Shown here piece by piece: positions 1 to 64,000 of a stretch of 64,000 nt of DNA. A model generated the notes under the pieces. It was given only the letters and a program-made list of their open reading frames with translations, did no database searches and had not been told where the DNA came from. Where the stretch lies: NCBI RefSeq assembly GCF_004010195.1, contig NC_057718.1:5292325-5356324 (forward strand). Reading direction: 5' to 3'. Within the stretch, counting starts at the first letter, position 1, and each line of letters opens with the position of its first letter. Source of the DNA: Chiloscyllium plagiosum. Taxonomy: Eukaryota. The position numbers were made by a program, and so were the translations under genes.

Positions 1-989
1 GCAGAAGACTGCGTAGCATCATAGAATCTCTACAGTGCAGATAGAGGCCATTTGGCCCATTGAGTCTGCACAGATCCAATGAAGGGCAACACATGATTAT
101 TTGGATACAAATAATTTGTGTACATGGGATTATGGGCAAAAGGCAGCAGATTAGCGTTAGGTAATGATGCTTGTTTGAAGAACAGGTGCATGCATGATGG
201 GGTCAAAATGGCTTCGTTTGGTCCCATAACAATTTTGTGATTTTGCAGTATTATCCTATATGATGTAGGCCATTTGGCCCTTTGAATCTGCTCTGCCCAT
301 TCAATGGCTGATCTGATAATCCTCAACTCCACTTCCCAGCCTTTTCCCCATAACCCTTGATTTCCTTACTGAATGACAATCTGCCTATCTCAGCCTGTAT
401 ATACATAATGACTTAACCTCGACGGCCCTCTGTGTTATAGAGTTCCACAGATTCATTTCCCTCTTAATTAAATGGTCTGGGGCTTCAAGCCATCCAGTTC
501 CCAATGCACATACACACAAACATAATTTAGTTTTAAAATATCTCATTCACAAAAGCTAATCATTTTGTTAAATTGAATCAGTCTCATCAGTGTTTGCTAA
601 GGTTGGTTTTTATCTGATATTAAATTGAAAAGAGTATCTACATCATCAGCTTCAATTCACTGCTTCCCAGTGCATATGCACATGAAATGTATATATATAT
701 TTATTAAGAATTTTTTTTAACCAACATTCTGCTTTCCTCTGAACCTCTCGTAAATGGGTGACCCCTTACTCTGAGATGATGCCCTCTGCTCCTAGACTCT
801 CACAAGGGGAAGTAACCTTTCTGTATCTATCCTATCAAGTCTTGCATGTTTCAGTAAGGTTACCTCTCATCCTTCTCTATTCCAATGAGCACAGGCTTAA
901 CCTACACAACCTCTCCTCAGAAGGCAGTTCCTGCATACTCAGGGTCAACCGAGTGAACCTTCTCCACTGACTGCTCCAGTAGTAGCATA

Positions 990-1126
990 GCTGAAAATGT
1001 GTTGCTGGAAAAGCGCAGCAGGTCAGGCAGCATCCAAGGAACAGGAGAATCGGCGTTTCGGGCATAAGCCCTTCCAGCAACACATTTTCAGCTCTGATCT
1101 CCAGCATCTGCAGCCCTCACTTTCTC
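990..1126. mobile_element. Short inverted-repeat Penelope-like relic, family A (internally deleted)
   Basis: gctgaaaatgtgttgctggaa...ttccagcaacacattttcagc inverted arms; 14-bp TSD ccagtagtagcata at 976-989 and 1127-1140. Confidence 0.75.
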
Positions 1127-1529
1127 CCAGTAGTAGCATATCCTTCCTGAGATAAAGAGCATGAACAGTTCACTCTATTCCAGCTGTGGTCCAACTACTG
1201 CTTTTATCATTTTTGCAAGAATTCACTTTTTGTACACTCCATTCTCTTTGAAGTAAAGCCAACAATTCATTTGCTTTCCCCATTACTTGCTGAACTTGGA
1301 TGCTAGCTTTCTTGATTCATGCCTCTGTACTGCAGCTTTCCTCAGTCTTTCACCTTTTAAATAATAAGCAGCTTCCTTATTCTTCCTGCATGACTTCACA
1401 CCTTCCCATATTATAGTCCATATGACAAGTTTTTGCCCACTCAAACTCTATCTATATCCCTCCGCAGTGTCTCTGTGTCATTCTTATGGCTGGCTATCAT
1501 TCTTCCCTGTGATGGGTCATCACTTGTGG

Positions 1530-4190
1530 AACATAGAACAATACAACGCAGAACAGGCCCTTTGGCCCTCGATGTTGCGCCGACCTGTGAACTAATCTAA
1601 GCCCGTTCCCCTATACCATCCCATCAGCATCCATGTGCTTATCCAAGGATTGTTTAAATCTCACTAATGTTGCTGAAGCCCCTCGTACAAGCTGACGTCA
1701 TCATCCTTAGAAAAAGATTTTCACTGTCTAGCCTATCTAATCCTCTGATCATCTTGGGTGTCTCTATCAAATCCCCTCTTAGCCACCTTCTTTCCAAAGA
1801 GAATAGACCCAAGTCTCTCAGCTTTTCCTCATAAGACCTTCCCTCCAGATCAAGCAATATCCTGGTAAATCTCCTCTGCACCTTTTCCAATGCTTCCACA
1901 TCCTTCCTGTAATGGGGTGACCAGAAATGTACACACTTTTCCAAGTGCGGCCACACTAACATTTTGTATAGTTGCAGCATGATATTATGGCTTCGGAACT
2001 CAATCCCTCGACCAATAAAATCTAACACACCGTATGCCTTCTTAACAGCACTATTAACCTGGGTGGCAACTTTCAGGGATTTATGTACATGGACATCAAG
2101 ATCCCTCTGCACATCCACACTACCAAGAGTCTTTCCATTGACCCAGTACTCTGCCTTCCTGTTATTCTTCCCAAAGTGAATCACCTCACATTTATCTACA
2201 TTGAACTCCATTTGTCACCTCTTGGTTCAATTCTGCAGTTTATCCAAGTCCCCCGCAACATTCTTCCACACTGTCTGCTACTCTACCGACTTTAGTGTCA
2301 TCTGTAAATTTACTAATCCATCCACCTATGCCTGCATCCAAGTCATTTATAAAAATGACAAACAGCAGTGGTCCCAAAACAGATCCTTGTGGCATACCAC
2401 TCGTAACCGGACGCCAGGCTAAGTATTTTCCATCAACCACCACTCGCTGCCTTCTTACAGAAAGCTAGTTTCTAATCCAAACTGCTAAATCACCCTTAAC
2501 CCCATTGCCTCTGCATTTTCTCCAACAGTCTACCATGTGGAACCTTATCAAAGGTCTTACTGAAGTCCATGTACACCACATCAACACCCTCCCTCATCCA
2601 CATGCTTGGTCGCCTTCTCAAAAAATTCAATGAGGTTTCTGAGACATGACCTGCCCTTGAAGAAACCATGTTGACTATCTGCAATCAAATTGTTGCTTGC
2701 TAGATGATTATAAATCCTATCTCTCATAATCCTTTCCAAAACATTTCCTACAAAAGACATAAGGCTCACTGGTCTGTAATTACCTGGGTCATCTCTACCG
2801 ACTTTCTTGAACAAGGGATCAACATTTGCAATCCTCCAGTCCTCTGGTACTAAACCTGTAGACAATGATGGCTCAAAGATCAAGGCCAAAGGCTCCAACA
2901 CCTCCTCCCTAGCTTCCCAGAGAATCCTCGGATAAATCCCATCCGGCCCAGGGGCTTGTCTACTTTCATTATTTCTAGAATTGGTAACACCTCTTCCTTA
3001 CTAACCTCGATCCTTTCTAGTCTAATATCTTGTACCTCATTCTTTTCTTCTACAATATTCTCCTTTGCTTGAGTGAAAACCGATGAGAAATATTCGTTTA
3101 GCACCTCTCCGATCTCCACAGGGTCCACACACAACTTCCCACTTCTGTCTTTGACTGGCCCTATTCCAACCTGGTCGTCTTTTTATTCCTCACATACCTA
3201 TAGAAAGCTTTAGGGTTCTCCTTTATTCTACTTGCTAAAGACTGCTCATATCGTTTCTTTGCTCTTCTTAACTCTTTCTTTAAATCCTCCGAGCTACTCT
3301 GTAACTCTCTATCGCCCCATCTGAACCATCTCGCCTCATTGTCATATAAGCCTCCTTCTTCCGCTTAACAAGAGATGCAATTTCTGTAGTAAACCACGGT
3401 TCCCTTACCTTATCACTTCCTTCCTGCCTGACAGGGACATACCTATCAAGCACATGCAATATCTGTTCCTTAAACCAGCTCCACATTTCGATTGTCCCCA
3501 TCCCCTGCATTTTGCGACACCATTCTATGCTTCTTAAGTCTTTTCTAACCACATTATAATTGCCGCTCCCCATTGATAACTCTTGCCCTGTTGCATGTTC
3601 CATCGCTTAACTAAACGTAACCGAATTATGGTCACTTTCCCCAAAGTGCTCACCTATCACTAAATCAAACACCTGGCCTGGTATATTACCAAGCACCAGA
3701 TCCAGTGTGGCCTCCCCTCTTGTCTGCCCTTCAACATACTGTGTCAGGAAACCCTCCTGCACACATTAGACAAAAACTGATCCACCTGAAGTCCCCCATA
3801 ATGACCACCCTGTTCCTATCATTCCTACCCAGAATCATTTTGCCAACCCTCACCTCCACATCCCTGGAACTCTGCGGAGGCCTATAAAATACTCCCAGCA
3901 GTGTGACCTCTCCTATCCTGTTTCTAACCTCAGCCCAGACCACCTCAGTAGACGAGTCCTCGTCAAAAGTTCTTTCAGCCACCGTTATACAGTCCTTGAC
4001 TAACAAGGATACACCTCCCCCTCTTTTACCGTCTTGCCTGATCTTGATGAAAGATCCAAACCCTGGAACCTGCAACATCCATTCCTGACCCTGCTCTATC
4101 CATGTCTTCGAAATGGCCACAATATCGAAGTCCCAAGCTCACCTACCTTATTTTGAGTACTTCTGGCGTTGAAGTAAACACACTTCAAAC
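1530..4190 (-). mobile_element. CR1 LINE, degenerate ORF2 (endonuclease and RT)
   Basis: Fragmented ORFs with [71 protein letters not shown]; (ttctatg)-type 3' tail near 1530. Confidence 0.93.
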
Positions 4191-6049
4191 CAGCTTACTG
4201 TCTGCCAGTACATTCCTATGGCCGTGAAATCCTTTCCTTGCTCTCCCTACTCTCATCCTGTACACTTCAGGTTCCCATCCTGTGTTGCCCTGGATTATCA
4301 TAATCTGGAATTTTGGGATGTGTCCAGCCTTTCTGGAATGCCCTTTGTTCTGGGATTTCATTAGGTTTTTTGTTGGGGTATGTTTGAGCTGGCAACACCA
4401 GATACTGGGTAGCCATAGCCCCACATCAAGCTCCATCCAATCCCAGCACCTCCCTCCCTTGTTTGGAAACACAGAAAGTAGGTGTGGGAGTCTATTAATT
4501 AATACTAACATATAGATTTTCATAAGATAATGCTTTATACCAATATTTTATGGACACATATAGCTATTTACTAAACCAAAACCATTGCCTATAGACAGAA
4601 CATTCCTTTGCCCACCTCTTCTCTGTGACCTAGATAAGAGCATGCAAAGCAGCAGCAGGTACAAGAGCTTACCCAACCTATGGGCACTGCATTTGGCACA
4701 GACCCATTAAGGGTGATTAAGGTTTCATTAAGTTCCCTTTCTGTTACATTAGAGATCATGTTTAAATTATTCTATTTGTGGTCTTGACCTGGTGTATGTG
4801 GAAAGGATGTGGGAGAATCTAGAATGAAGGGACATTGTTTAAAAATAAAAACTGGCCCAATTAAGACAGAAGGGAGGATGTTTCTCATCGAGAATCATGA
4901 GTCTTTGAGACTCTTCTTCCAAAGTCAAATAAACAAGGAGGTTGGAATGTGCAGATATCAGATTGTATTGAGTGATTGAGCAGGCCGGAGGGGCATAGAG
5001 ATCTCCTCCTGTTCCTAATTTCTATGGTCATATGTATTAACTCCACCTCCTCATTGTGGACAGACACTTGGAGAATTCTTTCTCTCCTCATAACTGAACC
5101 GGCTCTGGTCACCCACAGCTCAATTTATAGAATATTTGCATCATTCTTATAGTTCACAAGTGTGTTCCAGCAATTACCACAAGAAGTTAAGACATACCTG
5201 GGAGCTGTTAACTAACATTATACCTGTTTGTTAGCTGTCAATATCAAAGCTGAGTTGTTCACTGCATTATTTCTAAGTCAGAAAATTGAACTATTCTGGT
5301 GCAGTGTTTGAAAAGCCTTGCTTTGTGGGAGCTGCTGCCTTTTGGATGGAAAACAGACTGGAGAAAGCATTTCATGTATCAGTGCATGTAGAGAAATTAC
5401 TCTATTTCACTTATTCCTAAATGAAAGAAATAATATCACTTACATGGCTCACCAATAGTTCATGCCAAATCTATTGCTCAGCACTAACTCTAAAAATGGT
5501 TGGTCTGATTATTAATCACTTTGATGGTTGTGGGAGCTTACTAGTGCAAATTGGCTGCTATGTTTCCTACATAACAATCATGTCTACTCATTAAAAGTAC
5601 TTTGATAACATAAGAATATAGGAAATGGGAGCAGCCCTAAGTCATTCAGCCTTTTGAGAGTACTTGGCCTTTCAATGATTCATGGCTGATCTTCTACTTC
5701 AGTACTATTTTCCATACTCTCCCCAGATCCCTCAATGGCATTACTACCTAGAAATATATCAATCTCAGTCTTGATCATACTCAGTGGCTAGGTCTTGCCC
5801 ACCTTCTGGAGCAGATTCAGGGTTTAAGATGCTTTGGGACATTGTAAAAGGTTCCATACAGATATAACTTTTCTTGCAATGTATTTCTATTTATTTCCAA
5901 ATACCTAATTGCCTTTGAAAGCAGCTGAAAATTCTACAGTCCACTTGGCGGTATGAACAGTTACGATGCTGTTTAGGAAAGAGACTCTGGGAATTTGATC
6001 TGGGAAGAAGGAGGGACTTCCAAGTTTTGTCTTCATTGCTCAGACCTTT

Positions 6050-6585
6050 GGGTTTATGTTGAGGTTGTACAGAGTATTGGTGAGGCCTCCTCTGGAGCAC
6101 TGTGTCCAGTTCTGCTCTCCCTGTTATAGGTGAAATATTATTAAGCTGGAGAGGATCCAGAAGAGATTTATCAGGAGGTTGCCAGGAATGGAAGGTATGA
6201 ATTATAAAGTGAGGCTTTTTTCACTGGAGCATAAGAGGTTAAGAGGTGACCTTTATAGGTTTATAAAATCATGAAGATTATAAATAAGGGGAATGACAAG
6301 TGTCTTTTCCCTAAGGTGGCAGATTTCAAGACTGGTTTGAGGTGAAATATTTTAAAAAAGACATTTAAAAAGGCCAAATTGTTTACACATAGTGGTTCAT
6401 GTGTGGAATGAACCATCAGAGGAAATGGGTACAGTTACAACATTTACATAACATTTAGATAAGTACATGAAAAGTAAATGTCTGGAGAGATACGAGCCAA
6501 GCACAGGCAGGTGGGACTAGTTTAGTTTGTGATCATGGATTGGTTGGACCGAAGGGTCTGTTTCCGTATGACTGTGTGACTCTGA
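6050..6585 (+). mobile_element. CR1 LINE 3' fragment
   Basis: Similar to the 3' end of the 8180-11652 copy; ends ttggaccgaagggtctgtttcc...tgactc. Confidence 0.8.
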
Positions 6586-8179
6586 ATTAGGATCGTGTCA
6601 GACCTCCAAGAGCATTTTGTTCTTTTTGCAGACAACAAGGTAGAGAGGTGCTGCTGGAGTGCATTGCATTTTTTAACCAGCCATATTGCAGATACCGTGG
6701 GCCAATGAGGAAAGGATTGCAAATTAAGTTCAGTGATAGGTTCCATCCAACAGGCTGTATCCTGGGGGAGATTCTACAGTTTTACTGTGACTGGGCATTA
6801 TCAAGACAAGTGGTGAATATTCTATCACTAACATGACCAGAACCTCGCTGGCTCTGCTATACCTGAACATTCGCCTGAAACAGCACACTTAGGTGGAAAA
6901 CTCCATCAACATTTTTCAGTGTCACCGCAGGTAATGCACAAATCCCTCCGTTCCCCCCAAAATTGTCTGAATTCCTGAAGATAGGACAAGACCATGTAAT
7001 CATTGTTTGTCACAGGATCCTTAAACAGACCTTAAAGAGATTATTGACAGAGAGCAGTAAATGAAATCATGGGGATTACATATACTCTTATAATGTGTTT
7101 ATTCTACTGTAATATCACTTCAAAGTCAACCAAAACAGTCAGGCATGCATTGAATTGTGCAAAGTACAGATATTAATGTACAAAATTATTCAGTCCAGTG
7201 TTAATAGTCATATTGTTCTATTGCAAATCTGAACACACCACCAATAAACAGACTCCATTTCGGCATTTGACGTCCTGAACCTGAATCTGAAAAAAAAGCT
7301 AGAGACAAAATCAAGTATCAAAATCTCCTTCTATTATCACTCTTCAGGAATTCTATCAGACTCCTTGTCATTGATGGTATTGTTTCAACAACAAGTATAG
7401 AAAATAACCTGGCTATTGATGGTTGGGCCAGCACTTGTTTCTCATTGTAGTTACCCTTAAGAAGGTGGTGGTGAGCTGCCTTCTTGAACTGCTGTAGTTC
7501 ATTTGCTGTAGGTAGACCCACAATGCCCTTAGAAAGGGAATTCCAGACTTTTGACTCAACGATGCTGAAGGAATGGTGATATATTTATAAATGGGATGAT
7601 GTTTGGCAGTTTCTGTCCCTAATTGTAAGTTATTTTTCTTATTTCCTATACTGACAGACCTGCTGTGTATGTCTACCATTTTCTGTTTCTTTTTGATATT
7701 TTGTTAAGTGTTAAGGGTTTTCACTGTGACAAAGTTGACTGTGAAAAATATGAATATTGACATTAAATTTTCAACAATGTGTGCAGTATGAATATGTGAA
7801 CTCACAAGTTAAGTATCAGTTGACAGAACATAGGAAATGGGAGCAAGAGGAGACCATTCAACATTTAAAAGGCATATGAATGGGTACATTAAATAGGAAG
7901 GGTTTAGAGGGATATGGACCAAATGCTGGCAAATGGGAAGTAGATTGATTTAGGATATCTGGTCAGCATGGACGAGTTGGACAAAGGCTCTGTTTCTGTG
8001 CTGTACATCTCTATGACTCTCAAGAGTGCGCTACGATTCAAGATGGCCACAGCAAATGCTCAGTCTCAACCCCATTTTCTTACATTGTCTCCATATGCCT
8101 TTGTGGTCAAAAACCAATCAATCCCTACACGGAACTGTGGATGCTCAGTCATTGAGTTTATTCAAGGCTGAGAAGTCCT

Positions 8180-11100
8180 CAGACATCGGAAGGGAAAAAG
8201 GATGAGATTCTGAAGGGAGAGTACAGAGAGTTAGGCAGGAATTTAAAAAGGTCCTCAAGAGTAGTAATATCTGGAATACTCCTGGTGCTACGAGCTAGTG
8301 AGGGCAGGAATAGGAGAGCTGAAAATGTGTTGCTGGAAAAGCGCAGCAGGTCAGGCAGCATCCAGGGAACAGGAGAATCGACGTTTCGGGCATAAGCCCT
8401 TCTTCAGGAAGGGCTTATGCCCGAAACGTCGATTCTCCTGCTCCTTGGATGCTGCCTGACCTGCTGCGCTTTTCCAGCAACACATTTTCAGCTCTGATCT
8501 CCAGCATCTGCAGACCTCACTTTCTCCTCCTAGGAATAGGAGAATAGAGCAGATGAATGCATGGCTGAGGAGCTGGTTTATGGGAGAAGGATTCACATTT
8601 TTGGATCATTGGAAAATGATTTGGTGTAGAAGTGACCTGTACAAGAAGGACATATATGCACATAAATTGGAAGGGGACTAATATATTGGCAGGGAGATTT
8701 ACTCGAGCTGCTTGGGAGGATCTAAACTAGTAAGATGGGGTGGTGGGACCCAGGGAGAAAGTGAGGAAAGAGATCAATCTAAGACTGGTACAGTTGAGAA
8801 AAGAAGCAAGCCAAACAGTCAAGGCAGGCAGGGACAAAGCAGAGAAAAAGGTAGGACTGGTACATTTATTTCAATACAAGAGGCCTAACAGGGAAGGCAG
8901 ATGAACTCAGGGTATGGTTAGGAACATGGGACTGGGATATCATAGCAATTACAGAAACATGGCTCAGGGATGGGCAGGACTGGCAGCTTAATGTTCCAGG
9001 ATACAAATGCTGCAGGAAGGATAGAAAAGGAGGCAAGAGAGGAGGGGGAGTGGCATTTCTGATAAGGGATAGCATTACAGCTGTGCTGAGGGAGGATATT
9101 CCCAGAAATACATTCAGGGGAGTTATTTGGTTGGAACTGAGAAATATGAAAGGGGTGATCACCTTATTATAGACCCCCTAACAATCAGAGGGAAATTGAG
9201 AAACAAATTTGTAAGGAGAGCCCAGTTATTTGTAAGAATAATAGGGTGGCTATGGTAGGGGATTTTAACTTTCTAAACACAGACTGGGACTGCCATAGTG
9301 TTAAGGGTTTAGATGGAGAGGAATTTGTTAAGTGTGGACAAGAGAATTTTCTGATTCAGTATGCGGATTTACCTAGTAGAGAAGGTGCAAAACTTGACCT
9401 ACTGTTGGGAAATAAGGCAGGGCAGGTGACTGTGGGGAGCACTTTGGTGCCAGTGACCATAATTCTATTAGTTTTAAAATAGTGATGGAAATGGATAGAC
9501 CAGATCTAAAAGTTGAAGTTCTAAATTGGAGAAAGGCTAATTTTGACGGTATTAGGCAAGAACTTTCAAAAACTGTTTGGGGGTAGCTGTCCGCAGATAA
9601 AGGGCCTGCTGGAAAATAGGAAGCCTTCAGAAATGAGATAACGAGAATCTGGAGAAAGTATATTCCTGTTCGGGTGAAAGGAAAGGCTGGTAGGTGTGGA
9701 GTATGCTGGATGACTAGAAAAGTTGAGGGTTAAGAAAAAGAAGGAAGCATATGTCAGGTCCAGACAGGATAGATCAAGTAAATCCTTGGAAGAGTATATA
9801 GGCATTAGGAGTAAACTTAAGAGGGAAATCAGGAGGGCAAAAAGGGGACATGAGATAGCTTTGGCAAATAGAGTTAAGGAGAATCCAAAGGGTTTTTACA
9901 AATACATTAAGGACAAAAGGGTAACTAGGGAGAGAATAGAGCCACAGGAGATGGGGAGATGCTAAACGAGTATTTTGCATCAGTGTTTACTGTAGAAAAC
10001 GACATGGAAGATATAGAATGTAGGGAAAAAGATGGTGACATCTTGAAAAATGTCCATATTACAGAGGAGGAAGTGCTGGATGTCTTGAAACACATAAAAA
10101 GTGGATATATCTCCAGGACCTGATCAGGTGCATCCAAACACTCTTGGGAAGCTTGGGAAGTGATTGCTGGACCTCTTGCTGAGATATTTGTATCATCAAT
10201 AGTCACAGGTGAGATGCCAGAAGATTGGAGGTTGGCTAATGTTATGCCATTATTTAAGAAAGGTGGTAAGGACAAGCAAGAGAACTATAGACCAGTGAGC
10301 CTGACCTCGGTGGTGGGCAAGTTGTTGGAGGGAATCCTGAGGGACAGGATGTACATGTTTTTGGAAAGGCAAAGACAGATTAGGGATAGTCAACATGGCT
10401 TTGTGTGTGGGAAATCATGTCTCACAAACTTGATTGAGGTTTTTGAAGAAGTAACAGAGAGGATTGATGAGGGCAGAGTGGTAGACGTGATCTATATGGA
10501 CTTCAGTAAGGTATTCGACCAGGTTCCCCATTGGAGACTGATTCACAAGCTTGTGAAATACAGGGAGAACTAGCCATTTGGATACGTAACTGGCTCAAAG
10601 GCAGGAGACAGAGGGTGGTGGTGGTGGAGGGTTTTTTTTCAGACTGGAGGCCTGTGACCAGTGGCGTACCACAAGGATCGGTGCTGTGTCCACTACTTAT
10701 TGTCATTTACACAAATGATTTGGATGCGAGCATAAGAGGTACAGTTAGTAAGTTTGCAGATGACACCAAAATTGGAGGTGTTGTGGACACCTCAGATTAC
10801 AACAGGATCTTGATTGGATGGGCCAAGGGCTGAGGAGTGGCTCATAAATGCGAGGTGCTGCATTTTGGGAAAGCAAATCTTAGCAGGACTTATACACTTA
10901 ATGGTAAGGTCCTAGGGAGTGTTGCTAAACAAAGAGACCTTGGAGTGCAGGTTGCAAGCTCCTTGAAAGTGGAGTCGCAGGTAGATAGGATAGTGAAGAA
11001 GGCGTTTGATATGATTTCCTTTATTGGTCAGAGTATTGAGTACAGGAGCTGGGAGGTCATGTTGCGGCTGTACAGGACATTGGTTAGGCCGTTTTTGGAA

Positions 11101-11652
11101 TATTGCATGCAATTCTGGTCTCCTTCCTATCAGAAAGATGTTGTGAAACTTGAAAGGGTTCAGAAAAAATTTACAAGGATATTGCCAGGGTTGGAGGATT
11201 TGTGCTATAGGGAGAGGTTGAATAGGCTGGGGCTGTTTTCCCTGGAGTGTCGGAGGCAGAGGGGTGACCTTATAGAGTTTTATAAAATCATGAGGGGCAT
11301 GGATAGGATAAGTAGACAAAGTATTTTCCCTGGGGTCGGGGAGTCCAGAACTAGAGGGCATAGGGCGAGAGGGGAAAGATATAAAAGAGACCTAAGGGGC
11401 AACATTTTCACATGAAGGGTAATATGTATATGGAATGAGCTGCCAGAGGAAGTGGTGGAGGTTGGTACAATTGCAACCTTTAAAAGGCACTGGATGGGTA
11501 TATGAATAGGAAGGGTTTGGAGGGATATGGGCCAGGTGCTGGCAGGTGGGACTAGATTGGGTTGGGATATCTGGTCGGCATGGACGATTTGGACTGAAGG
11601 GTCTGTTTCCATGCTGTGCATCTCTATGACGAGGACTATGACACTATGACTC
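8180..11652 (+). mobile_element. Near-full-length degenerate CR1 LINE (ORF1 esterase-like remnant plus ORF2), with nested family A insertion
   Basis: ORF1-like VVISGILL...MNAWLRSW...FLDHW, then endonuclease (VGDFNF) and RT ([23 protein letters not shown]) fragments; (tctatgac) tail at about 11620-11652. Confidence 0.92.
8318..8531. mobile_element. Family A palindromic Penelope-like relic with hammerhead core, nested in CR1 ORF1
   Basis: About 85-bp near-perfect inverted arms; 12-bp TSD aggaataggaga at 8306-8317 and 8532-8543. Minus strand reads CTGAAGA A GGGC TTAT GCCC GAAA C GTC. Confidence 0.8.
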
Positions 11653-11967
11653 ACAACTTTCTGACTGAAACAATTTCAGCAAGCAATCTCATGAAATTCT
11701 GTTACTCCTTCTGTAAAGCAAACACATAATTTCTTGGTTAATTTGGCCATTAATGGAAAGCAAGATTCAAATACAGTTTAAACTGGGCAACTGATCTCAT
11801 TATACATTTTTTATAGGGGGCTGATTGGTGAACAAATCAAAGTCCATTTTCCATCTAATCAGTACCCTGTTTCTCATGTAGGTTAAATTTCTGTTCCCAT
11901 TTAAATTCATGCATCTTTCCTGATGGATGCAGGACGGAAAGCTTCTACAGCTTGATTTTTTAATAGT

Positions 11968-12180
11968 CATGATTTGGAGATGCCGGTGTTGGACTGGGGT
12001 GTACAAAGTTAAAAATCACACAACACCAGGTTATAGTCCAACAGGTTTAATTGGAAGCACTAGCTTTCGGAGCGCTGCTCCTTCATCAGGTGGATGATGA
12101 AGGAGCGGCGCTCCGAAAGCTAGCGCTTCCGATTAAACCTGTTGGACTATAACCTGGTGTTGTGTGATTTTTAACTTTGT
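11968..12180. mobile_element. Family B palindromic Penelope-like relic
   Basis: About 85-bp inverted arms (acaaagttaaaaatcacacaacaccaggttatagtccaacagg... and its reverse complement) centred near 12092. Confidence 0.8.
12058..12092 (-). ncRNA. Minimal type-I hammerhead ribozyme motif (family B)
   Basis: Minus strand CAC CTGATGA A GGAGC AGC GCTCC GAAA GC TA GTG: 3-bp stem I, intact core, 5-bp stem II, palindromic AGCT stem III, CUA cleavage triplet. Confidence 0.75.
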
Positions 12181-12419
12181 TTTTGAAAGCAACACTCATG
12201 TTTCGTACAACGAAGAAACTGCTTTTGTGTTTTTATTTCTGTATTTTACTTCATTTTCAGTACCTACAGTTTTCTAATATTACCATGTCAAAATTAATTC
12301 CTTGCAATTTTGTCCTCTTATTTCATTGTAAGACACTATTCTTGATAAAGATAGGGTTTTACTTCTTAATTGCTAGTTATTTATATTGTAAATATTTACT
12401 TATACACTTAATTGTAAGA

Positions 12420-12700
12420 TCCTGGGGGGTGGTGCTGAACAGAGACCTTGGAGTGCACATTCATAATTCCTTGAAAGTAGAATCGCAGGTAGATATGATA
12501 GTAAAGAAGGTGGTTGATATGCTTTCCTTTATTGGTCAGTGCATTGAATATAGGAGTTGGGAGGTCATGTTATAGCTGTACAGGACATTGGTTAGGCCAC
12601 TTTTGGAATATTGCGTGCAATTCTGGTCTCCTTCCTACTGGAAAGATATTGTAAACTTAAAAGGGTCTGTTTCCATGCTGTACATCTCTATGACTCTGTC
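12420..12700 (+). mobile_element. CR1 LINE 3' fragment (internally deleted)
   Basis: RDLGVHIHNSLKVESQVD...IEYRSWEVML; tctatgac tail. Confidence 0.8.
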
Positions 12701-12939
12701 GATTATAGCAATTAATAATTGTGTGGTTTGAGCACATTATAAAGAGAGATAAGGTGATACTGCATTGTTAGGTGGGAAGCTGATATATGTGATGCTCTAT
12801 TCTGGAAATAAATGTAAGATCAAGAAAAGTATTTGTATTTGAGTATTTTACTTTACCAACTATCTTGGATTGTATTAACATGACTGGACAATAGCAGTCT
12901 ATCTCCAATAAAGTGGCCCAGACTAATGCGAAGGGCTGG

Positions 12940-13155
12940 AACAATTCAAAGAACTGTGGATGCTGGAGATCTGAAACAAAAACAGAAATTGCTGGAGAAA
13001 CTCAGCAGGTCTGGCAGCATCTGTGCGAAGAAATCAGAGTTAATGATTCGTCAGTTCTGATGAAGCATTACTGGACTCGAAATGTTAACTCTGCTATCTT
13101 CCCACAGATGCTGCTAGACCCCTTGAGTTTTGCCCGCAATTTCTGTTTCAAACAA
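12940..13155. mobile_element. Family D degenerate palindromic element (old, Penelope-like)
   Basis: Arms gaaacagaaattgctggagaaactcagcagg / ...tttctgtttc with decayed core agtt CTGATGA...GACTC GAAA TGTT aact. Related copies at about 18590-18795, 19085-19200, 24410-24560, 33178-33305, 42190-42390 and 43695-43850. Confidence 0.55.
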
Positions 13156-13517
13156 TAAGGGCTGCACAGGTACTGAGTAATGGTGCAACTCTTAGAACAA
13201 CCTTTTCACTCTCTCTCAAGCAAATAAGTGATGACCTTTCATTGTTGTTATGTGTGAATGTGCTTCAACATTAGGGAAAGAAGTAAACAGTGCTGACCTG
13301 CTTACATTAGCGGTGAAGTGAGTGATTACAGGTGGGATTTCTGAAGAGGAAGGCTTGTGGCAAGTTTGTGAAAGACTGTGAAATTAAGATGAAAAATGGT
13401 CAGTGGGGAACATTAAGTGTCTGAACTGCAATGGATAACGATAAAAAGCAGGAACAAGGAGAACACAACACAAACCAAAAGGCATTAATTTCTAAACACA
13501 TAGTGAGGGACAGCTCA

Positions 13518-13802
13518 TCAATCCCTACAATGTGGAAGCAGGCCATTCAGCCCACTGAGTCCATACCAATCCTCCGAATAGCATCCCACCCACACCCAAC
13601 CCGTCTCAGTAACCCTGCATTTCCCATGGCCAATCCAACTAATCTGCGCATCTTTGGATTGTGGGAGGAACATATTCCACCCAGATGAAACCCATACAGA
13701 CACGGGCGAAAATATGTAAACTCCACACAGACAATCAACTGAGGATGAAATTGAACCCGAGTCCAAGGTGCTCTGAGGCCGCAGTTCTAACCACTGAGCT
13801 AC
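13518..13802 (-). mobile_element. HE1-like tRNA-derived SINE
   Basis: Reverse complement resembles the 37713-38020 copy (agtggttag...gggttcaattt...gtgtggagttt). Confidence 0.8.
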
Positions 13803-15803
13803 TGGGGAAAATGGAATATTTAAATCCGTTGGTGTTGGGATTAATTTACAGAAACAAATTTAGTAATGATCAAAATAAACAATATAAAAATCCCTCTCCT
13901 ACCATTCATGCAATTTAAAAAAATTCCTGAATATGTTTTGTAATAATTTCTTGTGCACTATTTCAATGAAGTCACTGGCTGTTTATTGCATTTTGGTAAG
14001 TGCCAATTATGAACAGCACAAAGGAAGTGGGTGCAAAGGATTTAAAAGAAACATGAACACAGAATATTAATCCCCATTGTGAATCATGAACCACAAGATA
14101 ATGTACAACAACATTTTCTGTCTTCTCTCCTTCCAAATGGCCTCTCCTTTCAGGTAATTGTTAGATATTTGCTGAGGTTTGTTTTCACTGAATCTTCCAA
14201 ACCCATGATAAACTATGACAGTGAGTGTTGAAAAACTATCCGACTGAGCAGTTGGGTGTGGCATGGATTTGTCACCGTTCAGCTTAATCCCATCTTCAAA
14301 CATTTCAATGAGAGATTACCAACCCTTCTGTTCCTTAACCCAAACCCTGGGGTTGAGAGACCCACTTTAATGCCTCCACCCCCAACACAGATGAAAAGAT
14401 TTGCCTTTTTTCTTCTTTCATCAGATACAGTACTACTGGCAAGGGCCAGCATTTATCTCCCTTCCCTAAATGTTCATCAACTGAGGGGCATTTGTGAGTC
14501 CAACATGTTGCTCTGGGACTGGAGTCAGATGTAGGCTCACCTGGGTAAAGATGGGAAATTTTCTTCTATAAAGGACGTTAGTGAACCAGATGAGTTTTTA
14601 CAATACCCATAATAGTTGTCATCGTCACTATCATTCCAGATTTATTAAAAAAAAGTTTAAAGTCCATTAATTGTAGTGGCATATGAGCCCATGTCCCCAG
14701 GTCATTGACCTGGACCATATACAGTACATTACTGTTGAGTCGCTGTCTCCTCCAGACCAGTCATTTCTGTCATTCACTGGATAGAGAAGTTATTTCACTG
14801 AGAAAGCTCCGATTTTATATTCAACCTGGAGCGTTCACCATTCATGATCAAGTGTTGAGGCTGAAGACTTTCTGCTGTTAAAAAGAACATTTTCCACATT
14901 TTGTTTTCAGGATATTACCTCTGTTCCATTCCCTTTAGAGTACATATAATTTAGTTAGCACAGCATGCTAGAAATCATGTTGTTATCACTGAGGACTTGC
15001 ATTTTCCCTCCTTAAAATGGGTCGAGTTCACCTCAACGAGGGTGAGAGAGCATCCTGTTAAGAAAAAATCTGCAATAAAGGTGCAAACATTCCTGGAGTC
15101 AAAGGAAAAATAAAATACCAAACAAGATAAAGGTGTTTGTAATTGTTAAAAGGAAACAGGAATGGCCTTTCTACTGATCCAGTAGTATAAAAGAGATAAT
15201 ATGTACTGTGAAACAGAACTCAGTACAAGATTGGTAAATCCCATGGACATTTGGCCCATAACCTGTATGCAGATAACATGGGAATTCCAAAGTTTATCTG
15301 TGGGACTTAGAGGGGGTCGGGTGGCTGGGTGAAAAGATTGGTACCAGCCAGGATTCCTGGTTCTGATAAATATACAGTCACCAAACAAACATTCTTTTGG
15401 TGGAAATTCTAGCATGGGAACACCCACATGGTTGAATAATCTGTCGTCACGATTGACATATGAAGGAGAAGCAGTTGGATGAGGTGCAGGGAAGGCACTC
15501 CCAATGGATGTGGATCTGTACCCCAGTGCCACAGTTCAGTAAAGGAAAAGCAGAAAATTTGGAAGGATGTGAGTGGGACTGGGGTGGGAATAAATATGAA
15601 GGATTGTGGTTCCCGTTGCAAGTTTTCCTCAGTTCATAAATGAGAAATCACTAAGTTCTGGCAACGATCAAGTATTCTGTATTAGTTCAGTTGTCCAAAT
15701 GGCTGTCTTTCCCCAGTTACAATCCTGTTGTGATTTGGGTGAGTTCTGAGTTGAGGTCCTCTCCCTGGTGTGAGTGGGGTACCAGGGACATTTGCATGCC
15801 TAG

Positions 15804-16330
15804 TCATACCTGGTGGTTAGTCCTATCAGCCGTGTGGATGGTGGATGGCAGCTCCCGGGCATGGTTCCGAACCCGGTTAGAGCCCTGGTACTGAATGGTT
15901 GAGGAAGTTGGCACGCAGAACTCCCGGAAACACCGCTTGAAATTCTCATCCAGGAAGGCGTAGAGGACGGGGTTGAGGCAGCTGTTGGTGTAGCCTAAAG
16001 CAATGCAGAAGTGCCAGGCCACTGCTGCGAAGAGAGTGGATGGGATCTTCACCAGGGCCCTCAGGATGACGTAGATGTGGATGGGCGTCCAGCAGATGAT
16101 GAAGACAGCCACCACCACAAGAACCATCCGTGTAATTCTCCGAAGGTTCCTGTCCTTCTCCTTTGAGCCGGAGAGCATCCGAACACTCTTCAGGCGCAGG
16201 ATCATCAGGCCATAGCACACAGTGATGATCAGGACTGGCATCACAAAGGCAAAGATGAAGACGCAGATCCTCAAGAGGTTGTCCCAGTACCAGGAAGGGT
16301 GTGGGAATTTCAGTGTACAATCTGTTACTC
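15804..16330 (-). CDS. oprm1: Mu-opioid receptor, coding exon 3 (ECL2-TM7 and C-tail, including stop)
   Basis: Acceptor ttttag|GA. Encodes [13 protein letters not shown]...[25 protein letters not shown]...CWTPIHIY...[34 protein letters not shown]...DRTNHQV*, with mu-type Trp7.35. Spliced CDS is 275+353+527=1155 nt, 384 aa. Confidence 0.97.
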
Positions 16331-17004
16331 CTAAAACTGAAAGGATGAGAAGGATTAAAAAAACCAAACAGTTAAATTGTGGCTTGTTGGCCATACCTTT
16401 CAGATTTCCATAACATTCCATAGATAAGCATTCCATGATGACGGACAGGATCAGATTTTCTGCTTTTTGTTTCTGGGCTACAGGATTGCAAAGTCTTCTG
16501 CATCCCAATATAGAGACTCCAAACCATGGGCTAGATATTACAGCTCTGCACTGGGTGAGAACTGTGATAATAAGCTAAAGAAAGAAGACAATAAAGCAGG
16601 TCATCCTTCCACCAACTCTCACCCACCCTGACTTGTCTCCCATGTTACAGATGATAAAGGCAACTTATTCCAGCAGCAAATAGAGGGAGGATGGTCCAAT
16701 GACCCCAACTGTATGGCCTGCTATCAGGCAGCAAGAGTGGAATACCTCCTTCGGGGGTCTCCTGTACTCATTGGAAGCTCACTAAAATCAAACCCCATCC
16801 TTAAACGTAGCCCAGGCATTTAAAGACTCTTAAATTTGATTTTCCAAAGGACCTTGCTCTGTGTAATCTTGTGGGAACGATAAGAAACGAGGCCACAATA
16901 GTGACCAGAATTGGGTGGCAAGGTGGACTTGCCTGGGAAATGTCTCCTCGGGAAGAGTGAGACCAATGCCCTAGGTGTTGGGGCACCCATTGCCTGGCAC
17001 TTAC

Positions 17005-17357
17005 CACTGTCAAACCTTATAGTTGCCATTATCATCACGGGCAGTCCGATAGCGGAGGACAGGATCCAGATGCAGACATTGACAATCTTGGCATTTCGTG
17101 GTGTGCGAAAATCCAGAGCTTTGACTGGGTGGCAAACAGCAATGTAACGGTCCATGCTCATGGTGGTGAGGGTAAATATACTGGTAAACATATTGTAATA
17201 ATCAATGGACATGATCACCTTGCACAACAGCTTCCCAAAGGGCCAAGTTCCCATCAGGTAGTTGACACTTTGGAAAGGCAGTGTGCTGGTGGCCAAGGCA
17301 TCAGCCAGAGCAAGGTTGAAAATGTAGATATTGGTAGCTGTCTTCATTTTAGTGTAC
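17005..17357 (-). CDS. oprm1: Mu-opioid receptor, coding exon 2 (TM2-TM4)
   Basis: Acceptor ttttcag|G, donor G|GTAAGT; 353 nt with phases matching exons 1 and 3. Encodes [34 protein letters not shown]...[13 protein letters not shown]...[18 protein letters not shown]. Contains Asp3.32 and the mu-type Asn2.63 (QSVNYL). Confidence 0.97.
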
Positions 17358-17454
17358 CTGAAAATCAAAATAGGGAAAATATCAGGAGGTCTGTGCAATG
17401 AGCAACAAGAGTATCCATGGATAATCAAAGCAAAATATTGTCGATGATGAAAAT

Positions 17455-18590
17455 AGAGTTATAGAATCTTGCAGCATGGAAACAGAGCCTTCAGTCTAAT
17501 TTGTCCATGCTGACCAGGTATCCCAAACTCAACTAGTCTCATTCACCTGTGTTTGGCCCATATCATTCACCTTGACCACCTCCTCCGACGGCTCATTCCA
17601 TACAGGCACCACACTGAAAACGTTGCCCCTCAGGTCATTTTAAAGTCTTTCACCTCTCACTTTAAACCTACACTGTCTAGTTTTAGTCTCCCTTACACTT
17701 GGGAAAAGACTCAGCTATTCACCTTATCTATGCTCCTTGTGATTTTATAAACCTCTATCAAATCACCTCTCAGGCTCCTAAGCTCCAGGGAGAAAGGTGT
17801 CAGCCTATTCAACCTCCCCTTATAACTCAAACCCACCAGTCCTGGTAATATTCTTATAAATCCTTTCTGCACCCTTTCTATTTTAAAACTATCCTTCCTA
17901 TTTTAACTTATCTGCTTTTACCAGCCTCAGGCAACTGTTTGTGTGGAGTTTGCATATTCTCCCAGTGTCTGTGTGAGTTTCCTCCTGATGCTCAAGTTTC
18001 CTCCCTCAGTCCAAAGATGTGCACGTTAGATGGATTGTCCACGCTACAGTTCCGATAGTGTCCTGGATGTGCAGACTAGGTGGATTAGCCACAGGAAATG
18101 CAGGGTTACAGGGATAGCGTAGGGGGCTGGGTTTGGGTGGAATGCTCTTCGGAGCATCGGTGTAGATTCAATGGGCTGAATGGCCTGCTTCCACACTGTA
18201 GGGATTCTACGATTCTACAGCAAGGCAACCAGAAAGATATGCATTATTTCAAAAGCGACTCCATTAATGCCTTGTAAAGCCACAACATGATTTCCCAACT
18301 CCTATACTCAATGCTCTGACCAACGGAGGCAAGCACCCTGTCTACCCTGATAACATGTAAGCTGCTTTCGAGGAACTATGACCCTGCACCCCTAGGTCTC
18401 TTATTCTACAACACTCCCCAGAGTCCCATGATTAACTGAGTACATCCTGCACTGGTTTGTCCTACCAGAATGCAACACCTTGCATTTTATTAAATTAAAC
18501 TTCATCTGCCACCTCTCGGCCTATTAACCTCTCTGATCAAAATCTTTGTACTCTTGAATAACCTTCTTTGTTATCCACTGTACCATCAAT
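17455..18590 (-). mobile_element. CR1 3' fragment in oprm1 intron 1, with a nested plus-strand HE1-like SINE piece (about 17921-18218)
   Basis: Reverse complement of the CR1 3' end, interrupted by gtgtggagtttgcatattctccc...ccacactgtagggattcta. Confidence 0.75.
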
Positions 18591-19488
18591 TTTTGCTGGA
18601 GAAACTCAGCAAATCTGGCTACATCTGTGGAGAGAGAAATAGTGTAACTATTTTTAAGTCTAGTATGACTCTTCTTCAGAATCCTTCCGTTCTTCATCAG
18701 TTCTGAAGAGGAGTCATATAATACTCAAAAAGTTTCTGTTTTTCTCTCTATAGATGCAGCTAGACCTGCTGAGTTTTGCCAGTGTTTTCTGTGGGATTAT
18801 CCATAGACCAGTGATTACCACGATGGACACTCAGGGCACAACAGCACAAAATGCTTCTTCAGCCTTCATCTTAGCCGGTCCCTCAGTGAGTTAGTTCCTA
18901 CTACATTCAGTTCATTAGCAGCACAGGTTAGACACCAATTGAAGTTCTCCACATACTCTCAGGCATTTTCAGGGCACGTAATGTACAGATTAAATATGTC
19001 ATAAGGTTCCTTTTACACTGGCCCACCAAAAACTTTCAGGGCAGCTACCACACTGGGTGTGGTCAGGTGAAGTTCCCATCAAATGGTCCCCAGAATAAAC
19101 AGAATTGTGGAGAAACTCAGCAGATCTGCTAACATTTGTGGAGAGAGAAACAGAGTTAACATTTTGAGTACAACATGACTTTTTTTTTCAGAATGCTGCA
19201 TTATGGAGGGATCTAGATGTCCTTGTACAAGAATCACAAAAAAGCTAGCACGAAAATGCAGAAATTGGGAAGGCAAACTGATTGTTTGCAAGGGAGATTG
19301 AATGTAAAAGTAAACAAATCTTGCTACAACTGTACAAGACATTGGTGAGGCCATACCTGGGATCATGGGTACCATTTCCTTTCTTATTCAAGTCAGCTAA
19401 TGTGGTTAGTTAGGCACCAAATGCTCCCAAGATCAAACACAGAATTGTAGAAAAACTCAACAGGTCTGGTTGCATCTGTGGAGAGAGA

Positions 19489-21092
19489 GTTAAAAATCAC
19501 ACCGGGTTTATTTGGAACCAATAGCTTTCGGGGAGTGCTGCTCCTTCATCAGGTAGCTGTGGGACAGGATTATAAGACAAAATTTATGGCAAAAGATTAC
19601 AGTGTCATGCAATTGACATGATATATTAAACAAACCTAGATTGCTGTTAAGTCTTTCATCTTTTAGATTGGGTTGCAGGTTTCCATTCATTAATATGTAA
19701 ATCACAGAACTTCCTTCAAATCACATTCAAGATAACTTAAGGCTTCATAGAAAAGGTGACATCTCAGCTCAGACAGTATATTAAAGGCGTGAGGTTAGAG
19801 TCTGTATCCCAATATTGAGTCAGACTGGTTCTATTTCCAAAGTAGGAATTTATTACATGGATTGACTGCCTGCAGGTTGTGTGCTTTTTGAGCAAAAGAG
19901 AATGTATCAGCAAATATAATTCTGTAAGTGTAAGTTCACCCCAGAGACTTGTGTGCGTGTGCATGAGAGAGAGAGTGAGTGTGTGCATGTGAGTGGGTGT
20001 GTGAGAGTGTAAGTGCACGAGAGAGAGTGTGTGTTTGTGTGTGCATGCTTGGTACAGTGTGTGTAATAAGCCTGTTGGAGGGTACGCGCATGGGAGAGTG
20101 TGGGGAGTGTTTCGGTGTCTGTATGAGAGAGAGTGTGTATGAGAGAGGGTCTGCATGAGTGACTAAAAAAGGTGTGTGTGTGTGTATGAGAGAGTGTATG
20201 GTGTGGTGAGGTCACCTGTAGTGTGACATGAGCCCCAGGTTCTGGTTGAGGCTATCCTCATGGGTTCCGAACTTGGATATCAGCCACTGCTTGGCCATTC
20301 TGCATTCCGGCCTCAACTGGAACCTGGGGTTCATGTCACACTAGAGTGACCCTACCACACGATACGCTTCAACACACGCTTATTTACTCACACTCATGCA
20401 GACCCTCACTCATACAGACTTACAGTTCCCACAGCAATCCACGCACACACTAACAGGCTTATACTTCATCGCATACACTTTATCAAGTATGTGCACACAC
20501 AAACACACTCACGTGCAGACACATGCACCCACTCACAGTCTCTCACATGCACACGCACACACAAGTCTATGGGGTGAATTTGCACTTACAGAATTATATT
20601 TGCAGATACATTCTATTTTGCTCAAAAAGCACACAACCTGCAGACAGTCAATCCATGTAATATTTTATAAATTCCTACTTCGGAAATAGAACCAGTCTAA
20701 CTCAGGATTGGGATACTGACAGACTCTAACCTCACACCTTTAATATATCTTGAGCTGAGATGTCACCTTTTCTTTCTATGAAGCCGTAAGTTATCTCAAA
20801 TGTGATTTGAAGGAAGTTCTGGGATTTACATATTAATGAATGGAAATGTGCAACAAAATCTAAAAGATGAAAGACTTAACAGCAATCTAGGCTTGTTCAA
20901 TATATAATTTCAGTTGCATTAAACTATAATCTTTTGCTATAATATCTATGACTTATGATCCTGTCCCACAGCTACCCGATGAAGGAGCGATGCTCCAAAA
21001 GCTAGTGCTTCCAAATAAACCTGTTGGACTATAACCTGGAGTTATGTGATTTTTAACTTTGCTCACCCCAGTCCAACACTGGTTCCTCCACG
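19489..21092. mobile_element. Large family B Penelope-like element: two 5'-truncated copies in inverted orientation (about 0.8 kb arms)
   Basis: Arms 19489-20307 (-) and 20308-21092 (+). Minus-strand translation near 20215-20300 is RMAKQWLISKFGTHEDSLNQNLGLMSHYR*, resembling a PLE GIY-YIG C-terminus. Contains CA-rich spacers and decayed hammerhead cores near both ends; duplicated flank tgtggagagaga. Confidence 0.78.
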
Positions 21093-22619
21093 TTGTGGAG
21101 AGAGAAATAGAGTTAACATTTTGTGTCTGGTATGACTTCCTCAGAACTGAAGAACAACTGAAGGATTCTGAAGAAGAGTCACTCCAAACTCTCAATGTTT
21201 ACACTGTTTCTCTCTAACTGCTGGCTTGGAGGGGTTGTCTGAGGAGGAAAGGACAAGCAGGTTGGGTGTAAGCTCATGGGAGTTCAGCAGAATGAGAGGT
21301 GATTTTACTGAAACATAAGATTCTGGGGAAACTTAACAGAGAAAAGAATTGAAGGATGTTTCCCACAAGAAGGGAATCTATAACCAGGGGACAGTCTACA
21401 AATAACATGTATCCCATTTATGATGGAGATGTGGAGATATTTCTTCTCTCAAGTGTTTGGATTTCTGTTTCAGAGCAGTGGAGATTGGATCATTGAGTTA
21501 GAGTTTTCATTTACAAGGCAGTTAAGTGTTATGGACAGTTGTGGGAGGCAGAAAAATTGAGTCGAGACCACAATCTGACCAGCCATGATCTTATTGAATG
21601 ATGGAACAGGCTGAAGAGGCTGAATGGCCTACTCCTGTTTCTTGTGTAACCACAGCATGATTTAGCAAAGAAAGACAGGCTTACATTTGAATAGCTCATC
21701 TCAAGAACACTGGACATCCCAAAGCACTTTGGAACTGCAGATTCTGTTGCAATTTAGAAAATAGGAATGTGTGTACACAGTAAACGCCCATAAAAAGCAG
21801 CCTAGTCAGTTCCTGTTTGTGATGTTGATTGATGGATAAGTATTGGTCAGGTGAGTGAGCTTATCTTTCCCATTGAACCTGGTCGAAATAGTGTCAAGAC
21901 TTAATTTATTATGCTCAGGGAGCAAGTGGGAGGCTGTTTAGGGTAAGGTCTCCATTTGACATCTCACTGAAAAGACAAACTCCCTCAGGGATTAACCTAC
22001 AATTTGCCCTGGGAACATTTGCCTGGAAAAAGAACAATAAAGCTGTCTCTACACTATTGTTTCAAACAGCGATTCAGCATCCTGCATCTTGGAGGTCAAT
22101 TGTCATAGATTGAGAGACAAAGTTATAGATTAAGGCAGTGTCCTGTGAAAAGAATAATATTGCCAAGGAGCCAAAGCAAAACAAGAATCAATGGGTATCA
22201 GGGACAAACTCCCTGCAAGTTGGAGTCATACCAGGCACATAGAAGATGATTGTGGTTGTTGGAGGTCAGTCATCTCAGTTCCAGAACATCTCTGCAGGAG
22301 TTCCTCAAGTTAGTATTCAAGGCGCAAACATCTTCAACTGCTTCATCAGTAACCTTCCCTCCATCATGAAGTCGGAAGTGAGGATGTTTGCACAATGTTC
22401 AGCACCTGTTGTGACTCCTAAGACACTGAAGCAGTCTATGTTCAAATGCAACCAGATTTTGACAATGTCTGGGGTTAGGCTGACAAGTGGGAAGTAATAT
22501 TCATGCCAGCTAACGATCATGCCAATAAGAGGCAATATAATCACTGGCCAATGATATTCAATGGTGTTACCCCACCATCAACATCCATGGGGTTACCATT
22601 CACTAGAAACTAAACTGGG

Positions 22620-23770
22620 TAAAAACAATGACTGCAGATACTGGAAATCAGATTTTGGATTAGTGGTGCTGGAAGAGCACAGCAGTTCAGGCAGCATCCG
22701 AGGAGCAGCGAAATCGTCGTTTCGGGCAAAAGCCCTTCATCAGGAATAAAGACAGGGAGCCTGAAATGTGCAGAGATAAGCTAGAGGAGGGTGGGGGTGG
22801 GGAGAATAGAGTACAATAGGTGTGCGGGGGAGGGGATGAAGGTGATAGGTTAGGGAGGAGGGTGGAGTGGATAGGTGGAAAAGAAGATAGGCAGATAGGA
22901 CAAGTCATGGGGACAGTGCTGAGCTGGAAGTTTGGAACTAGGGTGAGTGGGGGAAGGGGAAATGAGGAAACTGTTGAAGTCCACATTGATGCCCTGGGGT
23001 TGAAGTGTNNNNNNNNNNNNNNNNNNNNNNNNNNNNNNNNNNNNNNNNNNNNNNNNNNNNNNNNNNNNNNNNNNNNNNNNNNNNNNNNNNNNNNNNNNNN
23101 NNNNNNNNNNNNNNNNNNNNNNNNNNNNNNNNNNNNNNNNNNNNNNNNNNNNNNNNNNNNNNNNNNNNNNNNNNNNNNNNNNNNNNNNNNNNNNNNNNNN
23201 NNNNNNNNNNNNNNNNNNNNNNNNNNNNNNNNNNNNNNNNNNNNNNNNNNNNNNNNNNNNNNNNNNNNNNNNNNNNNNNNNNNNNNNNNNNNNNNNNNNN
23301 NNNNNNNNNNNNNNNNNNNNNNNNNNNNNNNNNNNNNNNNNNNNNNNNNNNNNNNNNNNNNNNNNNNNNNNNNNNNNNNNNNNNNNNNNNNNNNNNNNNN
23401 NNNNNNNNNNNNNNNNNNNNNNNNNNNNNNNNNNNNNNNNNNNNNNNNNNNNNNNNNNNNNNNNNNNNNNNNNNNNNNNNNNNNNNNNNNNNNNNNNNNN
23501 NNNNNNNNNNNNNNNNNNNNNNNNNNNNNNNNNNNNNNNNNNNNNNNNNNNNNNNNNNNNNNNNNNNNNNNNNNNNNNNNNNNNNNNNNNNNNNNNNNNN
23601 NNNNNNNNNNNNNNNNNNNNNNNNNNNNNNNNNNNNNNNNCCTCCTCTAGCTTATCTCTGCACTTTTCAGGCTCTTTTATTCCGGATGAAGGGCTTTTGC
23701 CCGAAACGTCGATTTTACTGCTCCTCGGATGCTGCCTGAACTGCTGTGCTCTTCCAACACCACTAATCCA
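22620..23770. mobile_element. Long family A Penelope-like inverted element spanning an assembly gap
   Basis: Inverted arms on each side of the gap; TSD agaaactaaactgg. Minus-strand translation next to the gap is LQPQGINVDFNSF (PLE ORF C-terminus-like). Decayed hammerhead cores at about 22714-22746 (-) and 23680-23714 (+). Confidence 0.75.
23009..23640. other. Assembly gap (N run)
   Basis: 632 N. Confidence 1.
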
Positions 23771-25415
23771 GAAACTAAACTGGAGTCATCATATAAACCC
23801 AATGGTTACAAAAGCAGGTCAGAGACTAGGAATACTGCAATGAGTAACTCACCTTCCGACTTCAAGCTTGTCCACCATCTACAAGGCTGAAGTCAGGAAT
23901 GTGATGGAATACTCCCAAAACACTCAAGAAGCTTGACAACATCAAAGACAAAACAATCCACTCGGTTAGCACCACACCCAAAGCATTCACTCCCTCCACC
24001 ACCACTCAGTAGCAGCAGTGTGTACTATTTACAAGATACACTGCAGAAATTCACCAAAAATGTTCAGATAGCACCTTCCAAAGCCAGGACCACTTTCAAC
24101 TAGAAGGTCAAGAGCAGCAATACATGGGAACACCACCACCTGCAAATTCCCTCCAAGCCACTCACCATCTTGGCTAGGAAATATATTGCCATTCCTTCAG
24201 GGTTGCTGGGTGAAAATCCTGGAAACCCCTCCCTAAGCACATGGACTGCAACAGTTCAAGAAAACAGCTCACCACCTCCTTCTCAAGGGCAACTGGGGAC
24301 AGGTAATGAATGCTGGTCAACTTGCTGTGCCCAGATCCCATGAGTGAATAAAAAAGATAATGAGTGGTGGGTGGATTTTGGGTGATTATTAAATTGAAAA
24401 AGAGAATAGCTGAAAATAGGGAATGAGAAGGATCTTTTATTTTCCAGCACTTTTCAGTTCTGAAGAAGTCATTCTCAAACTGAAACTATTAACTTGATTT
24501 CTCTCTCCACAGATGTACTGCTAGATCTGCTGAGTTTTTCTGGCATTTCAGATTGACTCTTTCAAATTTACTGGTAGTCTGAGATTGTGTCATCTTTCTT
24601 CGGCTCTTGATGACCTAGCCTGGAGTGTGGGGTGTAATTGGTTGCCACCTCAGTGTTAAAAGTGTAATTGGTTGAAACGAAATAGGTGTGATTTTCTCTG
24701 TCAGTATGTCACGGTGTCATTCGCTACGGGTAGCACTAGTTTCACCAATGGATATGGATGGGGTGGGGGAGACGGAGCGGTAAGGGGAAGGTGGGGGAGT
24801 TGGTACTCACGTTTCGAGGAACTTATAAAAAAGCTGTTCCTATTGAAAAGGCATTTCGATGGGAAAAGGCATTTGTAAAGGGGTCAAACGTACACTGAGG
24901 ATTAACTGCACGATTTGAAGTGAGGGTCTATCTGAGCGCCGTTTAGACGCTGCACTCCCACAGTTACCGGTTAGATGGCGCTGTTTGAGCAACTAAGACA
25001 AGTGACAAACCAATCCTGCCCCATAGGTATCTATTAAATACAGATATTAATCCATTAACATCCAATTAGTGCACAAATACACAATTATTGATGTGAAAAT
25101 CGCGCAGTTAATCTCTACAGCATTGCACTGCGCCGAACTTCTCTTCCAATCCATGCGAAAACATTAAATGTGTCATCAACAGGAAAAACACAGAAGGACT
25201 GTAATTTTGAAGGTTATGCACATTGTCTTATCTGTAAACAAGATTGCACTGAAGTTAGACCCCCAAATTATCAATGAAGTGAGGCGGGTGGGAAGGATGC
25301 TACTCGAGTCGAGTCAAAATCCGTTGATGCTGGGCAGAGGTTTCACGACAGAGAGAGAGAGAGACAGAGACAGCGAGAGTGGAAGAACGGGGGTCAAGTT
25401 AAGAGTGTATCTTAC

Positions 25416-25690
25416 CTGACAATGACATACATGACCAGGACATTGCCCACCAACCCCAGCACACAGACAATGGAGTAAAGAGCAGTAATGATGATGGCGA
25501 TGATGATTGAAGCCGAACTCTTGCTCAGAGGGACTCTGTCGGTGCCGTTACACAGATTCGAACTGGAGTTGATGCAGAGATAGGACCAGTTGGCTGAGCC
25601 CAGGCTGGAATTCATGGTGGTTAGGCTAGTCTGGCAGAGCTGGGACCCGTTGGCAGCTAGATCACCGCAGGGCTGGGCGAGTAGGTCCAT
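25416..25690 (-). CDS. oprm1: Mu-opioid receptor, coding exon 1 (N-terminus and TM1)
   Basis: ATG in strong Kozak context (gcaATGG). Encodes MDLLAQPC...IAIIITALYSIVCVLGLVGNVLVMYVIVR, the opioid-receptor TM1, and five N-x-S/T sequons. Ends at donor AG|GTAAGA (phase 2); 275 nt. Confidence 0.95.
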
Positions 25691-25959
25691 TGCTAGGTTT
25701 TTGTTCTGCTCTTGGCAGGACGTAAGGGATTAAAAAAAAACCCCAAAATAACAGAGCGCTGTCGATTCAAAACTTCAGCAGATCCTCAGATGAGAGAAGT
25801 GTGACGCCTGTCGTGGCCAGTGCAATGCTCTGGATGAATTGAACCCACTCGAGGCAGCAGTAGAGAGAAGCTCAACGTTCCTCACGCTATTTGCAAAGGG
25901 GACACTGTGGGTCTCTGGGCCCCCGGGCCGTCTGAAGCAGTGGCTGATCTATCTCCTCT

Positions 25960-26160
25960 TTGCCTGATCCCTTTTTTTATTCTGGCTGTGATTCGCCGTT
26001 TTATTGGAGGAGGGGGGGGGGGGGGGGAGGGGGTTGACGTCAACCCCTCCCTTCGCCTGTGATTGGAGGGTTGGCGCCAGCACCTGGTCACAGTGTCAGG
26101 TACAGGTAAGAGTTGAGGACCAAGGTGCCGCTGCGCTGTCCACGGTGCTGAAACGGCTCA
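25960..26160 (-). promoter_or_regulatory. Putative oprm1 proximal promoter (CCAAT x2, poly-C tract, CRE palindrome, RE1)
   Basis: CpG-containing unique sequence about 270-470 bp upstream of the ATG. ATTGG at 26003 and 26062 (CCAAT on the gene strand), G-run 26006-26033, TGACGTCA at 26035-26042. Confidence 0.7.
26132..26152 (-). promoter_or_regulatory. REST/NRSF binding site (RE1/NRSE)
   Basis: Minus strand TTCAGCACCGTGGACAGCGCA versus consensus TTCAGCACCnnGGACAGCGCC. Both half-sites are intact with the canonical 2-nt spacer. Confidence 0.88.
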
Positions 26161-26814
26161 GGCTGCAATGCAACTGGGGGCGAGGTCACTGAATCGTCGG
26201 GAAGCTACTGGATCGAGTTTAAAGACACAGGACAGACAGAGAGAGAGAGAGAGGAGCTAAACGAAAGGGTCCCCAGCACCAGCTCAGTCCCATGATGCTT
26301 GAGAAGTTAGCCTTTGATACAGCCTTTGAGATGCATTCGTCAGAGAGGTGGAGATTCAATGGAATCATAGCCATTGGAATGGGTGTTCAGTTGAAACTGA
26401 CGCACAGTTGGGTAACTGGGAAAGAGTTTAATTATGTTGAAGACATTTTCTGCCACAATTACAGACACGGTCATTTCATGGTGATATGTGGGTTAGTGTG
26501 TTTAGTAGCTGGTCCTTGGGCAGGCTTCCCTCTGTAGCCATTCACCAGGACATTTTCACAGGAACAATATTCAATAAACGCGAGTTCTACAGATTTTCCT
26601 TTATGAATCCTTGGGATGTGTGGTGATTACAGTTTTGAGAAGATTGCTCTAGTTCATAATCGTTCACTGCTGTGCATTGTTGTACCCCAAACAGTCCTGA
26701 ACAGAGTGGTGCAGGATCTGTAACTTGCAGGTCATTAAACTGTTATGCAAAGTAAATGCAAGGAACTTGTTTCTTTGAGAGATGTAAACCATCTGAGTTC
26801 TAAGAGAATTGATG

Positions 26815-27260
26815 GAAGACTGGCATTTTTACAGCATCTTATAGTGACTCAGGACATCCCAAAACATTTCTCAATCATGGATGTCTATTTAGTATGTAGT
26901 CACTGTTGGAATGAAGGAACCATTGCAGTCAATTCATAGCAAGGTCCGACAAGCATTAGTGAGATGATGACCAATTCTTTTGCTTTTAGTGACGTTGATT
27001 GAACAATAATTATTGGTTATGATGCACAAAAAACACTCCACTGCTGTGACTGAAATAACCTTAGATCATTTGTATTCACCTCTAATAGCAGATAGTGTCT
27101 TGTTTGCATGTTGTACCTGAAAAGCAGAACTTCGGTGGTTGAGCACTGCCTGTGTCAAACTAAGTAATATGATCAAGCTTGTGGAGTGGAATCTGAACGG
27201 AACAACCTTCTGACTCAGACACTGCAACATTATCCACCAAACTGTTGACAACACAGCATG
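26815..27260 (-). mobile_element. Old Deu-domain-like SINE
   Basis: Reverse complement resembles the family seen at 36680-37000 (acagtgactac...gggatgtcctgag...tgtaaaaatgccagtc tail). Confidence 0.5.
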
Positions 27261-27732
27261 ATGGGTTACTCACCCCCTCCCCCCCATACTCAGTGACATG
27301 CTTCTTTTATTTCTACGTGCTCAGTAATCTGCTATGGACTACCCACATTTCTTGATACCTTTTAGATTTCTCTGTTGTAAATGTCCATCCTGAGATGGTT
27401 AAAGGAATCTTTGACTTCCTTAGGCAACCTCAGTGACAGGCATCAGCCAAAAGGGTGCAAATAAATTCTCCTTCTTGACCTGAGATAGTTCTGAAGACTG
27501 AGAATGAATCATTTTATGCGGGGAGAGAGGAAGACAGCATTGCTAAGCCATATAACCCATTTAGCCTCATTCTAATGGTGCTTGCCATTAAAAGCAAGTA
27601 GAGAATTCTGAAAGACATCTGCTACCTTCTATCGCATACTTAACGTCTTTGAAACTGGATGATTGGTAACTTATTGTGTAGAGTTTTGTTCCATTTATCT
27701 TTCGAACTCTACTCTCTTTTTGATGTTGACGA

Positions 27733-28046
27733 TAGATTAGATTCCCTACAGTGTGGAAGCAGACCCTTTGGCCCAACAAGTCCACACCAACCCTCCGAAG
27801 AGTATCCCACCCAGATCCGCTACCCTCTGACTAATGCACTTATAGCTATTGGCAACTTAGTATGGCCAATTCACCTGACCTGAACATCTTTGGACTGTGG
27901 GAGGAAACCGGAGCACCCAGAGAAAACCCAAGCAGACACAGGGAGAATGTGCAAACTCCACACTGACAGTCACTCAAGGCTGGAATTGGACCTGGGACCT
28001 GGTGCTGTGAGGCAGCAGTGCTAACCACTGAGCCACTGTGCTGTCC
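27733..28046 (-). mobile_element. HE1-like tRNA-derived SINE, full length
   Basis: tggctcagtggttagcactgctgcctcacagc head with A/B boxes on the minus strand; (aatct) tail. Confidence 0.88.
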
Positions 28047-28179
28047 AATTGGAAAAGGAACCAGAGGGGAGATGAGCAGATTTTCTTTTAAGTATTGAGT
28101 TATTGTGATCTGGAATGCACTTGTTGTAAAAGGACAGTGGATGCAGATTCAATAGTAATGGTTAACAACAAATTACAGA

Positions 28180-30415
28180 CAGGCAACTGTGGGGTGAATG
28201 CAGGAGTACTTTGGGGCCGATGGTCATGATTCTATTAATTTTAAAATAGTGAAAGAAAAGGAAAGACCGGATGTATAAGTTAAAGTTCTAAGTTGGAAGA
28301 AGGCCAATTTTAATGGTATCAGGCAAGAACTTTAAAACGTTGATTGGGGGAGAATATTTGCAGGTAAATGGATAGCTGGAAAATTGGTAACCTTCAAAAC
28401 TAAGATAATGAGAGTTGAGAGACCAGTATGTTCCTGTTAGAGTGAAGGGCAAAGCTGGTAGGTGTAGAAAATGCTGGATAATGAGAGAAATTAAAATGAA
28501 GAAAGCATATGTCAGTTATGGAGAACCGAGATCGAGTGAATCCCGAGAAGAGTATAAAGGCAGTAGAAGTATACTTGAGAGGGAAATCAGAAGGACAATA
28601 AGGGGATATGAGATAGATTTGACCAATAGGGTTAAGGAGTTTCAGGTCAAAGGAGTATCGAGGCAGAGAATAGGGCGTTTTAAAGATCAGCAAGGCTGAC
28701 TACGTGTGGAACTGTGAGAGATGGGAGAGGTAATAAATGAGTATTTTGTGTCAGTATTTACTGTGGAGAAGGATATGAAAGGTAGAGAACTTGGAGAAAT
28801 AATTAGCAAGATTTTGAAAAATGTCCATATTACAGAGGAGGACGTATTGAAAGTCTTAAACCACATAAAGGTGGTTAAATCCCCGAGGTCTGATCATGTG
28901 TAGCCTAAAATTCTGTGGGAAGCTAGGGGAATTATTGCAGGGTCCCTTGCTGAGATGTTTGAATCATTGCTAGCCACAGGTGAGGTGTTGGAAGACTGGA
29001 GGTTGCCTAACGTGGTTCCACTATTTAGGAAAGGTGGTAAGGAAAAACTCGGCATTATAGACTGGTGAGCCTGGTGTCAGTGGTGAGCAAGTTTTTAGAG
29101 AGGATGCTAAGGGATAGGATTTACATGTATTTGGAAAGGCAAGGACTGACTAAGGATAGTCAGCTTGGCTTTGTGCATGGGAAATCCTGTCTCATGAACT
29201 TGATTCAGTTTTTTTGAGGAAGTAATGAAGAGGATTAATGAGGGCAGAATAGAGGATGTGATCTTTATGAACTTCATTAAGGCATTCAAGAAGATTCTGC
29301 AAGGTAGACTAGTTAGCAAGATTGTGTCACATGGAATACAGGGAGAACTAGCCAGAACTAGGCTGAAGGTAGAAGATAGAGGGTGGTAGTGGAGGATTGC
29401 TTATCAGACTAGAGGCCTGTGACCAGTGGTATGCCACAAAGATTGGTGTTGGGTCCACTGCTTGTCGTCATGTAAATAAATGATTTGGATGTGAACATAG
29501 GAAGTATGGTTTGTAAGTTGTCAGCTGACACCAAAATTGGTGATGTAGTGGCCAGTGAAGGTTACCGCAGAGTTCAATGGGAGCTTGATCAGATGGGCCA
29601 ATAGGCCGAGGAATGGCAGATGGAATTTACTTTAGGTAAATGTGAGGTGCTGCATTTTGGGAAGGCAAGTCAGTGTAGGACTTATACACTGAATGGTAAA
29701 GTTCTGAGGAGTGTTGCTGGGCAATGAGACCGTGGTGTGCATGTTCATAGTCCCTTGAAAGTGGAGTTGCAGGTAGACAGGATAGTGAAGAAGGTGGTTG
29801 GTATGCTCACCTTTATGAATCAGTGCATTGAGTATAGGAGTTGGGAGGTCATGCTGAGAGTGTACAGGGCATTGGACAGGCCATTTTTGGAATACTGCGT
29901 GCAATTATGGTCTTCCTCCTATAAGAAGGATGCTGTGAAAATTGAAATGGTTCAGAAACGATTTACCAGGATGTTGCCAGATTTGGAGGGTTTGAGCTAT
30001 AGGGAGAGGCTGAATAGGTGGTAGGGTTGTTTTCCTTAGAGTCTCAGAGGCTGAGGGGTGACCTTATAGAGGTTTATAAAATCATGAGGGGCATGGATTG
30101 GGTGAATAGACAAGGTCTTTTCTCCAGGGTGGGTGAGTCCAGAACTGGAAAGCATGTTTAAGGTGAGAGGGGAAAGATTTAAAAGGGATCTGTGACCAAT
30201 TTTTCATCCAGAGGGTGGAACTGCCAGAGGAAATGGTGGAGGCTGGTACAATTACAACATTTAAAAGGTAACTGGATGGGAATATAAATAGGAATGGTTT
30301 AGAGATATATGGGCCAAATGCTGGCAAATGGGACAAGATTAATTTAGGATATCTGGTCAACATGAACAAGTTGGACCAAAGAGTATGTTTCCATGCTAGA
30401 CAGCTCCATGGCTCA
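28180..30415 (+). mobile_element. Degenerate CR1 LINE ORF2
   Basis: Colinear with 9430-11650; YVPVRVKGK, NEYFVSVFT, LEYCVQLWS remnants with many stops. Confidence 0.9.
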
Positions 30416-30579
30416 ATATTTATAAAGCAAATTTTAACACAATGAAATTCCCCAAGGTACTTCTGAAGAGGATTATGAAGTAAAATTTGACACAAATTCA
30501 CCTAAGAAGAAATTAGGGCAAATTAATAAAATGTGGATCAAAGAAGTAAACATTAAGCAACAAGTTAAAGAAGATTTCA

Positions 30580-31400
30580 CCTGGAAAGGTGGCAGTGAGC
30601 TGTCCTCTTGAACTACTGTAGTTCATTTGATGTACATAAATCCAAAATGCTGTCAGGGTTGTGTTACTGAATGGTGATAAATTCCCAAGTCAAGATGGTG
30701 GGAGACTTGAAGTGGAAATTGCATGTGCTGGCTAAGGAACCTTGGTGAAGTTCTGCAGTGTATCATGTGGATGGTACACACTGGTGCAGAGTGCCAGTGA
30801 TGAAAGGAGTGATTGTGTGTGGATGTGGTACTAATCAAGTGGGCTGCTTTGTCCTGGTGGTGTAAAGCTTCTTGAGTGTTGTTGGAGTTTAACTTGCCCA
30901 GGCAAGTGGGAAATATTCCATCACACACCTGGCTTGTGCCTTGTAGATGGTGGACAGGCTTGCTGCTGGCTTCTTAATCTCTGTCCTACTCTTGTATCCA
31001 CTGAATTTGAATGGTTAGTTCAGTTCAATTTCTAGTCAATGTTTCTCGTCAACGTAGATGCTCGTCATGAAGAATTCAGAGATGGTAGCACCATTGAAGG
31101 TCTAAGAATGATTGTTAACTCTTCTCCTGTTGGAGATGATCATTATCTGGTACTTGAGAGGTGAGACTGTTGCATGCCACTTGTCAGCCCAAACCTGGCT
31201 TCTATCGAGTTCTTGCTGTATATGGACATAGACTGCTTCAATATCTGATGAGTCATAAGTGGTGCTGAACATTTTGAAATTTTTAGTGAACATTGCCACT
31301 CTGACCTTATAATGGAGGGAAGGTCATTGATGAAGCAGATGAAGACTGTTAGGCCAAGGACTCCTCTCTTCAGCTGCTTCATCAATGACATTTCCGACTG
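30580..31400 (-). mobile_element. Old CR1/L2-clade LINE fragment
   Basis: FICFINDLPSIIRS RT remnant; same family as 22125-24356. Confidence 0.65.
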
Positions 31401-34137
31401 AGTGGATTCATCAAAAATGTCTTTCAAATTTCTGCCAAAGCGAAGATGGAGCAGACTGGCAGACAGTATCATTCTATGACCAGAAATTTATCAGGGTTAG
31501 CTCATTTGCAATATGAGATGTAAAGATCTTCTTTGCATCCACTTGAAGAGGAGAAAGAAGTTCAGTGGTAGTTAGTGATTGGCCACAAATGCTGACCTTG
31601 GCAGTAATATCCACATCCCATGACTGAGAAAAATATCACATTCTCACACTAGAATTTGTGCTTTATTATTGTTTTAACTAGACCTATTTGTCACTGACAA
31701 AAGTTATATGGCTGAAACACTGCCTTTCTGGAGAAGTTCAAAATGAAAAATATTAAGTGTGAGGCTCAACCAATCTACACAATGCATTGTTAATTTGTAC
31801 AGAACCCAATAATTTTTAATGGAGCAAGTCTGACTTTGGTCAGAGGGAGCTGGAGGTTGGATGCATCAGTTTCATAGCAAAACATTTCCTTTCAATCTTC
31901 CAATTTTGGGTAAATTTGTTTTGAACCTTGGTAAGATCATAGTTTTGGTCTCTACATTACAAAATGTTTACAACCATTTAGTTAATGGGTTTTAGTTCAC
32001 ACATTGACTAGGCCAGTATTTATTATCCATCCATGATTACCCAGAGGGCAGTTAAGAGTCAACCACATTGCTGTGGGTCTGGAGTCACATGTCGTTCAGA
32101 TCAGATAAGTATGGTAGGTTTCCTTCTCTAACAGGGATTAATAAACCAGATAGGATTTTATGACAATTGCCATTAGGTCATCTTTCTATTGATTTTATTG
32201 AATTTGAATTTACCATCTTCCATGGTGGAATTTCCACCCATGTTTTCAGGACTTTAGTTTGGGATTCTGGACCTCTGGTCCAGTGGCATTATCATTTCAC
32301 TATTACCTCCCCTATCCATAGGACTATTGGAATAGAAGGTGGTTTTTCAATACCAATGCCTTTAGCTTGCCATCAGTTAGATTGTGGAGAAGCTGAATCA
32401 CAACTGCATTTTTAATCCATATTGTATCTCTTAATACCCTTGCCTAGCAAAATATAAAGTGTCTTAGTTTTAATTTTAGTTTCACTTTTACGCCTCCATC
32501 TCTAAGAGGGTTTGAGGAGAGAATCTCCAAGATTTCCACTAATCCTTTTGGACTGAGGAAGTGCTTCCTGATCTCAACCCTACACCCCACCCCACCAGCC
32601 CTCCCACCCCTCCCACCACCCATGGGATGTCTCTCTATCAATTCTGCCACTTCCTTCAATAAAAACCTCAAGTAGTCACCCTTTACCCTGTACACGTACA
32701 TACTTTTCAGTTTCTGTAATCTATGCTTGAACAGATGAAATTGGCCTGGGTCTATTGCAGACACAGGCTGAATTTCTGCAAATTTTTTCATGGGATGTTG
32801 ATGTCATGGGCAAGACTGGAATTTGTTTTTGTTTTTGCCATGATTAATTGCTATTCCTGGTGAATTTGGAAATTGTTTCACATCATGCCTGGTGCTTTTC
32901 CTCAATTCTCATAATTGAAGTAGATAATTTAATCTCTTTTGGTCTGTCTCAAGCAGTTTTATTGCCAACTATATACCAGGTTGTTAATCTCTGCTGGTTC
33001 AGGGTCATTGGTACTTTACAAGTATACAGCTCCTCTAACATAATTCCAAAAGACTGATAACAAAGAAGGCCGAGCTAGGTTGGAGGGGTTGGGTGTACGG
33101 GATTTATCCAGTCACTCTCCAACTGGTATCCCACATAAATATTGACCAAGATGTCAAGGATAATCTCCTATAATGAAACAAAGGACTGTGGATACTGGAG
33201 AACTGAAACAAAACAGAAATTGTTGGAGAAACCCAGCAAGTCTGTCAGTGTCTGTGGGAAGAAAGCAGAGTTCAACTTATCAATCCAGTGACTCTTCATT
33301 AGGAAGGATGGTCTACTGTTCTTCTTGAGATAGTGCTACTTAAGGTAGCTGTTGAGCTATTAATTCAACATCTGTTTGAAAAGACTGCACTTCTGACCAT
33401 CAGTTCTCCCTCAGTTTTACACTTGACTTACATCCTGGAATTTAATACAAATGTTTTGATTTTTTTGTACAATTTAAATATGCACTTTCTGACTTGGAGG
33501 TAAGAGTGTTACCCACTGTGTCAATTAATCATTATTCATATGGATGCTTGGATACTGATTGTTGCTGAGTTATCTGGGTTGTCTGTGAAATTCATTATTT
33601 TTTCATACATTCTTGCACATGTGCACTTTTCTCACTGAAAATAGCTATTGAAACAAGATCATTGTCTGATTTTATTTCCCATTCCTTTATTATCATTGGC
33701 CAGTAGAAATTAATTTTAAATTCCCAGCAAGGATTGACAAACTGCTTGCAAGTTGTTGTCAGTTATGTGAATCTTTCTGATTTATGCAATCCATCATCTC
33801 ACTGGATAATATGCTATCATGAAATGGGGGAGGGAGGGGTAGGGGTCCCTAAAAATTTTACATCCTTTTAAATAATAATCATGCTTTATCAGTATTGAAT
33901 GCGCTGTTAGCCAATTCTGAATCATTTGAATATAGTCACGTTTCTCACTATGCATCTAATTCCATTTTTGTTTTACAAGTATATGAATCACTTTAACAAT
34001 TTCTTTAACATGTTGAAACATTCAGATTAAAGTGTAATTTTGCAGTATGATGTCAGTGTAAGGAAATTTAATAACTGAGGTGCCCATTTATCTAAGCTGC
34101 ATTTTCAGAAAAAAAGATTACAAAGTGTTTTTAAAAA

Positions 34138-34780
34138 TGATTTGGAGGAGCAGATGTTGGCCTGGGTGTACAGAGTAAAAAATCGCACATCAGGTTATAG
34201 TCCAACAGGTTTATTTGGAAACACTAGCTTTCAGAGTGCTGTTCCTTCTGACAATCACCTGATGAAGGAGCAGCGCTCCGAAAGCTAGTGCTTCCAAATA
34301 AACCTGTTGGACTATAACCTGGTTCTGGATGTAGGTTTACTCGCTGAGCTGGAAGGTTCCGTTTCAGACGTTTCATCACATTACTAGGTAACATCGTCAG
34401 TGAGCCTCTGGATGAAGCACTGCTAATGATCCTGCTTTCTATTTATATGTTTGGGCTTCTTTCTGTTGGTGATGTCATAGATCTATCAACAAACACATTG
34501 AACTGGACCCCATTTACCACCCCTGAGAAAAAGAACGGGAAATGACATCACCACAGGAAGCGACATCAAAAACCCAAAGAAACCCAAACATATAAACAGA
34601 AAGCAGGAATCATCAGCAGTACTTCATCCAGAGGCTCACTAATGATGTCACCTAGTATGGTGATGAAACATTTGAAAATGAACATTCCAGTTCAGTAAGC
34701 AAACTTACATCCACAACCTCAAACTGAGTGACAAATCTTCTCAAAACCCATTAACTATAACCTGGTGTTGTGTAATGCTT
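34138..34780. mobile_element. Family B element containing a nested family C palindromic element (about 34324-34752)
   Basis: The family B arm is interrupted and resumes after a duplicated actataacctggt. The inner element has long inverted arms (ggatgtaggtttactcgctgagctggaagg... / ...ccagttcagtaagcaaacttacatcc). Confidence 0.78.
34256..34290 (+). ncRNA. Minimal type-I hammerhead ribozyme motif (family B)
   Basis: CAC CTGATGA A GGAGC AGC GCTCC GAAA GC TA GTG, identical to the minus-strand copy at 12058-12092. Confidence 0.75.
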
Positions 34781-36679
34781 TAAAAAAGTGAAGTTATTTC
34801 CTCAGGCCTACTTGCACTTCACTGATATGTCTATTGAATAATATTAAGACATTTGTTGTTATTCACCTTTAAAAAGAAGTCTAACATTTTCTAAATGACA
34901 GATGTTAAGCCACCCTTCGTATACTTATCTTTTTTTTGTCTCCTGTCTTGAATAATGGCGTCACGTTTGTGGTTTTCCAATCCTCTGAGACTTTTCCAGA
35001 ATAGGGATTCCTGAAGATTACTACCAGTGCATTCACTTTCTCTGCTGCTACTTTGTTTAGGATCCTAGAAAGCAAACCATTTAGATTGAGGGGTCTTATT
35101 GTCCTTTACATCCATTAGTTTTCCTAGTACTTTTTCCCTAGTGCTATTCATTGTCACTAAATTGTCACTTTAATTCAAACACCAGGGATTTTAAAGGCAT
35201 TGTTTTCATCATCAGCCACATTCTCTGTTTCCCTGACTGGACACTGTCACAACTGGAACCAGATCATTCACCTCATTATGGCCTCATATGTCAGACTGAG
35301 TTGAGCTTATCACATGGGGATTGGTGGTATTTGTATAATGTCACTGGGGCTAATGTCCAGACACTGAGGTCAAAGGCCTAGGAAACACACTCAGTAAATC
35401 TGGATTAGAAACCTAGTCTCAGTCCCAGGAAACAACCTAGTGATGCTTTGCTGTCTTTCATCCAAATACGCGTCATCTTCACAATGATCATTATCGTCAT
35501 TATCTATCCAGACCCTTTCCTTTTCAGTGAATTTTTATGGAGTTAGCTTTCAAGGTATTACCTCACTCTCCATCGCTCTCTCCCAAGTCATGGGGTCTGA
35601 TCTTCCCTCAGGCTACATTCAGTGCTGCTATTGAACCTTAATGTCTTCTTCAGTTCAGGTGTGAGATTCCAACACTATACCTAGTCAGTGGTGATGACTA
35701 CAGTGAAATTCTTTGTTCATGTTCATCTGTCTTCCTCCTTCATTGTAGGGCCTCTAATTCCCAGCTTTCTAGCGCTGATGATTGATTTCTGACACAACAT
35801 TTGGCGGTCTGTTCACCTCTACCATTCACAAACATTTACTACCATTCAGCTAAATTATTACTGTTATTGTCTAACCCTGCACTCACACAATGTCAAGACC
35901 TAGACTTCCCCAGTCCCTGCTTTTGACTTTAAAGCATTATATCCTTATTTTCAAGATTCTCTATGTCCTTGTTCCACCCAACCTAAGCAACCATTCTCAA
36001 GTTTCCTCCTTGTACTAGTATGTAGTTAACTCACCTGAACATTTTAATCTGACACCTCCTTACCGTGTGGTATTCTTTATACAATGTAAACTATTTGAAC
36101 CCCTCAAAGATATAAATTGGAGTGTGTGTACATTTGTTGCTTTACATCTATACTTTTCCTCAACACCTCTCATGACCTCAAATGCACTGCTTGAATATCC
36201 ACAATCTTTCTCTAAATAGCTTCTGAACCCTGAGCAATTCTTTTCATAATTTATGAAAAGAGAGAAAATAGGAATAGGGCAAAAGACATGAATAGTTATC
36301 ATGGAAACGCAAGTATCATAGCAACCAGAGCCATAGATACACATAGATACACTGGCAAAATCTGTAATGACAGGCATGCCACAGAGAAAATTGTTAACAA
36401 AGTCAATAATAACTTGGAAAAGTTAACAATATGAACAAATAAATATTAATTTTAAATCAATTTCTCAGTTGAAGGTTTATAATTAGATTCTTGTAGATTT
36501 TCTGTTCCTGAAATTTGTATCAATCAACAAGGAACTGATCCCTTTACAGGTTAGGTCGAATTCATGATTCTATTACTTCCTCAGGGTTAATAGTGCCATC
36601 AGTTTGTTAGGATGGCATTCCTTCTGGAGTTCTCAAAATTTTGTTAGGCGTTTCCCATGGTTCAAACAGCGCTCAGAGA

Positions 36680-37000
36680 TCTGACCCTTCTGTGCAGTAC
36701 TGAGAGTTTGCACTGTTGCATATGCCATTTTTCAGTGGGAATTTTAAATTGAAGTCCCTGCTACCCTCTCAGATGGATATTACTGATATCCTGCCTAATA
36801 TGTACTCCTTAAGCAAAATCACTGACAAAAAGCTCAGATAATCTGGACATTGTTACACTGCTGTTTCTGAGAATGTGCTGTGTGTAAATTGGCTGCCATG
36901 TTGCCCCCATTAAAACAGTGACTATGCTTAAAACGTATTTCATTGGCTGTAATTTACTTGAGGCACCCTGGATTTTAGATAAAAATTATATCAAGCTGTT
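36680..37000 (+). mobile_element. Deu-domain-like SINE (SacSINE1/AmnSINE1-like)
   Basis: tgcagtactgag...ctaccctctcagatgga...aaattggctgcc...acagtgacta...ttcattggctgtaa resembles the DeuSINE core and tail as I recall them. Related pieces at about 5500-5880, 21670-21990, 40680-40870 and 41270-41430. Confidence 0.55.
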
Positions 37001-37712
37001 GATAATAAATTATAATTAGATTTATTACCAATTTCATTACAATGTGTCCAAATATTAAATGAACTCAAATCTGTTTTTGCAATTGAAGCCTAAGAAAACA
37101 ACAAAACACACCATAGATTTTTTTCCTAATTATGAAAATTAAAATTTCAACTCATTTATTCAAGCATGTCACATTTAAGAGCCTGTAGTCAGGGCTGTTT
37201 ATCAGTTTTTAATGTGACATCTACAGATGCCAAGAAAATACTTTCAGTGAAACAGAAAACAGAGCTGCTTTTAGTTAGTGTAAATGAAGCAAGCAAGTGC
37301 TCAAAAAATTACATTGAAGTTATAAAGTATGTTGTGTTTGTTTGAAAAATTTATAGCAATTTGAAGAAAAATGTGGAGGAAGTTCTATTTCAATAATCTT
37401 GCAGATAACTTTGCCTCACAAATGTTGGACTGTTCTAATGGGTAAAGGTTCCTTTGCCTGGAGGACTAGAGAGGAGATTAGAACAACTCATCGAAATCAG
37501 GTGCATTGTATTGCTCCTGTATGCAAAATTTGGCTGTCTGTTCACTGGCGCACAATTTGGGTTTTCAGCATTTGGTTTACCTACATCAAGTGGGCTTCAG
37601 CTGTTCAAGAATGCAGCTTACTGCCACCTTCTTAAGAGTAATTAGGGATGGGCAACAAATGCTAGTCCAGCTAGGAATGCCCATATTCCTTAAACAAAAG
37701 TAAAATACAGCA

Positions 37713-38020
37713 GGCGGCACGGTGGCACAGTGGTTAGCACTGCTGCCTCACAGCGCCAGAGACCCGGGTTCAATTCCCGACTCAGGCGACTGACTGTGTG
37801 GAGTTTGCACATTCTCCCCGTGTCTGCGTGGGTTTCCTCCGGGTGCTCCGGTTTCCTCCCACAGTCCAAAGATGTGCAGGTCAGGTGACTTGGCCATGCT
37901 AAATTGCCTATAATGTTAGGTAAAAGGGGTAAATGTAGGGGAATGGGTGGGTTGCACTTCGGCGGGTCGGTGTGGACTTGTTGGGCCGAAGGACCTGTTT
38001 CCACACTGTAAGTAATCTAA
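37713..38020 (+). mobile_element. HE1-like tRNA-derived SINE, full length and young
   Basis: A box TGGCACAGTGG 37723-37733, B box GGTTCAATTCC 37767-37777, CpGs retained. The 3' end (gttgggccgaagg.cctgtttcc) resembles the CR1 3' tail. Confidence 0.9.
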
Positions 38021-38119
38021 TTGAAAAAAAAATCTAATCAGGTTCATGCATTGCTGCTCATGTCGAGTGCTTCTCTGGGCAAAAATAGACAGGGAACCAT
38101 GGGTCAGTAGGGATCTCAC

Positions 38120-38625
38120 AATGTGCGTACAGTCTCGATCACATTCTAAGAAGGAATTAAATGCATTGGAGGTGGTTCAGAGGAGATTTATTAGATTAAT
38201 GCCTGCAATGGTTGGGTGATCTTCTGAGGAAAGGTTGGACAGACTGTGCTGATTTCCGGTAGTCTTTAGAAGAGTGAGAGATGACTTGATCAAAGTCTAT
38301 AAGATACTGAATGGTCTTGGCAAGGTGCATGTGGAAGGGATGTTACCTCTTGTGGATAAGTGTGAACTAGGGAGCATTGATTTAATATTTGGGGCCACTC
38401 CTTTAGGATAGTAATGATGTGAAAACTTTTCTTTCAGCTTTGGAATTCAGAAAGTGGTGAAGGTGGGTCATGAGGTGGAAGTTGATAGGTTCTTGTTAGT
38501 CAAAAGTCATCAGGGATAGATGAGAAAGTGTATTTGAGACATTAATAGATCTTATTCAATGGTGAAGCCGTTTTGAGGGATAAAATTGCTTGTTTCCAAT
38601 CTGCTTCCAATCTATACGTTTGTAT
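38120..38625 (+). mobile_element. Old CR1 3' fragment
   Basis: gcattggaggtggttcagaggagattt...gacttgatcaaagtctataagat motif. Confidence 0.65.
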
Positions 38626-39479
38626 GTTTGATATCTTTTGTTGTGCTAAACTGCATGCTGATGGATTTAGTTTGTGCAAGCTGTCCCATGAATCCAAGGG
38701 AATATAATTTTTGCTCTATCCTCAATTATATTTTTGAGTTTCATTCATTTTTTTCACTTCTTTCTACTCAAAGACCTATTCTTTCCTTACCACATTAGAG
38801 CTTTGAAATGCAACAGTGCTCTTTTCAGCAACCTGTCTACAGTTATAATTGAATAAAATGCTCTGTATCCAAAATGTGTTCCTCAAGTAATCTGTATATT
38901 TTCTGCACATTGCATGGCTTCCCCATGTCTGTTCAGAGACTCTGCTGAGCTTCACTGGTCTAACACTGAAGCTGCTGCAAAGCATAGAATATTTGTAGGT
39001 ATTTCTTTCATGGCAGGACTCTTTAATATTAATGCTGAGAACATTAACGGTTAGTATTAATCATCTATCTCCTGCATTAATTTAATGCCCACCAGCTAAT
39101 GATTCCAACCACCTTACACAATGTGTGTGGATGTGTGCACAATTAGCTGATGTTCAATAGAGCAGAACTAAGTTGAGTTCTCAAATATTATATGCTCCAG
39201 TTGGTAAACATGCTTATAAATAAACAATCAGATTGGAAAATGGGCAGGAAATTCATTGCTAAAGACACAGAAAAATAGGAACACATAGCATTGGAGACAG
39301 AAAAATAAAGAGAGATAAATATATCATTGTTGAAAAATCAGGAGCACATGGGCCTCTGCGGGTGAAGAAGACACATTTTCAGTTCAATGCAAAGTGTGAT
39401 TAGCAGCAAATTTAACCTTGCAAATCAATATTTTTAAAAAGATTGAATTAAAGATTTTAGCTAACTTCACAATTTATTC

Positions 39480-40166
39480 GCCCCTTGAAAGTAGAATTGC
39501 AGGGAGATAGGATAGAGAAGAAGGTCTTTATATGCTTTCCTTTATTGGTCAGAGTATTGAGTACACGAGTTGGGAGGTCACGTTGCAGCTGTACAGAACA
39601 TTGGTTAGGCCACTTTTGGAATATTGTGTGCAATTCTGGTCTCCTTCCTATCGGAAGGATGTTGTGAAACTTGAAAGGGTATAGAAAAGATTTACAAGCA
39701 TGTTGCCAGGGTTAGAGGATTTGAACTATAGGGAGGGGTTGAATAGGTTGGGGCCGTTTTCCCTGGAGTGTTGGAGGCTGAGGGGTGACCTTACAGAGGT
39801 TTATAAAAGAATGAGGGGCATGGATAGGATAAATAGGCAAGGATTTTCCCCTGGGGTGGTGGGAGTCCAGAACTAGAGGTGATAGGTTTAGGGTGAGAAG
39901 GGAAAGATATAAAAGAGATCTAAGGGACAGCTTTTTCATGAAGAGGGTGGTACATGTATGGAATGAGCTGCCAGAGGAAGTGGTGGAGGCTGGTACAATT
40001 GCAATACTTAAAAGGCATGAATAGGAAGGTGTATGAATAGGAAGCGTTTGGAGGGATATGGGCTGAGTGCTGGCAAGTGCTACTAGATTAAGCTGTGATA
40101 TCTGGTCAGCATGAACGAGTTGGACTGAAGGGTCTGTTTCCATGCTGTACATCTCTGTCACTCTAT
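39480..40166 (+). mobile_element. CR1 LINE 3' fragment
   Basis: High similarity to 10960-11630. Confidence 0.9.
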
Positions 40167-42423
40167 GGGAATTCAAATATTGCAATAATTTGAATTTACA
40201 AATGCAAGGTAAATGAAAAATTGAACTGTTCCTTGCTGTTGAATTACAATGGCTCAGCTATTTTAGCATTTTTACATTTAATTTCCATTAATAATGACAA
40301 TTTAGATTCTGATAAATAGTGCTTGCAATTCCTGTAAGGAGACACAATTCTCACTGATTCAAAAACATTAATTTACGTCAAAAATCTCTTTGTTTTGCTA
40401 GTTTGCATTGTAAGCTTAATAGACTTCAGGCAGCTTGCTTAAACAATGATATGTTTATGAGAATAAAATATTACAATTAACACTGAATGGATTTACAATT
40501 TTTTCATTGAACTGACTCCACCATTTTTCATTCATGTCGCTGTTTCCAAATAATTAATCAGCTTGGATTAGGAGTGAACCCATATAAAAATCTGACATGC
40601 TTTAATCAAAATTAGCACCACAAAGCACTATCATCTGTGCCACTGTTGGGACCCTGATCTTCATGGGCATGTGTAAGAGTTGACTAATTGGGTGCGACTT
40701 CTCTTCTGAGTCCAATGGTTTTGCATTTAACCCCACTTTAGAATTTGAGCTTATAGTCAGGAGGCAAGCATTCCAGTGTTGTATTCAGGCAATACAGCAG
40801 TGTGAGATGTACCATCTTTCTTATCCAACATTAAACCAGAGCCGTATTTACCCAAGAGCGATTCAAAGAGTAGTGCCATGAGTCAGCATTGTATGCATTC
40901 AAAATTCTTTCAGAACTTGATAGAATAGATGCAAGCATGATATTTGTTTCTTCATCAGAGGAGCCTCGAACCAGGGAACACAGAATAAGGAATCAGCCTT
41001 TAGGACTGAGATGAGGAGGATTTTCTTCACATAGAGGGTGGTAGATCTTTGGAATTCTCTACCCCAGAGTGAAATGGGTACTCAGGAATTGCATCTGTTT
41101 GAGACAAACAATAGATTCCCAGACACTAAACATATCAAGCAATATGGAGATAATGTGGGAAAATTATATTGAGATAGAATGATCGGTCCTGATCTGGCTG
41201 AATACTGGTGTAGGCTCAAGGTGATGAATGGTCTCCTCTGGATCTTATTTCCTACTTTTCTATGTTTCTCAAACTAATGATGACCTGGTCATGATTTCAC
41301 TGCTGACTTAAGGATATTGCCACCATAAATTGAGCACCATGTTTCCCTGTTTTAAAATAATACCTACATTTTCAAAATACCTCAAAGGGATGTTTTGGGA
41401 TAAGCTGACGTGATGTTATATAAATATAAGTCTGATCTAATTGCAGAAACAATCTAATGCCAACATTTTTTTTTGAATTTGCAAATCATTTACATTTTCC
41501 ACTCAACTGCTTCATAATCACTGATTGAGTTGCAGAATATTATGCTTTACGTTGGCCTCACACACTGTATACTGAATCTTTTAGATCATTCAGTGAATAT
41601 TGCTATCTGTCCTATGGCCTGAGAATCATTTATCCCATTTCACCCACATGGTAAAAAGTCCCCCAAAACATTGCACTTCCACATCGTTGCCATTCAGATG
41701 CACTTAGATAAAAGGCAAATTGAGTCCTGTCTAAATCATGTCATCAACTAAATCATGTCACCAATTCACTCTAATTTGTTCAACCATTTCCTTGAAGGTA
41801 TGACAAGTGGTGGCAATTCATAATTCTCCTGGTATTTTAGTAAAGGTGTGAACATTGGACAGTGGATACCTGGGAACACCGTCATCTGCAATTTCCCCTC
41901 CAAGCCACTGGACATTCTGACTTGGAAATATGCTGCTGTTCCTATAGTGTTGCTGTGTCAAAATCCTGGAAGCTCCTCTTTAACTGCACTGTGGGTGTAC
42001 CTACAACAAAAGGATGCAATGGTTCATGAAGACCCACCAACACCTTTTCTGAGGCAATTAATAATTGACAATAAATGTCTACATCTTGCAAAAGAATATT
42101 ATTAAAAAGTCAGTAGATTCTCTTATAAATCATTCAAATATAGTCCAATTTCATTGTCGTCATCAAGGGTTGGAAGAAAGTGATGGGCCAAATCAAAACC
42201 GACTCCCTGGCAGAGACCGCGATTGGAGCAAATTCTCAACAAGGATAAGCAAACCGAACGTTTCGAATTCAGATTGAGCTCGAATTGACTCGAAAGGTGA
42301 ACTCCGTTTCTCTCATTACGGATGCTGCCAGACTTGCCGAGTTTCTCCAACACTTTCTGTTTTTATTTCAGGTTTTCAGCATCCACGGTGTTTCCCGAGA
42401 GAAATCCCTGCGGGGCTTATGAT

Positions 42424-42444
42424 CTCAGCACCATGGACAGCAGC
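42424..42444 (+). promoter_or_regulatory. Second (distal) RE1/NRSE site
   Basis: CTCAGCACCATGGACAGCAGC: left half TCAGCACC and right half GGACAG intact, within a CpG-rich patch at about 42190-42830. Confidence 0.72.
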
Positions 42445-44141
42445 CTGGTCAATCTTCGCTGGTCTGCAGCACCAGGCTGCAAGAACACAGTTGTCAGCCT
42501 AATAATTGACCTCGTTACATTGTCGGAGTTCTAACACAGGGGCATGGGACAGTATGGTCACCCCAGGTGGCACCAAGATCTGCCACTCTGTCACCAGCCC
42601 CTTGGACCCAGAGCCAGAAGCGCGGCAACCGCGTCTTCCCCCCCCCCCCCCCCAAGTCCGTAGCGATGTGAGATGCTTTTCAGCAATGCCGTGGGGTTTG
42701 GGTTCAGCAATCCCGATGGGGGCGCACTAACCACAGAAAGGGAGAGGGGCGCTTTGACTTGCTGCTGAGTCTTTGTATCTGTCTGTGCCCACGGCTGTAT
42801 CTTTATGCCCCGCTCAAACGGTGATCATCCAAGATCACAATCACATTCAGAAACATTTTAAAACCCTGTCTTCACACTGCAGCTCATCCTTCCCCTAGCC
42901 CTCAGTTATAGCCAGAGGCTGGAAGCAGGGAACAATTCACAGAGAGTCAGCAATAACGTGGTTTTAATTCATCCTGTTGCAAACCATGTACGGATGTAAT
43001 TATCTCTTTCTCAGAGTGCTACTTAGTTCAATAAATATATAAAGACATTTTCAAATTGTTGTCAATGAAAAGGCAGCCGGATAAGTGTTTATGTTCCCTT
43101 GCTGTAGACATGTCTGCAAAGCCACTTCATCTTGTATGGTTTCAGAATGACTCTCAAGACCCTTATTACATTTTGTTCATTAAGAGACACACCAATCAAA
43201 TCTCTGGTTCAGCCATTAGCGAAAAAATATTTAATTGAAAATACTGCCTATTTATTTTCTCCAGAAACCTCTGATTATTCCCCATTGCCCTCCAAACAAG
43301 CGCCAATTTTAACATGAAGGAACTGAATTTCACATCTGTCTCAAAGAACCCCAAATGGAACTGTGGAGCAGACAAAGTTCCTGCACTCCTTGTTGGTTTA
43401 TCAACCTTCCTGGCCAAGAGATTATTCTGCATGAATCCTACGTTTGAACACTCTCACTCTCTCCAGCGTCTTTCCCTGCAATCAGTACGTACTTGCTATG
43501 ATTTGTAATATGTGATAATATAAAGGGAACTTTCCTGTGCTCTCTACCTGTGGTGTGTGAAAATTGTGGGCTTTATTATCAGGTGGCCCCACAACTTCTT
43601 CAGTAACTCTGCTCCAGAGGGCTAAATGGCATTTTTTGTCCCCAGTAACTCAATGCAATATATTCTACAATACAGTGAAAACGTGGGGAACAGTTAAGCA
43701 AAATACTGCAGCTTCTAGAAATCTAACAAAGATGGCAGAAAATGTTGCAAATATTGAGCAAGACAGGCAGCATCTGTGGTGAGAGAGATGGAAAAAAAAA
43801 ACAAGTTCCATTTAGATGACCTTTCATCAGAACTGACTCTTCTTGAAGGTCAATGCCCTGAAAGGTTTGGGCAAATCTCCTTTCCTTGGAAGTATGACTG
43901 AAATTCTGAACAAAAGGGATTTTCAAGGATCTAAATTTGTGACTCAGGAGCCTAACCTCTGTGGTCAAAATCTCTGGATGGAGCCTAAGGTCAGGTATTG
44001 GATCAGATGAGGACAGAATGGTTTGCATTGCTGAAGCCTGACTAGAAATGAGGTCTTTAATGGATGGCTTTAGATTCTATGTATGTTGAGAGCATTTTGA
44101 GAGCCAGCAAAGGTTTTCAAAACAAAATGGACATTATCTTA

Positions 44142-44410
44142 TAGAATACCAATATGTGAAAGCAGGTCATTTGGCCCATCAAGTCCACACCAACTCTCTG
44201 CAGGGCATTGCACCTCTCCCTCATCCCTGTAACCTTGCATTCCCTATGGCTAACCCACTTAGCCTGTACAATTTAGCATGGTTAATCCATCTAACCTGCA
44301 CATCTTCTGACTGTGGGAGGAAACTGACAGTCATCTGAGGGTGGAATCGAAGCCAGGTCCTTGGTGCTATGAGGCAGCAGTGCTGACCATTGAGCTACAA
44401 TGCCACCGTT
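44142..44410 (-). mobile_element. HE1-like SINE (internally deleted)
   Basis: Reverse-complement head tagctcaatggtcagcactgctgcctcatagc. Confidence 0.75.
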
Positions 44411-45089
44411 GACATCTACAGCCTGTGAAAAGGATGACCAAAACAGTCATGAAAGCTTATACAGTTATTGGTAGGTCCTGGGTAGTGTTGTTGAACAGAG
44501 AGACCTAGGGGTGCAGATACACAGTTCCTTGAAAGTGGCATCACACATAGACATTTGGTGAAGAAGGCATTTAGCATGCTTGTCTTTATCGGTCAGAGCA
44601 TTGAGTATAGGAGTTTGGACATCATGTTATGACTGTACAAGATGTTGGTAAGACTACATTTTGAGTAAGTGAGTAAACAGTCTGATCAGATTAGAGTCTT
44701 TTACTGGGATGCAAATCTGCATGAGGCTGATTGGTGAGTGAAATTCTGGGCTAAATGAAGAAATAGCAAAATTAAGCTTGTACAATTGTCCAATTTGAAT
44801 AGTTTACACAAATTCTGAAAGCAAAGTAAAGATGGTTTGCACATAGAACAATACAGCACAGGAGCAGGCCTCTCAGCCCACCATGTCTGTGTCAATCATG
44901 ATGCCATTGCTGACTATATTCCATTTGCGTGCACATTCCTCCACTCCCTCAGCCCATGTAGCAAGTTTATAAAATCATGAGGGGCATGGATAGGATAAAT
45001 AGACAAGTCTTTTTCCCTGGGGTGGGGGGCAGAATTTGCTAGGTGCACCCAGGGAGGGGGAGTGGGGGTTGAAACAATATATAGATATA

Positions 45090-46712
45090 CAGTTAGGAGG
45101 GTGAGAAAGGGCAAAGAAATATCCTTGGCAAGTAGGATTAAGGAGAATCCCAAGGCATTTTATACGTATATCAGGAGCAAGAGGAGATTGAGGGAAAGAG
45201 TAGGCCCACTTAAGGACAAAGGAGGGAATTTATGTGTGAAACCATCGGAAGTGGGTGAGGTCCTGAATGAGTATTTTGCATCAGTATCCACCAAGGACAA
45301 TGACATAGATGATGGCAAGTTTAAAGAAGGATTTGTTGATATTCTAAGGCTTGTCGATATTAAGAAGGAGGTGGTGTTGGAGTGGCTTCAGAAACATTAA
45401 GGTAAGTAAGCCCCCAGAACCTGATGGAGGAGGCAAGGAGACTGCTGAGCATTGACAAAGATCTTTGTATGAGCTGAAAATGTGTTGCTGGCAAAGCGCA
45501 GCAGGTCAGGCAGCATCCAAGGAGCAGGAGAATCGATGTTTCGGGCATGAGCCCTTCTTCAGGAATCGTCCGAAACATCAATTCTCCTGCTCCTTGGATG
45601 CTGCCTGACCTGCTGCGCTTTTCCAGCAACACATTTTCAGCTCTGATCTCCAGCATCTGCAGTCCTCACTTTCTCCTCAAATATCTTTGTATGTACTTTA
45701 TCAACAGGTAAGGTCCACAAAGATTGGAGAATAGGCAATGCGGTCCTTTGCTTCAAGAAGGGCAACAGGGATAATCCAGGAAATTAAAGGCGAGTGAGGG
45801 AAATTATTAAAGAAGATTCTTATCAACAGGATTTGCTTGCATTTGGAGGAGAATGGATGTATTAGGAGTACTCAGCATAGCTTTATGCAGGGGAGGACTT
45901 GTCTCTCAAACTTGATTGAGTTTTTTTGAAGCATTGACAAAGATTGATGAGTTAAGGCAGTGGATGTTGTCTACTTGGACTTTACCAAAGCATTTGACAA
46001 GGTCCCTCATCATAGGTTGGTCCAGAGATCAAATTGAATGGAATCCATGGTAAGTTGGCAAGTTGGATACAACATTGGCTTGGTCAGAGAAGACAGAAGG
46101 TAATTGTGGCAGGGCTTCACTGACTGGAGGTCTGCGTACACAAGAATCAGCACTGAGACCTTTGTTATTTGCAATACATGTCAATGATTCCGATGAAAAC
46201 ATTGATGGTCTGATTGGTACGTTTTCAGATGAGAAACAAATTGGTAAAGTTGTGAATAGTGAGGAAGGTTGTCAAAGGATGCAGCAAGACATGGATTTTC
46301 TGAAAGGTGGTGGAGAAATAGCAGAAGGTGTTTCATCCGGACAGGTGTGATGTTATGCATGTTTAGAGGTCAAATACAAGAGGAAACTATACTGTAAATG
46401 GTCAGAATGTTAGGAGCATTGATACACAGAATGATCTTGGTGTCCAAGTCCATAGCTCCAGGAATGTGGCAACACCAGTGGGTGGATAAGGTCGTAAAGA
46501 AGGCATAAAGCATGCTTACTTTCAAGGCAATTGGTCAGGCATTGAGTTTAAAAGTTACCAAGTCATGCTGCAGTTGTATAAAACTTTAGCTGGGCCACAG
46601 TTAAAGTACTGTGTGCAATTCTGATCACTACAGTAAGGGCATAGAGGCTTTGGAGAGGGTGAAGAAAAGGTTTACCAGGATGCTGCCTGGATTAGAGTTT
46701 ATGAGCTATTAA
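45090..46712 (+). mobile_element. Degenerate CR1 ORF2 with nested family A element (45472-45682)
   Basis: KENPKAFYTYIRSKR, LNEYFASV remnants; insertion bounded by TSD atctttgtatg. Confidence 0.85.
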
Positions 46713-46724
46713 GGGCAGTCCTAG

Positions 46725-47285
46725 ATTCAGAAGATCATGCAGCAAGGAAACAAGCCCTTCAGCCCATCTTGGCCATGCCAACTAGGTTTTCTAAACTAGT
46801 CCCATTTACCTGCATTTAGCCCATATCCCTCCAAAACTCTCCTACTGTCCAAATGTCTTTTAAATGTTATAACCTCTACCACTTCCTCAAGCACTACACT
46901 TTGGTATGAAAAAGTTGTCCCTTAAGTCCTTTTTAAATCTTTCCCCTCTCACCTTAAACCTATGCCCTCTACTTTTGGACTCCCCTACTCTGAGGAAAAG
47001 ACCTTTGCTATTCACCTTATCTATATCCATCATGATCTTATAAACCAATATAAGGTTACCCCTCAGCTTTCTACCAGGGAAAAATGTCATAGCCTGTTCA
47101 GCTTCTCCTTAACTCAAATCCTCCAGTCTCGGTAATAGTCTTTTCTGCACCCTTTCCAATTTAATAACATCTTTCTTTTAACAGCACAAACAGAAGTGTA
47201 TGCAGTACTCCAAATGTGGTCTTACCAATATCTTGTACAGTCATAACATGATGTCCCAATTGCTATACCCAATGCTCTGACCACC
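46725..47285 (-). mobile_element. CR1 3' fragment, opposite orientation
   Basis: LRGNLILVYKIM...SRGHRFKV remnant. Confidence 0.8.
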
Positions 47286-47757
47286 CCATCTCAGTCCCTG
47301 ACACTAAGAAGTTCCAGTGAACATTAGGGAAAATAAAATCACCCACTACCACAACCCTGTTGTTTTTGCATCTTTTCATTAGCTGCTTATGTATCTGTGT
47401 CTCTAATTCCACTGGCTATTGAGATGATGTAACCCAGTTGTCGTGATTTCACCTTTCTTATTCCTATTTCCTACCCATATTGCCTCTCTGGTTGAGCCCA
47501 TACCACAGCTTTGATATTCTCCTTAAGCTGTAATGCAACCCCTCCACTCCTTTTACATGCCTCTCAATCATGCCTGAAATATTTAAACCCAGGGAACATT
47601 GAGTGTCAGTTCTGCAATGCTCACAATCAGCTCTAGTTCCCACAGGGAGTCTGAGGTTCTATGGCAAATTGCACATTTTACATGCATTTTGTAATTTGAG
47701 GGTTTGGATAGTGATGTTCGTGGCTCCAAATTTTTTTTCCCTCAGCGTTAGTCAGAG

Positions 47758-47856
47758 GGAAATGGGTCTGGGTGGGTTACTCTTGTGGACTTGTTGGGCC
47801 GAAAGGCCTGTTTCCACACTTTAGTGAATCTAATCTAATCTAATCTAATCTAATCT
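47758..47856 (+). repeat. HE1-like SINE 3' end with (AATCT)n tail
   Basis: gttgggccgaaaggcctgtttccacact followed by six AATCT units. Confidence 0.8.
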
Positions 47857-48883
47857 GGCTGACCAGGCTATCCCACTCTTAATGCCTACCACTGGCATGA
47901 AAGAATTGCAGTTTTGATGGCAGCCTGGAATGGGATTCAAAATTGAACCTCTAGCTCAGAGGCAAGGCGACTACCCATTGCACTACAAGATCTCGTCCAG
48001 TGACCTAACGAGGAGTGAATGGAGGTAATGTATAAATATAAAATCAGAGAATCATATTTATAATGGGGAATTTTAATTTCCCCTTTGACAGGGAGAAGGA
48101 GAACAGTTTAAGTAATATGTATACTTATTTTCTAGCATCCTCAGAATGATTTCCAGTCTCCACAGTATTTTGCCTTTATTCAATTGTTTTCTACTATGTA
48201 CTTGAGACATTTTCTCAGGCAATGAATTTTAGAACCACCAGGAGAACCAACAAGATATAGTAATAAACAAGCTCATGAACCAGTTAGCCTTGTGAACAGT
48301 GACTTCATATGATTCATTTTGATTTTTTTAGCTCAAGAAAGAGAAGGGCAAAGCAAAAGAGATTGTGTTTTTAATGTAATTAAGAGAAACCTTTAAAGGA
48401 TGAGAAATCTATTGACCAGAATAATCTGGGCTGAACTGCACCTAAAACTAGTTAAAAGTATCCTGAATAGTCTTTAGTTTACACCAAAGCAGACTCTAAA
48501 AGGCAGGGTTTCCACAGTGTGGTTCAACATCCATGTAAACAAACAAGCAAAGTGTCAGCATCAAGCTAAAACAACTTGTATTTATTTTGTTCATTTATAG
48601 AGTAAATGCTCCAATTATCAAATAACGTTTAACACAAGTCTCCACATGAGGAGGTATAAGGGCAGGCAGTCAAAATCTTGGTCAAAGATATGACAAGACA
48701 GGAAGGAGAAAATGCCAGATGCTGAGGACACTATGTTTCAGTGAGTTTCAGAACAAAGTTGTAGAGTAATCACCAAGCTTTGTGGGTCCCATTTATTAAA
48801 AGCATACACCCTCTGTTTGTAACTGAGCACCATATACAGGTTGCATGCAGAACTAGAACAAACAAATTGAGATACTTACGATC

Positions 48884-49368
48884 AATTTACAAGGATGTTG
48901 CCAGGGTTGGAGGGTTTGAGCTACAGGGAGAGGTTAAGTAGGCTGGGGCTGTTTTCCCTGGAGCATCGGAGGCTGAGAGGTTGACCTTATAGAGATTTAT
49001 AAAATCATGAGGGGTATGGGTAGGGTAAATAGACAAAGTCTCTTTCTTGGGATGGGGGAGCCCAGAACTAGAGGGCGTAGGTTTAGGGTGAGACGGAAAA
49101 GATTTGAAAGGGAACTAAGGGGCAACATTTTTGCGCAGAGGGTGGTACGTGTATGAAATGACTTGCCAGAGGAAGTGATGGAGGCTTGTACAATTGCAAC
49201 ATTTAAAAAGCATCTGGATGGGTATATGAATAGGAAGGGTTTAGAGGGATGTGGGTGATGTGCTGGCAAATATGATGAGATTAATTTAGGATATCTGGTT
49301 GGCATGGACAAGTTGGACCGAAGGGTCTGTTTCCATGCTGTATATCTCTATGACTCTATGATTCTATG
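48884..49368 (+). mobile_element. CR1 3' fragment
   Basis: Same family as 11170-11650; tctatgac/ttctatg tail. Confidence 0.88.
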
Positions 49369-49994
49369 TCAACTCCTGGAGAAATAATTGTGATTACAAT
49401 AATGAAAAATGCTTCACGGGGGAATGGGTAATTTTTTTTTTTCTTTATTCAATTGTAAGATGTGGATATCGTTGGCTAGACTAGTATATATTGCTGGCTG
49501 CTGTTGAGAAAGTGGTGATGAGTTGCAGTTCATCTGCTGTATGCTAACCCACAATGCCCTTAGGGGAGGGAATTCCCTCACAGTAGCAGCAAAAGAACAG
49601 TGATATATTTCCAAGTCAGGAGGGAACTTGCAGTAGTATTTTTTCCATGTATCTACTGCCATTGTCCTTCTAGATGGAACTGGTTATGAGTTTGGAAGTT
49701 CTAAATTACACATTAAATTATGAAAGACTATATAACTTATTTCAATGCTTATCTTAAATATCAGGTTTCTGCCAGTGTAATGAAAATACTGGTACAGATG
49801 GTCCTCAGTACTCCATTGGCTGAGAAGTCATTATCCAGTCCATGTATCCTGATTATGCCAAGATAGAGACTCATCTGCATAACTCCAGATGACATCCCGC
49901 ACTCCGTGATTTATTTGCTCCCGCGGAATTGTAAATCTACATGAGTAATGTGTCATTTGGAAAGGAAATATAGTGCATGGGAATATTTCAAAAG

Positions 49995-51250
49995 TTGTGT
50001 TGTGGATGACACAAAGATAGGTGGAGGAATAGGACATGTTAAGGAAGCGGGGAAATTGCAGAAGGACATGGACAGGTTTGGACAGTGGACAAGGAAGTGG
50101 CAAATGGAAAACAATGTGGGAAAGTGTGAAGTTATGCACTTTGGTAGGAAGAATAGAGGCAGAGAATATTTTCTAAATGGGGAAAGACTTCATAAATCTG
50201 AAGCACAAAAGTACTTAGGAGTCCTAGTTCAGGATTCTCTTAAAGTTAACATGCAGTTAATTGTTGGGAAAGTAAATGCAATGTTAGCATTCATTTCAAG
50301 AGGAGTAGAATACAAGGGCAGGATGTACTGCTGAGGCTGTATAAGGCTCTGGTCAGACCACATTTGGAATATCGTGAACAGTTTTAGGTCCTGTACCTAA
50401 AGAATGATGTGCTGGCATTGGAGGGGGTCCACAGGAGGTTTTAAAGAATGATCCTGAGGATGAAAGAATTATTAAATGAGGAGTGGTTGAGAACTCTGGG
50501 TCTGAACTCGATGGAGTTAAGGAGGATGAGGGGGGAGTCTCATTGAAACTTATAGAATACTGAGAGTCCTGGATAGAGTGGACATGGAGAAGATGTTTCC
50601 ATTGGGAGGAGAGACTAGGACTTGAAGGCACAGCCTCAGAGTGAAGGCCCAACCCTTTAGAACTTAGATGAGGAGGAATTTCTTCAGCCAGAGGGTGGTG
50701 AATCTTTTTTTTTGAATTCCTACAATGTGGAAACAGGCCTTTAGGCCCAACAAGTCCACACAGACCCTCTGAAGAGTAACCCACCAAGACCTGTTCCCCT
50801 ACCCCTCACTAATGCACCTAGCCTACACATCCCTGAACACTATGGGCAATTTTTTTTAAACACAGCCAATTCACCTAACCTGCACATCTTTGGATTGTGG
50901 GAGAAAAGCGGAGAACCTGGAGGAAACCCACGCAGAGACAGGGAGAATGTGCAAAATCCACACAGACAGTCACCCGAGGCTGGAATTGAACCCTGGCCCC
51001 TGGCACAGTGAGGCAGCAGTGCTAACCACTGAGCCACCCTGTCGCACTTCTGTAGGAATCTGTGGAACTCATTGCTACAGAAAGCTGTAGAAATAAAGTC
51101 ATTAAGTGTATTTAAGACAGAGGTAGGTTCTTCTTGAGTAAAGGAATCAAGGGTTACAAAGAGATGGCATGAAAGTGGATTGAGAAACATATCAAAATGG
51201 TGGAGCAGACTCAATGGTCTAATTTTGCTCCTATACCTGTTGGCCTTCAC
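49995..51250 (+). mobile_element. CR1 3' portion interrupted by a minus-strand HE1-like SINE (about 50716-51045)
   Basis: DDTKIGG...WQM..NVGKCEVMHFG RT remnant; the CR1 resumes at gaatctgtggaactc after the SINE. Confidence 0.85.
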
Positions 51251-51472
51251 ACAGATTTGAGGAAAAAAAGTGGAAATACAGGTGGACCTCGAGACCTCTA
51301 AAAGTGATAAACTGATATCAAGAAAATGCTAAACGTTTTAAAGAGAGAATAACAAAGAAAACATGTGGTGGATATCAACACTATGTGAGGAAATAATGTA
51401 AGAATAAATAAGAAGGTAAGGACACTGATTAGATCAAAACAATAAACCTAAAAATAAGCATGTTGTATCCAA

Positions 51473-51531
51473 TTTTATAAACATGTTGTATCCAATTCAA
51501 AGGTTGAATTGGATACAACATGTTTATAAAA
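51473..51531. repeat. Perfect 28-bp inverted repeat with 3-nt loop
   Basis: ttttataaacatgttgtatccaattcaa-agg-ttgaattggatacaacatgtttataaaa. Confidence 0.95.
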
Positions 51532-51953
51532 GTTTAACTTAGAAATAATGAGTCTAAGATAAAACCATCTGCAGAAGTTCTTTGTTTACATCCTGCCAAG
51601 GAGGACGATCAGGAAATTAGAGGGCTGTAAATGTTTTTCAAAATCCTCTAATTTCAGCAATTGTGTCTTTCCACTGGGAAAATTCCTAAATTTCTCAAGC
51701 TGTCTAGATGAATATTCTTTTTTTTTCCAGTTGCATTTGGCATTTTATTTTCCTCATTCTGGTGTGACATTATTAATGACATTATAGAAATGTAAATTGT
51801 GACTGAAGACCATTATGGAAAGAAAGATAACCCTGGTTACACCACTCTGTCACTCCTTGAGAACACCCCAAAATGCTTCACAGACAGCAGATCAGTATTT
51901 TACAGCCTAGATGTTGTTGTAATGTATTCAAACGTGGCAGCATATCAACAGCA

Positions 51954-52148
51954 AGTGAGGACTGCAGATGCTGGAGATCAGAGCTTAAAAATGTGTTGCT
52001 GGAAAAGCGCAGCAGGTCAGGCAGCATCCAAGGAGCAGGAGAATCGCCATTTCGGGCATAAGCCCTTCTTCAGGATTCTCAAAACGTTGATTCTCCTTCT
52101 CCTTGGATGCTGCCTGACCTGCTATGCTTTTCCAGCAACACATTTTTA
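51954..52148. mobile_element. Family A palindromic Penelope-like relic
   Basis: Inverted arms; 15-bp TSD agcatatcaacagca. Confidence 0.8.
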
Positions 52149-52239
52149 AGCATATCAACAGCAGTCAAGCATAAATAAAGGAACAATCAGGTTATCTTAA
52201 GATTATCGATTCATTAAAAAATCACAGCCAGATTATCAA

Positions 52240-54775
52240 TAGAATCCATAGAACATAGGACATAACAGCGCAGTACAGGCCCTTCAGCCCTTGATGTTGC
52301 GCCGACCTGTCATACCAATCTGAAGCCCATCTAACCTACACTATTCCATGTACATCCATAGGCTTGTCCAATGACGACTTAAATGTACTTCAAGTTGATG
52401 AATCTACTACTGTTGCAGGCAAAGCATTTCATATCCTTACTACTCTCTGAGTAAAGAAACTACCTCTGACATCTGTCCTATATCTATCACCCCTCAATTT
52501 CAAGCTATGCCCCCTCATGTTCATGTTCACCATACTTGGAAAAAGGCTCTCCCCGTCCACCCTATCGCGCCCTCTGATTATCTAATATGTCTCCATTAAG
52601 TCACCTCTCAACCTTCTTCTCTCCAACGAAAATAGCCTCAAGTCCCTCAGCGTTTCCTCATAAGACCTTCCCTCCATACCAGGCAACATCCTAGTAAATC
52701 TCCTCTGCACCCTTTCCAAAGCTTCCACATCCTTCTTATAATGCAGGGACCAGAAATGTAAACAATACTCCAAGTGCGTCTGCACCAGAGTTTTGTACAG
52801 CTGTAGCATAACCTCNNNNNNNNNNNNNNNNNNNNNNNNNNNNNNNNNNNNNNNNNNNNNNNNNNNNNNNNNNNNNNNNNNNNNNNNNNNNNNNNNNNNN
52901 NNNNNNNNNNNNNNNNNNNNNNNNNNNNNNNNNNNNNNNNNNNNNNNNNCCGTCATTATCCACCAACCTTAGTGTCATCTGCAAATTTACTAACCCACCC
53001 TTCTGCACCCTCATCCAGGTCATTTATAAAAATGATGAACAGCAGTGGACCCAACACTGACCCTTGCGGTACACCCCCAGTAACTGGACTCCAGGATGAA
53101 CATTTCCCATCAACCACCACCCTCTGTCTTCTTTCAGCAAGCCAATTACTGATCCAAACTGCTATATCTCCCACAATCCCATTGCTCCGCATTTTGTACA
53201 ATAGCCTACTGTGAGGAACCTTATCAAACGCCTTGCTGAAATCCATATGCACCACATCAACTGGTTTACTCTCATCTACCTGTTTGGTCACCTTCTCAAA
53301 GAACTCAATAAGGTTTGTGAGGCACGACCTATCCTTCACAAAACTGTGCTGACTATCCCTAATCAAATTATTCTTTTCCAGATGATTTTAAATCCTATCT
53401 CTTGTAATCTTTTCCAACACTTTACCAACAACTGAAGTAAGGTTCACTGGTCTATAATTACCAGGGTTGTCTCTACTCCCCTTCTAGAACAGGGGAACCA
53501 CATTTGCTATCCTCCAGTCTTCTGGCACTATTCCTGTAGACAATGATGACTTAAAGATCAATGCCAAAGGCTCGGCAATCTCCTCCCTGGCTTCCCAGAG
53601 GATCCTAGGATAAATCCCATCCAGCCCAGGGGACTTATCTATCTGCAGGATTTCTAATACCTCCTCCTTGTGAACCTCAATCACACCTAGTCTAATAGCC
53701 TGTATCTCAGTAATCTCAACAACATTGTCGTTTTCTAGAGTGAATACTGTCGAAAAATATTCATTTAGTGCTTCCCCTATCTCCTCTGACTCCACACACA
53801 ACTTCCCACTACTATCCTAGATTGGCCTTAATCTTACTCTCGTCATTCTTTTATTCCTTAAATACCTATAGAAAGCCTTAGGGTTTACCCTGATCCTATC
53901 CTCCAACAACTTCTCATGTCTCCTCCTGGCTCTTCTGAGCTCTCTCTTTCGGTCGTTCCTGGCTACCTTGTAACCCTCAAGTGCCCTAACTGAGCCTTCA
54001 CATTTCATCCTACCATAAGCCTTCTTCTTCCTCTTGACCAGAGATCCCACTTACTTCGTAAACCACGTTTCCCGTACTCTACAGCTTCCTCTCTGCCTGA
54101 CAGGTACATACTTATCTAGGACACTCAGGAGCTTTTCTTTGAATACGTTCTACATTTCTAATGTGCCCATCCCTTGCAGTTTTCTTCCCCATCCTATGCT
54201 TCCTAAATCTTGCCTAATCGCATCGTAATTGCCTTTCCCCCAGCTGTAACTCTTGCCCAGTGGTATACACCTATCCCTTTCTATCACTAAAGTAAACATA
54301 ACAGAATTGTGATCGCTATCACCAAAGTGCTCATCTACTTCCAAGTCTAACACCTGGCCGGGCTCATTACCCAGTATCGATTCTAATGTGGCTTTGCCCC
54401 TTGCTAGCCTGTCTACATACTGTGTCAGGAAACCCTCCTGCTCACACTGGACAAAAACTGAACCATCTGTAGTACTCGTAGTATAGTGTTCCCCCAGTCA
54501 ATACTTGAAAAGTTGAAGTCCCCCATGACAACTACCCTGTCTTTCTCACTCCTATTGAGAATCATCTTTGCTATCATTTCCTCTACATCTCTGGAACTAT
54601 TCGGAGGCCTATAGAAAACTCCCAACAGGGTGACCTCTCCTTTCCTGTTTCTAACCTCAGCCCATACTACCTAAGTTGACGAGTCCCCAAACATCCTTTC
54701 TGCAACTGGAATACTGTCCTTGACCAACAATGCCTCACCCCCCCCACCCTTTTACCATCTTCTCTGATCTTACTG
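52240..54775 (-). mobile_element. CR1 LINE ORF2 (endonuclease and RT), degenerate, contains gap
   Basis: [59 protein letters not shown]; same subfamily as 1530-4190. Confidence 0.93.
52816..52949. other. Assembly gap (N run)
   Basis: 134 N. Confidence 1.
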
Positions 54776-55584
54776 AACTCCCTTATTCTTCTTCAAGTAG
54801 TATCATGTTATTAACTCTGCAGGCATTATTGGGACCAAGATTTAATGGATATTACCTACAACTTACTGAAGAATTTCTGAGTGTACCCCACCTAGAAATG
54901 TCAGCAATATCAGCATTTAAGTTTATTGGGCTGGACCAATGATTATCCACGTCTTTAGTGTTATTGATATTCAATTCTTAGGGCAGTGATCAACTGAAGA
55001 ACAACTCTGATCCATTATTTTTTAGATTAGAGAATTGGCTGTACTTCCAATGCACTTGTCAACTTTAATGCTTTCTCTCATTAATCAAATCAAGTATTGC
55101 TGTGGTTCCTGACAGCAAGCCAACACTTTCAGTTATTATGAACCCGAAGTTCATAACTGTAAACTTTCCATCTATAATGAGTATTTGCAGAACAATCTTA
55201 CTCCAACCTTTAATATTACAGCCTTCAATTTCCGTACATGCTTTGTTCTATCTAACAGAGTGCCTTTGGAGATTATTATTTACAGCAACAATAACCATAG
55301 AGAGGGATTGCTAATGTGTTCTGGGTCAATGATGTACATCAATGTTGACATCAAAGATTAAACACTATGCATTTTATTGTCACTTTTCTGTTTATTATCC
55401 TGGATGAATATTGGACTCACCAAGGTTGTGAATGTTAGTGTGGAGTATAAATGATCTGTCACTGATGGTAATGCCAAGTGATTCCAGTTCAAGGAGAATT
55501 TATTTCCTAAATTTACCTGCCTCGCTAACTCTTTCTTAAAGATGCTCTTTAAGACCTCTTTGACATCTCTCCTAATATCCCAAA

Positions 55585-56282
55585 ATGAATGTAAATTTGC
55601 TCACTGAGCTGGAAGGTTCAGTTTCAGACGTTTCATCACCATTCTAGATAACATCACCAGTGAGCCTGTGGATGAAGCACTGGTGGTATAGCCCACTTTT
55701 TATTTATGTGTTTAGGTTTCCTTGGGTTGATGACACCATTTCCTGTGGTGATGTCATTTCCTGTTTTTTTTCTCAGGGGTGGTAAATGGGATCCAAGTTA
55801 ATATGTTTGTTGATAGAGTTCCGGCTGGAATGCCATGCTTCTATGAATTCTCACACATGTCTCTGTTTGGCTTGTCCTCAGATGGCTGTGTTGTCCCTGT
55901 CAAAGTGGTGTCCTTTCTCATCTGTATGTAAAGATACTAGTGAGAGTGGATCATATCTTTTTGTGGCTAGTTGATGTTCATGTATCCTGGTGGCTAGTTT
56001 TCTGTCTGTTTGTCCAATGTAGTGTTTACCAACCCCTGAGAAAAAGAACAGGAAATGACATCACCATGGGAAATGATATCACCACAGGCTATTGTGTCAC
56101 CAACCCAAGGAAACTTAAACACATAAATAAAAGTGGGCCATACCACAAATGATTCATCCGTAGTTTCATTGATGATGTTACCTAGTATGGTGACGAAAAG
56201 TCTGAAACAGAACCTTCCAGCTCAGTGAGCAAACTTAGATCCAGAACCTCAACCTGAGCTACAAATCTACTCAAAACTTGCT
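55585..56282. mobile_element. Family C Penelope-like element with GIY-YIG endonuclease remnant and inverted arms
   Basis: Minus strand, about 56027-55772, translates KHYIGQTDRKLATRIHEHQLATKRYDPLSLVSLHTDEKGHHFD...*...EFIEAWHSSRNSINKHINLDPIY (two stops). About 200-bp inverted arms with decayed hammerhead cores; imperfect TSD ctaat(at)cccaa. Confidence 0.85.
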
Positions 56283-57726
56283 AATCCCAATGTGATTCTG
56301 TGTCAAGTTTCACCTTGCTAACACTCTCATGAAGCATCTTGAAGTGCTTTACTATGTTAAAGGCACGATAAAAATTCAAGCTTTGACATTTCTCCCTTTC
56401 TTCAGTTCCATTAGCATGAGAGTGAAATTTTACTGTAATTGCAGCATAGCTTGGGCAGCCTTGTATTGCATCCTCGCTGCTTTACACACAGGCTGAATAG
56501 TTACTATCCATCTTGAGCCTGAATTTCAGTTCTGGGTCTTGAGTCAGAAACCGAGTCAATGTAAACTATCCCACAATCCACATTGGCTGCTCCTGCATTC
56601 TGTACAAAGTGACAGTTAAGAGCAGTTTTTGCTCTTTGAGTCTGTGCACCTTGCCAAGCCAGTGCTGTACTAGCTATGAAAATACTTCAGTGCATTCAGA
56701 ACATTGTGAACATGCAGAATATGTGGATTCTGCCCTTTATGAATGTTGTTTTTAAAGCCATGATTAATTCCTCAGCCTGGTCTTCCAGGAAGTGCCATGT
56801 AACTTGTTTTGCTGTGTGAGTCCAAAACACATGAAAGCTGACATTATCAATTTTCACTTCTGAACTGAGATTCATCTTTCAGCTTCTTTAGCAATGCTGA
56901 GCAAATATGTGTTTTTTACATCTTCCTCACCATTTAATAACCAATACCTCACCTCTTACTGTGTGTTCTTTGGTTAATTAGCAGGAAACTAGACTGTAAG
57001 ACTGCTAATGAGGAGACTTAATGATTGAAACTGAGCTGTTTCAGCACTGATGCAAGTTAAACCATCACCAGAGGACCAGAGTCAATCAGTGCAAAGCTAG
57101 AAACATTTAGTTGAGGAATTAGACAGGAAGACACAGTGATTAACACAGGAAATACTTTCCTGCATAAGAATTAAAAATCCTGGAGTCGTTGAATTGATAG
57201 ATCTTCAAAAGAAGATTGAGGTAATAGAGCTCTAGGGGAGTGAGAGAACACAATTAAGCCCTTCAAAGTCGTTATACTATTTGAGGATTATGGCTGATCT
57301 GATTGTGGTTTCATCTTCATGTTTCTGACTGTGTTCCATGACCATTGACCCCCTTCTTTGTGAAAAATCCATCAAACTCAATTTTGTATTAATTTAAACT
57401 CCAAGCTCCCACTACCTTCTGGGATAGGGAATTCCACAATTTACTGACCCTCTGATAGAGAAAACATCCCTTTATCCCTGTTTTAAGGGATGAACTCTTG
57501 TTCGTAAATGATGTCCCTTTAGGTTTGGTTTCCTCTGCAACAGAAACATCCTTCATCTACCCACCCTGTCAAGTCTCCTCATTCTTCTAAATGCCAAAGG
57601 ATATTAGCCATACCTGTTGAATGTAACACAACCCTTCATCCTAGCAATGAGTTCCTAAGCAATTATAAACTTTTCAAGCAATGAGACCAAAATTGGATGT
57701 AGTATTCCAGATGTGGTCTCACTATT

Positions 57727-57855
57727 CCTGATGAAGAACTTATGCTCGAAACATAGACTCTCCTGCTCCTCTGATGCTGCTAGACCAGCTGAGCGTTTCT
57801 AGCACCACACTTTTCAACTCTGATCTCCAGCATCTGCAGTCCTCACTTTCTCACA
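57727..57855 (+). mobile_element. Family A single-arm relic starting at the hammerhead core
   Basis: cctgatgaagaacttatgctcgaaacata...ccagcatctgcagtcctcactttctc; 14-bp TSD gtggtctcactatt. Confidence 0.7.
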
Positions 57856-60065
57856 GTGGTCTCACTATTGCCTTGTACAGTCTCAGTCAAACTTCTTTAC
57901 TTTTATATTGCATCCACCCCACAACAAACAACTGAAATAGCTCCACAGATGCCAGTAGCCTGTCAACAAGTCATCTTTTATATACAGGAGGAAATTCCTT
58001 GACACTGATCCAGCTCCCTCAGAGCCAGCTCTCAGAGTGAACAGAACCTCTGACACTCCTGTTCTTATCTATCAGCCAGGGCTCCCTGATTGGACAATGT
58101 TAACAGCCCCAGTCAGGGAACTCATATTCCCTGAAGTCAACCTGACTGTAACAACAACATTCAATTTATCTTCTGTTGTGATCGCAACTGATGATAATAC
58201 TGGCCAACTCAGACCCCTGGGTAAAACCTGACTCTTAGTAAACTTCAAAGTAAATCTATGGTGGTCAACCACGGAACATATACACATGAGACTCCCAATG
58301 TATTCTTATCAAAAATTGTACTTGTAATACACAAAAATCTCTTTCTAATGAGAGCCAAAGTATTATTTTGGGAATGAAAACTGGGAAGAATTGAAATTTT
58401 GAACACATTTTGCACTCAAATATCAAAAGTGGAACTTTACTGTGGTTATTATTTTAAAATGCTAAGTAGCTTTAGAGCTGTGTAGAGAGAGATAAGCTAG
58501 CTTTGTTACTGTTGCAAGATTAACCAGTGAAAGTAATCTGAAGGCTGCCTACCAGCATCTTTTGGACGGTTTGGTTTTGCCACAGGCTGCGGAGTGGTGC
58601 ACTCAAAAACAAAAACCTGCAGCAAAGGTATGTCTCTCTCTCCTGGAAAAGAAAATGAAACATCATAATTGTGGAAGGAAGGCATTCTCTGTTGCAAACC
58701 GTCTTCCCCCATGAGTAAAAGGCAGTGCTCAAAATGTCAAGAGACTTCCATTGCCCTACACCAATGCAACCTGATGTTATCAATGAGATCTGAGAATGTC
58801 ATCTAATTCCACTTTCCTGGTTTGGACACTTGATACATAAGATTCTAATTTTGATCTCACACACAATAACTCTGGAGAGTGATATATCCCCTCTTGTCCT
58901 GTCTATGTATGAATGTGTGTGTTTGGTTTAAAGGGCATATAATTTAGGTTTGCATAGAAGTAATTAATGATCTGTTTTACAACTTGTTTAAGATGAAGTT
59001 TGTTCATTTTGAGCAAGCTTTTGGCTTTTTTTAAACTCTGACGGCCTGAAAAATTCTTTCCAGTTGTGAAAATGCTTGAGGCTTCCACTTAATCTCAGAC
59101 TCCTGTGACAATAGTATGGCTTTAAGAGTTTTGTTTTTGAGCTATAGGTCATGAGCTGTCTCCACCAAGCCAAGAAAGTAAACAGCTTGTGAGGGCCTGG
59201 GCTTTTTTCTTATAGCTGCAAAAGTAGAAGCAGCATGAACGGGCGCTGTTTCTTAAATCCTGTACAATTATCCGACTTACTGTTCACCTTTGCAAATTTG
59301 GATGGTGTTTCTTTCCATTTGGTACAATCCTTCATTTCCTGATTGAGCCATGGATGGTACAGCCTTCTCAAAGAGTCTTTCTTATTGAGTTAAACCTTTT
59401 TTGAGATTTATGAAATAACCCCTTCACAGTTGGTTGATGCAAATCTACTGACTTATATTTTAACCTGGTTTCCCAGCTCATCTTAGCCAGCTCTATCTTC
59501 AGACTCTCATTGCTTCTTATATTTAGATTTGAAACATTAGTTATGGGAGATAATCCTCCACCTGTAATTGCATTTTGACTTTTCAATGTCCCATCAATAC
59601 TTTGTATCTTCACACAATTTTTTCCCTTTTGGGAGTAGCAGGGAAGTGTTGAAAGATTTAGCAGGCTGCTTATCAACCTGTTTGAATTGGGACATTAACA
59701 TTCCTTCTGTGATTTGCCAATGTTGACGTAAGTCTTGAACCCAGAGCTTCTGGCTGAGATTTAGGGACTCTCTCAACTGAGCAATGGATCCAGGCCATTA
59801 CCAAAAATCTTCCCATGCCACTGTCTCAACAATTGAGAAGGAATTGCTTTTGTATACTTAGCCCTTCAACACAACTTCTCAGTTTTAGAGGGGAGTAAGT
59901 TTTAATAAAAATCAAAATACTACCGACATGGTCGAGACTGCCACCTCAGTGACAACTGAAAACCTCAATGTCATTCCATCACTTGGTCCCTTCCGTAGGC
60001 ATTTGCATATCCTGGAAGCAAACCATAGCTTTCCGCTGTTTCTAAAACTTTACTTCTGTACTTTT

Positions 60066-60302
60066 CCTTTCTGAATACTGTGTCCCACTGCGTGTCTTCC
60101 CTGGGGATTGTCCTTCCTGAATACTGTGTCCCACTGCATGTCTTCCCTGGGGATTGTCCTTCCTGAATACTGTGTTCCACTGTGTGTCTTCCCTAAGGAT
60201 TGTCCTTCCTGAATACTGTGTCCCACTGCGTGTCTTCCCTGGGGATTGTCCTTTCTGAATACTGTGTTCCACTGTGTGTCTTCCCTAAGGATTGTCCTTT
60301 CT
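60066..60302. repeat. 46-bp minisatellite, five copies
   Basis: Unit ctgaatactgtgtyccactgygtgtcttccct(gg/aa)ggattgtcctty starting at 60071, 60117, 60163, 60209 and 60255. Confidence 0.95.
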
Positions 60303-60536
60303 ACATCAGCTCCATAAACCCTCCAGCCACTTCCTTATGAAATACACTTTCAAACTGGGTATGAGTTGCTTCTCACATTCCATGTGGGTGAATGACAGAG
60401 TCAGCATTTTTTGTGTTTAAGGTGTAGGCCTGCCCAACTATTTTTTTTCACTTTTCAAGTGGTGAGTGGCTGCAGATCAAGTCCAAAATGGAATTTTCTT
60501 CCATTTATGATATCTCTGGGTGTACAGGGAAACTTA

Positions 60537-60828
60537 TTAGATTCCGTACAGTATGGGAACAGGCCATTTGGCCCAACAAGTCCACACTGACCCTCTGAAG
60601 AGTTACCCACCTAGACCAATTCCACCACCCTATAATTTCCCCTGCCTATGCACCTAACACTATGGACAATTTAGCATGACCAATTCACCTGACCTGCACA
60701 TCTTTGGATTGTGGGAGGAAGCCCACACTGACACAGGGAGATTGCGAAAACTCCACACAGTTGCCTGAGGTGGGAATTGAACCCAGGTCCCTGGCACTGT
60801 GAGGCAGCAGTGCTAACCACTGAGCCCC
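60537..60828 (-). mobile_element. HE1-like SINE
   Basis: Reverse-complement head ggctcagtggttagcactgctgcctcacag...gggttcaattccc. Confidence 0.85.
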
Positions 60829-61374
60829 TTATAATTCATTGACTCACAGGGTCATAGAAACGTACAGCACAGAAACAGACCCTTCAGTCCAACACATCCA
60901 TGCCGACCAAATCTCCTAAATTAATCTAGTCTCATTTACCAGCATTTGGCCCTTATCCGTCTAATCCTTTCCTATTCATATCCCATCCAGATACCTTTTA
61001 AATGTTGTAAGTGTACCAGCCTCCACCACCTCCTCTGGCAGTTCATTCAGTCTGAAAAAGGTTACTTCAACTCTCCTCTCCATGGTAACAGGTATAAACT
61101 GGATTTGTGTTCAAATTGGAATATGAATTAGTCTCCCCGAATTGCAATTGTTTTTCATCTTAGAAACAATGGGACTGGTTCTGTACCAACTATTTCCAAT
61201 CTGATACTAATAACACACTGATTTAAGACACTCAGACGTTCCTCTTTGTAAGCCTTGAAACAACTGTCTTTGTCCCTGTATTAACATTTGGCATCTCTTT
61301 GTCAATAACGAAATGTGAATCTTTGATTAAACCGCTAAACACATTCAGGTCAGGATCCTGCACGAGTCATTTCA

Positions 61375-62607
61375 CTTCTTTGGAGGCAGTTCAGAAAAGA
61401 TTTACTGGGCTTGACATTTCTTAGTTTGGAGAATAATGATCAAAGGATAAACAGATTGGGACTCTACTCATTGGAGTTTAGCAAAATGAGAGGTGATCTC
61501 ATTAAAATTTATCAGATTCTAAATGGGCTCGACAGGGTTGAAGTTGAGAGGATATTTCCCCTCATGGGAGTGTCTCGGACCAGATGGTATAGTCTCAGAA
61601 TAAAGGGGCTCCAATTTAAGATTGAGATGAGGAGGAATTTCTTCTCTGAGGGTTGTGAGTCTTTGGAACTCCATACCACAGAGAGACCTGTGGGGGCAGA
61701 GTCCAGAATCTCAGTGAGTCTCTCTCTCACTGCAACCCCTAGGTCATCTCCTCTGCCCTGAACTATGCTACTTTCTCCCCCCCCCCCCCAACCCCCTCTC
61801 ATTTATCTCTCCACTCTGCAGGCACCCTGTCTCTATTCCTGATGAAGGGCTTTTGCCCGAAACGTCGATTTTCCTGCTCCTCAAATACTGCCTGACCTGC
61901 TGTGTTTTTCCAGCACCAATCTAATCTAGACTCTGGTTTCCAGCATCTGCAGTCCTTGTTTTTACCAGGGCAGAGTCCATGTGAACCTTTAAGGCTGAGA
62001 TAGATTCTTGATCAGTTGGGGAATCAAGGGTTACGGGGAAATGACAGGAAAGCAGATGTGAGATATTTCGGGTCAGTTGGGACATCATGTTGAGGTTGAT
62101 GAAGCCTCTTCTAGAATACTATGTGTAGCTCTGGTCTCCCAGTTATTGGCAGGGTATGACTAAACTGGAGAGGGTTCATAATAGATTTATCAAGATGTTA
62201 CCAGGACTGGAATGTTTGAGTTATAAAAATAGGTTGGTTCGACTGGGATTTCTTTCACTGGAGCGTAGGAGGTTGAGGGGTGACCTTATAGAATTATGAA
62301 GTCAGGCGAATATCAAAGGTCATTTTCCTAAGATGGGAGAATTCAAGACTAGAGGGCACATTTTTCAGGTGAGAAGAGAAAGATTTAGAAAAGACATGAG
62401 GGGCAATTTTTTATGCAGAGTGGTTAGTGTGTGGAATGAACTACGAGAGGAAGTGATGGATGTGGGTACAGTTACAATGTTTAAAATGCATTTGGATAAG
62501 TACATGAATAAGAAATGTTTAGAGGGATATGGTAAAATGCAGGCAGCTGGAACTAGTTTATTTTGGGAGCAAGTTGGCATGGACTAGCGAGACTGAAAGG
62601 TCTGTTT
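61375..62607 (+). mobile_element. Two CR1 3' fragments, the first split by a family A insertion (61706-61967)
   Basis: RLGLYSLE...RGDLIKIYQIL and TRGHIFQV remnants; TSD gggcagagtcca at 61694-61705 and 61968-61979. Confidence 0.78.
61835..61870 (+). ncRNA. Minimal type-I hammerhead ribozyme motif (family A)
   Basis: ATTC CTGATGA A GGGC TTTT GCCC GAAA C GTC GATT: intact core, 4-bp stem II, palindromic ACGT stem III, GUC triplet; stem I is weak. Confidence 0.68.
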
Positions 62608-63113
62608 GTTAATGTGGAGGAGCCAGTGTTGGACTGGGGTGAACAGTTAAAAATCACACAACACCAGGTTATAGTCTAACAGGTTTATTTAGAAGCACTA
62701 GCTTTTGGAGCGCTGCTCCTTCATCTGGTAGCCGCGGAGCAGGATGATAAGACATAGAATTTATAGCAGAAGATCACCATGTCATGCAACTGAAATGATA
62801 TATTGAACAGACCTAGATTGCTGTTAAGTCTTTCATCTTTTAGAATGGGTTGCAGGTTTTGGTTCATTAATATGTAAATCCTAGAAGTTCTCTCAAGTCA
62901 CATAACTTAAGGATTTTTAACAAAAAGGTGACACCTCAGCTCAGACAATGCATTAAAGGTGTGAGGTTAGAGTCTGTCTGTATCTTAATTTTGATTCAGA
63001 CTGGTTCTATTGCCAAAGTGGAATATTACATGGATTGACTGCCTGCAGATTGTGCACTTTTTGAGCAAATAAGCCTGTTGGACTATAACCTGGTGTGTGA
63101 TTTTTAACTTTGT
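62608..63113. mobile_element. Family B Penelope-like element (long arm plus short inverted arm), inserted in a CR1 tail
   Basis: Matches 19489-19900; ends with inverted cctgttggactataacctggtgtgtgatttttaactttgt; the CR1 tail resumes as ccatgctgtatgactctatgac. Confidence 0.8.
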
Positions 63114-63305
63114 CCATGCTGTATGACTCTATGACCAGACACGAGGGACTGAATGGTCTACTCCAGTTCTTATTTCTTATGGTCTTATTGACTCATTTCA
63201 TTCATCCTACATTTAATAATATTGTTCCCAATCATAGAAATCTGATTAACCAAAACAAATGGTCCTGAAGTCATGGTAATCATATAAACTTCACATTTGT
63301 ATCAG

Positions 63306-63515
63306 TACTGGCAGTTCCTGGGTTGCGAATAGACTCCATGCTGGAGTCCAGTCACAAGTCAAGTTGTATGCAAGTCAGAAGACAATGCAGGACAATATAT
63401 AGTTTGTAAGTGGAGGAAATATTTGTATGTCAGATCTTTCAAATTACGTCCCTGGTATGCAATCATAAGCATGAGCGTTCGTAACTTGACGTTTGTAAAT
63501 CAGGGCCACCCTGTA
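63306..63515. mobile_element. Possible Tc1/mariner (Tigger-like) MITE
   Basis: Degenerate TIRs TA-ctggcagttcctgggttgcgaa ... tttgtaaatcagggccaccctg-TA with TA flanks. Confidence 0.45.
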
Positions 63516-64000
63516 TTCATTGTTTTAGGAGCTAAGAGATAGGAGGTGATCATCCAGCCTCTCAAGTCTGCTCGGTTCACCTTGATTGGAAATGATCTAT
63601 ACTTTCGTTCTAATCACCCTCTCTCGCTCCATGTTGGTTGAAAACCTCACCTATCAAAATTTTAGCATCCTTCATCATGAGGATGCGATAATTCCATCCA
63701 TAAACCTGTCTGGGAGAGAGAGACTTCAAAGTTTCCACCTGATTTTTTTGGGATAAAGTCTTGCTGATTTCTGCAGCTACTTTTAAGGTTGTGACCCTGT
63801 GTTCTTGATTCCTCTACCAGAGAAAGTAATTTCTCTTTGGCCTGCTTATGGAATACTTCTCACTGTTTTAAGCATTTTGGACAGGCCACCAATCGATCTC
63901 CCATCCTCAAACTGACACCGAGTGTTAACCTGCCAAGTTCTGCTGTTCTCCTGAATCTTTGGATCCGAGGTCAGTGGATCCTTGCTGACATATTGTGCCC

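Follow-up and report, generated by a model that had tools for sequence, protein, structure and literature searches.

Inverted insertions with minimal hammerhead motifs in Chiloscyllium plagiosum as probable truncated products of Penelope-like elements

Introduction

The pseudo-LTRs of Penelope-like elements (PLEs) in metazoans have been described as carrying minimal type-I hammerheads (Cervera and de la Pena, 2014, PMC4209133). The hallmarks of PLE insertion, in the sections of Craig et al. (2021, PMC8557442) used here, are inverted 5'-truncated copies and a tail of 30-40 bp at one end. Purified PLE protein acts on both strands, which it nicks and extends; it begins reverse transcription at two internal sites, which define the tail, ~90 nt past the hammerhead cut site (Frangieh et al., 2024, PMC11167929). 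Other described carriers of hammerheads include the non-LTR retrozymes of animals (Cervera and de la Pena, 2020, PMC7229834; Li, Clavereau and Pollet, 2026, preprint; both cited for selected sections) and Sm-alpha, introduced in the part of PMC6155905 consulted as a non-autonomous retroposon of Schistosoma mansoni.

The window analysed here is a stretch of 64,000 nt of the Chiloscyllium plagiosum genome (contig NC_057718.1, positions 5,292,325 to 5,356,324). A preliminary description, made from its sequence, had recognised about 20 short inverted-repeat insertions in four families (A-D) with dissimilar flanks and one hammerhead architecture, and had read them as PLE remnants or non-autonomous derivatives.

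Results

Inventory of the insertions

Approximately 20 insertions were delimited between positions 990 and 63116 (seven of family A, four of B, two of C and seven of D, plus two weak D-like pieces; Table 1), their count and coordinates lying close to those given before, and together they cover ~10% of the window. The depiction of these insertions as short inverted repeats was correct in part, since palindromic pairs are common but A7, A8, D3 and D6 are single-armed and four pairs are longer (A3-A4, 1.15 kb with an N gap inside; B2-B3, 1.6 kb; B5-B6, 0.5 kb; C3-C4, 0.7 kb), paired insertions beyond the short class thus spanning 0.4-1.6 kb. The target-site duplications (TSDs) reported earlier were confirmed, with clear examples of 12-16 bp in 8/20 insertions, weak ones (8-10 bp, one mismatch) in three more and none found in the remainder. 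The centre of B2-B3 was without coding potential, its arms, the longest here (~750 bp), holding only low-complexity sequence upstream. For the very high copy number proposed earlier, contig depths give no more than a hint.

Table 1. Insertions and hammerhead motifs in the window, with deviations counted against the strict descriptor
Insertion	Position	Strand	Structure	Hammerhead	Tail	TSD
A1	990..1126		head-to-head; short 3' end on left arm	without CUGA box	right arm	14 bp
A2	8318..8531		palindromic	8380-8407 minus, intact	arm opposite hammerhead	12 bp
A3-A4	22619..23769		long head-to-head pair around N gap 23009-23640	22716-22743 minus, 23683-23710 plus, 1 deviation each	A3 only	14 bp, perfect
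A5	45472..45677		palindromic	45535-45562 minus, 1 deviation (CpG to CpA)	arm opposite hammerhead	16 bp, 1 mismatch
A6	51954..52148		palindromic	52046-52073 minus, 2 deviations	hammerhead arm	15 bp
A7	57727..57855	+	single arm, starts 1 nt before CUGA box	57728-57755, 2 deviations	at end	14 bp
A8	61744..61966	+	single arm, ~95 nt precede hammerhead	61839-61866 plus, intact	present	not found
B1	11972..12179		palindromic	12061-12089 minus, intact; 12094-12122 plus, near-copy (C3 changed)	minus-strand arm	no clear TSD
B2-B3	19489..21093		head-to-head pair, arms ~750-840 bp, nested within D4/D5	19522-19552 minus; 20976-21004 plus	B3 only	12 bp, perfect
B4	34140..34790		palindromic, split by C1-C2	34259-34287 plus, intact	left arm
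B5-B6	62611..63116		460-bp minus-strand arm, 50-bp inverted arm ending at short site	62699-62727, minus-strand arm, 2 deviations	minus-strand arm	not found
C1-C2	34324..34753		head-to-head pair within B4	remnants 34367-34400 minus (1 deviation), 34639-34672 plus (3 deviations)	C2 only	13 bp
C3-C4	55586..56282		head-to-head pair	remnants 55627-55660 minus, 56169-56202 plus, 2 deviations each	C4 only	weak
D1	12939..13156		palindromic	13057-13086 plus, decayed, 3 deviations, 3 nt lost from stem II	left arm	weak
D2	18590..18795		palindromic	remnants 18703-18734 plus, 18647-18679 minus	apparently absent from either arm
D3	19097..19190	-	lone decayed arm
D4	19434..19488		left portion of D insertion divided by B2-B3
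D5	21094..21250		right portion of D4's insertion; right end approximate	remnants 21116-21144 minus, 21168-21199 plus
D6	24440..24560	+	single arm	decayed, from 24460
D7	33157..33310	-	decayed arm; approximate ends
D8	42318..42400	-	arm fragment; approximate ends	without 5' half

Hammerhead motifs exceed chance expectation

As proposed in the preliminary description, a descriptor of the minimal hammerhead was run over the window, consisting of CUGANGA, 0-1 bulged nt, a stem II of 4-7 bp closed by G10.1-C11.1, a loop of 3-8 nt, GAAA, a complementary 15.2/16.2 pair, U16.1 and H17. Four intact motifs (A2, A8, B1 and B4) were identified in this strict form as opposed to none in 300 first-order Markov windows, and relaxation to at most two deviations gave 18 matches, every one within families A-D, compared with 20 in 40 random windows (~0.5 per window), confirming that the claimed architecture is present. 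The 12 matches with exactly three deviations were uninformative (7.7 expected per window), and the bare pattern CTGANGA...GAAAC occurred nine times versus 1.5 expected. Rfam returned no match in the window at gathering scores and 17 at E ≤10, none of them to a hammerhead family.

For comparison of individual positions, 20 arms without indels were parsed, five D arms (D1, D5R, D6, D3 and D7) being omitted. Over these the catalytic core matched in 204/220 cells and stem II was paired in 92/97, with different stem sequences in each family, as had been claimed: pair 10.4-11.4 is C-G in A, G-C in B, A-U in C and U-A in D, while 10.2-11.2 is G-C in A and B, U-A in C and A-U in D. G10.1 is invariant and is partnered by C in 16 arms and by U in four, and a bulged nucleotide is present in all 20 (A in 15, U in four, G in one). 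The CUGANGA and GAAA boxes, U16.1 and H17 are perfect in the four intact copies; families C and D hold no copy intact by the strict descriptor and conform only by majority reading of decayed copies. The zero-loop palindromic stem III noted previously (ACGU or AGCU) was seen as the family majority, with a palindromic, dimer-permitting 15.2/16.2 pair that is Watson-Crick in 13/20 arms, the remainder showing mostly CpG-type changes. By eye, helix I is 4 bp in D right arms, 3 bp in B and C and 2 bp in A, reaching 7 bp in A6 only.

The covariation anticipated for these stems was recovered between families. Within families, conservation of the motif did not exceed that of the 3' flank (0.91 against 0.90 in A, 0.945 against 0.953 in B and 0.90 against 0.92 in C). 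Inserted copies decay neutrally, the hammerhead not being maintained in them. Many of the motif changes are accounted for by CpG transitions.

Concerning the separation into four families with dissimilar flanks, the flanks of B and C had no match elsewhere in the window, but A and D arms were found to align over ~70 nt at 72-76% identity, being homologous despite their different compensated stem II sequences. A and D therefore form one lineage, and the independent lineages number three (A/D, B and C) rather than four.

Arm ends, tails and junctions

Head-to-head pairs of 5'-truncated arms with their 3' ends outward make up 11 insertions of families A-C, in addition to D1, D2 and D4/D5, and a TSD encloses the whole pair in A1, A2, A3-A4, A5, A6, B2-B3 and C1-C2. 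In families A-C the 3' ends of the arms fall into two discrete classes 33-40 nt apart, which in family A lie 60-63 or 92-101 nt past the predicted cut site; B and C have the same two classes, with a tail of ~30-40 nt. The tail is borne by exactly one arm in all 11 head-to-head insertions of these families, a pattern with a chance of at most 0.5^11 if the arms were independent. No poly(A) was visible in the element sequences examined. The arms continue without a break across the predicted cleavage site and none begins or ends there, which indicates that the templates were not cleaved monomers. A1, A2, A5 and A6 all differ in their inner junctions, indicating that each hairpin arose at insertion. 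D2, apparently tailless on both arms, has an asymmetric 19-nt centre in common with D4/D5, and these two features are better explained by the copying of a unit that was already inverted than by two-strand priming. The bases immediately upstream of D6 resemble the short 3' end of the unit, and judging from this likeness D6 may be a partial tandem junction.

Coding context

Neither a PLE reverse transcriptase nor a GIY-YIG frame was detected in the 26 of the window's 86 open frames that were scanned (~118 aa or more), which contained only a GPCR and LINE-type RVT_1 and Exo_endo_phos domains. Comparison with solved structures, made for two RT fragments, showed a resemblance to R2 and L1 and not to telomerase-type RT. 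Truncated PLE copies are expected to be frameless.

Discussion

The insertions are very probably dead-on-arrival insertion products of PLEs, with arms that represent 3'-terminal RNA modules. The inverted pairs, the tail on one arm and the variable TSDs match the published PLE signature and therefore support this reading, which the preliminary description had already favoured; the head-to-head truncated arms, the two 3' ends and the single tail are hallmarks independent of the ribozyme that had not been drawn on before, and the variation of the TSDs between 12 and 16 bp and the absence of poly(A) add further support. Weighing against it are the absence of a PLE frame among the frames scanned, the LINE-like character of the two RT fragments compared, the low-complexity content of the longest arms, a helix I of 2-4 bp in most copies, the lack of an Rfam hammerhead match, motif conservation no higher than that of the 3' flank, the want of intact copies in C and D, and the tails and shared centre of D2 and D4/D5.

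In the anatomy observed, each arm begins at or close to a minimal type-I hammerhead, after which come 41-63 nt (short end) or 78-101 nt (long end, tailed). From this anatomy we infer a series of enzymatic steps. A PLE reverse transcriptase/GIY-YIG endonuclease, presumably supplied by an autonomous partner encoded elsewhere, would nick both target strands 12-16 bp apart, and from each 3'-OH cDNA synthesis would be primed within the element RNA, beginning at either of two sites separated by 33-40 nt. The resulting cDNAs would then extend toward each other, often halting on reaching the 5' border of the hammerhead core, and be joined head to head, the expected outcome being an inverted pair whose 3' ends face outward, with a single tail, an insertion-specific junction and a TSD. 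In master elements the hammerhead would presumably be a processing site of weak activity that depends on dimers and may be assisted by protein, with predicted cuts after GUC, GCUA or GUU. For palindromic copies self-cleavage looks unlikely, because their transcript would be predicted to fold into one long hairpin. Cofolding of two family A copies predicted a different register, which says little.

Minimal hammerheads have been published for PLEs of fishes and other metazoans, so that the probable hammerhead-bearing PLE stubs in the window belong to an already known class. The motifs resemble those of Cervera and de la Pena (2014, PMC4209133) in their CUGANGA and GAAA cores, G10.1-C11.1, the lack of a helix III beyond the palindromic 15.2/16.2 pair, the presence in one genome of several consensus families that covary and, more loosely, a short helix I. 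In that study, too, single truncated elements account for most copies, and opposite-strand pairs 100-700 bp apart occur. In contrast to that study, the copies in the window show no link to any PLE reading frame and helix I is often 2-3 bp instead of 4-5 bp; cartilaginous fishes are not among the groups listed in its main text. Strong 5' truncation, inverted copies arranged head to head, a 33-40 nt tail on one arm only and 3' ends tens of nt past the hammerhead cut site are all shared with the PLE architecture, as set out in the portions of PMC8557442 and PMC11167929 drawn upon. Unlike described PLEs, the majority of copies in the window are reduced to extreme stubs of 100-215 bp with little beyond the module from hammerhead to RT start, and partial tandems (pseudo-LTRs) are not evident except for the possible D6 junction.

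An alternative to which only a low probability is assigned is that of dedicated short non-autonomous hammerhead retroelements, i.e. non-LTR retrozymes, spread from tandem arrays via self-cleaved, circularised RNAs. The short non-coding units, their type-I hammerheads, the occurrence in non-mammalian, non-avian vertebrates and the kinship with PLE pseudo-LTRs would all suit such elements as characterised in the retrozyme sections consulted, the junction in D6 could be head-to-tail, and a 2026 preprint (10.64898/2026.07.22.740005) reports them, in the part cited, from one chondrichthyan and argues for derivation from PLE pseudo-LTRs. However, retrozymes are defined, in those same sections, by tandem arrays and circular RNAs, while the insertions here are dispersed inverted pairs with no array in the window, where none of the five Tandem Repeats Finder rows falls on them; in addition, the arms are uncut across the predicted cleavage site, and a head-to-head pair with one tail is a PLE insertion signature and not a rolling-circle product. 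This alternative overlaps with the reading as PLE insertion products, because PLE enzymes would still mobilise such elements.

MITE-like or foldback DNA transposons, with hammerhead-like words in their terminal inverted repeats by chance, would account for short near-perfect palindromes between direct repeats, of which the A2 hairpin (~90 bp, -190 kcal/mol, z -27) is an example, but are very improbable given TSDs of no fixed length, outer ends of one insertion that differ by a 33-40 nt tail, an inner junction that is different in every copy and single arms with their own TSD, such as A7. These features contradict such transposons in the window, fitting neither cut-and-paste nor replicative copying. 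The slightest probability attaches to hairpin RNA genes such as microRNA precursors with a fortuitous likeness to hammerheads: the palindromes do draw weak matches to Rfam microRNA models (one at 46.8 bits where the gathering score is 81, among others), but every one is far under its gathering score, and this reading is contradicted both by the descriptor counts, with no strict match in 300 random windows, and by one core with compensated stem II in three lineages of unrelated flanks.

Sm-alpha, as presented in the part of its description used here, resembles the insertions read here as PLE products in being a short, dispersed, non-coding retroposon with a type-I hammerhead. Its hammerhead is of the canonical, not the minimal, form. 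An assembly gap lies inside one of the inverted pairs, and assembly problems arising from such structures are likewise noted in the sections of the PLE literature cited.

Census and families of the insertions

Insertions were identified by comparison of the window with itself and by reading of each copy, which gave about 20 insertions in families A to D, with summed intervals of approximately 6.4 kb of non-N sequence or about 10% of the window. Each consists of one or two arms, an arm being a 3'-terminal copy of the element with a minimal type-I hammerhead near its 5' edge. Clear target-site duplications (TSDs) of 12-16 bp were present at 8 of the 20 insertions, seven of them perfect and one with a mismatch. 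The B2-B3 pair is nested in the family D insertion D4/D5 with a perfect 12-bp TSD and the C1-C2 pair in B4 with a 13-bp TSD, and this nesting supplied the relative insertion order. The arms of families A and D could be aligned over about 70 nt at 72-76% identity, while the family B and C queries matched only their own family in the self-comparison. The four families with dissimilar flanks of the preliminary description are therefore better treated as three lineages (A/D, B and C) whose flanks are unrelated: B and C are indeed unrelated, but A and D are not independent. Likewise, its term short inverted repeats suits part of the insertions, whereas several have one arm only or span 0.4-1.6 kb.

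Families, insertions and distances of the outer arm ends from the predicted cut site
Family	Insertions	Members	Arm ends (nt past predicted cut site)
A	7	A1, A2, A3-A4, A5, A6, A7, A8	60, 62, 62, 63 or 92, 98, 100, 101
Long A subfamily			~57 or ~100
B	4	B1, B2-B3, B4, B5-B6	~53-57 or ~89-92
C	2	C1-C2, C3-C4	41-44 or 78-81
D	7	D1, D2, D3, D4/D5, D6, D7, D8; plus two weak D-like pieces	

Anatomy of the paired insertions

All paired insertions are arranged head to head: the antisense arm comes first, then the sense arm, and the 3' ends face outward. The outer ends of the arms fall into two discrete classes in each family, and an optional extension of about 30-40 nt (the tail) was therefore assigned to the long 3' ends. 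All 11 head-to-head insertions of families A-C have exactly one tailed arm, the decayed short end of B4 having been scored as short from the absence of tail sequence. Within family D, D1 obeys the same rule and D2 is seemingly tailless on both arms. The arms adjoin the TSDs directly, without poly(A), and continue uncut past the predicted cleavage site to end tens of nucleotides downstream at two alternative sites.

At the opposite end, the start of the sense arm was placed by eye 0-10 nt upstream of the CUGA box in nine short arms (A2, A5, A6, A7, B1, B4, D3 and the left arms of D2 and D5), and long forms run on for 50-750 nt. Arms thus preferentially begin at the 5' edge of the ribozyme core and not at the cleavage site. 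The less complete arm breaks off at reference-arm position 79 in A1, 15 in A2, 28 in A5 and approximately 29 in A6. The inner junction differs from one paired insertion to the next, so the hairpins were formed separately, one per insertion event, and did not spread as ready-made palindromes. D2 and D4/D5 depart from this pattern: unlike every other pair, these two have one asymmetric 19-nt spacer in common between their arms, and a unit that was inverted beforehand may have been retrotransposed or duplicated whole. The A3-A4 pair lies within a perfect 14-bp TSD and has a gap of 632 N exactly at its centre, which fits the published remark that inverted structures of Penelope-like elements (PLEs) break assemblies.

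No PLE frame was found among the 26 of 86 open frames of the window that were scanned, and upstream the longest arms consist of low-complexity, non-coding sequence, so that truncated autonomous PLEs and dedicated non-autonomous passengers are both compatible with these insertions. The centre of B2-B3 is of low complexity, and the family B element was therefore taken to be microsatellite-like in its upstream part.

Detection and structure of the hammerhead motif

The pattern CTGANGA...GAAAC gave 9 matches in the window against 1.5 expected. A strict minimal type-I hammerhead descriptor was composed of the boxes CUGANGA, 0-1 bulged nucleotide, GAAA, U16.1, H17 and a complementary 15.2/16.2 pair, together with a stem II of 4-7 bp with a G10.1-C11.1 closing pair and a loop of 3-8 nt. 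It matched four times in the window (two family A and two family B copies) and not once in 300 first-order Markov windows, so the hammerhead architecture claimed at the outset is largely real. Allowing up to two deviations gave 18 matches, all inside families A-D, compared with 20 matches over 40 random windows, while exactly three deviations gave 12 matches against 7.7 expected per window, of which 6 lie within families A-D and 6 are chance-like. Families C and D are without an intact motif in the window. A search of the window with Rfam matched no hammerhead family, either at gathering scores or at E values up to 10; the sole response to the palindromes was from microRNA models below threshold, because the insertions are palindromic.

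A covariance model built from seven family A motifs was dropped, the B, C and D copies being returned at E values of 0.04-9 among unrelated sites, and MAFFT aligned family C wrongly across families. Since the model was too family-specific, the structure was parsed by script in the 20 arms free of indels, leaving out D1, D3, D6, D7 and the right arm of D5. In these arms 204 of 220 core cells matched and 92 of 97 stem II cells were paired, a bulged nucleotide followed A9 in all 20, and G10.1 was invariant. Pair 10.4-11.4 is C-G in family A, G-C in B, A-U in C and U-A in D; this swapping family by family with pairing kept bears out the covariation of stem II between families, also for A and D, whose arms are homologous and whose stem II sequences are unlike yet compensated. 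Helix I has 2-4 bp in most copies.

Within families, conservation of the motif compared with the adjacent flank was 0.91 versus 0.90 in A, 0.945 versus 0.953 in B and 0.90 versus 0.92 in C, many of the motif changes being CpG transitions. The motif is therefore no better conserved than its flank at the level of individual copies, which tells against the preliminary description there, whereas between lineages the core and the pairing alone are shared. These comparisons indicate that individual copies decay neutrally. The transcript of a palindromic copy was predicted to form a single hairpin of about 90 bp (-190 kcal/mol, z -27), which would bury the hammerhead core. With such a fold, self-cleavage by copies at these loci, suggested earlier for some of them, looks unlikely. 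The predicted cofold of two motif copies differs in register from a double hammerhead, which says little about activity. Dimer cleavage is reportedly the subject of a 2017 paper by Lunse, Weinberg and Breaker.

Abundance was assessed on the contigs of three sequencing runs, representing three coded organisms; the runs were guessed to be RNA and may be DNA. The window repeats are very abundant in these organisms, with contig depth orders of magnitude above unique bins: in the bin 8348-8521 the summed word depth, which is not a copy number, was 3.5e5-1.7e6 compared with 2-660 in unique bins. A single raw RNA run gave 0 reads on the window, which does not amount to a test of expression. Two metagenome scans with the family A and B motif patterns gave 0 loci.

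Comparison with published PLEs and possible mechanism

The insertions are PLE-type stubs carrying the PLE minimal hammerhead, a known kind, and minimal hammerheads in PLE-derived repeats are already established. The core, stem II pairing, bulge and G10.1 traits are the same as those described for PLE minimal hammerheads (Cervera and de la Pena, 2014, PMC4209133), whose motifs occur in PLEs of diverse fishes, number about 4,000 in coelacanth and about 9,000 in Xenopus, also form opposite-strand pairs 100-700 bp apart and show only weak, dimer-dependent cleavage in vitro. Craig et al. (2021, PMC8557442) list heavy 5' truncation, partial tandems, inverted 5'-truncated copies and a 30-40 bp tail, often at one end only, with assembly problems as a result. 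In purified form, the anole PLE protein nicks the two DNA strands and extends both of them (Frangieh et al., 2024, PMC11167929); reverse transcription (RT) starts at two neighbouring internal sites, located 111-118 nt into the frame, the interval between them forming the tail, and the hammerhead is cut 26 nt into the frame. Ribozyme cleavage requires the protein, and insertion in vitro is unaffected by hammerhead mutants (PMC11167929). The arms in the window are alike in scale and logic, passing the cut site and ending at two sites. Head-to-head pairs, a tail at one of two ends and the uncut cleavage site match published PLEs and thus support the PLE origin proposed in the preliminary description. 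In the searchable literature, which leaves most subscription journals outside, no description of these shark-type families was found, and the sole relevant mention of cartilaginous-fish hosts was in one 2026 preprint.

A speculative reading, to which we give rather less than even credence, is that the stubs preserve, in nature, the traces of symmetric target-primed reverse transcription on two strands, carried out by a dimeric PLE enzyme. In each A-C pair (11/11) one arm would then have been started at the proximal RT site and its partner at the distal one, and copying would stop 0-10 nt from the 5' edge of the hammerhead core, as in the nine short arms, and not at the cleavage site; the hammerhead boundary would be either an RNP stop or the RNA 5' end. 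Were two-strand priming to hold genome-wide, two protomers would use two start sites in coordination and the hammerhead region would be a structural boundary of the copied RNA, not a processing site; the module could also have been amplified in this lineage to a very large number of copies. How PLEs transpose is as yet little understood, and tiny inverted stubs in their hundreds of thousands, with ends and junctions that can be read cleanly, would make a convenient natural data set on which in vitro two-strand nicking, the two RT start sites and the role of the hammerhead in vivo could be tested. Genome-wide follow-up might be worthwhile for two features alone, the strict one-tail rule and the recurrent 5' boundary. 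In annotation, stubs of this palindromic shape can pass for MITEs or microRNA hairpins; they also break assemblies.

Other features of the window

Coordinates of features in the window
Positions	Strand	Feature
1654-4547	minus	LINE fragment (RVT_1, Exo_endo_phos)
8870-11653	plus	LINE fragment (RVT_1, Exo_endo_phos); highly repeated in the contigs used for depth
15804-17458	minus	open frames 16820-17458 and 15804-16574, two halves of rhodopsin-family 7tm_1 (E 3.7e-39 and 4.1e-28); probably a single GPCR gene whose halves are separated by an intron or frame break
18628-18754		part of D2 with the shared 19-nt spacer
19824-20700		B2-B3 centre, CA/TC-rich, with a 16-bp tandem at 20117-20159
21093-21219		part of D4/D5 with the shared 19-nt spacer
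23009-23640		N gap in A3-A4
39642-39750	plus	U6 snRNA-like, full model, 29.3 bits (below gathering score of 44), E 0.0027; within repeated region 39483-40166
49945-50334	plus	LINE fragment (RVT_1, Exo_endo_phos)
52816-52949		second N gap, ~670 bp from A6
52956-53387	minus	LINE fragment (RVT_1, Exo_endo_phos)
60065-60299		tandem repeat, 46-bp unit, 5.1 copies, 91% matches

The DNA of the window is vertebrate-like. The U6-like sequence may represent a pseudogene of U6 or a repeat derived from it. For two of the LINE RT pieces the nearest solved structures were those of R2 and L1, not a telomerase-type RT.
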